NCBI GenBank assembly: GCA_002269645.1
Contig: NIVC01000175.1
Location: 62,001-126,000 of the forward strand
Length of the DNA: 64,000 bases
Source of the DNA: Macrostomum lignano
Lineage: Eukaryota
Direction: 5' to 3'
Shown here one piece after another: positions 1 through 64,000 of the stretch (position 1 is its first letter; each line of letters begins with the position of its first letter). The notes under the pieces are model-generated. The model saw nothing but the letters and a program-made list of their open reading frames with translations, was not told the origin of the DNA and made no database searches. The position numbers were made by a program, and so were the translations under genes.

Positions 1-551
<551 letters not shown>

Positions 552-560
552 TCCCCCCAG

Positions 561-3551
561 GCATTCGCCAACAGCTCGCCAACTGTGGCAAGTCGCACTA
601 TGAATCTCCGGAGGCCTTCGCCGACTGGCCCATCGCCGAGTCGCCGAACAGCCTGCTGAGCGCCATCGCAGCTATCGACGCTCCACCTGAGAACGCTCCA
701 GCTGAGACGGTAGAAAAGAGAATCGTTGGCGGCATTTTGTCGCAGCGAGGTCAGTGGCCCTGGCTGGTGTCGCTGAGAAACGACAATAAAATGCTGCACG
801 AAGTGTTCGACAAGCTGTATAAGGTAGGCACTCGCAATTAAACGCTCGTTGCGGTAGACAAAAATGCAAATGCACGTGGATAAACGAATGCAAGGCAATG
901 CATAACCCAAAAATCTGATCGATCACATTGAAACCATTCATCGATTTCCCAACGCAGATCAAAGTTCACGGCAGACATTATTGTGGCGGCGTGCTGATTC
1001 ATCCCCAGTGGGTGCTCACGGCCAAGCACTGCTTCACTAACCGAGATCTCGATTTTTTGACACGCAGGTAAGCAGATACTGCTCCGATTACACGCGATTT
1101 AAAGCAGACTTTGCATTTGTTTAACTGGGATTTCTTTTTTATCTCGTTCCTCAGCCTGATGCTCGACCTTGAGGCTGACAGCCCGTGTGCTTGGACTGCT
1201 GTTGTTGGAGAGCATGAGATCGGCCAGCAGGACAACACAGAGCTGGAGAGAGCCATCCGGAAGATCTTCCTGGCTCCAAATCTGACTGGTGAGGCCTGAC
1301 TGACTGACTGACTGACTGACTGACTGACTGACTGACTGACTGACTGACTGACTGACTGACTGACTGACTGACTGACTGACTGACTGACTGACTGACTGAC
1401 TGACTGACTGACTGACTGACTGACTGACTGACTGACTGACTGACTGACTGACTGACTGACTGACTGACTGACTGACTGACTGACTGACTGACTGACTGAC
1501 TGACTGACTGACTGACTGACTGACTGACTGACTGACTGACTGACTGACTGACTGACTGACTGACTGACTGACTGACTGACTGACTGACTGACTGACTGAC
1601 TGACTGACTGACTGACTGACTGACTGACTGACTGACTGACTGACTGACTGACTGACTGACTGACTGACTGACTGACTGACTGACTGACTGACTGACTGAC
1701 TGACTGACTGACTGACTGACTGACTGACTGACTGAATTGAGCGCGTGTGAGTGGGTGACTGCCGGACTGAAAATTGGGACAAAAAATCAGTGTTTGATGA
1801 ATGCAAATAAAAAATAATTACATAAATAAACAGAAACTCATCGAAACCTTTTGCAATCGCATTAAAAAACAAAGCTACCCAGCTGTGCTATCCACCCAGG
1901 AAGTGGGGAGTAAAAAATGAATCGAATGAAAAACTAACTTCTAAAAAGTGATTCATCAGTGTTTATGTCTGGCATTGTCTACAGCTTCCGTAAATTCCTA
2001 TCAAAGTTGCGAGTCACGTGTGTTCATGCATGTGTAATTTTAGTTGCCGAAGAAACGGTGGACCCCGACTTGGCCCTGTTGCGCCTTCGCCGTCCGGTGC
2101 CTCTGTCTCGCTTTGTTCGTCCCGCCTGCCTGCCCATGGAGCAGGACAGACTGGTCCCCGGCACGGACTGTGTTGTTGCCGGATGGGGCAAGACCAGCTC
2201 TCTCGGTGAGAACCGGCTCTATTTATATGTCGTTGTTAAATATGTCATGTGTCAAGGACTTCTTATATAGCGTTATTACTATATAATGATCACTAAAAAA
2301 TAATATTGATAACGTTTATCCACGAATCAGCAAGTCATATCGACACTGTGACAAAAAATTTCCCAGGCACTTAGTTTAGGTGCTCTAGCTGAGAGGCTGA
2401 AACAAACAAAGCAAGCTTATAAAACAGCTGATTTATTCCATCCTTTCAGACATGCACCACTCGGAGAGACTCCTGCACGCCAGCGTGAAAATCCACGACG
2501 AGTCCGACTGCGCCGTTGCCTATCGGAACGACACGATCAACCTACGTCCGGGAGAGATCTGCGCTGCTGGGGAGGACTATGCAACCGATGCCTGCCAAGT
2601 GAGTCAGTTTAGTATTATTGATTTTATTTGTATTATTACTACTATTAATTATTAAAGTATACAACTATATATCTTTTCTCGCAAGAGTAATTAACACTGC
2701 ACACTAGTTTCCTTTATTTATAAGTGTTTCTTAGAATAAACTTCGTTTCTAAGAAAGAGAGAGTTGCAAGACTTGTTATATTGGTACAAAATGGGTACAA
2801 GCAGAGTTTAAATATAGGTCATATTTAGTAAATTTACACTGGGTCAGTCTCCAATCAAGTGCTGGCTGCCCAACAAAAATATGAATAGGTATTCCGTATC
2901 TTTAATTTAACCTACAGGTTGATAAAAATTTAACGTTAAAAATATTTACAAGACGCAGGATTCCGGATACGGCTCGTAGTTATTGGCACCTCGACACAGG
3001 GATAGACTACTGGTGTTTCCCTAAATTTTTCACAAGCTCAATTTCTCTTCAGATATTTTTCAAAACACTGATCATACTACTACCAACCAGTAGCTGTTCT
3101 AGAGGAGCATAGATAATCCACGAGAATCTACGACCCAAGGGATTGGAAAACTTTTTTAACTGGAGGCCGGGCCAGATGAGAGTGAAAAGGAGAGAGGGAG
3201 GAGAGGCGAGAGGCGAGAGATGGCATCAGAAAAGAGATAAGAGAAAAGATAAGATTAGAGACACGGAGAGACGGATAGAGAGGCTTTACAGGCCCCATGT
3301 GGCCCTGATCTACGTAAATATAATGCTTTAATCAGAGTTACGCGTACAACTTAAAACATTAATTTCCATTACGCGTCTCTGAGTTCGATAGCGGCGGGCC
3401 TTTGATGTGTCGTCAGCGCAACGGTTGGACCGTGTCGGGCATCGTGTCCCGCGGCAAGGACTGCGCCATGCGCGGCTACCCGGGAATCTACGCCAATGTA
3501 ACGGCTAGCATCGACTGGATCGCCCGTGTGCTGCACGAGCATCAGATCTGA
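561..3551 (+). CDS. Trypsin-like S1A serine protease zymogen, 5'-partial; exons 561-823, 958-1067, 1155-1288, 2044-2205, 2450-2598, 3384-3551
   Basis: All exons join in phase with GT-AG introns. Translation gives NCG linker, KR|IVGG activation site, [26 protein letters not shown] (His), DPDLALL (Asp), GWG, DACQ|FDSGGPLMC (Ser), YPGIYANV, stop TGA 3549-3551. Confidence 0.93.
1296..1735. repeat. (CTGA)n microsatellite in a protease intron
   Basis: Perfect CTGA units starting 7 nt after the GT donor at 1289. Confidence 0.98.
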
Positions 3552-3874
3552 GCTGCCAGAAAGGTCTTTGTGCGATTCTACCTGACGTGTCGTACCGACC
3601 TGCCATTTCTAAAAGTTAATTAATACGCACCGCCAACAACAGTGACATAAGCCTCCTTGATTTATGAGCCTCCGAGAAGTGGCTAAGCAAAAACAAAAAT
3701 AAAAAAACCTAAATGGAGACCAATTGGAAATGTGCGCTTTGGTAGCGACGAACATCTCTTTGAACAATCATTCAAAAATGTCAAAGTTAACCGCGATAGT
3801 TTATTGAATTCTTTATTAACGTTTCTATCATGATATTCAATATATATTAAGAAAGTTTGCTTAACTAAGAACGT

Positions 3875-4995
3875 CAGTCTGTTAGATAGGCCCCTCAGTC
3901 TGTTAGATAGGGTTGCCAATATGTTAGGTAGAAGCGCCGATCTGTTCGACAGTGATTGAGTCTGTTAGATAGCGACAAAATTCTGTTAGATAGGGTGTCA
4001 GTCTGCTAGACAGGGGCGTCAGTCTGATAGACAGGAGAGTCATTCTGTTAGACAGAGTTGTCAGTCTGTTAGACAAAGGTGTCAGTCTGTTAGACAAAGG
4101 TGTCAGTCTGTTAGACAAAGGTGTCAGTCTGTTAGACAAAGGTGTCAGTCTGTTAGACAAAGGTGTCAGTCTGTTAGACAAAGGTGTCAGTCTGTTAGAC
4201 AAAGGTGTCAGTCTGTTAGACAAAGGTGTCAGTCTGTTAGACAAAGGTGTCAGTCTGTTAGACAAAGGTGTCAGTCTGTTAGACAAAGGTGTCAGTCTGT
4301 TAGACAAAGGTGTCAGTCTGTTAGACAAAGGTGTCAGTCTGTTAGACAAAGGTGTCAGTCTGTTAGACAAAGGTGTCAGTCTGTTAGACAAAGGTGTCAG
4401 TCTGTTAGACAAAGGTGTCAGTCTGTTAGACAAAGGTGTCAGTCTGTTAGACAAAGGTGTCAGTCTGTTAGACAAAGGTGTCAGTCTGTTAGACAAAGGT
4501 GTCAGTCTGTTAGACAAAGGTGTCAGTCTGTTAGACAAAGGTGTCAGTCTGTTAGACAAAGGTGTCAGTCTGTTAGACAAAGGTGTCAGTCTGTTAGACA
4601 AAGGTGTCAGTCTGTTAGACAAAGGTGTCAGTCTGTTAGACAAAGGTGTCAGTCTGTTAGACAAAGGTGTCAGTCTGTTAGACAAAGGTGTCAGTCTGTT
4701 AGACAAAGGTGTCAGTCTGTTAGACAAAGGTGTCAGTCTGTTAGACAAAGGTGTCAGTCTGTTAGACAAAGGTGTCAGTCTGTTAGACAAAGGTGTCAGT
4801 CTGTTAGACAAAGGTGTCAGTCTGTTAGACAAAGGTGTCAGTCTGTTAGACAAAGGTGTCAGTCTGTTAGAAAGGAGAGTCAGCCTGTTAGACAGGTGTC
4901 CGTCTGTTAGACAGAGGTGTCAGTCTGTTAGATAGAGGCACCGGTCTGTTAGACAAAGTTGTCAGTCTGTTAGACGGGGCTGTTAGATAGAGACA
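3875..4995. repeat. 21-bp minisatellite (GTCAGTCTGTTAGACAAAGGT)n
   Basis: Perfect copies over about 4060-4860 with degenerate copies on both sides; explains the LSNRLTP pseudo-ORF. Confidence 0.97.
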
Positions 4996-5695
4996 CCGGT
5001 TTGTTAGACGGAAGCACCCAACGGCCGAAAGCTAAAGTTTTCTTCCTCGCGAAAGCGCCATCATTTCCAGCCTCCGAGACAGAAATCCCAAGCAAGCAAT
5101 CTGTTAGACGGACTTCTTCTAGGAGAATTACAAGCAGCTGGCGGGCGGCAGACTGGGAAAGGGGTTCCCGCGCAGAAATAAATTGCTTTAGCCAAGGCCC
5201 GGACTGTGATTTATCGGCGTCTCAGCCACAGAAAGCGAATGAGCGCGCCATGCCGCTGCACTTAGCGTTTCGGAATGGATGGATCCGGAGCTTTCGCAAA
5301 TGGGCAAAAGGCCGACAAAGAGCCGCTCTACCGAGTCCTTTTTCCGTTCCTCCGTTCTCGATTTTTTCTTCTTTCCGCCTCGACGCATTATTTCCTTAGG
5401 CGTCCGAACTTTACTCGAAGCATTTAATACAATCTCCGCCTGACAGAGGCGCTTGAAGAATGAAAATAGTTTCTGGGGATTTTTGTCGGGATCGCTCACT
5501 TAGGACGAAGAAAGTGGAAAGAGAGTATAGATTTCCGGGGAAACCGCTTCGTAGGGAACTTTTACAATGTAGAAAATGGTTCTTGCAAGAACTGAGTAAC
5601 TACTCGTAGACATCTCTCTTTGTAGGAAACTACTTTTCTGAATCCTCAACTATGAGGCGTCTAGTTTATACTCGTAAAATATCTACCGTAGTTTT

Positions 5696-7090
5696 TAAAG
5701 TGCTACCGTAGTTTGTGAAGTGTCCAACGCAGTTTGTGAAGTGTCACCGTAGTTTTTAAAGTGTCTATCGAAGCTTTTGAAGTGTCCACCCAAGTTTGAG
5801 AAGTGTCTACCGCAGTTTGTAAAGTAGCTCTAGTTTGTGAAGTGTCTAGTTTGTGAAGTGTCTAGTTTGTGAAGTGTCTAGTTTGTGAAGTGTCCAGTTT
5901 GTGAAGTGTCTAGTTTGTGAAGTGTCCAGTTTGTGAAGTGTCTAGTTTGTGAAGTGTCTAGTTTGTGAAGTGTCTAGTTTGTGAAGTGTCCAGTTTGTAA
6001 AATGTCTAGTTTGTGAAGTGTCCAGTTTGTGAAGTGTCCAGTTTGTGAAGTGTCCAGTTTGTGAAGTGTCCAGTTTGTGAAGTGTCTAGTTTGTGAAGTG
6101 TCTAGTTTGTGAAGTGTCTAGTTTGTGAAGTGTCCAGTTTGTAAAATGTCTAGTTTGTGAAGTGTCCAGTTTGTGAAGTGTCCAGTTTGTGAAGTGTCCA
6201 GTTTGTGAAGTGTCTAGTTTGTGAAGTGTCTAGTTTGTGAAGTGTCCAGTTTGTGAAGTGTCCAGTTTGTGAAGTGTCCAGTTTGTGAAGTGTCTAGTTT
6301 GTAAAGTGTCTAGTTTGTGAAGTGTCCAGTTTGTGAAGTGTCTAGCTGTGAAGTGTCTAGTTTGTGAAGTGTCCAGTTTGTAAAGTGTCTAGTTTGTGAA
6401 GTGTCCAGTTTGTGAAGTGTCCAGTTTGTGAAATGTCTAGTTTGTGAAATGTCTAGTTTGTGAAGTGTCCAGTTTGTAAAGTGTCCACCGCAGTTTGTGA
6501 AGTGTCTAGTTTGTGAAGTGTCTAGTTTGTGAAGTGTCTAGCTGTGAAGTGTCTAGTTTGTGAAGTGTCCAGTTTGTGAAGTGTCCAGTTTGTGAAGTGT
6601 CCAGTTTGTGAAGTGTCCAGTTTGTGAAGTGTCCAGTTTGTGAAATGTCTAGTTTGTGAAGTGTCCAGTTTGTAAAGTGTCCACCGCAGTTTGTGAAGTG
6701 TCTAGTTTGTGAAGTGTCTAGTTTGTGAAGTGTCTAGCTGTGAAGTGTGTAGTTTGTGAAGTGTCCAGTTTGTGAAGTGTCCAGTTTGTGAAGTGTCCAG
6801 TTTGTGAAGTGTCCAGTTTGTGAAGTGTCCAGTTTGTGAAGTGTCCAGTTTGTGAAGTGTCTAGTTTGTGAAGTGTCCAGTTTGTGAAGTGTCTAGTTGT
6901 GAAGTGTCCAGTTTGTGAAGTGTCTAGTTGTGAAGTGTCTAGTTGTGAAGTGTCCAGTTTGTGAAGTGTCTAGTTTGTGAAGTGTCCAGTTTGTGAAGTG
7001 TCTAGTTGTAAAGTGTCTAGTTTGTGAAGTGTCCAGTTTGTGAAGTGTCTAGTTGTGAAGTGTCTAGTTGTGAAGTGTCTAGTTTGTGAA
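5696..7090. repeat. 16-bp minisatellite (AGTTTGTGAAGTGTCY)n
   Basis: Tandem units with C/T variation at the last base, occasional 15-bp units, degenerate left edge. Confidence 0.96.
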
Positions 7091-7929
7091 TCACGACACG
7101 TACTTTTTGACTTTTAGCTCAAAAAATAGAAAAGCAACGTAATTTAACCAGCAATACAAAACCGAGCGAACCTGAACGAGTTGATGGCGAAGAGTTGAGT
7201 TAATTGGTTTAGTTTTTAATTGCCTTTTTAACCGGTGCATTAAATAACAACAAATTTAGGCCAAACAATTGGTATAGAATTACAAAAATGACCGCTAGCA
7301 CAGGTAGGAAATGCAACAACAGCATGATTTGACTGAATAATAAATTCAAGATCTGAGAAAGGCGAACCAAGAAACTGAGTGGAGGATTTTTACCTGCTAT
7401 TGCATCATTCAAAGCGGTTGCCCTGCCAACCCTACCAGCAGCAGCTATGTTGCAGAGCGGAATAAAAAGGACTTGATCAAAAAGCACAAGAATAAACTGA
7501 TAAAACGGAGGTAGCATTGAGGGAATATTTTCCTATTAAAGCAACTACAGAAGTTAACGGTTGTGACGGCAATGACCTACAAATTGGTACGCTCAAAATT
7601 TTTAAAAACAAATTGACATTGTCATTCAGATAACTGTATCGGAAAGCATGAGATGAAGCATCTTCTAAGTAGACTTATTGAAAGACACTGTAAGTGCTGC
7701 ATCATTTTAACTCAAACGGCGCTGAGACACGAATAAATAGCTGCTGGTGACGTCATTGGATGCACAATACAATCGGCGTTTAAATGAAATGAAAAAGGCC
7801 GGCTGCTTGCAAGCTAGGGGCATTTGTTGAGGACAAAGAAATGCACCAGATCCAGTGACTTTGGATCTTTGGATTTCACTTGATATCTCAAGCTGATATC
7901 AAGCCAAAAAGTGTTTTTAAAAACTCAGC

Positions 7930-9643
7930 CTAAGAGTGCAGGAACGGAAAAAGTTTGTTAGTCAGTTGCTTTCGTCCTGCCACCAACTTTCTTTCGAGCC
8001 TGTCGTCCAGGTCGCAGCTGGTAACCCGGGCGGAGCCAATCTGGTATATGAGGTTGGCGCAGGCTGCTCTATCATTCCGACACTGGGTATTCAGCTGATG
8101 CAGAGTAGCAGCTGGGCACAGATCCAGAGTCTGATGCCGGATTCTCTCGGTGTCCTCATCGCAGTCGTCGTCAAGCCAACGCGGACGGCGTCGCTGGTGC
8201 CGACGCGGCGGCCATAGTGAAGGCCGGCAAGTCCAAGTTAATCTCGGCCTTGGAGCAGAGTCTGAGTCCGCCCTCCGAGGGTGCCAGGACCTCGGCAATA
8301 GTCGCAGTTTCTGACCTGCTTCCCTTCCTCTTGATCTCGTCAGTAGGAAAACGCAGTTGTGCATCCAATATGAACCGCCTCGAATCGTTTCCTGAAGTTG
8401 CAATTTGTTAATTGTTTATGACTTTCAATTTTATATCAAATGGTTTATGCAGATAATCGGCTATTTATTCTTTATACTGATAATAATTTTATAGCAAGTT
8501 AGACTTCAACATGAACAATGTCTATTTTTATCCTCGGTTTAGTACTAGTCGGTGGTGCTGTTGCAATTCGTACAATGAATGGTGTTGCAATGTCTAGCCT
8601 GAAAGTGCCTAAACCTAAATTACAATTATTATGCTTGATAGACAATTCGAATGTAAAAGAAAGTTCTCACCTGCAGCGTGAATGCGCCGTCTTTGCTGGT
8701 GCAGACAAATGGTTCAGCTCCGCCACACCCACCTGACGTCCGTTTGCGTTGCCTCAAGCTGACAATCTGCACCCTCCCAAATCGACTTCGAGGAATCCGC
8801 CACGGATATGACGGATGCTGAGTCCAGTATTGCAGCTGGAACAGCTCTGCGGGTGAGTAAAGTAGCCAAAAATATAGACTTTATGATCTTAGGAAATGAA
8901 GAGCAGTTTTCAAAGATTCATTTTGAGAATCGAATTTTAGAAAAATTTAATAGACCATAAGGCGATGAGAAAGATTTTTTTCAATCTAAAAAAGTCACGC
9001 CCAAGCCAGCGCGTGACCGGCGATCCAGTTACTGTATGCAGCCCAGCACTTAGCAAGAAAAAATCTAACAGTTGCCAAATGCCCCCGATTTTGCCCAACT
9101 CTGTTAGACTTACAGATGCCGGTGGTTAACAAAGGATAACTTTACCATTGGCAGCCGCCCTGGAGCAGCTCTCAGCAGAATCGCAGGCATCAGGTTCGGC
9201 ATTTATCGCTGCCAGAATCCGCCGACTGCAGCCTCTCAGAGCAGCGGGTCGCAAGTATTGATTCGAACAGGTGGATCTCAGTCTGACATGCAGTACTGAT
9301 GGCTCGGTTGCAGCCTCATCGCATGCGGGATGATGGCTGGACAATCCCAGCTGGCTGACTTGGCTTTCGGAGAGGCTGACTTTGTTGCTAGCACCTGAGC
9401 ATTGCTGAAAAGTAGTCAGTTACTTTTTTATGCAAACGCATCGCTCAATCAATTGCTCAAATTGAAGTCTAAATGATTGAATTATTTGCAAATCACAGTA
9501 TAACAACTTACTTGTAAATAAGCTGCTAGAATTATCACGAGCAGAGGCCAATTGACGCTTATTTTAGCGGAACTTCTACAGCAGGACAACCGGGTGGTTG
9601 ACCTGCCGCCCGTCGAAACCAACAGAGTGTGCGTTAGACACAT
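7930..9643 (-). CDS. Secreted FGF-like (beta-trefoil) protein, about 342 aa; exons 9643-9512, 9404-9146, 8846-8671, 8391-7930
   Basis: Four open exons joined by GT-AG introns in phases 0, 1, 0. Hydrophobic signal-like segment WPLLVIILAAYLQ. FGF-core-like motifs: VRLRSTCSNQYL, SRRILA, LFQLQY, FGRVQIVS, FVCTSKDG, NCVF. The gene model is firmer than the family assignment. Confidence 0.62.
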
Positions 9644-10451
9644 TCTCCAGTCCTAAACTCGATTGTTTGCGGTTGTGATGCTTCTGGAGTCAAGGAAAGG
9701 CGCTAAGAGTAAGTAGCAGAGGAATTGTTCCCAGCTAGAACGCTTGGTTTGCCTGGTATTTGTAGATTTTCGTTGGCTACCCTCCTACTAAGCTATTAAT
9801 AGGAGTGACAAATGCACTGCGTCCCCTGGCGGAACCTGGGCTCGCAGCGTCCCCAGACTGTGGTGAAACCCGACCACCCCATGCAAGAAGCTATTTTCGT
9901 CTGCCCACACAGTTTTATTAGAGAGTGCGCACATTTCAGCCAAAACTGTAAAGCTCTTATTTGGTCTACGAACAGTCTTTACTCAGCAAGGCGGGTTTCC
10001 ACAAATATTTTGGCGTTTAAGATCAGCAATGACTCACCAGGCGGAGGTCATGGGTGCAGCAAAGTTGAACGAGAATCGACACTATTTAGAGATTGCCGCA
10101 AAGGATAACTGGAATACAGAGGGCAAACAGTGCTGGTTCCTAGCCACATCTTTATATAACGAACGGGATTCGCTTATTGGCGGCTGGGATCGCCAGTTTT
10201 GCAGATGCTGGACTGCCCCTGCCCAATGAAGAAGCACACTACGACTCGTAAACAGTGATGCATAAAAAAGACTGGTGTATTGAGAGTTTTATATTTTGGC
10301 TTAAAGCCAAATACAGATCATATAGTACGTAGGATTGGTGATTAAAAAGTTCTGTGACCTACTCTTCCGTAGTCGGTTGGGTTAAAATATACTGAGACAT
10401 TTTTACCTTCGTGGGCAGTTCTGCTAAAAAATCAATGAATTATTTTCAGCT

Positions 10452-11027
10452 GGAATGGACTCCGACCTCTCCTTTAACTCAGCTGCAGGGGGTTCCAGGC
10501 AATCCGGATACAGCTAGCAGGTGTTGACGCCCATTCTGCTAACCCCTGGTGACCACGGGCAGCTAGTGCTGCGGTGTCTCGTAGAGAGATCCCGTCGTGT
10601 CGGTGTCCGCAGCGAGGTCCCCATCCGGAGAGTTTAGGAGGTGGATCGTCAATCGCCCGGTAGCCCTCAGGTAGCGATCGAGCTGGCAGAGATTCTCGGA
10701 CTTGAAAAAATCCGAGAGGTCCGGGTTTGGGGCCGAGGTAGGTGAGGTGAGCTTGTCCTGAGTAAAGACCGGCATTCGCAGATGAAGTGCTCCGCATTCT
10801 CAACACCGGAGAGGCAGAATGGATCCTAGTGGTGATGATGCTTGGCAAAACAGCCATGACCCGAGAGGGCCATAGTCACCGCCCTGATGTCCCTGCAGTA
10901 GAGTTCAAGCAGAGCCTTGCGGGGGGCGCGGGATGGACATGGGACAGCCGCGCAGGATTGCCGGCATTCGGAGGCGTTAGCCCACCTTTCCTTGTTAGCC
11001 CACCTCTCCTCTCCTGACCACACCCTG
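10452..11027 (-). mobile_element. 5'-truncated, decayed LOA-type LINE fragment (ORF2 C-terminus plus 3'UTR)
   Basis: Translation CRQSCAAVP...[16 protein letters not shown] aligns to the end of ORF2 at 36142-39882 (CRQSRGAVP...RDIRAATMTLSGHGCF). Flanked by 9-bp direct repeat TTTTCAGCT (10443-10451, 11028-11036), a candidate TSD. Confidence 0.85.
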
Positions 11028-12159
11028 TTTTCAGCTTCTTCATGCAACCTTCAAAATGTATTATCCCTTTTTTATTTTTTTATGCAGCTCGGCTAAATAT
11101 GGGTGGACATCCAGGCTGATTTGCAAGCAGTTTTTTTCCTAGGGCTACACCGTTTTTTTACAGCGACGCGTGCTGGTTGCGCCACTTTCCCGATGGTCAA
11201 TTGAAGACAATGGACGACCTTGAACATCCGTGACAGAGGGGCTAGTGTCCCACGCAAAAGCGATTTAACGCGAAGATAAAAGCGCGACACTGAGCTTCCT
11301 TTTGCCTACGAGCTTGGCGTGACCTAGGTTAGCACTCAAAAAGTCAGGCTAAATTGGATTGCCAAGAATACAAAAGTACAATAAGATGCTTAGCTACTTA
11401 ATCTCAAACTAAGGCATTGGTTTTCTTTTTTAAATAAATTAATCTGCGCCCTATACAACCGTAGACAGTATGGTTTTATGCATTTTCTTCGATCCATTGA
11501 CGCGTAGAAAAGGTGCCGCTCCTTAACTCTTTTCCGGTAGTAAAAGCCGCCAAAACAAAGCAGCCTTGTGAAGTAGCTTTAGACAGATTTTTATTACTTT
11601 TAAAGCTTTAAATGGAAACAAATATGACCGGTAAATTATGATTTTCAATACAAAGAATGAGTGAAAAAATTGTTACGAGTACACCTGGTGTGAAATGTAT
11701 AAATTGTCCATTGACAACTGCGCAAAAAGTCGGTAGAGCGCCTGCACTGTCTGACTTGCGAGCCTAAGGCCCACGCAGACTACTGAACTTTTCTATCCGA
11801 TTGAAAAACGGATTAGTCATTCTCTACGAATCCTAGTTTTTTGTCTATTATCAACCTCGATTGAGGCCCCGCCCCGACTTGTGCGTGGGCGGCATTGGTT
11901 TCGGCTGTCAACTGTTGGAGCCGTGCCAAGCTTTTTTCTTGGATGCTTGCCAGGAATTTATACGAACTGCGTGCAGTGCATATATGCATGTTTTTTCGGA
12001 ACATGCGCCAACTTAGACACTGCACATGAAATAAAAGTTCCTTTTTGCTATTTATTTGCAAATTCATATTCAGTTAGGAGTTTAAGAATAAACGTTGTAA
12101 ATCGTATACTAGATAAGTAAAAAGCAAAGTACACAGCAAAGACAATAGATAAAAACAGA

Positions 12160-12671
<512 letters not shown>

Positions 12672-14883
12672 AGGTTAGACGAAGGAGCACATGTGCTTCC
12701 CGAGCACAACCTGTTCTTTAAGTGCCAGTTATCTCAAATGGTTTTTAACCACTCCCCAATTTATCTGCCCCTTTGGTAGTCAATGCCATTTCCACTCTCT
12801 GCTGTTAAATATACTTTGAAAGAAACAATAAGATTTTTTACGAGTTACCAGTTACTTGCGCGTAGCGCTTGCAACCCTCATTTCCGTGTTTCCTTTTATC
12901 CGTTTCACTTTCCTACCCACTTGCTTTTCTTTCATGCCACCGCAAAGGGCCACCGCCGCCTCTACCGCCATCGATATCGAGTCTGGCTTAAACTGACCAT
13001 CGCTGGAAAGTTTTCGCCCTCGCCGTTGCGCTAGGGCGAGCTAATTATTTAAGTCTGTCTGCATCCCTGACCTCGTCAATACGGACGGAGATACGCGCAA
13101 CCATTAGTCAGACAGCGTGAAACTTTTAGCCGCGTTTTGTATGTATTTTCTCTCGTTCGGAAAGAATATGTTTAGCAAAAGTACAAGCAACATAAGGGTA
13201 GCCAAGTAGGCAGCTTTGTTTGTAAGGTATAGCAGGAAAGGCCAATTGGGCGGATTGGATTTCTGCAGTCATGAATCTGCTGAAAATACTACACATCTTT
13301 TTAGAGGCCTCGATGCGGCGCCGTACTTTTTGATGGATATTTTGGCATAAGTTCCCTTCCCTTCGTTCGTTAGACTACACCGGTATGTTCATCAATTCCT
13401 ACAGGTAATTACTATTACGCCTTGCCTCTTTGGTGTGTTTTAATCATTTTTTAAATTTAAGCAAATTAACAATAACAAAGTCTTTTTTGAAGCACCAATT
13501 TAAGTTGGATTTTCATTTGAATATTTTCTATATCTACAGCTGATTTTGTGCATTTGGATCGGATGTAGCTTGTCACATTATTCATGCAAAATTATTTTAT
13601 AGATCTTTAATAATGATTTCTTCGCTCTCCGGATGGTAGATGTAAACGGGTTGTCAGACGAGTCTCAGTGCACCAGTTAGACATGGTCAACATGACAGCC
13701 AGCCACAATGGAAACGACCGCACCCCTAAACACCCCTTAGAGTTTTGGTGAGTACAGTTACGAAGTACCAAGCGCTATACGCAACTGCTGCATCCGAAGA
13801 ACTCCAAATTCTGTCTCACCGACAGGGTAGCCACATCTGGGGCTCATGCCTTTAGGAGGGTCGATTTTACAGATCCCTACACCTATGACGAACAAGTAGC
13901 TCGAAAAGCAAGGTACAATTTACTTACAAAACTTTGTGGCAGCTCAACATTGTTGGACACTATAGTACAGTGACGGTTTGAGCCTTTGTAGATCGTTTCG
14001 TGTGCCGTCGTTGTGAAAGTCTTTACAAAGTAAATATTGGTATTTGATTATTCTATTTAATTGTACATCTGCACGTATTGTTTGAGACGTTAATTAGATT
14101 AAGTTTACACTCTTTTGTTTAAATCAATTTATACTCCAATTTCAAATTACTATAAAAACGTTTTGAATTTCGCTCCAGTCTGGTTGTCTGGTTGGTCGCT
14201 CGGTCGTCGCTCTTGAGTCTTGGCTTTGTACTGCTGGCTTTAATATTTTTAATAGATAAATACAATATATTGAATAATTCGACAGTATTTCGACAGCTCC
14301 TTGTAATTCGCCTAGTTCACTACTACTTATTCACTACATGTAAATCCTGATAGACCGCTACACAACTCATCAACGTCAGCAAAAGAAAAGTAGGCCTACA
14401 ACCTCGTCACAGTACACCTTCTAGGCGGCAAAGTTGAAGAAAAGAGTCACTATTTTCAATGCAACTCAGAGCCTTTGAAGTTAAAAGCATTCGTAACGAG
14501 TAGATCTGATAGATATTAAATATCAATAAGCTGGTGAACCTTCATGCTCAAGACAAAAAAACTGTGGATGATGCGTTGGTAAAAGGTATAGAGTGATTTA
14601 ATAAAGTGTTTGATTTATTATAGTTATCATTGACTCAAAGCCTTCAATCTGTAGTCTAGCCAAGTTGCACTTTGAGAGAAGCTTTCATGCCTAAAGTTGA
14701 AAAACCAGACAAGCATATGAATGCCAACTATAGAGTTGAGGTTGCAACCGGTTGGTTTAAGTTTCATGTTACAACAAAAAGAAAAATATCTCTTTAAGCG
14801 AGTCAAAATTATGCCACTGTCTTTGGCTTTGAATAGAGCATTTCGCCACAACGGTCGCCACTTGAGTATGTCGCTCATTATTT

Positions 14884-15873
14884 TCATTTGAACTTCAGAC
14901 GCTTGATAAAGTGCTGCCGTAGGCCTCGATTGAAAACCATTGTGAGACATGGCACAGCGGCTGAGTTAGCAAAGAAAAGGTAAAACACAGAGGCATTCAT
15001 TCCGGAGCCTTTGACATTGTCTAACACCATTGGCAACAGGCTGGCAAGCTGGATCACATTGCCCAGCACAAGTTGCAGCATGGGCTTCTTGGCTTGCTCA
15101 ATAGCCGCGGCTCTTTGCTCACCCTCGGGAGCTACAGATCGAGCCCTAACTAGCAGCAGTGCACCGGTAGCCGTGTAGGTGCCAACAGAGAACAGGTAAG
15201 CCAGGATCCCAATGCCAGCTTTTAAATAGGTGTTAATTTGAGAGTACAAAACTATGCGATCGCAAACTTGCACATCACTGGCTTCATTAATACCATTGTA
15301 GCGCCACAACTGCAGAGCGAATTCCCCTGAAGCCATCGGTATTAGGCCTGCTAGAGCGGCCAGACCAACGGTTCGAATGTTCCACCTGTTGGAAGTCGGA
15401 GCTGCTATGGCAAGCAGGCGGTCCAAAGCCAGCAAACTGTACACATAGACTTCAATGCCGATTGCTACATCTCTCGTGCTAAATAGGATTCGTAGGACGG
15501 TCAAATGACGCACGTAGAACTCGTTCTCAGTGTCGATGCTCCACTCCGAGCTGATCAACTGAGTGCCGTACTCCCGGTTGTGATAGCCGATGCCCAGTCT
15601 GAACAGCAGCAGAGCCAGCAGAGTCGCTGCCACCAGCTCGCAGCAGCTCAGCACCTGTGTGAGCAGGCGAAATGTTTGACGCTGGATGATGCTGCGCTGG
15701 TTGCGACAGTTGCACCCGATAGTGGCCAGGATGATTGCATTGCCAACCAGGGCCACGGCGCATACGATAGAGTAAATCGGGAAGAAGTACAACCCAAGCG
15801 GCCGGTCCTTGTAATTGCTCTGGAATCGTGGACAAACTTCCACATCCATAGCTGGTGTCGTTGCGTTGTCCAT
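14884..15873 (-). CDS. Class A (rhodopsin-like) orphan GPCR, 329 aa, single coding exon
   Basis: About seven hydrophobic segments, N-terminal NAT sequon, TM1 VGN, TM3 ALDRLLAI (DRY-like), degenerate TM7 AAVPCLTMVFN followed by helix-8-like LRQHF. Confidence 0.85.
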   Translation of the reverse strand: MDNATTPAMDVEVCPRFQSNYKDRPLGLYFFPIYSIVCAVALVGNAIILATIGCNCRNQRSIIQRQTFRLLTQVLSCCELVAATLLALLLFRLGIGYHNREYGTQLISSEWSIDTENEFYVRHLTVLRILFSTRDVAIGIEVYVYSLLALDRLLAIAAPTSNRWNIRTVGLAALAGLIPMASGEFALQLWRYNGINEASDVQVCDRIVLYSQINTYLKAGIGILAYLFSVGTYTATGALLLVRARSVAPEGEQRAAAIEQAKKPMLQLVLGNVIQLASLLPMVLDNVKGSGMNASVFYLFFANSAAVPCLTMVFNRGLRQHFIKRLKFK

Positions 15874-17137
15874 TTATGCGTCGTAATGCAATGTAAGCTG
15901 TAATCGATAGCGTCTTATGTCAGTAGCACCTGCTCTATCGTAAATTTTATAATTAGAACACAACCATCGCTGACTTACCAGAGATGAAACTGTTTTTTCC
16001 GCCTGTTGCGGCCTTGATCAGTTGCAGCCAAGACTGGGTGGAAATGAGAAAGCAAGACCGTGACTGGCACATTCAAATAGAGAAATGAAACAATAGTTCG
16101 CCTCACCATTGGCCTGCGCATTGTTGTGATTGTCTTCCTACCAGCAGGCAGCATGGCCTAGAAATCCTTAGCCCAAACAAAAATCACTGATCCCTTTTCT
16201 ATAGTTAGGATTTTTAATGTTACAGTTTAGGCTCAAAAATAAACTAGGTAAATTTAATCTTTGGATAATGACTTTTATCTAACATTTGAATATGATAACC
16301 GTGATGTATCTTTGCACATTACCTGTTTGCTTGCATTAAATACTTTCATTTATTTTCTCCGAAAAAGAGGCCTTATGTTTACAGTGGGTATATAATAAAT
16401 ACTGAAATACCTGGACAAGAATGGCCTGAACTCTTCTTTACAATCGAAAAAGAGAGTTCATTATTTATGCAACCATTTGCTGTGCATTGTTTTATGCACA
16501 TCTCATACTGACACAATTGACGACATCAATCAATGTACTTTAATTGTTTTCTTTGAACAGTGGCAGAATTAAAGATAGCGAATTTATGACGTATTATGAA
16601 ACACCCCCGATACTGGCGCCCTGAATTCTTTGTTTCTGAACTTAAACACTTTTCAGCGTTCGAAGCGTTCTGAAAGTAAAAAATTCAATTAATGCACTTT
16701 ATTCCAGGATAGCGAGATATTTTTGGAGCAGAGAAAGCAGGAACTGTTTGTAAGAGATTAACGTGCATTCGAATAAAAGAATTCTTATACCTTCTTATTC
16801 AGCACCTGTGTAAAAACAAAACAGTCTCCAGGTTTATTGGCAGGTGAGAGGGACTAAAGCTAATACTCATTAGGCATGTCTCGTCTTTGTTTGCAAGCTT
16901 GTTTTGTCTGTTGCAAAAGAATGGAGCACCCTTGATGGTCAAATATTCTATCAATTGTCATTGTAACAGACAGGTGTTATAGGAGCACTCCGGACCTCGC
17001 TGTAAGTACTGTATCAGAAAATAATGATAAAAAACTCTCAACGTTCTACTATTATTCATTAGTGCAGAGTAAAATACTACAATTTATACAAAAATAAATT
17101 AGTCATACACAAGGTGCTGGCCGCTTTGGCGCTGATG

Positions 17138-17314
17138 CCCCTTGGTGCTAAAGCCCCTGGTGCTAAAGCCCCTGGTGCTAAAGCCCCTGGTGCTAAAGCC
17201 CCTGGTGCTAAAGCCCCTGGTGCTAAAGCCCCTGGTGCTAAAGCCCCTGGTGCTAAAGCCCCTGGTGCTAAAGCCCCTGGTGCTAAAGCCCCTGGTGCTA
17301 AAGCCCCTGGTGCT
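17138..17314. repeat. 15-bp minisatellite (GGTGCTAAAGCCCCT)n, about 11.5 copies
   Basis: Perfect tandem units; source of the GAKAP/ALAPG pseudo-ORFs. Confidence 0.96.
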
Positions 17315-18325
17315 TTGTAAACAACATCAGTAAATTCCAGCAGCTGCATTTGCACCTCCGCGTAGCCCAGCAACATAATTGCAGCGGAATTTGAATCTGC
17401 CGACAATCTAAAATGCCCAAAAAGCACAGGAGTAGCCGATGGCTTGCGGGCTGAATAATCAATGGTTTTGGGGCAGAAAGTATTCCTTAAAAGCCGCAGT
17501 CAGGGGGGGGGGCAGTGAAGAAATGCTCAGCCATCTGAGACTTCCAGCTCTTCTCACTACTTGGCTGCACGTAGACATCTGCGCACTTCAACTTCTTCTG
17601 AAATGAAAAATTGCAAGCGTGCATAGTAGGCTCATTAATTATTCATGAGACAACTACTGCAACCGCTTCACTCCGCCTTGCTTTCTCCCTTTCTTTCCCT
17701 TCCAACTCTTTTTAGCTATTTTTTGCAGAAAGTGTGCTCCGACATATAAACTCTTCACTTTGCTGCAAAAAACTTTAAGGGCGAAACCTTGACGCAGGCT
17801 GACTTTGGAGGAGCGAATTCCCGCAGTCTCAGGTCCAACTCATTGCGATGGCTCAGCTCACTCGGCTCTGTTTACTCATTGACTGTTTGGAGATTGCAAT
17901 AAGCTCAACTATAGGCTTATTCTGTAGATTTCAGTTGGGATACCCGTGTTGACAAGACGTGATGAAGCCAAGCTAAAACTAAAACTGAAAACGCTCCACT
18001 CCACGTGTCTCGGACTTCATTGGAGCGAAATAAAGGCCTGCTGTTGCAGTCAATCATGGATTCACGCATACTTCTTGAAGTATATGTAGCATACATACAC
18101 GTATAAAACGAATCGCTAAATGAAGATATTTAATTAAAAATGATTAGTCAAAGTCTCACGGACCCCTTGCAAAGCGTCACGTTGTATGCAGTGCAGCGTA
18201 TGCAAAAGTGCAACTCCAGGCGCAAACATCGGATATGAATATGATTGCTTTACAGCTGGGTCAATAACTGTTCCTGTTGCAGCGTATTTACTCAAAAGTG
18301 TTTCTCTGTTCTAACTTGCGCATAT

Positions 18326-18540
18326 GGGGGGGCCGTAGCCCAGTGGTCTAGCGCAGGCTCTGATGTGCCAGCGGCCCAGGCTCGATTCCAAGTGCAGTCG
18401 CATTAATTTGGGGCTGAATTGGAATCTCGGCTCGGCTCTGCTCGTGCAATTAAAGCCCTTGAAGGCCAACCCCCAAGGCACAGTGAAGTGTGCATGTATG
18501 CATGACTGCGTACGTTTGATAAAACATAAAAAGTTACATT
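18326..18540 (+). mobile_element. tRNA-derived SINE-like element
   Basis: GGGGGGCCG start, A-box-like TAGCCCAGTGG (18336-18346), B-box-like GGCTCGATTCC (18379-18389), non-tRNA body and A-rich end. 3' boundary approximate. Confidence 0.55.
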
Positions 18541-19237
18541 TAAACGGCATATTTTTTAGCCCAGATGGCCGGATAAATTGGCAAGTGATCCACTAAACTA
18601 AAAATGATGACATGTCTCGCTTATGACAAATGTGTTTTTGGTCAACTCATTATTGATCAACGCAGCTACATCAAACGTGATCATTTGTTTCCATTTTTGT
18701 TTGTCAAGAAGATTTGACTACTTCCTATTCTAATTGACTTATACATAGGCTTTGAACACTTATGCATCAATATGAATGATTCAAAGCCTTAATTGTAAAC
18801 GGGAAGCATTGAACTCGCATTAAAAAGCAATTGGATGAAAAAACAAATATAGATGCAAAATTGCTCAAAAATTATTCTCAAAGCCGTGCTAGAATCTACA
18901 TTTACTCCTCTTTTCCCACTCTTCTCCCTCCTCCTCTCGCTGCGGCCACTCAGAGACGACTCAGCGTACAGAACAAAAGCATGAGATGCTATACCCAGAG
19001 CTCTTCAGTTGGAAGTACAATAGCCGTGTGGTTGCAGCTTCTGCAAGCATCACCTATTCATATTGGCAAGTAGCAGGCGGTTTGCCACTGAGCTGCTTGC
19101 CATCTGCGTACAATACTACAATCTCAAGAGTAAACTTCTTTATAAGTTTTTCTTGAAGTATCTTTTCAACTAAAATAAAACGAGGAGCTACGCTCGTATC
19201 TCCATATTAATAGCAAGCAAAAAACTTCTCCAACCTT

Positions 19238-20621
19238 ATGGCGGATTTTACGAAGTTTGATCAGAGCCTGGTGGCTGAATATCGAGAAGCATTTGCTTTA
19301 TTTGATAAAGACGGTGAGTAAGCGGTTAAAGCCAATTTTGTTCCTGTACTTATACAGGGGCTAGTGGTCACATTGTTGCTGGATGTACAATAGTACAAAC
19401 AATAAAATACGCGGAGATTCTAAAGTAGTGTCGCAAGGCGCGCCAACCTCCGTAGAAGCAGCCGTCTATTGGAAGTCATTCGGCACTTATAACGTCATTG
19501 TCGTTCACTTTAGCAGTAACGACAAGGAAACTTTCTAGTTAGCGTAGGGTACCATCGAGACAGCATGGACACGAGAATCTGCCACCGCATAGCCTCAGCA
19601 ATTATTCCGGTCACCAGGTTTTCTTGTCAATGCTGTATTTGATAGCTGGCATTGATATTTAAATAGTTTCTTTGTTCAAGTTGGATTCCCAGAGAGGCAC
19701 TCTAGAAACGCATGAATTAATTTATAAAAATACAATTTTTACAGGTGACGGTTGTATAACTACAAAAGAACTGGGCCGAGTGATGAAGTCTCTTGGTCAG
19801 AATCCGACCGATGCTCAACTTCAGGTAAGATCTCTAACGTAACTTATGAAAAATAGACTTGGCCACAGCAAATATCGTGATAGTGCCTCTATTTTATGTT
19901 CTTTCTCGAGCAAATACAGCCATGCCCATTTCGTTGACCCCTAAGCACGGAGACGCAAAATGGGTACATGTACGCACGCACTCACAGTGGTTGGGGAAGT
20001 ACGTGTACCTACTTTGTACCATGGCATTGGCCCTCATTGGTGAGGCCTCGAACGAAATATAACGCGAGTACTTTGGCGTTACATTCAGATTCTCCATTTA
20101 CCCAACGGATCAGCAAAATAATTTTAAGCCGTTGGTACAACATTCTTTGAATATAGTCCTATCTAAACATTCCATTTTTGACAGGACATGGTTAGCGAAG
20201 TTGACACAGACGGTAACGGCTCATAGAATTCTCCGAGTTTGTAACCATGATGGAGAAGCGAAAAACAGAAGATGAATTTGTCGCTGAGATCGAAGCAACT
20301 TTTAAAGTATTCGACCGGGATCAGGATGGGTAAGACCAAAGGAAGAGCTGCTAGTTAACGAGTCCCTTTTTGCGGAGTGCTATTAATAACAGGTTTAGCG
20401 ATTAAACCTTTTAAAACATGCGAGAAAAAATTTAAAAAAATTTCAGATTTATTGGTCCAGCAGAGTTGCGCCACGTGCTTGGCAATCTAGGCGTGAAAAT
20501 AACGGAACAGGAGGCGGCGGACATGATCGCAGAGGCGGATTATAACAAAGATGGAGTGGTGGACTTCGACGAATTTTATAAAATGATGAAAAAGAGAAAC
20601 CCACCAAAGCTGAGAAAATGA
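19238..20621 (+). CDS. Calmodulin-like four-EF-hand protein; exons 19238-19313, 19745-19824, 20185-20329, 20447-20621; 1-nt frameshift at about 20221
   Basis: [13 protein letters not shown]|[29 protein letters not shown](S)[16 protein letters not shown]|[22 protein letters not shown]. Splice phases agree. GGC TC ATA GAA lacks one base. Confidence 0.9.
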
Positions 20622-21320
20622 GAATAAAGACAAGCAACTTGTATAATAATTGTAGAAGCTCATATTCAATTAGATTTTTAGATCAGAGGAGGTTTAAATG
20701 TCTGTCGAGCGCATGCTAAAAATAAATTAGCATTTGCTAGTTTTATTGAAACGTTCATTCATAGCATCAAGACTCAAAAGAGTTCAATTTAAAAAGTAGA
20801 AGTAAAAGTTCGAGCTAATACCTTGAAGGCCCCTAATAAACTCATGAAGTATTGCAAGGAATCTTTCTCTCTATAATTATATGATAATTTTTTATTCTAT
20901 AAAAGACGAGTAATTTGATAAATGTACGTCCGATGGTAGAGGTAAAGCGTCAGCGATACTTTATCATTTTCTACTAGCTCGTAATACTGCCACAAAACTG
21001 CATCCGTAAAAATTTGGATAAAATGTACCCAGAACGTTTTTAGTTGGATATCTGAATAATACACGAACCTGTAAATACGATATGTAAAATTTTATTACAT
21101 AGACCGCTGTCTTTACAGATGAAAATATAGATAGAAAATGAACAGAAAAAGTTTTGCGAAAACTACTGCTATTGGTATCGTGAGTAAATATCATACTAAT
21201 TAAAACCGCGCAGAAATTTAGTTGTCGGAAAAGATAAAAATATTAATGATGAAACGGTTTTCAAAATTCTTTTCTAATCGTTTCAACATACTTAAGTCAA
21301 GAAACCACCGCGTCTGTCAC

Positions 21321-24296
21321 TTAACGCAGTGAATTTTCGGAGAGCCACTGGACAAGCGGCAGCAAACTTCTCTCCATCCACCCGATATTGATGCGCACGC
21401 TCTCAATTGCGCGGTCCATAGCTACAGAAGCCGCTCCCAAAGTATCCTTGTGCTGCAACTTGAACGCTTCCATTTCTTGCAACTTTTGCTCTGAGTTAAA
21501 TTCAGCAAGATTGTTAATAATATACGTGGCGGTAAAGACACCAACCCCTTTGTCTACTATCGTATTCCAGTTGCGCTTCAGGTAGTCCCACATTATTTGA
21601 ATACCGTTCGGATTAGCAGCAACACTTGAAAATACAGTCGATAGGTCCTGTCCTCTGATTTTGGTCTCGTCCAGGGCGTAGTCCAGGTACCGGTTGAGAA
21701 TCCACGGCTCGCTGGTGCACGCCAGACTGCGGATGATGTCGTTCTGAGTTCCCGGGTGAGCCACGGTCTTGCTGAACTCGAATAGACGGTCCCACACAGC
21801 AACAAATGAAGTGGCCACTCCTTCGCACAGGACCCTCCGTCGGATGTCGGGCGTGATTGTCGATGTGAAAGACGAGTTTACGAACTCTTCGAACTTGTTT
21901 GTTGCAGCCGTTTCACAGCTTCTCAGACGGTACAAACAGGCCGACGACACGATGAGGCCTCGCTTCAGCTTAGTCAAGTGGGTGTCCGTGTCCTTGTTGT
22001 CAAGTCCGACATCGTTGAAGGCTCCCTCGAGTAGGTTTCGCATGTACGCACTCAGCGGTCCGTACTCGGGAGACTGTCGGTGGAGCATTGAGTGCAGGTA
22101 GCCGATCTTTGACAGAGCAGACGACCACGGAACATAGTGCGTCTCATTCTTCAAGTACTTGGTCATGTTGAGCGGAATGCTGTAGTCCAGATAGCCGGCA
22201 CTGGCCAGAGCAAAGCTGTCATCGAGCAGACGAGCCCTGTCCTGCGGACTGAACACCGTGTGATTCGAAATCAGCTGATCGATGAGTCGCTTCCAGTTGT
22301 CCAAGTCGTAGTTCACTCTGTAGAAGCCGGACGAGCGAAGGTTGAGCAGATACCAGTCGTCAGCCGTGTTGTTGAATTCGAAGGACTGCTCCTTCTCGGC
22401 CATCCAGTTCACAAAGCCCGACACGTCCTCAGGAGTTCCCGAGGTGAGGTTCTGCTTGGTTCCCATGGTGACAGGAATGATCCACGTGTAGTTGTAGTCG
22501 CTCGGGTAGCTCGGAACTTGACTGGGGTCACTGAGAAAGTGATTCTGCGTCAGAGTGAGACGTCGAGCCGCAGTCGAGACGGAACAGTTGAGCACGGGGT
22601 AGCCCATCTGCTTGATCCAGCGATCCATCACTGAGCTGACGTTGAGAGACTTGTTTGTGGACTCGGAGTACTGCCGGGTCAGACTGTTATAGAGAGCGGT
22701 GTGGAATGTGTTTCCATAGCTGTTCTGACGCAGGTAGTTTCCGACACCCTTGCGGAAGACCTCGTCACCGACAAAGCCGTGAAGCATGCGGAGAACCGAG
22801 GCTCCTTTTCTGTACGTGATTGTGTCGAAGATCGCATTTATCTGATTAGGGGTGTACACTTCAACGTAAATAGGCCGACTGGCCCCTTTCGAATCAACGT
22901 CGAACGCTAATTGTTGCTGCGTCGTCACAAATTGGGCATCCATCTCCCAGTCTGGATGAAGATTATCTACCCCAAGGTTCAAAGTGAAGCTTGCAAATCC
23001 TTCATTGAGCCAAAGATCGTCCCACCATTCTGGAGTCACTAGGTTTCCGAACCACATGTGGACGACCTCATGGCTAACGACGCTGCCAATGGACTGTAGT
23101 ACAGCACTCGTGTCTTTGGTGCTATTGAATACGAGTCGAGCTTCCCGGTAAAGTATAAGACCCCAGTTTTCCATTGCACCTGCATCAAAATCTGGAACAG
23201 CAGATTGATCTATTTTGCTTAGAAGGTGCGTAATATTGAAGTAGGACTCAAAATACAAGGTGAGGTTTTTCACCGCAACAAGTGAATAGTTAGTCTGCTG
23301 TACAAGCTCCGGGCGGGCCCAGTTGCGATAAGAACGCATCTGGCTGTCTTCATCGGAAATGCTTTCAAACTGAGCAACTAGAAAAGCAGTAAGATACGTC
23401 GACATAATGGGTGTTGTCTCAAAGTCTTCTTTAACAAATTGATGAGACTGATTTGCTGATGTAAACCAGTCATTTGCTGATACAGTCTCATTCTTTTTCG
23501 ATGGCATGTTGGTAAAGGACTTGTAGTCGATACGCCTTACCAGGCTCAAGTCGAATGTCGCTTTCATTCCAGGTTCGTCAAAACACGGAAAAGTCTTTCT
23601 CGCATCTGTAGGTTGCATTTGTGATGCAACTAAATATTTTGTCTCTCCATTTTCCTCATACAGGCTGAAGTAGAGACCAACCAAATCCCTACTCAACGGA
23701 GCCTTAAATCGGGGGATCGCTATCGAGATGTCGCTGCTGTTTGTAGGAAGCGACTCGCTCAGATCGATGCTGTACCACTCGCGATCTTCGTCATACACAC
23801 AGCTGTCGACGGTGTAGTTTTTGTTTGATTTAGAGTTGTAAACCCGAATGTCCGCAGCCGTTAGCGGGATCTTCATCGCATGCAGCTTGATGTTGCTGGT
23901 TGATTCGTTGATGCTGAGCCTCACCTGCATGGAGCCGGTAAAGTAGAACTCCGACGCGTTGTTACCGTAGATGTAGGGCGCCAGAGTGACGGTGTAGTGC
24001 AGCGGCTTTACTCCGGTCGGCAGTCGGACGTCCGTAACGAGCGGCGGCGCCGTCGTAGGTCCAGCAGTCGACGTCAAAGTCGTAGCAGGTGGCGCCGCGG
24101 TCGGAGGAGGGTAAGGGTCGCATTTCGGAGCCGTGAAGTGTACGATGAGGCCCACCGCCACGACGGAGCCTGCAAAGACGAGTGCCAGCGCGACAAGGAT
24201 AGGTACGGTGAGGAAGAGACCTCTCTTGCCAGAGCCTCCATCCCCACGTAAGCTCACGCTGCTGTCGGAGCCTTTGTACATGGCGTAACCACCCAT
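21321..24296 (-). CDS. M1 aminopeptidase N-like, copy 1, type II membrane protein, 991 aa, intronless
   Basis: N-terminal TM anchor, Thr/Pro stalk, GAMEN, HEVVH-x18-E, ITYRKG, ERAP1-like C-terminal domain. Confidence 0.96.
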   Translation of the reverse strand: MGGYAMYKGSDSSVSLRGDGGSGKRGLFLTVPILVALALVFAGSVVAVGLIVHFTAPKCDPYPPPTAAPPATTLTSTAGPTTAPPLVTDVRLPTGVKPLHYTVTLAPYIYGNNASEFYFTGSMQVRLSINESTSNIKLHAMKIPLTAADIRVYNSKSNKNYTVDSCVYDEDREWYSIDLSESLPTNSSDISIAIPRFKAPLSRDLVGLYFSLYEENGETKYLVASQMQPTDARKTFPCFDEPGMKATFDLSLVRRIDYKSFTNMPSKKNETVSANDWFTSANQSHQFVKEDFETTPIMSTYLTAFLVAQFESISDEDSQMRSYRNWARPELVQQTNYSLVAVKNLTLYFESYFNITHLLSKIDQSAVPDFDAGAMENWGLILYREARLVFNSTKDTSAVLQSIGSVVSHEVVHMWFGNLVTPEWWDDLWLNEGFASFTLNLGVDNLHPDWEMDAQFVTTQQQLAFDVDSKGASRPIYVEVYTPNQINAIFDTITYRKGASVLRMLHGFVGDEVFRKGVGNYLRQNSYGNTFHTALYNSLTRQYSESTNKSLNVSSVMDRWIKQMGYPVLNCSVSTAARRLTLTQNHFLSDPSQVPSYPSDYNYTWIIPVTMGTKQNLTSGTPEDVSGFVNWMAEKEQSFEFNNTADDWYLLNLRSSGFYRVNYDLDNWKRLIDQLISNHTVFSPQDRARLLDDSFALASAGYLDYSIPLNMTKYLKNETHYVPWSSALSKIGYLHSMLHRQSPEYGPLSAYMRNLLEGAFNDVGLDNKDTDTHLTKLKRGLIVSSACLYRLRSCETAATNKFEEFVNSSFTSTITPDIRRRVLCEGVATSFVAVWDRLFEFSKTVAHPGTQNDIIRSLACTSEPWILNRYLDYALDETKIRGQDLSTVFSSVAANPNGIQIMWDYLKRNWNTIVDKGVGVFTATYIINNLAEFNSEQKLQEMEAFKLQHKDTLGAASVAMDRAIESVRINIGWMERSLLPLVQWLSENSLR

Positions 24297-25063
24297 GGCA
24301 CTTGGAGTTTTCTTTTAGGCTCTTGCTGGCTGTATGTAAATCTTAATGCAAATTTTCTGCTATGAGCCTGAAACTGTGCTTAAGCAAAAATTCGTGTTTG
24401 ATAGGAGCGTATTTTTATTTTAAATACAGATTCTCGGATGCGATATCGAGCACGATAAGGATAAATGTCTTTTTCGTTTAGTTGAATAGTTTAAGAGCTT
24501 TCTATTTTAGTCTAGAGCAAAGTTTAATTTTTATCTATGCAGGCAGGCGCTGTTATCTTGTTTTTTTCCATAATTAGTTAACAAATTTATGGTATAAGTA
24601 GAATTCAGCAGTTAAATTTACTGACTTTTCCAGTGAAATTTGACTTTCACAGACTGCTTAACCGTAAGATAAGACCAAGAGCATAATTTCTGTTGACCAT
24701 ACTCGTATTGTTTGAAAAATCTTTTAGCAGAAACTCGCTAATTGACGTTTTGAATTGATTCCAATACGGTATGTACAGTAGTTTTATCAGTGCTAGAGAT
24801 CTGTGTGAACCGCCAAAGCAACTGAAAGCTTGAGCGAGGTCAGATAAGAAAATCATATTAGCTATGTTTGTCTACGGTCCAGGTAGCTTTTTTTTAATTT
24901 GTGAAGCTCTCTGCTTCATTGCTTTCCTATTTTGTTAAGATAAACTTGTGAGCAACCCAATTATTTGGAGTAATATTTTTCGTCGAATAAAGTAAATGAT
25001 GAGGACGCATCTTTTTTCAATCTTAAAACCGCACATTTTGCTTCGATGCGCTCTTTCCCCTAC

Positions 25064-26850
25064 TGTCAGTAGGCTAGCTTAGGATTTCCTCTCTATTCTC
25101 TCATCTAAGCTGAGTTCTATACTAACTTATGACATTATTATTAATCATGTTAGATACTCAATGTACTTCCCTTAGGATTCTAATTTTGGGTTGTTTACGC
25201 ACCTTTGAAGGTCAGACTGTCTGGGTCTGAGACGGATTGACCTCCAACAGTCTAGACGTTCGACACTAAGTCTGGGAGGAATGTTTTTAATCTCATTCTG
25301 ACCCCCTGATTTGTGAGTTTTTCACTATTTTTAGTGATTTATGACGGTCTAGCTGTCACTTTTGGCTCCAGTCTGTCTGGGTCAAAGAGGTCTTTCCAGC
25401 TTTCTCCCCACTCGCTCTGTTGCTTTCTCCTTTGATTTATGGGCGTTTTGCAGTCACTTTTGGCGCCAGGATGTCTAGACAAGTGACTTTTATTATGCTT
25501 TGCACATTATTTATGACCGCACCTGTCAACTTCCTTGGGGTCTGAAGGCCACCTGGTGGGGTGGGTTTTGGGGTCTTGAGCTCAGCCAATCAGAGACGAC
25601 CTGACTGCCCCCGGCTCGTCCAATCGGAAAATTCGGCGCCTATTTTCACAAAAGCTCTCAGCCAATCAGAAAATTCGGCGCGTGTTATAACAAATCGGCC
25701 GCATGAGAGCTATAAAAGGCGGCAACTCGACCCGCGCTCGAAAAGAACCCTTCTGGGAGCTCGACTCGGCCCCTAACCGTTTCAGGAGCTCGACTCGGCC
25801 TGATTCTGCCTTCAGGCTCTTCTCCCTGCGGTCCTGCCGACCTGATCCCCCTTCCCCCGGCATTTTCGGCTTCAACAGCTAAGTTCCCCCTGAGAAGCAT
25901 CATCGATATCTCCCGGCAGTGATCTAAGAGCAGCAACGACTATCGGCAAGCGAACAGCACCGGCGGCACTCGTCAGTTAAGATCAGCAGCAGCATCCTAT
26001 CCGAGCGTTTCGGTCTCTGCGGATCCCTTGGCTACCGGCAGTTAGGTCCTCTGATTGGTTTGGTGAGAGGCTTCCTTGACCTGCTCAACTGGGTGCACCC
26101 TTTGTCTGACCCCTTCCTAGTTAGTCTGATAGGATTTGCACTTTTGTTTACTTGCTTTTTGCGTGCCAAACTCGAGGCAGAAGTGTCGTTTAATACTAAA
26201 AGTAGCCATTAGCTCTGACTCAATCTAAGGCGTTTAGGATTGCGGAATAAGTGAGAAAGTTAAATCTGGAAGTTAAAGACTTAATGTTTTCCTTCTTTTT
26301 CGCAATGCCAGGTGAGATGAGTGGCTAGATCTAGAGGCAGAGGTTACAGTGGACCGGAAGCGGCACAGTTCTCAGTCAATCAGTCGATCTCGGAAATCAC
26401 GATAAGCATGCAAATTATGTGCCAGACTGGCACTTTCGTGCAGTCTCAGGCAGCTAAGCGGCTAAACAAAGTTAAATATTAGTCTAACGGTCTCCAAAAG
26501 TAACAATACATCTACATCATCGCTATCTGTCGACGTGTTAACAAATTTAGTGCCAAAAGTGTGCAGTTACTTGTACTTGTACATATACTTCTGGGAATTT
26601 GGTAATGAAGTAGTACATTTAGTAGCGTATAAAGGCTCGCCAGCGCAAGAACCCCCTGCAAAAGTCCTCTCTGTCCCTGCATGGCCAACGCGATCTTAGT
26701 CCCAGCATTGTCCCTTCTATTCGGCTATGACTTCGAGATAGACAGCTAAAAGACACTAGATGGCAGGTAAGTGCAGTGCCCCTCTAGTCGGAAGTCCGAT
26801 TTCGATAGCTCCGGTTTGGTGAGCCGGGGCGCACGGACTGGTGGCAGCGG
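25064..26850 (+). mobile_element. LTR-like remnant with a Pol II promoter; boundaries uncertain
   Basis: Three CCAAT boxes (25586, 25620, 25662) upstream of TATAAAA (25711). TGTCA (25064) ... TTACA (26348) ends but no TSD. PBS-like TGGTGGCAGCGG at 26839-26850. No coding remnant recognised. Confidence 0.4.
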
Positions 26851-28103
26851 GTTAGTTAATCTGTGGATTAGCTAATCTCTACCTTTTAAATTCTCCCTGC
26901 TTGTTTCTTGCTGTCTTCTCTTCGCTATAGGACCTTGCTGCTCGCCCACAATCTAGCTACCACGGGGCTGACCATCTGACAGGAGTGAGAGGCCAGAGCT
27001 TTAAGTGATTCATTTCTGAGTTCTGAGGCCCGAAGCTACAGGCTTAAAAAGGCCGGACCCATCATAAAAAACCCCGGAAATTTCTTTTGGATCATTTGGA
27101 AGTATAAAGTGGAGGTAGCTAACAAGCCTTTTGGTTTCGCTAGTTAAATGAACTAGTAACGACCGAAACTGACCAAAATTTTTCCAGTCTTAAGAAATAT
27201 TCCTAAAAAATTTTCTAGGATAGTTGATTAACGTTTGATTCTAAATTGTTGCGGTAGTGCTGACGAAAATGGAAATAAATGACTAATGGTAACAATATTG
27301 TTCAGTACGTAGCGATTTCAGTCTCGCGCAAGAAAGATGCTACAACCAAAATATTTACCGTACTTTTTGGTAAAGCAAAGTGGCAATGTAGATTACAAGT
27401 GTTAGCAGCATATATGGCGTCGTCACGGTGCCATTGGGTCATGCCGCAGTCACAATTATCGAATTTTGCGTTGTAGAGTCGCTAAAGTCGGCTTCTGAGT
27501 GCCGTAAATTTTATCAGCATATATGACGCAAAGCTCATAAATATGGCGTACATGTTTAGAGTTAAATTATTAGCCGGTACATCTAACTAACGCCAATGAC
27601 TAACAATACAATCTTCAAAGAAGCCGGCCGCCGTGATTAGATCCGGTGTCTTTCGCTCATCCTAAGTACGCTCGTATAGGCAATGCCTAACTTTCAGTCA
27701 TACTATATTTCGTTTATTTAAAAAATATTTGTTCATTTGTATATAACCCTCGTGATTCAGTAGTAACGGATCAAGAGTTCTTACGTGCTTGGTACGTATA
27801 GTTTTATATAGGCATATGGCATATGGTTGGTAGTACCATTGTAAATTGAAACAAAAAGTGATTTAGGTTTTTTAGGGAAAGTTTTTTGATAGAAAAGCCA
27901 TTCCATTAAAAGCGCAAGGAGAAGAGTTATACGTATTAAAATAGTTGTCTAAAAGGAATGTTTTTTTTCAATCTGGTAATAAAAATTCAAAACTATTGTT
28001 TTAAAGCAACTACTTATTTAATGTCAGTTGCAGTACTAAAAAACAGGAATGGAATAGTGAAATATTCAAAAAGTCGTTCATTATTCCAACTAGACAAAAC
28101 TAG

Positions 28104-31084
28104 TTACAGTATGTATCTACCATTTTCAGTCAGCCAGGACCTTACCACAGGCAAATTGATCTTCATCCATCTGATTTTGATGCGCACGCTCTCAAGAGCT
28201 AAATTGAAAGCTCTAGCGACACTGCCCAATGACTCCTTGTGCTGCACTTTCAATTTCTCAATTTCTTTAAACTTTTGTTCAGAGTTAAAAGCAGCTAAAT
28301 TTTGAACAATGTATGGTAACGTGAAAGAACCAACACTTTTGTTCAATATCGTATTCCAGTTGCGCTGCAGGTAGTCCCACATTATTTGAAGACCGTTTGG
28401 ATTCGACGCAACACTAGAAAATACAGTCGATAGGTCCTGTCCTCTGATTTTCGACTCGTCCAGGGCGTAGTCCAGGTACCGGTTGAGAATCCACGGCTCG
28501 CTGGTGCACGCCAGACTTCGGATGATGTCGTTCTGAGTTCCCGGGTGAGCCACGGTCTTGCTGTACTCAAACAGACGGTCCCACACAACAACAACTGAAG
28601 TGGCCACTCCTTCGCACAGGACCCTCCGTCGGATGTCGGGCGTGATAGTCGATGTGAAAGACGAGTTTACAAACTTTTCGAACTTGATTGCTGCAGCGGT
28701 TTTACAGCTTCTAAGACCGTACAAACAGGCCGACGACACGATGAGGCCTCGCTTCAGCTTAGTCAAGTGGGTGTCCGTGTCCTTGTTGTCAAGTCCGACA
28801 TCGTTGAATGCTCCCTCGAGTAGGTTTCGCATGTACGCACTCAGCGGTCCGTACTCGGGAGACTGTCGGTGGAGCATTGAGTGCAGGTAGCCGATCTTTG
28901 ACAGAGCAGACGACCACGGAACATAGTGCGTCTCATTCTTCAAGTACTTGGTCATGTTGAGCGGAATGCTGTAGTCCAGATAGCCGGCACTGGCCAGAGC
29001 GAAGCTGTCATCGAGCAGACGAGCCCTGTCCTGCGGACTGAACACCGTGTGATTCGAAATCAGCTGATCGATGAGTCGCTTCCAGTTGTCCAAGTCGTAG
29101 TTCACTCTGTAGAAGCCGGACGAGCGAAGGTTGAGCAGATACCAGTCGTCAGCCGTGTTGTTGAATTCGAAGGACTGCTCCTTCTCGGCCATCCAGTTCA
29201 CAAAGCCCGACACGTCCTCAGGAGTTCCCGAGGTGAGGTTCTGCTTGGTTCCCATGGTGACAGGAATGATCCACGTGTAGTTGTAGTCGCTCGGGTAGCT
29301 CGGAACTTGACTGGGATCGCTCAGAAAGTGATTCTGTGTCAGTGTGAGACGTCGAGCCGCAGTCGAGACGGAACAGTTGAGCACGGGGTAGCCCATCTGC
29401 TTGATCCAGCGATCCATCACTGCGCCGACGTCGAGAGACTTGTTTGTGGACTCGGAGTACTGCCGGGTCAGACTGTCATAGAGAGCGGTGTGGAATGTGT
29501 TTCCGTAGCTGTTCTGGCGCAAGTAGTTTCCGACACCCTTGCAGAAGATCTCGTCACCAACAAAGTCATGAAGCATGCGGAGAATGGTAGCTGCTTTGTA
29601 GTATGTAATGATGTCAAATATTTCGTTTATTTGATCTGGGTTATAGACTCGTACATAAATTGGATGACTTGCTTCTTTTGAATCGACATCAAAAGCGATC
29701 TGTTGTTTTGAAGCAACGAACTGGGCGTCAATTTCCCAGTCTCGGTGTAATTTTTTCACTCCTAATGCCTCAGCAAAGCTTGCAAATCCTTCATTAAGCC
29801 AAAGATCGTCCCACCATGCAGGAGTGACCAAATTTCCAAACCACATATGGGCCATTTCATGAATCGCAACCATTCCAATAAGCTGATACGCATTAGTGGT
29901 GTCTTTTAATGAATTAAAGACAAGGAGTTCTTCGCGATAGATAATGAGCCCCCAGTTTTCCATTGCGCCAGCGTTGAAATCTGGTACTGCAGCCTGGTCC
30001 GTCTTGTTCAGTGGATACGACACATTAAAATACGACTCAAAGTACTCCGTAATGTTTCTTACTACGTCAAGTGAGTAATCGGTCTGGTTCACGAACTTAG
30101 GTCGAGCCCAGTTTCGATATTCTCTCCCCTGAGAGTCCATGGCTTTGATGTGCTCAAACTGAGACACGATGAACGCCAGAAGGTACGTGGACATGATCGG
30201 GGTGGTCTCGAAGTCCTCCTGCACCAGCTGCTCTGAGTCAGTTATCTCACTGAACCATGTCGAAGCACTCACGTTCGTAGTACGAATGGACGGCATGTTG
30301 CTTATCGAAATGTAGTCTGAACGCCTCACAAGACTTACATCGAACGTGGCCTTGAATGCCGGCTCGTCGAAACATGGAAACGTCTTTCTCGCGTCAGTCG
30401 GTTGCAGCTGTGAGGTGGCCAGGTACTTTGTAGCTCCGTTCTCGATGTACGAGCTCAGATACAAACCTCGAAGATCAGATCGAAGCGGAGCTCTGAACCA
30501 GGCAATCTCGATCACGACGTCGGTGCTGTTCGCTGGGAGCGGCACGCTTAGGTCGATGCTGTACCACTCACGATCTTTGTCGTACATACAGCTGTCGACA
30601 GTGTAGTTTTTGTTTGATGTAGAGTTGTAAACCCGAATGTCCGCAGCCGTTAGCGGGATCTTCGTCGCGTGCAACTTGATGTTGCTGGTTGATTCGTTGA
30701 TGCTGAGCCTCACCTTCATGGAGCCGGTAAAGTAGAACTCCGACGCGTTGTTACCGTAGATGTAGGGCGCCAGAGTGACGGTGTAGTGCAGCGGCTTTAC
30801 TCCGGTCGGCAGTCGGACGTCCGTAACGAGCGGCGGCGCCGTCGTAGGTCCAGCAGTCGACGTCAAAGTCGTCGCAGGTGGCGCCGCGGTCGGAGGAGGT
30901 AAGGGTCGCATTTCGGAGCCGTGAAGTGTACGATGAGGCCCACCGCCACAACGGATGCAGAGAAGACGAGCGCGAGTCCGACAATATTAGTCACGGTGAG
31001 AAAGAGTCCTTTTTTAACCGATTCTGTATTTCCATGAATGCCAACACTGCTGTCTGAGTTTTTATAGTCAGCGTATGCATCCAT
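28104..31084 (-). CDS. M1 aminopeptidase N-like, copy 2, type II membrane protein, intronless; 1-nt frameshift at about 30898
   Basis: MDAYADYK...TM segment (ORF 30863-31246 frame) joins ORF 28104-30911 if one G is restored (GGAGGAGGTAAG here vs GGAGGAGGGTAAG in copy 1). GAMEN, HEMAH-x18-E, ITYYK. Confidence 0.92.
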
Positions 31085-31969
31085 GCTGTATATTTCTGCT
31101 AAATTGGATTTTCGAAACATCATAAAACGAGGAAAATTTTTCTGTTGAGGACTTGTAAGTCGTGTGAAATATTTGCTCGAATCTGATAACCGATTCTTAA
31201 TGGGGCCGCTGCTGAAAGATACGCCGAGCTTGCACTGAATGCACAAAAATTCTGTTGGCTCGTTTTTATAGTCCTCCGTATTGAGGTTCTATTGTGGCTT
31301 AATAATGTTTTAATGTCAACAATATAGTTAGTAAAGTTTGTTTTTTGTGTGCATTTAACTGTTGTATAGAAAACTTTACAAACGGTTAACCGAGATTTTA
31401 TGTTGGAAGAATTTTCCTATTTGTACTCGTACTTAATTTTTTTTCTTTTCTGAAGAATTACGCTATGAAAACTTGTCTAGATATTTGCTTATTATCAAAA
31501 CTTGGTTCTAGACATTGGCCGTTAAGTAAACTCTTCTTATTTTATTTTATAGTCTTCATTGAGTGATGGTAAAATATTTACTTGAATTACCAGTGCTAAC
31601 TCTTTTGTTTGAATCTACTAGTATGGCTGGGAGCGTAAATATCTTTAATACTGTCTGTATAAGCGCTTATTGAGGTCTGCAGAGCCTTCTTCTATTTATT
31701 TAGTTTACCAATCTACTGTTCCATCATATTGCCTGTTCACAGTTGAAAATAGTCCATCCTTTTATTTTTTAAGCAGTCGGACGGACTTTTAGCAAGAAAA
31801 ATTGTATGCACCTTTTCGGAGTCTTGAAAGTCAGCTTTTTCTGACGTACGATGTTTAAAATGCGCGCATATCATGCCAAAAGACGAGAATTGGACACCAA
31901 GCTCAAGCACCCAGATCAGATTTTGTGCGCGGCCACATTAACTCAGAGGTCGTGTAAGAAAATTTTACA

Positions 31970-32081
31970 CCAACCAACCAACCAACCAACCAACCAACCA
32001 ACCAACCAACCAACCAACCAACCAACCAACCAACCAACCAACCAACCAACCAACCAACCAACCAACCAACCAACCAACCAA
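31970..32081. repeat. (CCAA)n microsatellite
   Basis: Perfect CCAA units. Confidence 0.97.
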
Positions 32082-32879
32082 TCTTATTTGAAAGGTTCCC
32101 CGGGAAAATAAGCTTTTAGTGAGTTTGGAATTCTCCGCTAGATCCGAAGACAATATTTATGTATTTTCCAAGACAGTGCATGCCATACGCACATGAACGG
32201 AGATGATGCAAAGACTTGATCAGGCAGGAAAATGTTTCAATAACTTCTTAAAAAATTCACACATTGAAGTTCGATTTTTCACCCTCAATATTGAGCAATG
32301 ATGCTTTCAATTGAGATTCTTTCAAGAAAATTGGAAAAGTTTATATTAGAGCCGGTCATTACTTAAAGATTAATAGTGGGTTTATTTTCTAAATTCGGTT
32401 CCAGAGTTTAAACCGGCACCAAGACCTGCCGAACTGCAGCAAGCAGGTGACTTTGGCGTTCTGATAGATCACCGGAAATTGCAGAGTCTATTATAGGCTT
32501 TCTAAAGACAGATGGGGTGCGGTCGCTCACGATCCAAAAACACTCACCTGCGCCCTCTTTGCCGAGCTTCCGGGCTATAATGCCTTGACGTTTTGGCAAA
32601 ATCGGGCTCGAGTTGAGACATCGCATTCAGACTATCAAGTTCATGCGCGTTTTTTTCTGTTTAATACGCTCGTAGTAGACTAGTCTGAAACTGTCAGATA
32701 CAGCTCACTTAAATCCCATTCAACCAGTACAGATCCCACATCAGCAGACCACACATCGGGGGCATCACAAACCCGAAAAATCACAACTCCAAAAAGCGCT
32801 TTCCATCATAAACCCAATATATCATAAACCCGAAATATCAGAAACCCTAAATATTCTTGGTTGGTTTGTTGGTTGGTTG

Positions 32880-33805
32880 ATTTTTTATCTTGCCGCAGTT
32901 GTTGCAGGACTGCCCCTTCGCTGGGCAGTTGCCGTCGCCGTGACTGCGTCCGCAGCGAGAGCAGGCCTTGGCGGCGGGTCGACTTTGCTGGCCCTTCTTT
33001 GCTGGCTTCGCCGCGCCGCTCCACTTCGCCTTTGGCTTCTGCGCCTGACGGACCGCGTGCACGGGCTCCGTTGTGCCCGTCAGAGCCTGACAGCCCTTTA
33101 ACGCCTTCTCGATGGTGACGGCGATGGCGAGGGCCCTCTCCAGCGCGAGAGTGGCCGCGTCTTCCGTCAGCAGTCGCTCCCGGATGCGAGCGCTGCCGGT
33201 CTTCTCTGCCAGCTGGTCTCTGATGAGCTGGTCCCGGAGATTTCCGTACTCGCAGGGCTCGGCCAGCTCCCGAAGCGCGGCCACACGAAGGACTCCGCGT
33301 CTTCGCCGGGCAGCTGGTGTCGTTGGCAGAATCGGAAGCGAGCCGCCATCACGTTGGGCTTCTCTCCGAAGATCCCTTCCAGCTTTGCCTTCGTCTCCTT
33401 GAAGAAATCTCCTTCAGTGAGTACTTGCCTCGCCTTGGCAATGCGCTGGCCTTCGAATCCGAGCAGGTGGAGCAGCAGATTCCTCTTTATGGGTTCTGCC
33501 ACGGATTGCCCCTCCGGCTCCCGAAACTGGGATGCCGTGTAGAAAAATTCGAAAGCGTCCAGCCATCTTGGCCACGGGACTGCCGGTTGGCCGCTCACGG
33601 GAAGAAAAGGCGCTGTGGTGCTGGAAGGCTGGGTCATCCCATCCTCATCGCCAATGTGTCGTCTCGATAGACTAACACATGAAAACCGCGAGTAATTAGG
33701 CAAGTAGAATTCAGCCAAAAAAAGAGTACGCTCCACTTAGGACAACCCGCGCTTATATTTCACATCCAACCATGAATTAACAGGCGATCGATAAATTTGG
33801 CAACA
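32880..33805 (-). mobile_element. Ty3/Gypsy remnant: 151-bp 5' LTR (33805-33655), PBS, and 3'-truncated gag with a frameshift
   Basis: On the minus strand TGTTG...CACA LTR, then PBS, then gag ATG at 33637: WPRWLDAFEFFY, LLHLLGFEG, ARFRFCQRHQLPGE, LRELAEPCEYG, IRDQL, CX2CX3HX4C knuckle (CSRCGRSHGDGNC). 2-nt insertion at about 33284. No pol or 3' LTR. Confidence 0.85.
33637..33653 (-). promoter_or_regulatory. Primer binding site, tRNA-Ser(GCU)-like
   Basis: TGGCGATGAGGATGGGA begins 1 nt after the LTR end. It matches the recalled tRNA-Ser(GCU) 3' end UCCCAUCCUCGUCGCCA with one G:U pair. Confidence 0.65.
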
Positions 33806-34597
33806 AGAAAAGGTAATAATTGTTTGCATCACATTTACGGTGACGCCTACTTACAGTAGAGTGGTAAGAAAAAAATATCCCTTTTAGTTAGTTAGTAAAA
33901 CGGCCCTTTTAAGGGCTCCTTGCCACGACGCAACAGTGCCCATTGATGTTCGACAAGAGAAAAAAGCAAACCAAATCTGAAACGAAACCTTGTATGCCAG
34001 AAAAAAATGTCGTGCCAGAGGAAGCATGGAATTAAAATAAATTTGCCTGTCAACTTGCTGTAACTAGATCTCATGCTGCACGCGAAGGCGTATTCAGCAT
34101 GCCAGTGAAGTATGAGACAGACTAGGCCCATGGGCTAAGGTCTGCGATGCTTCACGCCTGCCCCTATCTTCAGCAGGTCAAGGCTGGTGGGAGGTCTGCA
34201 CCCTCTATTTGCCTCTGGCAGCCGCAGACCCCCCCCCCCACGCTGTCTCGCAAGTCGACCCAGGGTACTCGTCCCCGCGTGTGTTCAAGGCAGTCCCTAG
34301 GGCTGCTGGACAGACTGGGCTCCGGCGCTGGCGACCCTATCCAGTGGCTTCGGCCGAATTTGGGTATGCGGGTCTGGCTCGCCAACCTGCAGGCCGTGGT
34401 ACTGCTCAACGTACTCTCTAATGCCTAAGGTGTTGACCGTGCCGATGGGCTGGAAGGCCGGGGAGTAGTCCGGTCGCAAGCGGTCCCCCTCCTGGTGTCG
34501 GGCCAGCCTTGAGGGTGCTATTGGCCTACTGCCCGGTCAGGTGGAGCGGCCGGGTGGGTACCGCGCCCCTTTGAGGGTAGCCCACCAACCTTTTATC

Positions 34598-36102
34598 ATG
34601 GCCTTCGAGCCGACTATGGATAAACAAGCTATTTCTAGGGACGGGGACCCTTCTAAACCCCAACCTCAGTCCGAAGGACCGGCCGGCCCTGCTGGCAGAT
34701 CCCAACCGACTGATTCAACTGTGGCAAAGAAGGACCGGCTGGCTCTGCTGGCAGATCCGACCAGAGCTACCAAACTCAAAATACCCTAAGACCTGCCAGC
34801 TCCGCTGGTGGATCTAAGGGAACCGCGAGCTCTGAGCCTAAAGGACCGGCCAAATCTGGCAGATCCGATGAAGCTCAGCGGGCTCGGCTTGAGCGCAAAC
34901 GCGCTAAACAACGCGCCAAAAGGCAGGCCAAGAAGGGAGCTGCGGGGGCCAAAGCGGCGGCGTCCACCATGGATGCTGAAGCGACTGGAGTCCCAAGGCA
35001 ACCAGGCGGGCCGGCCGGTGGAAGCTCCAGTAGTTCAGCGGCGGCGCTCCCTGGAGCTGCTGCCGCGGCTGCTGAGGCCGAAACCACGGCGCAACAAATG
35101 GCCACTGCCAACAAGGAGGTTCCTTCGGGAGCTACCTTTGCGGCGAAGGCCAAGGCCAAAATCCCGGGAGTGATCATCCAAGGTCGCGACCAGGACTGGA
35201 CCACTGATCAGCTTCAAAAAGTGTGGAGTGCTGTTGACTCCTATCTGATTGAGCTGACTGTCGAGGAGGGAATCTCCATCGGCGTTGAGCGGATGGTGCT
35301 GCGAAGCACATTCGTTCTTATTGCTCCTAGCAGCGAGGAGGACGCTCGGCGGCTGCTCCAGCGGCTACCGACGGTCTCCTTGGATGCTGACCTTGGTGGA
35401 GCTCTTTTTCTTCGCGAGGGCCAGCGTCCAAAGACGATACCCTATGTGGTTTTCGTCCCTGCTAAGAGCACCGCAGCTGGACCAGACGTTATTCGCCGGG
35501 TCCTACTGCGTCTGAACCCCGACCTCCCTGCTAGTGGACTGGTGTATCACCGCAAAGTCCGCAGGGGGGAGACGGGCAACTCAATTGTCCTCGGCCTTTC
35601 CAGCACTTGGGCGAGTCGGTACCCTAATGGATCCTCTTTCCAGCTGGGTGCCCTCAAGCTCAAGTTGCGCCGAGGAAAGTCTGCCAAAGGGAAGGCTACT
35701 GCCAACCCCGGCATCTCCGGCAAGAGCGGGGCGCAGTCTAAGGCCCAAGGAAAGGCGCAAGCCGATCCCAAAGCCAAAGCTGCATCTCGCCCCTCTGCTA
35801 GCAGCAGTTCGGCGACCGCGGTAACGGCTCCGGCCGAGCCCCGGGAACCAAACCTGCCAGTCGGAGAAGGAGTTGAGGACGAGGCCGGGTCTTCGGAATC
35901 CGAGCTCTCCTCGGCCACCTTGGTGGGGTCTGAAGGTAAAGATGCAGGTGAGGAAGCTTCCTCCATCCTGTCATCGGAGCCTGAGGACTCTGCTGGGGGG
36001 GCCGGTGGGGGTGAGGAGGCCATGGACGTCGACCAACTCCCATCTCCCAGTCAAGCCCCAGCGGCCTGGGACGAGGACGATCTGTTGTCCAAGTCTCCTT
36101 GA
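34598..36102 (+). CDS. LINE ORF1 (DUF4780-like core); 1-nt frameshift at about 34727
   Basis: The frame of ORF 34969-36102 is open back to 34714. The repeated peptide EGPAGPAGRS / EGPAGSAGRS / KGPAKSGRS continues across the shift from ATG 34598. Core VVFVP...LLRLNPDLP resembles LOA ORF1 (recalled). Confidence 0.75.
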
Positions 36103-36141
36103 TGGCCCTGGGCTCTAGCCAGATATTGCATTTAATACAGT

Positions 36142-39100
36142 ATGACTAAGCTCCACGCTGCCAAAGGAGCGACATTCTGTCTGCAAATAAATTTACAGCA
36201 TTGCGTATCTGCGTCAGTAAATCTGATGAAGATTGCTGAGCTGTACAGGCCAGGCCTCATCCTGATCCAGGAACCCTGGATGCGCAACGGTAAGTTGCCC
36301 AACATTCCCTCTGGCTACTCTGATTTTTATGTGTGTGGCCCGGGGAACAGCCGCCCTAGAGCGGCTATCCTCGCTGCTAGCCATCTCCAGGCTTGGCTGA
36401 GGACTGATCTCTCTGATGGAGACCTTTGCGTCATCCAATCTAATCATTTCTCTCCGCGTACGTGTCTTGTTGCCTCGGTTTATATCCCAGGCGACAGAGA
36501 CCCTGCTCCCGAGAGTTTACTGCGCCTTGCGCAGTACTGCGAGTCCCAGAACGCTGAGCTGTGCTTAGGGGGCGACCTCAACGCGCACCACAAGCACTGG
36601 GGCAGCAAAGATACCAACACTAGAGGAGAGGAGCTTCTGGCCCTCATCTCTAACACAAACCTCATGCTCTGCAACCGCGGCAGCACTCCTACCTTTAATA
36701 ATGGCAGATGGACCGAGGTCCTCGACGCCACACTCGTTACCCCAAGACTCTTTGACAGAGTCAAGGAGTGGAGAGTCTGGTCTGAGGAGCCCTCCCTGTC
36801 TGACCACTGCTTTATCGCCTTTAATATCGCGGACACTAAAACCCAGTCTCCGATCACTTGGAGACGCAATATCCGCAACACTGATTGGGCGGCCTACAAG
36901 GCTGCCCTTGATCTGCACCTGCAGGAACTCACGGACTTACGTCCGATTGAGACCTGCGAGGATGTGGATCATATGGCTGAGACGCTGACAGGTTGCATTA
37001 TTGCAGCCTACGAAGCGGCTTGTCCTGCTCGCGCCTACAGAGGCAAGACCTCGGCGCCGTGGTGGAACCCGGAGCTGGGGAAACTCAGGCGGAAGGCCAA
37101 AAGCCTTCATCGCCGTGCCATGAAGACCGGAAACCCGGAGGACATGGAGCTTTTCCGGCAAGCCTCCCGCAATTTCAAATCTGAAGTGCGCAAGGCCAAG
37201 GAATGTAAGTGGCGCCAATTCTGCAATGAATTGGATCAAGACAGACCTACTTCTAGGCTTGTCAAGGCCCTTACAATGGACAAAATGTCCAAATTAGCCA
37301 TGATAAAAAAAGATGATGGCTCTCTTACTAAAGACCCTGAAGAAGTGCTTCAGCATATGCTTAGCACATTCTTCCCGAGGGTACCTACTGCTAGACCGGA
37401 GCCCAACCATTCGATGGATGGAGCCACCCTAGCGGCGGGCATTGTCACTGAAGACCTAATCGCTCGTGCGGTCAGAACCTTCAAACCCTTCAAATCTCCT
37501 GGACCTGATGGTATCTACCCTGTTCTCCTTCGTGAAGCAGCCAAGATACCCTCGTTCCTGAGACTCACCCGCAATCTTATGCGGGCCTCTATCCAGCTGG
37601 GATACGTTCCCAAAAGCTGGACTGAAGCTCGAGTAGTCTTTATTCCCAAACCTGGGAAGGGTGACTACCAAAGCGTCAAGGCCTTCCGGCCAATTAGCTT
37701 AACGTCAGCAATGCTTAAGCTCACTGAGAGGCTTATTCTCTGGCGGCTGCTCTCCTGCGAGCTGACAGCGATGCCCCTCAGCAATAATCAGCACGCCTTC
37801 CGTACCGGGAGGTCGACTGACAGCGCCCTGCATGCGATTGTCGAAAAGATTGAACGGGCGGTACTGGGTGACGGTTACGCCCTGGCTCTCTTTCTTGACA
37901 TTGTTGGCGCCTTCGACAACGTTATCTTTGAAGCGTTTCAGAGGGCCCTTCAAAATCGCAAAGCTCATGCTACCCTCATACGGTGGATCATGTACATGAT
38001 CTCCAACCGTACGGTCACTGCCCAACTTCTTGGGCAAACTGCCTCCACCAGAGTCTGTAAGGGTGGACCCCAAGGCGGAGTCCTCACCCCGACGCTCTGG
38101 AACCTGGTCATGGACGCTCTTCTGAGTGACTCCCGACCTGACCCCGTCTTCAAAGTCGGGTATGCTGATGACGTCACGGCCATTGTGGCAGGACCGTCTC
38201 CCAGCACGCTCAGGGATCTGATGCAGAGCTTTATCCGCAAAGCAGAATCCTGGGCCAATGACAATGGTTTGGAACTCTCTGAGCCCAAAACCGTTGCCAT
38301 TATGTTTACCAGCAGACTACGCTGGAACATACGTCCTCTGCAGCTCTACGGCAGAGATATTGCCTTCGCGCACCAGACCAGATGTCTCGGGGTCACACTT
38401 GACCACCGGCTCAACTGGTCCTTCCACGTGAAAGCAAAAGCTAAGCGTGCCTCAGCCATCCTGGCCCAGCTCCGACGAGCACTTGGCACTTCTTGGGGTC
38501 TATCCCCAAAGCGGCTTTGGTGGATCTATACTTCCGTAGTTAGACCTGCCATTACGTACGCCTCTGTTGTCTGGGTTAGCGCTACCCAGGTCAAAAGCCA
38601 TGCAGACCTGCTCAACACGATCCAAGGCAGAGCGTGTAGGCTCATCTGCAACGCCACCAGGTCCACGCCCTTTGCTGGCATGGGGGCCTTTCTTAATCTT
38701 CCGCCTCTTGACCTCTTCATCAGGGGTGAGGCGGCTAGAACGACGCGGCGTCTAATTGATGCCGGCGTCAAATTCATTTACATGAGAGCACCTGCTAAGC
38801 GGAACCTTGTCCCGCATAGCGATCTGTGCCTCAACTTTCTCAACGAGTGTCAGGCCAATCGCGTCTTCACCGATGGCATTGCCTCAACGCTCAACCTGAG
38901 ACAGCGCTACTCCGTAGCTATCGACTCGCGCGATAACATCAATGACCATTGGAACCCTGGTGAGCTTCATTGCTACACCGACGGTTCTAAGCAGTCAGCC
39001 AACACCGGCTTTGGTGTTGGAATCTTTCTGAACGGGAGGGTCATCGCTACCCACGCTCAATACACTGGGGTCAACTCCAGTGTTTTCCAAAATGAAGTTC

Positions 39101-39882
39101 TGGCCATCAGCTCCTGCACTGCAGAGCTTCTCGCCACTGGCGTTACTGGTAAGAACATCATTTTCCATTCGGACAGCCAAGCTGCCTTGCACGCCATCAG
39201 TGGCTGCAGCACCAACTCTGCTACAGTCCTTGACTGTATCAAACTCCTCAATGTGTTGGGTTCCGCCAACAAAATTACCCTTAAGTGGGTTCCGGGGCAT
39301 GTGGGGATCCGAGGAAATGAGTTGGCTGACACCCTTGCAAAAGTTGGTGCCTCCGGCTCCTCTCTCGGCCCCGAACCTCTTGTCCCGATTCCTGGCTGTG
39401 TCATCGACTCGCGCATCAAAGCGTGGATCAGGACTCAGCACCGCTCGACTTGGGCGAACCGCACGAACTGCAGGCAATCCAGAGGCGCTGTCCCTCAGCC
39501 CTCTCACCAGCTCCGGAAGCTCCTCTTGCGCCTCTCGCGCAGAGACATCCGGGCTGCCACCATGACCCTCTCTGGTCACGGCTGCTTCTCCAGGCACCAG
39601 TACCTGCAGGGCAACGCCACCAACGCCACCTGTAGTTTCTGCAACTCAGGTGACGAAACCGCTGAGCATTTCGTCAGCATCTGTCCCGCCTTCACGCGGG
39701 CCAGACTCACTTACCTCGGGCCACACACATCTATTACTGAAGCGTGCAAACCCGAAAACTTTAATCAGCTCATGCGCTACCTTCGGGCCACCCGCAGGGC
39801 TGAACTCTCCTTTCCAGAGAGCACCATAGCTGCTGGCGACACTGGGGGACCTCCCTGGGCGGCGCCAACCCTCCGTCCATAG
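36142..39882 (+). CDS. LINE ORF2, 1246 aa, uninterrupted: AP endonuclease, reverse transcriptase, RNase H, CCHC knuckle
   Basis: QINLQH, LIQEP, GDLNAHH, SDH (APE); KSPGPDG, FRPISL, QHAFR, PQGGVL, YADD (RT); YTDGSK, SDSQA, WVPGH, GNELAD (RNase H); CSFC...EHFVSIC. Confidence 0.97.
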   Translation: MTKLHAAKGATFCLQINLQHCVSASVNLMKIAELYRPGLILIQEPWMRNGKLPNIPSGYSDFYVCGPGNSRPRAAILAASHLQAWLRTDLSDGDLCVIQSNHFSPRTCLVASVYIPGDRDPAPESLLRLAQYCESQNAELCLGGDLNAHHKHWGSKDTNTRGEELLALISNTNLMLCNRGSTPTFNNGRWTEVLDATLVTPRLFDRVKEWRVWSEEPSLSDHCFIAFNIADTKTQSPITWRRNIRNTDWAAYKAALDLHLQELTDLRPIETCEDVDHMAETLTGCIIAAYEAACPARAYRGKTSAPWWNPELGKLRRKAKSLHRRAMKTGNPEDMELFRQASRNFKSEVRKAKECKWRQFCNELDQDRPTSRLVKALTMDKMSKLAMIKKDDGSLTKDPEEVLQHMLSTFFPRVPTARPEPNHSMDGATLAAGIVTEDLIARAVRTFKPFKSPGPDGIYPVLLREAAKIPSFLRLTRNLMRASIQLGYVPKSWTEARVVFIPKPGKGDYQSVKAFRPISLTSAMLKLTERLILWRLLSCELTAMPLSNNQHAFRTGRSTDSALHAIVEKIERAVLGDGYALALFLDIVGAFDNVIFEAFQRALQNRKAHATLIRWIMYMISNRTVTAQLLGQTASTRVCKGGPQGGVLTPTLWNLVMDALLSDSRPDPVFKVGYADDVTAIVAGPSPSTLRDLMQSFIRKAESWANDNGLELSEPKTVAIMFTSRLRWNIRPLQLYGRDIAFAHQTRCLGVTLDHRLNWSFHVKAKAKRASAILAQLRRALGTSWGLSPKRLWWIYTSVVRPAITYASVVWVSATQVKSHADLLNTIQGRACRLICNATRSTPFAGMGAFLNLPPLDLFIRGEAARTTRRLIDAGVKFIYMRAPAKRNLVPHSDLCLNFLNECQANRVFTDGIASTLNLRQRYSVAIDSRDNINDHWNPGELHCYTDGSKQSANTGFGVGIFLNGRVIATHAQYTGVNSSVFQNEVLAISSCTAELLATGVTGKNIIFHSDSQAALHAISGCSTNSATVLDCIKLLNVLGSANKITLKWVPGHVGIRGNELADTLAKVGASGSSLGPEPLVPIPGCVIDSRIKAWIRTQHRSTWANRTNCRQSRGAVPQPSHQLRKLLLRLSRRDIRAATMTLSGHGCFSRHQYLQGNATNATCSFCNSGDETAEHFVSICPAFTRARLTYLGPHTSITEACKPENFNQLMRYLRATRRAELSFPESTIAAGDTGGPPWAAPTLRP

Positions 39883-40369
39883 CGACGCGTCGGCCGTTCA
39901 GGGACTAGCGGAATGGGCGCCCGCGCCTTCCCGCTGTGTCCCCTCCGGGACAGCCCTGCAGCTAAGTCAAGATCTCATGCTAACAGCACTTCATCCAATT
40001 TGATAGAGCCACCGAAAGAAATATAGTCCCGATTGTTAGACACTTCATCTCGATACAATACAATTGAATAAAGTCACCATAAGTAAAACTTATATATACA
40101 TGTAGAGAGCTTTGCCGCGACCCATTGTTTACTGAAAATGTTGCGCAGATGCATTGCTCAGCTAAGTATCTCTGATTCGGGGCTCATGGAGACAGCCATG
40201 GCTTTGGGGTTGCTGCCTGGTTAAAGGCTTAGTGGTCACATGTTCTAGTAAGCGCTCCAGTGCGAAAATTCAGCTCTATATGAAGCTGTTGGTCCTCAGT
40301 TTCGGAATGACTCCCGGCTCGCTGTTTCTTTTTCAGACCCATGAACCGTATCCAGTACATTCTTCAGCT

Positions 40370-40682
40370 TACTATTTTATATTAACTATAATAAAAATAA
40401 CTGATTACACCTGCCAGATGTGCAACCGACAGCTCAGCCGCAGCTATTGCGCGGCGCATCTAAAGGCTGCGTACGGCTGTTCAGTCCAAGGACTGGGGGT
40501 TCGCCACACACACCCTCAATTACCCCAGCTAATGCTGGCACCCATTTTACAGCTGGGTGAACTGAAGCAATGCAAAATTAAATGTCTTGCTCAGGGACAC
40601 AAATTGTTCCAGTGGGATCGGAAATCGAACCCTTGACCTTCAAGTCTTGAGTCCGACGCTTTAACCGCTAGGCTACAACCCC
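40370..40682 (-). mobile_element. tRNA-derived CORE-type SINE
   Basis: Minus strand: A box TAGCCTAGCGG, B box GGTTCGATTTCC, then GTGTCCCTGAGCAAGACATTTAA...CAGCTGTAAAATGGG resembling the MIR/CORE domain; AT-rich tail. Confidence 0.7.
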
Positions 40683-41581
40683 TATGAAAATCTATTGACT
40701 ACAAAAACATTCTACGAGCCTACGAGCTCCAAAAAAGTGTAGGGACTTTTATCCCTGGACAGGCAAAGACAACTTAATGCAGCTTAGCGCTCGTATTACT
40801 TAAATAATATAGCCGATTGTTGCACTTATGACAGGAAGTTCCATACGTTTATACGTATTCGTGGACTGGATCGCTGGCTGCGCAGGTGTAGCTTGCGACT
40901 CCATAAATAGAGTACTCATATAGCCTGCGTCAGGGTTGCTCGCTTGCTCCTAGCCTCTGCTTCCAGCCCAGAGACCCGGTATCATGTAGGTTGCAATGGC
41001 GGCTTTTTTCCTTGGCTCGACAGCTCTATATCACTTAATTTCTGTTGCCAAAATAAGTAGGTAATTTTAAAGTGACGCCAAATCTTTTAACCTTTTTTGG
41101 AATTTTAGCAGACTGTGGATTGATAAGAAAAGCGCGCCGTGTCTGCAGCTTTAAAATCTAGTGGTAGATCTTCTTAACGAACTGTAACAGGCTCAATCGT
41201 TCTTCGCTAAAAGATCCCACTCAAAGCCACCAAGTATTACAGAACTATTTGTTCCTAGCTGAAATCCTACCAATTAGTTACCAATTTGTTGTAGGTTTTG
41301 CTTTGCTTCTAAGTCCTATCTTACTAAACTGTCACTGGGTCGTCTACTTTAAGTAGGATTGTCTGCTCCTAAGCTACGATTTTTTTCCTAAAATTTCCTA
41401 ACTCACGTGATTTCTTAGAAATCTGTGATAGCGTTTAGTGCCCGGGCGGTAAGACACTGTCTAATTTCCTAATTAAGTCCGAAAGTCTTGCGTCTTCCGA
41501 GGATCAAGGGTGTCCAGCTGTAGCTACCTAATCCTCTAATACCTAGCGCCTAATGTCTATTGCTAGCCTGCACGGCTTTCT

Positions 41582-41842
41582 TAGGGTCTGCACGACCTCA
41601 AGTTCCCCTTTTTAGGCTCCTATTCTGGGTCTCCACGACCTAGAGTTCTCCCTATTCCAGATCCCTATTTTTGGGTCTTCACGACCTCGAGTTCTCCCTA
41701 TTCAGACTCCTAGTTCTGGGTCTCCACGACCTCGAGTTCTCCCTATTCCAGATACCTATTTTTGGGTCTCCACGACCTCGAGTTCTCCCTATTCCAGATA
41801 CCTATTTTTGGGTCTCCACGACCTCGAGTTCTCCCTATTCAG
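41582..41842. repeat. About 46-bp tandem repeat, about 6 copies
   Basis: Unit GGGTCTCCACGACCTCGAGTTCTCCCTATTCCAGATACCTATTTTT; the first copies are more diverged; no unique spacers. Confidence 0.9.
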
Positions 41843-43368
41843 TAAAGAAATAGCGAAACAAGTCTTAGTGATTTTTTTAGAGTTGAACTTCGAATTCGAA
41901 GAGTTATTAAGCAGTAAAATGGTTTTAAGCAAGAGAGCGAGTGGTTTATTTTCTAGTCCGAATTGCTTCCTTTTATAGTAGATTACAAGAGGAGGGGGTG
42001 AGCACTACGCATTGAAACAAATATTAACAAAATTTATAACAAATTAGAATTTAAACAAAAAAATTTACGAGATTAAAACAAAAGGGAAAAATTTTTCAGA
42101 TTGGTGGGGATAAAATACGCACGGTTAATTACTATAAGTATAATAATTAGATTATTTATATAACCTTGCCTCAGAACGAAACCAATTTTAAATCCTCGGA
42201 GTGGTGCTTAATGATTTCAACAAAAATTTTTTGAGCACGTATGAAGAAAAAAAGTGAAAGAAAGCACACGACGAAGAATAAAATAAGTTCCTAATGACAA
42301 AAGGAGAAACACATATTAATAATAAAACCTCACTGATACTGTATTTATGCTCTATATAGCAAAAATAGACCAAAACATCCGCTAACCAGATACATGCATC
42401 TGTTTAAGCTAAAGAAGGAGTAGGCTAGCCGATAAACCAAGATTCTAACTTAGGAATATGTAACTGTTCTTGCCATCAAACATTCAAGTACATTAAAGTG
42501 AAGGGATAGGCTGAACTCGAGGTTATTTAGCGGAAGATTCTGGTAGCAGGCGGTCTATTAGAGATGAACAATAAAATATTTCACATTTTGTTAAAGAAAA
42601 AGTTTTACCAGAATTCTCTTTTATCTTCTCATTTTTCATTTCTCAACTAAGCTATTGCCAAAGACGATAATACAACAAACTGTAGTTTTTAATTACATAT
42701 TAAAATTAAAATAATATTAATATTACTGAAAAATTATCTATATCTTACGTTCAGAACTTCGACGCTTTGTTTTATCGACAAAAATCATAAAATCTTACAG
42801 CAAAAAAATTGTATCACAAACAAAATTAATAGAAATAAGCTATATGTATAGGATAAAAAATTGATTGCTTTGTTTATCTGAGGTCATAGATATACAAGTA
42901 CGCAATATAATCGAAGTTGAAGTGAGGGTTTTCATTTAAAAAAAGCATCAAGTGCATAAAAATCTTGACGAGTACATTTAGAATGGTAAATCAATTCTAA
43001 TCATTAAGTAATGAGAATTCAATAACGACACTGAATCATTTACAGTAGCGCATACAGCCTCAAAATTCACTCGCTATAGGCATCTCATTAAAAAAGGAAT
43101 TATCTGACTAACAATAATGCGTCCAGTTTTGGAATATGCCCTCATCAAAAAAATTTTTCAAAATGTAGGACTTGAACTAAGAACTGACACACAAACAACA
43201 ATAGAATAGGGATAGGTCACGCGCTCGCGAAACAGCCAGGAGGGACAGGCGGCTGCGGTCTGGGGACAAAACATTAAGAGACTGTTTAAGAACGTCTGCA
43301 GACTGAATAGTCAATGGAGCTCGTACACCTGAAAGAAAATTTAACAAAGGCAGGTATATGAACAAAAG

Positions 43369-46341
43369 TTAAGCGCTCTGAACATTCTCGCTGAGCCAGG
43401 CTCTCAAAGACGGCAAGTTGCTTTCCATCCACTTGATGTTGATGCGAACACTCTCCAGAGCCAGATCCATGGCGCGTGTTGCAGCTCCGAGACTGTTTTC
43501 TTCTTTAAATCTTTCCATTTCAGCCAGTTTCTGGGCGTTGTTAAAGTCAGCCAGGTTGTTAATAAAGTAAGAAATCGTGAAGGCTCCAGGAACAACTTCC
43601 TGAATTTGATTCCAGTTTCTCTGCAAAAAATCCCAAACGATTTGCAGGCCATTTGGATTGGCTGCAACACTTGAAAACACAGTCGATACGTCCTGCCTTC
43701 GAATTTTGGACTCGTCCAGAGCGTAGTCCAGGTACCGGTTAAGAATCCATGGCTCGCTGGTGCACGCCAGACTGCGGATGATGTCGTTCTGAGTTCCCGG
43801 GTGAGCCACGGTCTTGCTGAACTCGAATAGACGGTCCCACACAGCAACAAATGAAGTGGCCACTCCTTCGCACAGGACCCTCCGTCGGATGTCGGGCGTG
43901 ATAGTCGATGTGAAAGACGAGTTTACGAACTCTTCGAACTTGTTTGTTGCAGCCGTTTCACAGCTTCTCAGACGGTACAAACACGCTGACGACACGATGA
44001 GGCCTCGCTTCAGCTTAGTCAAGTGGGTGTCCGTGTCCTTGTTGTCAAGTCCGACATCGTTGAATGCTCCCTCGAGTAGGTTTCGCATGTACGCACTCAG
44101 CGGTCCGTACTCGGGAGACTGTCGGTGGAGCATTGAGTGCAGGTAGCCGATCTTTGACAGAGCAGACGACCACGGAACATAGTGCGTCTCATTCTTCAAG
44201 TACCTGGTCATGTTGAGTGGAATGCTGTAGTCCAGATAGCCGGCACTGGCCAGAGCGAAGCTGTCATCGAGCAGACGAGCCCTGTCCTGCGGACTGAACA
44301 CCGTGTGATCCGAGACCAGCTGATCGATGAGTCGCTTCCAGTTGTCCAAGTCGTAGTTTACTCTGTAGAAGCCGGACGAGCGAAGGTTGAGCAGATACCA
44401 GTCGTCAGCCGTGTTGTTGAATTCGAAGGACTGCTCCTTCTCGGCCATCCAGTTTACGAAGCCCGACACGTCCTCAGGAGTTCCCGAGGTGAGGTTCTGC
44501 TTGGTTCCCATGGTGACAGGGATGATCCACGTGTAGTTGTAGTCGCTCGGGTAGCTCGGAACCTGACTGGGGTCGCTCAGAAAGTGATTCTGTGTCAGTG
44601 TGAGACGTCGAGCCGCAGTCGAAACGGAACAGTTTAGCACGGGGTAGCCCATCTGCTTGATCCAGCGATCCATCACTGAGCCGACGTCGAGAGACTTATT
44701 TGTGGACTCGGAGTACTGCCGGGTCAGACTGTCATAGAGAGCGGTGTGGAATGTGTTTCCGTAGCTGTTCTGACGCAGGTAGTTTCCGACACCCTTGCGG
44801 AAGACCTCGTCACCGACAAAGCCGTGAAGCATGCGAAGAACGGTGGCTCCTTTTCTGTACGTGATCGTGTCGAAGATTTCGTTTATCTGGCTGGGATTGT
44901 ACACTTGAAGATAAATTGGGTGGCTGGCACCTTTTGAGTCAACATCAAATGCCGTTCTCTGTTGAGTCGGCACAAACTGAGCGTCAATTTCCCAATCTGG
45001 ATGGTAGTCATTTACTCCGATGTTCTGAACGAAGCTTGCGAATCCTTCGTTCAACCAAATATCGTCCCACCATTCAGGAGTGACCAAATTTCCAAACCAC
45101 ATATGAGCAAGCTCATGGCTTACAACGCTTCCTATCGACTGTTTAATCGCGCTTGTGTCTCTTGTATCGTTAAATACAAGTCGACCCTCACGATAGATAA
45201 TGAGCCCCCAGTTTTCCATTGCGCCAGCGTTGAAATCTGGTACTGCAGCCTGGTCCGTCTTGTTCAGTGGATACGACACATTAAAGTACCACTCAAAGTA
45301 CTCCGTAATGTTCCTTACTACGTCAAGTGAGTAATCGGTCTGGTTCACGAACTCAGGTCGAGCCCAGTTTCGATATTCTCTCCCCTGAGAGTCCATAGCT
45401 TGGATGCGCTCAAACTGAGACACGATAAACGCCAGAAGGTACGTGGACATGATCGGAGTGGTCTCGAAGTCCTCCTTCACCAGCTGCTCTGAGTCAGTCA
45501 TCTCGCTGAACCATGTCGAAGCACTCACGTTCGTAGTACGAATGGACGGCATGTTGCTTATTGAAATGTAGTCTGAACGCCTCACAAGACTCACATCGAA
45601 CGTGGCCTTGAATGCCGGCTCGTCGAAACATGGAAACGTCTTTCTCGCGTCAGTCGGTTGCAGATGTGAGGTGGCCAGGTACTTTGTAGCTCCGTTCTCG
45701 GGGTACGAGCTCAGATACAAACCTCGAAGATCAGATTGAAGCGGAGCTCTGAACCAGGCAATCTCGATCACGACGTCGGTGCTGTTCGCTGAGAGCGGCA
45801 CGCTTAGATCGATGCTGTACCACTCACGATCTTCGTCGTACATACAGCTGTCGACAGTGTAGTTTTTGTTTGATGTAGAGTTGTAAACCCGAATGTCCGC
45901 AGCCGTTAGCAAGATCTTCGTCGCGTGCAACTTGATGTTGCTGGTTGATTCGTTGATGCTGAGCCTCACCTTCATGGAGCCGGTAAAGTAGAACTCCGAC
46001 GCGTTGGTTCCGTAAATATAGGGCGCCAGAGTGACATTGTAGTGCAGCGGTTTTACTCCAGTCGGCAGTCGGACGTCTGTGACGAGCGGCGGCGCCGTCG
46101 TAGGTCCGGCAGTCGTCGTCAAAGTCGTCGCAGGTGGCGCGGCGGTCGAAGGAGGGTAAGGGTCGCATTTCGGAGCCGTGAAGTGTACGATGAGGCCTAC
46201 CGCTACGACGGAGCCTGCAAAGACGAGTGCCAGCGCGACAAGGATAGGTACGGTGAGGAAGAGGCCTCTCTTGCTAGAGCCACCGTCCCCACGTAAGCTC
46301 ACGCTGCTGTCGGAGCCTTTGTACATGGCGTAGCCGCCCAT
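43369..46341 (-). CDS. M1 aminopeptidase N-like, copy 3, type II membrane protein, 990 aa, intronless
   Basis: TM anchor, GAMEN, HELAH-x18-E, ITYRKG; uninterrupted ORF. Confidence 0.96.
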   Translation of the reverse strand: MGGYAMYKGSDSSVSLRGDGGSSKRGLFLTVPILVALALVFAGSVVAVGLIVHFTAPKCDPYPPSTAAPPATTLTTTAGPTTAPPLVTDVRLPTGVKPLHYNVTLAPYIYGTNASEFYFTGSMKVRLSINESTSNIKLHATKILLTAADIRVYNSTSNKNYTVDSCMYDEDREWYSIDLSVPLSANSTDVVIEIAWFRAPLQSDLRGLYLSSYPENGATKYLATSHLQPTDARKTFPCFDEPAFKATFDVSLVRRSDYISISNMPSIRTTNVSASTWFSEMTDSEQLVKEDFETTPIMSTYLLAFIVSQFERIQAMDSQGREYRNWARPEFVNQTDYSLDVVRNITEYFEWYFNVSYPLNKTDQAAVPDFNAGAMENWGLIIYREGRLVFNDTRDTSAIKQSIGSVVSHELAHMWFGNLVTPEWWDDIWLNEGFASFVQNIGVNDYHPDWEIDAQFVPTQQRTAFDVDSKGASHPIYLQVYNPSQINEIFDTITYRKGATVLRMLHGFVGDEVFRKGVGNYLRQNSYGNTFHTALYDSLTRQYSESTNKSLDVGSVMDRWIKQMGYPVLNCSVSTAARRLTLTQNHFLSDPSQVPSYPSDYNYTWIIPVTMGTKQNLTSGTPEDVSGFVNWMAEKEQSFEFNNTADDWYLLNLRSSGFYRVNYDLDNWKRLIDQLVSDHTVFSPQDRARLLDDSFALASAGYLDYSIPLNMTRYLKNETHYVPWSSALSKIGYLHSMLHRQSPEYGPLSAYMRNLLEGAFNDVGLDNKDTDTHLTKLKRGLIVSSACLYRLRSCETAATNKFEEFVNSSFTSTITPDIRRRVLCEGVATSFVAVWDRLFEFSKTVAHPGTQNDIIRSLACTSEPWILNRYLDYALDESKIRRQDVSTVFSSVAANPNGLQIVWDFLQRNWNQIQEVVPGAFTISYFINNLADFNNAQKLAEMERFKEENSLGAATRAMDLALESVRINIKWMESNLPSLRAWLSENVQSA

Positions 46342-47418
46342 CTCTACTTCTTAAATACTCTTAATAAGAAGTAGGGGTATTTTTCGTTCTTTTTGGGTTG
46401 GTTTTTTCGCTTTATATATGTATAGTCTTAATCTAGGTTGTAAGGTATGCGGCTTTTAAGTGAATAATTGCGCTTCGCGAGGTTTCTGTGTGATAAATAT
46501 GCGATTTTTTATTAAACTCCAATGTTACTAAGTAGACCTTATCCGTCGTTTTGGGTGAGCGACGCGAAGTTTTCCTTATCTGATTCTAAGACGCCGAACG
46601 TAGCTGTTCGCTTCGTTTGCGATAGCTGGCCATTTGCAAATATTGCAACTCTCAGCGATCGGGCCTGAAGATTTCATATTCTTGTAGGTCTAGGGAGACG
46701 CTCAAAAGTAGCATGCTCGCTACATTTCCTTATCATTCGCTAATTTGTTGCGGGCAGATTTAGTTTAGTTTTAGCCACGCATTGCATACATTTAGACTGT
46801 AGATTTTTTATGAGCAGGGCCGATAATCTAGTGCTGGCAAGTAGCCTAAAGTGTTCGGCAAGCGCTATCAGACTGCCGCACCATAAAGTTGCCATTTTAT
46901 TTTGGCCTTGCTTCCTTATCTTCGTGACTTTATTGCTCAATATTAAGGATGGGTAACGACAAAAGTTTGGAGGCTAATCTATTAAAAAGATAGTCCTCGA
47001 AAATCATTACTTGGATAATTTTTACCTCAGAGACAAACTTACTGACTTCAATGAATTACACTGAAAACTTGGCCTCCAACTTTTGTTGTTTAACTTCCCT
47101 GATATTGAGTAATAAAGGCCAAAAAAGCTTTTGATGCTTCTTCTTTGATTAACGTTCCTGCAGGTTATACTTAAACTTGGCACCCTGAAATGTTTTAGGA
47201 GAGTGTAATACGTGCGTAATTTCCTGCAGGCAATGAGAAATTCAGGGCTGCTGTACACGCTGTGTGAGCGTGTGCTTGCATAGGAATGCTTTTCCTAATG
47301 CGTCATCTCTTATTGGGGGTCGACTGCCTTTGACTTGCAGAGCAAGTGCAGTTAGACTTAGCTTGTAATCTAACGAACTAAATAAACTTTCTCAGTCTTC
47401 TGATATTGAGACTTTCTA

Positions 47419-49184
47419 GTGCATTCAAAAAGTTCTTAGACATCCCTCATATCTCTGCATCTGTTTGACCGATTTTGATGAGAATTTATACAAACATGGG
47501 TCTATATTTTGATGAATTCAGTGCTAGAGTTTCAGCTTGGTCGTATAGACAGAACGAAAGCAATCGATCATTTACTGACGAACCTACGAAATTAGCAATA
47601 CGATTTTGAACAGCATCGGATCTGGACCTCACTCTAAACTGGCCCGGGGGGTTGTGAAATCGCAGCTTGTTTTTAGAGGAATAAAAGCTTTCGGTGAGTA
47701 TTGATTAATCATTACTTTCAAGCTGCGAGGGTTTAGCCATAGACAAAAAAGATAGAACAAAGCAGTAGGCAGCATTAGACTGAGTGCGCAGAATGAACGT
47801 CAGATTGAAATGCTGAGATGCAGAACCAACCTCAGATGGTTTAAGAATGGCTAGTGCATATCGCGATAAAGTTTCGCAGCGCCTGATCGTTTTTGCTTTT
47901 GCGGACGAAGGCATGTCCGTGAACACTATCCACCAGAGATTAGTCAGCCGTTTTGGAGATGATGCCTGCTGTCGAGCAACCGTCGCGAACTGGGTCCGGA
48001 AGAGAAAGGACGGCGAAATGAGCGTGCAGGACAAGCCACGCTCAGGCCGACCAGCTACTGCAGTCAACGACAGCAGTGCCATCCTGATCGAAGAGCTGGT
48101 AAGTGAAAACGGCCACATCACTATTGACGAGTTGGCCAATGCCGCCGGGATTTCGTGTGGCTCGGTCTTCCAAATTCTGCACGAGCATCTTGGTCTGTCA
48201 AAGCTGGTCTCTCGATGGGTGCCAAGACTGCTAACTGCCGAGCAGAAAAATCGCCGATACGAAGTCTGCTTGCAACAAAGGGCGGCAATTTCAGCTCTGG
48301 GAGACGAGTTCAAAAGCAGATTTGTAACTCAAGATGAGTCCATGTTTGCCCTGTACGACCCACTCTCCCGGCGGGAGTCGAGGGCCTGGCTTCCGAGGGG
48401 CGGCGGCGGCGGTGACGTCGAAAGCGCAGGCACCTATCCCAAGAAGATCATGTTAAGTGTTTTTTGGGATGCGAGCGGGCCCCTCATGTTCACGTGGTAC
48501 GGCCAGGGCCAGACACAGAACAGCGAGCGGTTTTGTGACGAGCTCACGAGGCTGAGACAGGAGCTACTGCAACGGCGTCGGATCGTGCGCGAGGGCGTCC
48601 TGCTGCACTGCGACAATGCCCGGCCGCACTCGGCAGCCCTCACTCGCTCTCACATCGACAGCCTCAGATTCCAGCAGTGGCAGCATCCGCCCTACTCGCC
48701 TGATTTGGCACCGTCTGACTATGGTCTTTTTGGACACGTCAAGGCGCAGCTGAGAGGCAAGAGGTTCGCTAGCTTCCCCGAGCTGCAAACGGCTGTTGAG
48801 GGGCTCATCAGAGCGACTCCTAGAGACACGTGGTTAGGATGGATCGAAGAGCTGCCGATGCGGTATGACAAGTGCATTCAACGGAACGGTGATTACTTCG
48901 AAGATTTTCATGATTGGTGATCTGATTTTTGAAGTTTGGGAACTTGCCAACTTGAACCGTTTGCCCCTTTTGCTTGTACGTTTTGTTATGTGCTTAAAAT
49001 CGTATTGCTAATTTCGTAGGTTCGTCAGTAAATGATCGATTGCTTTCGTTCTGTCTATACGACCAAGCTGAAACTCTAGCACTGAATTCATCAAAATATA
49101 GACCCATGTTTGTATAAATTATCATCAAAATCGGTCGAACAGATGCAGAGATATGAGGGGTGTCTAAGAACTTTTTGAATGCAC
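47419..49184 (+). mobile_element. Mariner (DD34D) transposon, complete, with 189-bp TIRs and TA TSD
   Basis: TIRs 47419-47607 and 48996-49184 with about 3 mismatches; TA at 47417-47418 and 49185-49186. Confidence 0.95.
47847..48920 (+). CDS. Mariner transposase, 357 aa, intact
   Basis: HTH region, SGRP, WVPRLL (WVPHEL-like), TQDES, HCDNARPH, YSPDLAPSD; 34 residues between the second and third catalytic Asp. Confidence 0.97.
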   Translation: MASAYRDKVSQRLIVFAFADEGMSVNTIHQRLVSRFGDDACCRATVANWVRKRKDGEMSVQDKPRSGRPATAVNDSSAILIEELVSENGHITIDELANAAGISCGSVFQILHEHLGLSKLVSRWVPRLLTAEQKNRRYEVCLQQRAAISALGDEFKSRFVTQDESMFALYDPLSRRESRAWLPRGGGGGDVESAGTYPKKIMLSVFWDASGPLMFTWYGQGQTQNSERFCDELTRLRQELLQRRRIVREGVLLHCDNARPHSAALTRSHIDSLRFQQWQHPPYSPDLAPSDYGLFGHVKAQLRGKRFASFPELQTAVEGLIRATPRDTWLGWIEELPMRYDKCIQRNGDYFEDFHDW

Positions 49185-50029
49185 TAAGGTACATACATGC
49201 ATGTCCCTGCAGTTCGTGCATAATATACGTTGTAGCTTCGTTTTATATACGACGCACTGTATGTTTTATCTTTTCAAATGCCTATGAATTGCAACTAGCA
49301 CAGATTTGAAAGTTTGTTGAACAGTCAAACTGTAGTGCTATATGGTTGTAACGACTCATAAAAGGCAAACCTATAGATACTGTATGAGATTCGCTCTGCA
49401 CACAGCAAGTTGATGCAACATTCTTCCCTAATCTCTAGGCCTCAGATAAGACATGTTAAATCAGATTTCAACGCCCAAACTTCAAAGCATGGCGTGCCGT
49501 GATTATCCACCTTTGAACTTCGATTTTGAATATTTCGTGACTTAAACACAGTACATTTTGAAATCTTGGACTCAAAGCTTCTTATCTTTTTAAAGTCGTT
49601 GTTGCCGTTGACTATGATTCTTTTTTACAGTTTTAGGTGCTCTATTTTCCAGAAGCACTTGGATTCAGTAGATTTTTTTAGATTTAAAGCAAAGAGCCTA
49701 GTCTAAGGAGCTTTCATTGATTTTGGCTTGTTAAAAAGATGTTGAGAGTTTTGATTTCAACATGAGACGTATGAATTTGCTGTTTATTTTACTCGTAATT
49801 CAGTCCCGTTTGATACCGACTTGAGGAGTTTGGTAACTTCTTTGATGGCAATGCATTCAACCTATTTTTGCCTTACGGTTTGTTTTTTCTACGTTAAATT
49901 CAATTGCTCCAACCATTTCCCATGCTGTACGCTAATTATTCCACACCTTCTAAATCATTTTGCGTACGGCTACTGAAAATACATTCATGAGACAATGTGC
50001 TTGTGTATACGGTTTGGAGGTAGACAGTA

Positions 50030-50360
50030 ATAATGTTTTTAGCACTGGGAACTGAGAAATTTCCATCCTGATGTCGATTCTGTTTCCTGAAAGCGGCTCG
50101 CTCCAATTGATACTGTATAATTGACGACATTTGTCGTACATTCAGGTGACACAGACGGCATAATTCTTGTCTAAGCAGCTGTCATAGATTTGGAAGTCCG
50201 TAGAGGTGATATTGACCGCATTGGCCGAGTGTAGCTAGTCTTCGATGCTTATTCTCGCCTTCATCAAGACGTTAAAGTAGATCTCCGAGGTGTGGTGTCG
50301 TAGATGTACGGCACCGGCTTCTTTATGCTCGGCAGTCCGACGTGCGGTGGCGCTATCGTC
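50030..50360 (-). pseudogene. Decayed fragment of a fifth aminopeptidase N-like copy (N-terminal domain)
   Basis: Plus-strand GTTAAAGTAGATCTCCGAGG...CGTAGATGTACGGCACC and CGGCAGTCCGACGT align to copy 1 (about 23938-24031). Translation MYDKCRQLYSINWSEPLSGNRIDIRMEISQF vs copy 4 MYDEERQWYSIDLSEPLTANSTDVVIGIAQF. Contains stops and indels. Confidence 0.8.
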
Positions 50361-51595
50361 GGTGACTCAACGGGCACGAGATTCATGGGTGAAGACACAG
50401 AAAAATTATCAGGAAGCGAGTGGTTAGCATATTCTGACTGTTGTACTTTGCCTGCAAAACTTCTGCAACTTTGGTAAACACTTCAAATTCTGTGTGTAAA
50501 TTGCTTTGCTGAATAGGCTTCGCTTCACTCACTTCCATCTTTGTCTAATTAAGTTTGTTATATTTTGTGTAGCAACTGCGATCATTACAACTAGTGAGAT
50601 TTTGCAGCTTTGGGTTTTACATTTGATCACAATTTTGCATTACAAAACAGGAGTATTCATATTTTTCATTGATATAATTACCTTTCTGGGTTTTCAGTGA
50701 TTTTTCAGATATACTGCAGTCACCGTACACGAACGCGCGTTACATCAATTGCTTACATTTAGTGCCTGCAGACATGCGTCACTGACCTTTTAAAAGCATG
50801 AGTCACTGCAGGCATGTGTCAAACATAGACTAAGAGTTTATATTCACCATAGACTGAGAACTGAAATCACTAGGAAATTAAGTTTTTTCCACTATTAATT
50901 TGGTTTATTTCACGAATATCGAACTCCAAACGTACTAGTATGCATTCACTAATCCCCTCTCTGTCCACAAGACTGATTTCGAAGGATTGAAGGACAATTC
51001 TCTGTTTCCAAGACCGCTAAAAATTCGCCCACTGGTATTCCGCCGTTCAAATTCAAATTGAATTGAAATCACATAAACGGTTCAACATCTAATAAGAATG
51101 TACGAAAAGTGACAAATGTCACTGTCAAAACTAAACTAAGTGCCTAAAGTTAAGCGAACAAAGCAACGTTACGAATTAAGCGACACATCGAATATTTCCT
51201 ACTGCCACTGGTACATTAAACGCAATTACATAATAAAAACAATGAGACTCCTTTTCCATGGTGCAGAAAATATTGACGCAAATCAATGAAATTATAACAC
51301 TGGCTATAATGACGTAAGCAGGGACCTGCGCTGGAAAGTCACCTGGCGGAATATAATTCTCCTTTAATTAATTCGTGAAGCACTTTCACGCTTGCACGAG
51401 GACCTGTAAAATAAACACAAACAACTTTAGTATATAACTAGAGCGTTATGGACATTCAAACAGTATATTTAGAAAGCAGTAGAAAGAAACCAAGCTCTTT
51501 AAGTGACTGAGAAGCAGACTTTCCAGAGACATTCGCAATAAGTTAAAGTTGCTGCGTCTCAAATCGAAAGTCCGAACCACAGATCGAAGTCCAAA

Positions 51596-54318
51596 ATGCA
51601 CTTTAGAGCAGTAAGAAGCCTTCTAACGGCTATTGTCGTGCTGCTTTTTTTAAAAAGAAGAGCCAGCGCCTACCTAGCTCCTATTACATTTACTGGAAAC
51701 CTGCCGACGCCGACGCCGCTCGTTACGGATGTCCGACTGCCGACTGGAGTAAAGCCGCTGCACTACAATGTCACTCTGGCTCCTTACATCTACGGCACCA
51801 ACGTGTCGGAGTTCTACTTTACCGGCTCCATGCAGGTGAGGCTGAGCATCAACGAATCAACCAGCAACATCAAGCTGCACTCCGATAGGATTCCACTTAC
51901 GGCTGCAGACATTCGGGTTTTTGACAGCAAATCAAACAAGAACTACACCATCACCAGATGTATGTACGACGAAGAGCGTCAATGGTACAGCATCGATTTA
52001 AGCGAGCCGCTTACAGCGAACAGCACTGACGTCGTAATTGGAATTGCCCAGTTCAAAGCTCCTCTTCAATCTGATCTTCGAGGCTTGTACGTGAGCTCGT
52101 ACATCGAGAATGGAACTAAAAAATACCTGGCCACCTCACAGCTGCAGCCGACTGACGCGAGAAAGACGTTTCCATGTTTCGACGAGCCGGCGTTCAAGGC
52201 CACGTTCGACATCAGCATTGTAAGAAAAAAGAGCTTAAAATCCATTAGCAACATGCCATCGAAGCGAGTTACCAAGGTCAGCGCCAGTGATTGGTTCAAA
52301 GAGATGAGCGACTCAAATCAGGTAGAGAAGGAGGACTTTGAGACCACTCCTATCATGTCGACGTACATTCTGGCATTCATTGTGTCTCAGTTCGATTACA
52401 TTGAAGACACGGATGCTCAGATGCGCAAGTACCGCACTTGGATGAGACCTGAACTTCTTAGTCTGTCTGAATTCTCCTTGGTCGCGCAGAAGAATTTCAC
52501 GCAATTTTACGAGGCCTACTTCGGTGTTCCTTTTCCACTAAAGAAGCTGGACCAAGCTGCTGTTCCCGACTTCAACGCAGGTGCCATGGAGAACTGGGGA
52601 CTCATTATCTATCGCGAAAGTCTTTTAGCATTTGACAGCCGAAAAGATAGGAGCTCAGTTTACCAGCGCATCGGAAGTGTTATGAGCCACGAGTTTGCTC
52701 ATATGTGGTTTAGAAATCTTGTAACTCCTGAATGGTGGGACGATCTTTGGCTCAATGAAGGGTTCGCAAGTTTTGTTGAAAACATTGGACTGAACAATCT
52801 TCGCCCTGATTGGAACATGGATTCACAATTTGTCGCGACAAAGCAAATGGCCGCATTAGAAGTCGATTCGATGGGAACCAGCCACCCAATTTACGTCGAA
52901 GTACACAATCCAAATCAAATTAGTGAAATCTTCGACACGATCACGTACAGAAAAGGAGCCACCGTTCTTCGCATGCTTCATGGCTTTGTCGGTGACGAGG
53001 TCTTCCGCAAGGGTGTCGGAAACTACCTGCGTCAGAACAGCTATGGAAACACATTCCACACCGCTCTCTATGACAGTCTGACCCGGCAGTACTCCGAGTC
53101 CACCAACAAGTCTCTCGACGTCGGCTCAGTGATGGATCGCTGGATCAAGCAGATGGGCTACCCCGTGCTCAACTGTTCCGTCTCGACTGCGGCTCGACGT
53201 CTCACACTGACACAGAATCACTTTCTGAGCGACCCCAGTCAGGTTCCGAGCTACCCGAGCGACTACAACTACACGTGGATCATCCCTGTCACCATGGGAA
53301 CCAAGCAGAACCTCACCTCGGGAACTCCTGAGGACGTGTCGGGCTTTGTGAACTGGATGGCCGAGAAGGAGCAGTCCTTCGAATTCAGTCCGCAGGACAG
53401 GGCTCGTCTGCTCGATGACAGCTTCGCTCTGGCCAGTGCCGGCTATCTGGACTACAGCATTCCGCTCAACATGACCAGGTACTTGAAGAGCGAGACGCAC
53501 TATGTTCCGTGGTCGTCTGCTCTGTCAAAGATCGGCTACCTGCACTCAATGCTCCACCGACAGTCTCCCGAGTACGGTCCGCTGAGTGCGTACATGCGAG
53601 ACCTACTCGAGGGAGCCTTCAACGATGTCGACTTGACAACAAGGACACGGACACCCACTTGACTAAGCTGAATCAAGAGATTATTGTATGGTCAGCCTGT
53701 TTGTATAGATTGCCACGTTGCAAAAATGCTGCTAAAGAAAAGTTTAGAGGGTTTGTGGGCTTGAATGACATTGCGTTTATTCATCCTGAGATCAGGCGAA
53801 GAGTTTTTTGTGAAGGAGTTTCAACGCTTTTGCTAAAGGAGTGGGACGATTTTTTCGATTTCACTAAAACCGTGTCTCACCCAGGTACTCAAAATGACAT
53901 GTTCCGTGGTCTCGCTTGCTCAAATGACCCATGGATTCTCAATCGGTACCTTAAATTTGCAATGAACGAAAGCAAAGTGCGCAAGCAGGATATGGCTTAT
54001 GTGTTTGCTAGCGTAGCGGCAAATCCTAAAGGTCTTGAAATTGTTTGGAACTATTTGCGGACCAATTGGAATACAGTGAAAAAGAAATTTCCCGGAGCTT
54101 TCACCACTTCATATTTTATAGAAATTCTTGGCGATTTCAACAGCGAACAGAAGTACGCTGAGTTGGTGGAATTCAAAGAGCGTCACAGAGGCAATTTTGG
54201 GTCGGCTAGCCGCGCAATGGACCAGACGCTGGAGAAAGTGCGCGTCAACATTGACTGGATGAAAACGAAACTGCCCCGCGTAAGAACTTGGCTCATTGAG
54301 AATGGGCAAGCTATATAA
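51596..54318 (+). CDS. M1 aminopeptidase N-like, copy 4, inverted, signal-peptide form; 123-bp in-frame deletion at about 53388 and 1-nt frameshift at about 53632
   Basis: MHFRAVRSLLTAIVVLLFLKRRASA leader, GAMEN, HEFAH-x18-E, ITYRKG. ORF 51596-53662 joins ORF 53509-54318 if one G is restored (GTCGACTTG vs GTCGGACTTG in the other copies). Possible pseudogene. Confidence 0.88.
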
Positions 54319-55036
54319 AGCTGGCTCATGCGGTGTCGCTCTTTTTTATAAATGGATTTATCTTTAATTTTGAATTCTCAATATCGTTTGATTTTAAAAT
54401 GAAGCCTTGTGTTATTACGGAACCCACATGATATTTTATCGCGGCTTTGGCCAATAAATAAATGAACTTCTTATAAATTAGGGTATTCTTCAATTTGCTT
54501 CATTAATTTAATAGCAGCCTGGCCTGTGCAAATGAATATCAATGTAGTGTTTTAATTTTTCAATACAATTTTTTCCTTTTTTATTTTCAACAAAAATTAC
54601 CAGCAGCGTCTAATGAATTAATTATTGCATAGAGCTAAACTTACAATAAATTCGAAGTGTGCTGAAAGGCGTGCTTTTGAGGAAAATAAGTCGTATTGTT
54701 AAGCAAGAGTTCACTCTAATAACAGCAAAGGTACCATGTTTACGAGTATTCCTTAAACCCGTTAGTCAAACGTAGTCAAAATTTACTTTTGACTGAATGA
54801 AACATAAGGTAAAATACGACTGTCTACCAAGTTTATATATTTTTTATTTGTGCGCACGATCTGCGTTGCAATGGCGAAGACATATGCTGCTTAGATTGGC
54901 TGAGAACTAGACTTTTCAAATCAGAGTGTCTTTCGTCTTTTCATTCAAGTTTCACTCGGGTAATGAGGGTTAATACACGGAACCAGTGGGTTTATTATAA
55001 TATCAACCAGCTATGAAAGTCCAATATACTAAAAAT

Positions 55037-55038
<2 letters not shown>

Positions 55039-55095
<57 letters not shown>
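55039..55095. repeat. (GT)n microsatellite
   Basis: Perfect GT run. Confidence 0.97.
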
Positions 55096-55098
<3 letters not shown>

Positions 55099-55487
55099 CA
55101 CGTTTAAAAGCAAACCGTTTGACCAATTTTCTCCATTTTTTGACTAACTTGTAGGAAATTTATCAGAGATGGTATGATTAGTTTTTGGTATGTTTTGATC
55201 AATGTTAAGTACCTGTAAAAGGTGAAAAACAGGTGTTTTACCTATCTAATTAGTGCATTTTTATTGCAGTGAGAGCTCAATATGTCTATGGCCATAGACT
55301 AAACTTCAATTCAAGATCTTGAACTGATGCTACGAGCTATAAATAATTAAATATTCAAAAGTATATGCACAAGGGAGAGAAAAATGCTCAGTGGCTGCTT
55401 GTGTACGAGCGTAATACATTAAGACCCTGGCTGACTGGCGGACTGTATAGACAATTGCTATTTATAGATTTCATTCAACAGGTCTGA

Positions 55488-55765
55488 GGAATGCTTGCTG
55501 TCTTGAGGATGCTTGCTGTCTGAGGGATGCTTGCTGTCTGGGGGATGCTTGCTGTCTGGGGAATGCTTCCTGTCTGGGCGATGCTTGCTGTCTGGGGGAT
55601 GCTTGCTGTCTGGGGGATGCTTGCTGTCTGGGGGATGCTTGCTGTCTGGGGGATGCTTGCTGTCTGGGGGATAGCTTGCTGTCTGGGGAATACTTCCTGT
55701 CTGGGGGATTGCTTGCTGTATGAGGAATGCATGCTGTCTGGGGGATGCTTGCTATCTGGGGGATC
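55488..55765. repeat. 18-bp minisatellite (ATGCTTGCTGTCTGGGGG)n
   Basis: Imperfect tandem units; source of the QQASPR pseudo-ORF. Confidence 0.94.
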
Positions 55766-55835
55766 ACTTGCTACATTACATCATTATTAAAATTATTACA
55801 TTCTTTATTTGCTCCCCAACGGGGGGCGTAACTAA

Positions 55836-56043
55836 ATGTATCCCCCTTTTGCCCCGGGCGAGTGTCTATGTGACGCATGTTTTCATTTATTTCCCTAGGT
55901 GAATAAATCATTTATTTCCCGCTGCCCCGCGGGCTGATAAATTTGTCTGTGGCCTAAATGTGGGGGCTTCGCCCCCACACCCCCAGCGAGCAATCTGCCC
56001 CCTCATCCCCGCTAGCAGCCAACATACCGAACGGGGGATACAT
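55836..56043. mobile_element. MITE-like element with 11-bp terminal inverted repeats
   Basis: ATGTATCCCCC ... GGGGGATACAT; internal perfect hairpin TGTGGGGGC-TTC-GCCCCCACA; no clear TSD. Confidence 0.45.
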
Positions 56044-56046
56044 ATC

Positions 56047-56180
56047 ATATTCCCCACTCATTTAGCTGTCTAGGGCCAAAAGCACTCGGTGTCTCGATCA
56101 TTGACCTCGGCTTCGCCTCGGTCAATAAACGAGACACCTCTTGCCCTTGCCCGCTAGACAACAAAATAAATGGGGAATAT
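56047..56180. mobile_element. 134-bp interrupted palindrome, probable non-autonomous DNA element
   Basis: Symmetric arms ATATTCCCCA/TGGGGAATAT, TGTCTAG/CTAGACA, GGTGTCTCG/CGAGACACC, ATTGACC/GGTCAAT around a central CTTCG (56111-56115). Confidence 0.6.
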
Positions 56181-57233
56181 ATACCATGTATACTGTAGCT
56201 AATTATAGATGCAAACGATATTCGGTATTTTTTATCGAAATAAATACAATTCAGCGAACGACGCGGAGGAAAGTAGGCGAAGGTGAGGCAAGGGCGAGGG
56301 ATACAAATGATGGCAGAACAGCCAAACTCATAGGATAAACCAAACTCAATACGACAGTGATTAAAAACAGAGATTAAAAAATGACGAACAAAATCAAAGG
56401 GAGAACAAAAATTAAGCGTTCTAGAGCAAGACAAGTCAGCCGGGCAGAGCAGCAGCCCGCGCAGCATATAAACACCACCAAAAGACTGGGTTTGGGCGGC
56501 TCTTCACATAAACAAGAGCCGCCCAAACCCATAGCGACATGGTGTGCACAAAAGGTGCAGTACGTGATTACCAAAATAATAGCATTGCTTTTAGCCTGCC
56601 TTTGATTTTGACGCAGCAGTCAAATGTTTTGACATCTAAAATATTTAAATCTAAAAAATCAAGCATTTGTGATTGTATTACTGCTGTAAATTTGCGTACA
56701 GATAAGGGAGGAGCTATAGAGAACTGATCAACGCGTGGGTCGGAAATACTCGTTGGTGAAAAAGGAGCAATGAAGAAAATCAATTGCTCAAAATTGGCAT
56801 ACCAGACAGGTACGAAGTAGTTAAGATCAGGGTAAGACTTGACAAAGAGTTATTTTTTCCTAACTATATTTCTATTTCTCTATATTCTTATGGTTCCCTA
56901 TACTTATCAATTTATAATATACTCGTATAATGTCTGTATTGTCTATACATTATCTATATTTCTAACTGTTGTATGCTGCAAGCAAAAGTAAAGGATGCTA
57001 TAATACATCGATTAAAACCAATCTATTAGCTGGAATCACAGTTTAGTTGTTATAGGTTGCTATCGATTGAGAAGGTCAATGAAAACATCAATTTATCTGT
57101 TAGCTATTTCTTGTTAGAAAGTTCGCTACGAAAACAAATTTCACCAAAACCTACATCTAAGCTAATCGTACTTTAAAAAAAATGATTTTCATTTTTAAAA
57201 GAAAACAGTACCGTTACACGAATAAGTTTAGAT

Positions 57234-60200
57234 TTAATTTTGATTATTCGATAATTCAGTGAGCTCATTCCATCTTCTTTTAAGCACGGCCTGTATAGTC
57301 GCAGGAATTTGGCTTGACTGTCGAACTAGTCTGTTAAAAATAAGCTTTGATTCGTGGATATCGGAAGCAAACATTGCGGCAGTCAATAGCTCCAGGTCAT
57401 CTGCATCCTCTCGTTGAGTCACCTCCGCTATCTTACTTTGAAAGTCACCGATTGTTCGCAGCTCTAGATTTAGAGCAAGCATCAATGCTTCAGAATTGAT
57501 GAAGAAGCAACCCGGCTTATTCATCAACTGTAGAGGAAATAATGCTGCTAAGGTGACTGGCAGGAATTTGAATACCGGCCGTTCGTCGAACTGAAAGCAG
57601 AACTTCCACGTGGAGTCATGACTCCGGAGATATTGCCACACAACGTCAAAGTTTGCTGCTGCTGACGGCTTCTCAGCCGACCAAACAATGCCTCTGTTTA
57701 CCGAGTGTCCTCGACAGTGACTCACGATCCTCTCCGCGGTTTTTTGGTAGCCGAACTTTATACAGGCCAGCGCTTTGAGAGCCTCCCTTGTAGTAAAGGC
57801 ACAGTCAGGAAGTCTGCTGATTAACAGTGCAAGATTCTCTTGAGACTGCAGGGAGCAATCATCTTTAGTGAGACGCTGAAGGCACTCTCTCACTACGTCG
57901 TAGATTTCTTCATACTTTAGAGGATCAGATTTTACAGTCAATCTCGCGGTCAGATTTGGCAAAATTTGGAATGGGTGAAAGTAAAATCTACCTGACTCGT
58001 TTATTGGTGTCAGAGAGCCGATAAATTGCACAAGCAACTGCGGTAGCTTTTCAATCACAGCTTTCAAAGTGCTTACAATTCGGCTTAGAATCTGTTCAGA
58101 TTCATTCCGATTGAGGCCTTTGAGGTACAGGGCAGTATCGCTGAGAAAAAAATGCTCCATTATGCGACCGTGAGCATTGTCTGGCTTGCAGTTGCTCTCA
58201 GCACTATCATGCAACATCTGTAGAGCTCGTCTCACGAGAATCACGAGATTCTCCGGTTTCCATTGCTCAGGGGGCGTCTCCTCAACCATTCGGAAAGTGA
58301 TAGTCTTCACGTGATACGGTTTCACACCTTGCAACTTGAAGCCATCCGCATGGCAGATGACCTTCTTCACGAGGTATTTGAGGGTGACAAACAGTTGGCC
58401 TTGAAGTGTAGTAAGACTTCTAAGCATCCGTTTCTCCAGAAAGCTGGTGCTCACACGGAGCTCGTAACCTCCTTGTCCGGGAGAGGCTGCGTTGACTACG
58501 TGACATGGAGAAAACGAATTGGAAGAGACGTCATCTTGTAATGAGCAGAGTTCGATTTTGGGGATGTGCGATTTGGAAATCCTTTGCTGCTGGAGCGGAG
58601 CAATGGTAGGGTAGCAGCAGAGACGCGCTGCATCAACCTGGTCCAAGGCTGGTCTTAGAGCTGTTCCATAGGATGGCAGAGCCGGGTTGGATGCTGCAAT
58701 TTGTAATACAGATATTTTTATTGTTCAGGTTTTTTCTATTAAGGTTAAATGTATACTTATGCTATAGTCAAACTATAAGTAGTAGAAATTCGGCGCTAGA
58801 ATTAAGAAAGAAGTTTCGCGCTTGTAACACCACTAAGTGGAAACTCTCAAGCTGTTTTGAACTCCGCTTTTATGCTGCTACGCAAAACACTCTCGATGTC
58901 ATTTAGAATCTTAAAGTACAGCACAAATTAGTACAAATTAATTAATATTTCCTGAACCTGGTAGAAATTTTCATTAAATTGATAGTAAAAGATGAAGCAA
59001 AGTTCTCTTACCGAACCCGGGGGCATTGATGTGACCGTTTTCGTACGCCTGCTTAACGATGGTGGCATCATCGCACTGACAAAATCCAAGTTGGTGATGC
59101 AATCGGCCCGAAAGAAGTGTCATTACGTCTATGTCGGATTGGATGTCAGTTCTCCCGTCTAGACACTGTAGATTGTTGCCCCAGCCTTCGGAGAAGCTGC
59201 CAACAACGAAAATTTCATCATTGTTTAATCGCTTTCGAAGAATGTCCTGTAAAACGTCGGCAGCTGCCATTTGCAACTTGGCTCGAGACTCCACGAATCC
59301 AGACTCAGTGAGAGCCGAATGCAACTTTTGGCTCAGTGTTTGGTCACTTGATGCGGCCCTGAAAATTAATTTTACTTTTTTCAACCTTTTAGTGGCAATA
59401 GTGAGCACCGTAAGCTATCTATTTTATCATTTTAGCTCCCTTCGTTTCAAAAGGCTACTTTGCCCACTTACCAAATACGAATCCCTTATTTCAATTACAC
59501 AAACTTTCAATATTTTGTGCCATGAATGATCAAATAATTACATGTATCGAAAAACATGCCATTTTTGGATTTTTTCTGCAGTAGAAAAACTTTTAATCAT
59601 TTTGCGTGTTACTTACGAAAAAGACAGCTCATGGGCTTCACATCTTTGACCTTGTTCATCCGGGACCATCTCTTTGTTGACTTCAGATTGGGCTTTCAAT
59701 AGCAAGTCCACAACTCTCTGATGGTTGTTCTTCGACGCGACATGAAGAGGAGAGTATCCATTATAAGTTTGAATCTCAATATCTGCGCGAGCTTTAAGAA
59801 GCGAGTCCACAATCTGGTGGTAGCCGTTTTGCGATGCAATATAAAGAGGAGTAGAACCTTCGACTTTCTCTTGTATATTGATCTCAGCTCCTGCTCGAAT
59901 GAGTTCATTGACAATTCGAAGATGGCCACCTTGCGTGGCAATGTGCAGAGGCGAAGAACCATTGGCTTTCTCCAAAAGGTTGACATTGGCATTCGCTCTA
60001 ATAAGAGACTTTACAACTTGGTCATGCCCATTTTGTGACGCAACATACAGCGGCGTATATCCATCGTTTTCCTGGAGATTAACGTCGGCTTGGGCTTTAA
60101 TAAGCGAGTTAACAACTTCTAAATGACCATTTTCTGCAGAAACGTAAAGAGAAGAAAATCCGCGAACTTCTTGAAGATTGACATCAGCTTGCGCATCGAT

Positions 60201-61373
60201 GAGTGAGTCAACAATTCGAAGATGACCTTGGCGTGAAGCAATGAAAATCGGTGTGCAGCCGTCAACTGACTGAAGATTAACGTCAGATTGCGCTTTGATG
60301 AGTTCTAGCGTGACTTGTAAATGGCCATTTTGTGCTGCAAGGAACAAAGGTGACTCGCCAGTTACTTGCTGGAGATTTACATCGGCATTTGCTTTGATGA
60401 GTAAGGCTACAACTTTATGGTGACCATTCTGCGATGCAATAAGGAGTGGCGATACGCCTCTAATTTCTTGCTGATTTACATCTGCTTCCGCCTTGATAAG
60501 CGAGGAAGCAACTTGGGGGTGTCCCTTTTGAGCCGCAATGCAAAGTGGGGAGAAGCCCCGCTTTGTTTGAAGATTAACTTCGACTTTGGAGTTGATAAGT
60601 AAATCTACTATTTGATGATGCCCATTTTGAGCTGCAATATAAAGTGGAGTAGATCCATTGACACTCTCCTGAAGATTAGTATTGGCTCGAGCATTAATGA
60701 GTGATTTGACAATTTGATAATAGCCATTCTCGCAGGCAATGTATAATGGTGAGGCTCCACTACACCGTTCGAGATTAACATCTGCCTTTGCTTTGATGAG
60801 CGCATTAACCACGTGCAAATGGCCGTTTTGTGACGAACTGTAGAGCGGAGAGCAGCCAGTCTTCTGCTCTTGTGAGTCAACATTAGCAAATGATTTAATA
60901 AGTTCTTTAACAACTGAAAGGTGACCGTTCTGCGCCGCAACCCAAAGAGGTGCGGAGCAATAAATTTCGTCTTTTATATTGACGTCGGCTTGTGCTTTGA
61001 CGAGTAGTTCTACAATTTTTTGATGGCCTGCTTCCGAAGCAAAGTGTAAGGGAGATATTCCACTGCCGCTTTGAATATCCACGTCCACTTGTAGTCTTAT
61101 GAAAATCTCTACGATACTGATATTCCCTACCATGGATGCCAGATGCAAAGGTGAAATTGTTTGTCCGTTCCATAAAATTTGCCGATTGATGTTTTGCGCT
61201 GACTGCAGGTAGCGACAGATGACTTCCACGTCGCCTGTCTTTGCGGCCAAAAGAACCTCACGGTCACTAATGAGTGCGCTACGATGCGACTGCTCTGCGT
61301 TGCCAAAAGGCTGCATTAGAAGCAGCACTAAATTTCTCATAATAGTGAACAGCGAACCTAAGTCGCCGTCCAT
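57234..61373 (-). CDS. Ankyrin-repeat (16x) plus Mab-21/cGAS-like nucleotidyltransferase fusion, about 1187 aa; exons 61373-59617, 59358-59012, 58693-57234
   Basis: Donor TC|GTAAGT sits on the apparent stop of the ankyrin ORF; phase-2 acceptor TTTTCAG|G; donor TTC G|GTAAG; phase-1 acceptor TTGCAG|CA. NTase motif VVGSFSEG...SDIDVM; Mab-21-like C-terminal motifs LRVSTSFLEKRML, FVTLKYLVK, PYHVKTITF, PEQW, MEHFF. Confidence 0.85.
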
Positions 61374-62806
61374 TACCGTTGCAAGTTGCTAAATCTTTTT
61401 TTCAGGCAGGAAAATAGTCAAGTCAGCGAGTGAGAGAATCAGTTATTTTGCTACGAATATATAGCGACTTATCTTATCATTTGAGTTGCAAGCTTAATTA
61501 TTGGTGTACTTTTACTTGTACGCCGTATAGACTCACAGAGCAAGGCCAGTCCTTGCTGTACAATAAGTTTTAACTGAATTGAAACGACAGAAAAAATTGA
61601 CTCAGCATGTTATCGTCTGCTCTATAGAAAAAATCGGTGACAAACAGCTGGTATTAACGTCAGTATGTGACCATATATGCAGCACGTATCAGTTCAGTAA
61701 GAAAGACCTGCAGACGATTTCTAGTGTTCTACACTCTGACTCAATGATTCTAGAATGTTCTGGACGTGTTAGGGGCAAGCTGCATACCCCAACATTGGGG
61801 GTATATGTCTCGTATGATCCAAAACCAAAATCATACAATAACAGTGATGAATGGCTATATGCATTGCCAAATATTGTGCCATATTATTACCATAATTACC
61901 ATCTTTATACGATTGAACGTGAAGGAATTCGATTGTCTAATGAGTCGTTGTGCAGTAATGCACAAAACTGTGAAGGAATTCATTTCTGCACCCAATGATT
62001 TTTTCAGTGAGATGTTACCGCAGACATCCATTGCTGCACGGAAAATCTGCCGATAATGGCTGATCTGTTGTACTTAATCTGTTGAAAAACAAATTTTGGT
62101 GAACAACCCAACATAAGGTAACGTGCACGGAATCGAACTCCGGGTGCTTTCAAAACGAGATCGGGACTGAATAAGCGAGTGTAGAATGACAAAATTGCAG
62201 TGAAAATTAGTAGCTAAAGTGGACAGGCAGCTTTGCTATCGTGACTGCAGTTAGTTATGTTTGCGGCATGATTTATATTACAATATTTCGTACAAATATA
62301 TATAGACGCTGCATTTGATTCTTAGAGAATTTTTACTTTTTCTTCTTATTGTTTCAACAATGACTTTGGCTGCGCCGTAAAAATTCTCGCTCGTAAACAG
62401 GATGTAGAATTTGTGCACCATACGGAAGTGCAAAATTTCATAAGGCTTCTTTATGAAACTTAGATCAGAAAACTGAATACACGGATTTTAAGCACACTGC
62501 TTGAATTGTGCGCTTAGGACGAAGCGTGTCACTTGAATAGTGAGCTTGTGCTAGTGTGCTACTCAAGCACTGGTCTTTTATTCAAAATGTGCGTTTACCC
62601 AACCCCTTGGCCTAGCAACCCTCAATGACTCTCTCAAAGATAATTTCTATCTATTAATTTGTTATTATATCGCTCATTTTCAAATGGCCAATGAGAAACT
62701 GAGCTATTGTACCTTGGAGTTGGGTACGATTATAAATCTCAAATTTGAACACAGACACAGTTTGAATCCAAATTACAAGAAGAAAATACCGTAAAAATAT
62801 AAGGCA

Positions 62807-64000
62807 ATGGAAACATCTTCATCTTCATCATCGCCCGAGCAATCGGTAAGCCTTTCAGTTTATGAAACTTTATCACGCGTATGATACTTGGGGATCAGAA
62901 TTTATTGTAATAGTTAGAAAAGTATAGTTATAGGGAAACTTCTAAGGCAGATAATGAGGCGCAATGGTTCTTTGAATATCACATGCGTAGAAACTAGGGT
63001 CGGTTTGGGTGCCTTGTGTTTTCTTCTTCTCAGTTATCTAAATATAAATAGCAAACTAAGTAATGAATTAATATACTCGTATTTATGTACACATGCTCAG
63101 CTTAAAGTATTATACACATCTAAGGGCGTAGACTATTAATTACTTCGATTGTAAAGACAAAAACTCGGCGAATTTTCCTAGAGTTGAACTGTAACACTGA
63201 GGGGCGCGAAAGAGTGGGACGCAAACCCGACAATTATAGATACAAAACAACCAGACCTATAGGGGTTGAGCACGCAAAATAGCGCAAAAGCCAGAAAACC
63301 CCATTCCAGAAGCCAATCAAAAACAAAAAACGAGGGCAGGGAGCAGCAAACGTGGGCCTGGCGCAGCGGAGGGGTACGCCAACCCTCAGCCAGCCCCAAA
63401 ATGCACTACGCCTTGACAGACCGACAAGGGGAGAAGCACTATCTACATACTGTATGCTTAAAAATTAACCATCATTCAGTTCAATCTGACACAAAAAGTG
63501 CATAACCTTATTTTGCAGTCGGTGGAATCAGACAATGAAAGAGAAGACGAAGTACCCGTAGATGCTTCAGGCGTATCACTGATAGAAAGAGTTGTCTGCC
63601 AAAATACACGAGTGGACGCAAGAAAGCTGCTAAGCTTAGCTCGAGAAGAAACCAAACCAAGCGCTGCCATCATGCAGTTGATAGCCTCACTAAGTCATCC
63701 TGATACAAATGAAGACGAATGCATCCATACGGATGCATTCAAGCTTTTTCAGAAAGAAATTCCGGAAAAATTTAAGCCGGCGCTATCAGTAGAGAGCCGC
63801 AACTGGTGCATAGTTCACAGCGCGATCGAATCAGACTGTGCGATACTGCTAGATTTCCTGGCCAAACAAAACTGTTGTCTCACAGTAGAGCTGGAAAATG
63901 GTACTGACCCTCTAAGCCTCGCAGCAGAGTGGAGCAAACTCAATTCAATGCGCTATCTGATCCAAACGTCGCAGTTTGATTTAAAGAAAAAAGAGCAGAA
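62807..64000 (+). CDS. Ankyrin-repeat protein, 3'-partial; exons 62807-62845, 63519-window end
   Basis: METSSSSSSPEQS|GTAAGC joins TTTTGCAG|TCG in phase 0; open to the window end with ANK-like WCIVHSAIESD and GTDPLSLAAEWSKLNSMRYLI. Confidence 0.72.

What the first reader, a model, noticed from the sequence alone, without database searches (positions are those of the whole stretch)
21321..54318. Aminopeptidase N cluster is a block-wise mosaic: scaffold homogenised, active-site segment diversified
Seen: the block from MLHGFVGDE to DTHLTKL is almost nucleotide-identical in all four copies, including the inverted copy 4, and extends to RNWN in copies 1-3. The segment from after GAMEN...YRE through HExxH to ITY differs in every copy (HEVVH, HEMAH, HELAH, HEFAH), as do the last about 70 aa. 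Copies 1 and 3 share the N-terminus, while copies 2 and 3 share VPL.ANSTDVV...GAMEN, so relatedness switches along the gene. Established: this segment carries the zinc ligands and lines the M1 substrate pocket. Inference: segmental gene conversion with protected specificity regions, producing a repertoire of peptidases or receptor variants.
Basis: partly seen in the sequence, partly recalled or inferred. Interest (0 to 1): 0.72.

Follow-up and report, generated by a model that had tools for sequence, protein, structure and literature searches.

The report
Patchwork aminopeptidase N genes in flatworm
Four neighbouring aminopeptidase N genes of the flatworm Macrostomum lignano have repeatedly overwritten parts of one another by gene conversion, but not the stretch that forms the catalytic pocket or the tail; this is a clean example of a well-known process, not a new kind of system.

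Summary
The window is Macrostomum lignano (assembly Mlig_3_7). It holds four intronless M1 aminopeptidase N genes whose similarity switches block by block. An 822-nt middle block is 97-98% identical in all six pairs, including the inverted copy. The catalytic-core block (after GAMEN..YRE to ITY) is 67-74% identical and the tail 54-64%. Flanks are unrelated.

Synonymous divergence is saturated in the variable blocks and 0.07-0.10 in the shared block. Block trees disagree.

A second, collinear cluster on another contig has the same four types and the same boundaries. In the shared block, variants are shared among paralogues of one cluster (25 sites against 6 type-specific). In the catalytic block they are type-specific (108 against 1). 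So conversion continued after the clusters split.

The catalytic block has dN/dS of about 0.1 and is the most conserved block family-wide. The shared block is not a conserved scaffold.

The four types do differ at three of ten S1' pocket positions that are near-invariant elsewhere. Selection against conversion there is plausible but unproven.

Verdict: a new member of a known kind (partial concerted evolution). Moderate-low interest.

The parts
21321..24296 (-). Copy 1 (type 1, HEVVH): intact 991-aa M1 aminopeptidase N gene, intronless, with an N-terminal membrane anchor
   Evidence: ORF. Pfam Peptidase_M1_N + Peptidase_M1 + ERAP1_C. 100% identical to PAA88783.1, BOX15_Mlig006779g1.
28104..31084 (-). 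Copy 2 (type 2, HEMAH): 935-aa ORF (28104-30911) plus an upstream anchor-coding start at 31084. A 1-nt deletion in a CCC run near 30898 separates the two.
   Evidence: The sister copy X2b in L002 is continuous. The frameshift may be a long-read assembly error.
43369..46341 (-). Copy 3 (type 3, canonical HELAH): intact 990-aa gene
   Evidence: Full-length match to solved vertebrate APN structures, E = 3e-200.
51596..54318 (+). Copy 4 (type 4, HEFAH), inverted and head-to-head with copy 3. It has its own hydrophobic N-terminus. It has a 123-nt in-frame deletion at 53384-53386 (TTCA microhomology) and a 1-nt deletion (GG>G) near 53632 that splits the ORF.
   Evidence: The sister copy X4 (P0004) has neither lesion.
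21957..22796 (-). Block E in copy 1 (c1 nt 1501-2340): the segment homogenised in all copies. It covers the end of the catalytic domain, domain III and the first third of domain IV.
   Evidence: 97-98% nt identity in all pairs. dS 0.07-0.10. GC3 0.75.
28746..29585 (-). Block E in copy 2
44002..44841 (-). Block E in copy 3
52964..53679 (+). Block E in copy 4 (shorter because of the 123-nt deletion)
22797..23171 (-). Block D in copy 1 (c1 nt 1126-1500): conversion-free catalytic core. GAMEN 23166-23180; HEVVH-x18-E 23001-23072; catalytic Tyr in ITY 22812-22820.
   Evidence: dS saturated, dN 0.11-0.22 between types. Motif coordinates.
29586..29960 (-). Block D in copy 2 (HEMAH-x18-E 29790-29861)
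44842..45216 (-). Block D in copy 3 (HELAH-x18-E 45046-45117)
52589..52963 (+). Block D in copy 4 (HEFAH-x18-E 52688-52759)
21321..21626 (-). Block G in copy 1: type-specific C-terminal ~100 aa (end of domain IV). Equivalent blocks: 28107-28415 (c2), 43369-43671 (c3), 54010-54318 (c4).
   Evidence: 54-64% nt identity. 152 type-specific against 0 cluster-specific sites.
29961..30695 (-). Block C in copy 2: the c2-c3 shared tract (c3 equivalent 45217-45951). Part of it (c1 nt ~300-700) was converted after the clusters split.
   Evidence: c2-c3 96.8% against 61-63% for c1. W2-W3 97-99% where X2b-X3 is 81-88%.
21627..21956 (-). Block F in copy 1: shared by copies 1-3 only (equivalents 28416-28745 and 43672-44001). 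Copy 4 (53680-54009) is divergent here.

Best explanation
The region is a tandem cluster of four old, intronless paralogues of a membrane-type M1 zinc aminopeptidase (aminopeptidase N) in Macrostomum lignano.

The four types arose long ago: synonymous sites are saturated and the flanks are unalignable. Since then, non-reciprocal interlocus gene conversion has repeatedly copied stretches of a few hundred to about a thousand bases between copies, including the inverted one.

- One middle block (about 840 nt) was homogenised in all copies. It kept exchanging variants after the genome's subgenome copies separated.
- Other tracts join only some copies: the N-terminus in 1-3, the next part in 1-2, the N-domain and front of the catalytic domain in 2-3, and a C-terminal part in 1-2-3.
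- Two islands have never been homogenised among the types: the catalytic core from just after GAMEN to the catalytic Tyr, and the last ~100 residues.

The islands evolve under purifying selection within each type. The types differ at pocket-lining positions. The most likely reason for the islands is therefore that convertants which overwrite a type's pocket or cap are removed by selection. Accumulated mismatch then reinforces the barrier.

Unequal crossing-over in the homogenised parts also changes copy number.

Shown: the mosaic, its conversion origin, its persistence after the cluster split, and purifying selection. Inferred: that selection rather than a passive mismatch barrier keeps the islands, and that the four enzymes differ in P1' preference.
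For: Identity of the locus: best hits are M. lignano proteins from GCA_002269645.1. All copies have Pfam M1_N + M1 + ERAP1_C. Full-length matches to solved APNs reach E = 3e-200.

Mosaic.

dS and dN:
- Block D between types: dS 1.5 to unbounded, dN 0.11-0.22.
- Block E between types: dS 0.07-0.10, dN 0.01-0.02.
- Outside relative O5 (P0005) against all copies in E: dN 0.26-0.28. In D it is closest to type 3 (dN 0.063 against 0.096-0.176). In G it is also closest to type 3 (0.18 against 0.34-0.375).

Block trees: in D and G the copies pair up as sister-cluster orthologues and O5 sits beside type 3. In E all M. lignano copies collapse into one clade with O5 outside.

Second collinear cluster (L002, contig NIVC01000100.1): it has the same types and the same block borders.

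Site patterns: E has 25 sites cluster-specific and shared by paralogues, against 6 type-specific. D has 1 against 108. G has 0 against 152. Fisher p = 6e-21.

Derived alleles shared within a cluster occur all along E, from nt 1518 to 2277, in both clusters.

A post-split tract in W2 replaced sequence that is 81-88% identical in the sister cluster.

The inverted copy 4 carries E between the divergent D and F blocks.

Pocket (with PMC7225938 Table 2): the positions equivalent to human APN R381, T384 and E418 read S,S,L (type 1), L,M,E (type 2), S,S,Q (type 3) and R,S,E (type 4). They are fixed within each type across the clusters. The family has R in 77/90 and E in 88/90 at two of them.

HExxH census of distant relatives: HELAH 101/128, HEFAH 3, HEMAH 1, HEVVH 1.

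Unequal crossover: X2a is type 2 up to nt ~2475, then type 3, with type-3 3' flank and a repeated ~7.7-kb spacer.

Independent gene models from the older ML2 assembly reproduce c1 across its block junctions and the c2-c1 order (P0121). P0003 matches X3 100% over its C-terminal 506 aa and 97.5% over its N-terminal part.
Against: Selection against conversion in D and G is not demonstrated.
A passive mismatch barrier could exclude conversion without selection.
- Most block borders are shared by both clusters. They reflect few, partly pre-split events, so the number of independent trials is small.
- The D/E border is staggered over about 100 nt by type (about 1461, 1476-1506 and 1501-1570), not one sharp wall.

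GC-biased conversion is not supported by recent variants. Alleles that spread within a cluster are 3 W>S against 17 S>W, like singletons at 5 against 21.

The species of O5 (Logan run SRR30276804) is unknown. It could be an unannotated distant paralogue rather than an orthologue.

No raw reads were available, so assembly quality at the junctions rests on indirect arguments.

Expression and enzyme activity were not tested.
Confidence: 0.75

Rival explanations
1. Neutral patchwork. Conversion is real, but the two unconverted islands persist only because they happened to escape early. They are now too divergent for heteroduplex formation. No selection on specificity is involved.
For: D is 67-74% and G 54-64% identical between types. 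That is less than the 81-88% that the one datable post-split tract overcame. Most borders predate the cluster split, so few independent events are sampled. With four types there is no power to detect site-wise selection.
Against: D is the most protein-constrained block. It therefore keeps more nucleotide similarity than C or G, yet it is the one excluded. The fast-evolving E block is the one homogenised. D is flanked on both sides by actively converting sequence, and post-split exchanges reach to within ~20-50 nt of it without entering. Type-specific replacements sit at pocket columns that are near-invariant in the family and are fixed in every cluster.
Confidence: 0.3
2. Assembly or polishing artefact. 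The near-identical blocks arise from collapse or cross-polishing of paralogues in a repeat-rich, triplicated genome.
For: Mlig_3_7 is a long-read draft of a neopolyploid in which 93% of read pairs map to several places and copy-number errors are documented (PMC10733133). All four 1-nt frameshifts seen in the copies are deletions in homopolymer runs, typical of uncorrected long-read errors.
Against: Cross-polishing cannot turn ~70% identity into 97-98% over 840 nt, because such reads would not cross-map. The shared block is not identical: it has 65 variable sites among eight copies, with cluster-structured patterns. The same architecture appears on a second contig, and in part on a third, with their own substitutions. 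Gene models from the older ML2 assembly show it too. Each 3-kb gene sits between unique flanks that long reads can span.
Confidence: 0.04
3. Chimeric genes made by unequal crossing-over and recent duplication, not by non-reciprocal conversion.
For: One copy in the sister cluster (X2a) is exactly such a product. It has a type-2 5' part, a type-3 3' part and 3' flank, and a repeated ~7.7-kb spacer.
Against: In the window, block E is an internal patch flanked on both sides by divergent sequence in every copy. It is present in the inverted copy 4. Flanks of all window copies are unrelated. A single crossover cannot give that. Crossovers between inverted copies would invert the spacer, yet both clusters are collinear.
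Confidence: 0.05
4. The shared block is identical because of very strong constraint on its nucleotide sequence (an embedded RNA or regulatory element, or extreme protein constraint), not because of exchange.
For: Long antisense ORFs and GC3 of 0.74 in the block.
Against: The closest outside relative differs from all copies in this block by dN 0.26-0.28 with saturated dS. The block is among the least conserved in 90 distant APNs. Variants are shared within clusters, which is the signature of exchange. Antisense ORFs are expected wherever sense codons are GC3-rich.
Confidence: 0.02

Closest known systems
Partial concerted evolution of tandem paralogues with conversion-resistant functional segments. 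Example: ATP1A1 paralogues of Leptodactylus frogs (bioRxiv 10.1101/2020.08.04.234435, found). Classic cases recalled from my own knowledge: RHD/RHCE, red/green opsins, gamma-globins.
   Same: Tandem duplicates are homogenised by interlocus gene conversion over most of their length. Short segments that carry the functional difference stay divergent. Paralogues within a genome are more alike than orthologues in the converted parts.
   Different: Here there are four types rather than two, and one copy is inverted. Tracts join different subsets of copies along the gene. Three subgenome copies of the whole cluster give an internal clock. The functional difference is inferred from pocket residues, not measured.
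Vertebrate aminopeptidase N / CD13 (solved structures such as 8jkt, 4fyq)
   Same: Full-length similarity (E 1e-180 to 3e-200). Four-domain architecture. GAMEN, HExxH-x18-E and the catalytic Tyr. An N-terminal membrane anchor in types 1-3.
   Different: About 36-38% identity. Intronless. Three of the four types replace near-invariant pocket residues (equivalents of R381 and E418) and the Leu or Ala of HELAH.
Tandem aminopeptidase N arrays of Lepidoptera (midgut enzymes; own knowledge)
   Same: The same enzyme family expanded as a chromosomal cluster of membrane-bound gut-type enzymes.
   Different: Those genes have introns and are GPI-anchored classes. I found no report of block-wise conversion in them (literature search). 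No relationship beyond family membership was tested.
Cassette-type diversity generators that use gene conversion (antigenic variation systems, chicken Ig pseudogene conversion; own knowledge)
   Same: Segmental, non-reciprocal copying between clustered homologous sequences.
   Different: In those systems the variable part is what gets converted, from silent donors into one expressed site. Here the variable parts are the ones never converted. All copies are full-length genes and the set of types is old and stable.

Membership tests
M1 zinc aminopeptidase, aminopeptidase N type (MEROPS M01) | GxMEN exopeptidase motif | tested here: met
   GAMEN is present in all four copies (coordinates). Its G and A columns are 88/90 in distant APNs.
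M1 zinc aminopeptidase, aminopeptidase N type (MEROPS M01) | HExxH-x18-E zinc-binding motif | tested here: met
   The motifs HEVVH, HEMAH, HELAH and HEFAH are each followed by x18-E.
M1 zinc aminopeptidase, aminopeptidase N type (MEROPS M01) | Catalytic Tyr (human APN Tyr477 column) | tested here: met
   Tyr at c1 aa 495 in all copies. The column is Tyr in 90/90 relatives.
M1 zinc aminopeptidase, aminopeptidase N type (MEROPS M01) | Domain architecture: N-terminal beta domain, catalytic domain, ERAP1-like C-terminal domain | tested here: met
   PF17900 + PF01433 + PF11838 well above cut-offs in all copies. End-to-end alignment to solved APNs.
M1 zinc aminopeptidase, aminopeptidase N type (MEROPS M01) | N-terminal signal anchor (type II membrane protein) | tested here: inconclusive
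   A hydrophobic stretch (LFLTVPILVALALVFAGSVVAVGLIV) follows a short tail in types 1-3. Type 4 has a different hydrophobic N-terminus. This was judged by eye; no topology predictor was run.
M1 zinc aminopeptidase, aminopeptidase N type (MEROPS M01) | Aminopeptidase activity | not testable with these tools
   Needs expression and assay.
Interlocus gene conversion / partial concerted evolution | Tracts of near-zero synonymous divergence bounded by saturated divergence within the same gene pair | tested here: met
   dS 0.07-0.10 in E against 1.5 to unbounded in D and G.
Interlocus gene conversion / partial concerted evolution | Incongruent phylogenies along the gene | tested here: met
   Block trees differ. 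2:2 informative sites switch from 12|34 to 14|23 along the gene. Run permutation p <= 0.0005.
Interlocus gene conversion / partial concerted evolution | Paralogues of one locus share derived states that are absent from the orthologous locus | tested here: met
   25 such sites in E against 1 in D and 0 in G. Fisher p = 6e-21.
Interlocus gene conversion / partial concerted evolution | Non-reciprocal transfer (donor unchanged) | not testable with these tools
   Needs pedigrees or population data. It is indirectly favoured because the inverted copy carries an internal patch.
Interlocus gene conversion / partial concerted evolution | GC bias of converted tracts | tested here: inconclusive
   GC3 is 0.73-0.75 in E and 0.63-0.66 in converted F, against 0.35-0.55 in D and 0.42 in unconverted F of c4. 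Recent spread alleles show no W>S excess.
Diversifying (positive) selection on the variable segment | dN/dS above 1, or at least elevated relative to the rest of the gene | tested here: not met
   Block D: dN/dS 0.08-0.12 between types and 0-0.16 between sister-cluster orthologues of types 1, 3 and 4 (0.39 for type 2). It has the lowest dN of the unconverted blocks. Saturated dS makes the between-type ratio approximate.

The most novel reading that the evidence does not exclude
Both halves of the pattern are adaptive. The middle block (end of the catalytic domain, domain III and the start of domain IV) is kept identical because the four isoforms must share a surface, for example to form mixed dimers or to bind one common partner. 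The catalytic pocket and the C-terminal cap are kept distinct. Conversion would then maintain a 'common chassis, four pockets' enzyme set in each of the three subgenomes.
Probability: 0.1. Interest if true: 0.55.

Novelty: new member of a known kind. Interest (0 to 1): 0.33.

Why it matters
This is a very clean, internally replicated case of partial concerted evolution. There are four old enzyme types, conversion tracts that join different subsets of copies, and two cold islands. A second, collinear copy of the cluster dates events relative to the subgenome split, and a fragment of a third adds partial support.

If the cold islands are held by selection, the case links three near-invariant S1' pocket positions of M1 aminopeptidases to natural specificity variants that could be tested directly.

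There is also a practical warning. Gene trees, orthology calls and short-read mapping for this family in M. lignano will be misleading unless they are done block by block. The existing gene models here are fused or truncated.

It does not reveal a new mechanism.

Tried and rejected
1. Further relatives. A second database search with a profile of the four catalytic-core segments returned only short, distant M1 fragments (<= 55% identity). No further Macrostomum relatives were found, so the cross-species replicate rests on one sequence (P0005).

2. Species of the Logan run SRR30276804. It is not in the paper library. O5 is therefore called an 'outside relative', not a proven orthologue.

3. Literature on this cluster, on gene conversion in Macrostomum, and on conversion in APN arrays. 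Nothing specific was found.

4. GC-biased conversion tested on recent variants. No W>S excess, so I do not claim it.

5. Bootstrap figures printed appear shifted after re-rooting. I use only the topologies and the dN values.

6. Positive selection on the catalytic block: rejected.

7. Pseudogene status of c2 and c4: left open. All 1-nt frameshifts, here and in the sister cluster, are homopolymer deletions.

8. Retroposition as the source of the intronless copies: considered, but not testable. Similarity ends at the ATG and the stop, so no UTR or poly(A) trace is left.

9. Structure prediction was not run. Full-length matches to solved APNs made it unnecessary, and the tools return no coordinates for distance mapping.
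Full report
**What the locus is**

[quoted passage not shown] Copy 1 is 100% identical to PAA88783.1 (BOX15_Mlig006779g1) on an 837-kb contig. Between 21.3 and 54.3 kb lie four uninterrupted reading frames of about 990 codons.
- c1: 21321-24296 (-).
- c2: 28104-30911 (-). Its true start is at 31084, cut off by a 1-nt deletion.
- c3: 43369-46341 (-).
- c4: 51596-54318 (+), inverted and head-to-head with c3.

All four have Peptidase_M1_N, Peptidase_M1 and ERAP1_C domains. They align end to end with solved vertebrate aminopeptidase N structures (E down to 3e-200). Each carries GAMEN, HExxH-x18-E and the catalytic Tyr.

The spacers hold a LINE-type element (34969-39882) and a mariner-type transposase gene (47847-48920).

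A nucleotide alignment of the four copies shows that similarity begins at the ATG and ends at the stop codon. The flanks do not align. Within the genes the pattern is block-wise. Coordinates below are c1 nucleotides; window coordinates are.
- A (1-150): c1 = c3.
- B (151-390): c1 = c2, with c3 close.
- C (391-1125): c2 = c3 (96.8%), while c1 is 61-63% identical to the rest.
- D (1126-1500; after GAMEN..YRE to ITY): every pair is 67-74% identical.
- E (1501-2340): every pair, including inverted c4, is 97.2-98.0% identical.
- F (2341-2670): c1-c3 are 90-94% identical; c4 is 63-65%.
- G (2671-end): every pair is 54-64% identical.

The longest runs of concordant polymorphic sites exceed all 2000 permutations for four of the six pairs.

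**It is exchange, not constraint**

Nei-Gojobori estimates give the following.
- In D, dS between types is 1.5 to unbounded and dN is 0.11-0.22.
- In E, dS is 0.07-0.10 and dN is 0.01-0.02.
- The closest relative outside the cluster, O5 (P0005), is a 988-aa protein on a 3.3-kb Logan contig. In E it differs from all four copies by dN 0.26-0.28 with saturated dS.
- In D, O5 is closest to type 3 (dN 0.063 against 0.096-0.176). The same holds in G (0.18 against 0.34-0.375).

Block trees agree with this. In D and G the types are deep lineages and O5 sits beside type 3. In E all M. lignano copies collapse into one tight clade.

Among 90 distant aminopeptidases N, D is the most conserved block (mean top-residue frequency 0.77). 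E is one of the least conserved (0.54). So identity in E cannot be ascribed to protein constraint.

**An internal replicate**

M. lignano line DV1 carries about three paralogous copies of most of its genome (PMC10733133). The cluster is indeed present again.
- It is on contig NIVC01000100.1 (L002).
- Part of it is at the start of NIVC01000251.1 (L003).

L002 is collinear with the window, with 89-95% identity in spacers. It holds the same four types plus one extra copy.

Outside E, each window copy is closest to its counterpart in L002 (94-100%; dS about 0.03-0.09). The block borders are the same in both clusters. The architecture therefore predates the split of the clusters.

Exchange nevertheless went on afterwards.
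- In E, 25 variable sites carry a state shared by two to four paralogues of one cluster and absent from the other. Only 6 sites are type-specific.
- In D the counts are 1 and 108. In G they are 0 and 152 (Fisher p = 6e-21).
- Such shared derived alleles are spread from nt 1518 to 2277 in both clusters.
- A further post-split tract is visible in block C. W2 is 97-99% identical to type 3 over nt ~300-700, where the sister copy X2b is only 81-88%.

**Conversion rather than crossing-over**

Block E is an internal patch with divergent sequence on both sides in every copy, and it is present in the inverted copy. Both clusters are collinear. Single crossovers therefore cannot explain it.

Unequal crossing-over does occur as well. 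The extra copy X2a in L002 is type 2 up to nt ~2475 and type 3 from there on. It has type-3 3' flank, and the ~7.7-kb spacer is repeated on either side of it.

**What the variable blocks are**

D runs from just after the exopeptidase motif to the catalytic Tyr and holds both zinc-ligand motifs. It is not fast-evolving.
- dN/dS is about 0.1 between types.
- dN/dS is 0-0.16 between sister-cluster orthologues of types 1, 3 and 4, and 0.39 for type 2.
- Its dN is the lowest of the unconverted blocks.

The types do differ at positions that are otherwise almost fixed in the family.
- The HExxH motif is HELAH in 101 of 128 occurrences among distant relatives. HEFAH, HEMAH and HEVVH occur 3, 1 and 1 times.
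- Ten residues are listed as forming the S1' pocket of human aminopeptidase N (PMC7225938, Table 2). Seven are identical in all copies and three differ by type.
- The equivalents of R381, T384 and E418 read S,S,L in type 1; L,M,E in type 2; S,S,Q in type 3; and R,S,E in type 4.
- Each state is fixed in every cluster. The family has R in 77/90 and E in 88/90.

This fits four enzymes with different P1' preference, but it is an inference.

**Why the islands persist**

Two readings remain: selection, or a passive mismatch barrier.

In favour of selection:
- The excluded block is the one that keeps the most nucleotide similarity among the unconverted parts.
- It is bordered on both sides by converting sequence.
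- Post-split exchange comes within 20-50 nt of it.

In favour of a passive barrier:
- D differs by 26-33% between types. That is more than the 12-19% overcome by the datable post-split tract.
- The borders are mostly inherited from before the split, so independent trials are few.
- The D/E border is staggered by type over about 100 nt.

I put selection at roughly 0.55-0.6 and the neutral barrier at about 0.3.

**Assembly questions**

No reads were available. Four points argue against an artefact.
- 70% identity cannot be polished into 98%.
- E is not identical, and its variants are structured by cluster.
- The pattern recurs on separate contigs.
- Protein models from the older ML2 assembly reproduce c1 through its junctions and the c2-c1 order. 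P0003 matches X3 100% over its C-terminal 506 aa and 97.5% over its N-terminal part.

The 1-nt frameshifts are different. All four are deletions in homopolymer runs: c2 CCC>CC, c4 GG>G, X2a GGGGG>GGGG and X4 GG>G. They may be long-read errors, so c2 and c4 should not be called pseudogenes on this evidence.

The 123-nt in-frame deletion in c4 is flanked by TTCA microhomology and is absent from X4.

**Composition**

GC3 is 0.73-0.75 in E in every copy and 0.63-0.66 in converted F. It is 0.35-0.55 in D, 0.42 in the unconverted F of c4, and 0.39-0.60 in neighbouring genes. That would fit long-term GC-biased conversion. However, recent variants that spread within a cluster show no W>S excess. I leave this open.

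**Comparison and verdict**

The pattern is partial concerted evolution with conversion-resistant functional segments. This is known from other tandem paralogues, for example the frog ATP1A1 pair (bioRxiv 10.1101/2020.08.04.234435). I found nothing published on this cluster.

'Diversified active site' and 'homogenised scaffold' are mis-descriptions. 'Protected specificity regions' is plausible but unproven.

Novelty: a new member of a known kind. Interest: moderate-low.

Noticed in passing
window 50049-50297 (-): A short relic of an aminopeptidase N N-terminal domain, lying between the mariner element and copy 4. tblastn against c1 aa 112-197 gives 39% identity, E = 8e-9.
   Followed up: no
window 34969-39882 (+): A LINE-type retroelement with intact ORFs, between c2 and c3. 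ORF1 is 377 aa with no Pfam hit. ORF2 is 1246 aa with endonuclease, reverse transcriptase and RNase H. The spacer is about 4.6 kb shorter in the sister cluster, so the insertion looks specific to this subgenome copy.
   Followed up: partly
window 47847-48920 (+): An intact 357-aa mariner/Tc1-type transposase ORF in the head-to-head spacer between c3 and c4.
   Followed up: no
window 21769-22634, 28558-29681, 43814-44637 (+): Long antisense ORFs (110-251 aa) inside blocks E and F of copies 1-3. They are most likely a by-product of GC3-rich sense codons.
   Followed up: no
L002 20663-23793 and 31477-34620: The sister cluster has an extra copy (X2a). It is identical to X2b for 2475 nt and then type 3, with type-3 3' flank and a repeated ~7.7-kb spacer. 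This is an unequal-crossover product, so copy number differs between subgenome copies.
   Followed up: yes
L002 36303-36727 compared with window 24297-24996: X1 has about 425 nt of type-3 5' flank directly upstream of its ATG, which c1 lacks. Exchange therefore reached the promoter-proximal region in one cluster.
   Followed up: partly
window ~30898 and ~53632; L002 copies X2a and X4: All four single-base frameshifts in aminopeptidase copies are deletions within homopolymer runs. This suggests residual long-read errors in the assembly rather than true pseudogenes.
   Followed up: partly
window 1099-1872 and 3924-4853: Long microsatellite or minisatellite arrays that read as (SVSQ)n and (LSNRLTP)n in one frame.
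   Followed up: no
window 57234-58646 (-) and 59613-61373 (-): A 470-aa ORF with a borderline Mab-21_C match (24.2 bits, cut-off 24.1) lies next to an ankyrin-repeat gene. A 329-aa, receptor-like multi-pass ORF at 14884-15873 has no Pfam hit but is conserved in the sister cluster.
   Followed up: no
L004 (Logan SRR30276804 contig, 3283 nt): The outside relative shows the opposite GC3 profile to the M. lignano copies. It is high in D (0.70) and G (0.79) and low in the first half of E (0.47-0.51). If GC3 tracks long-term conversion, its lineage may convert different blocks. This rests on a single sequence.
   Followed up: no
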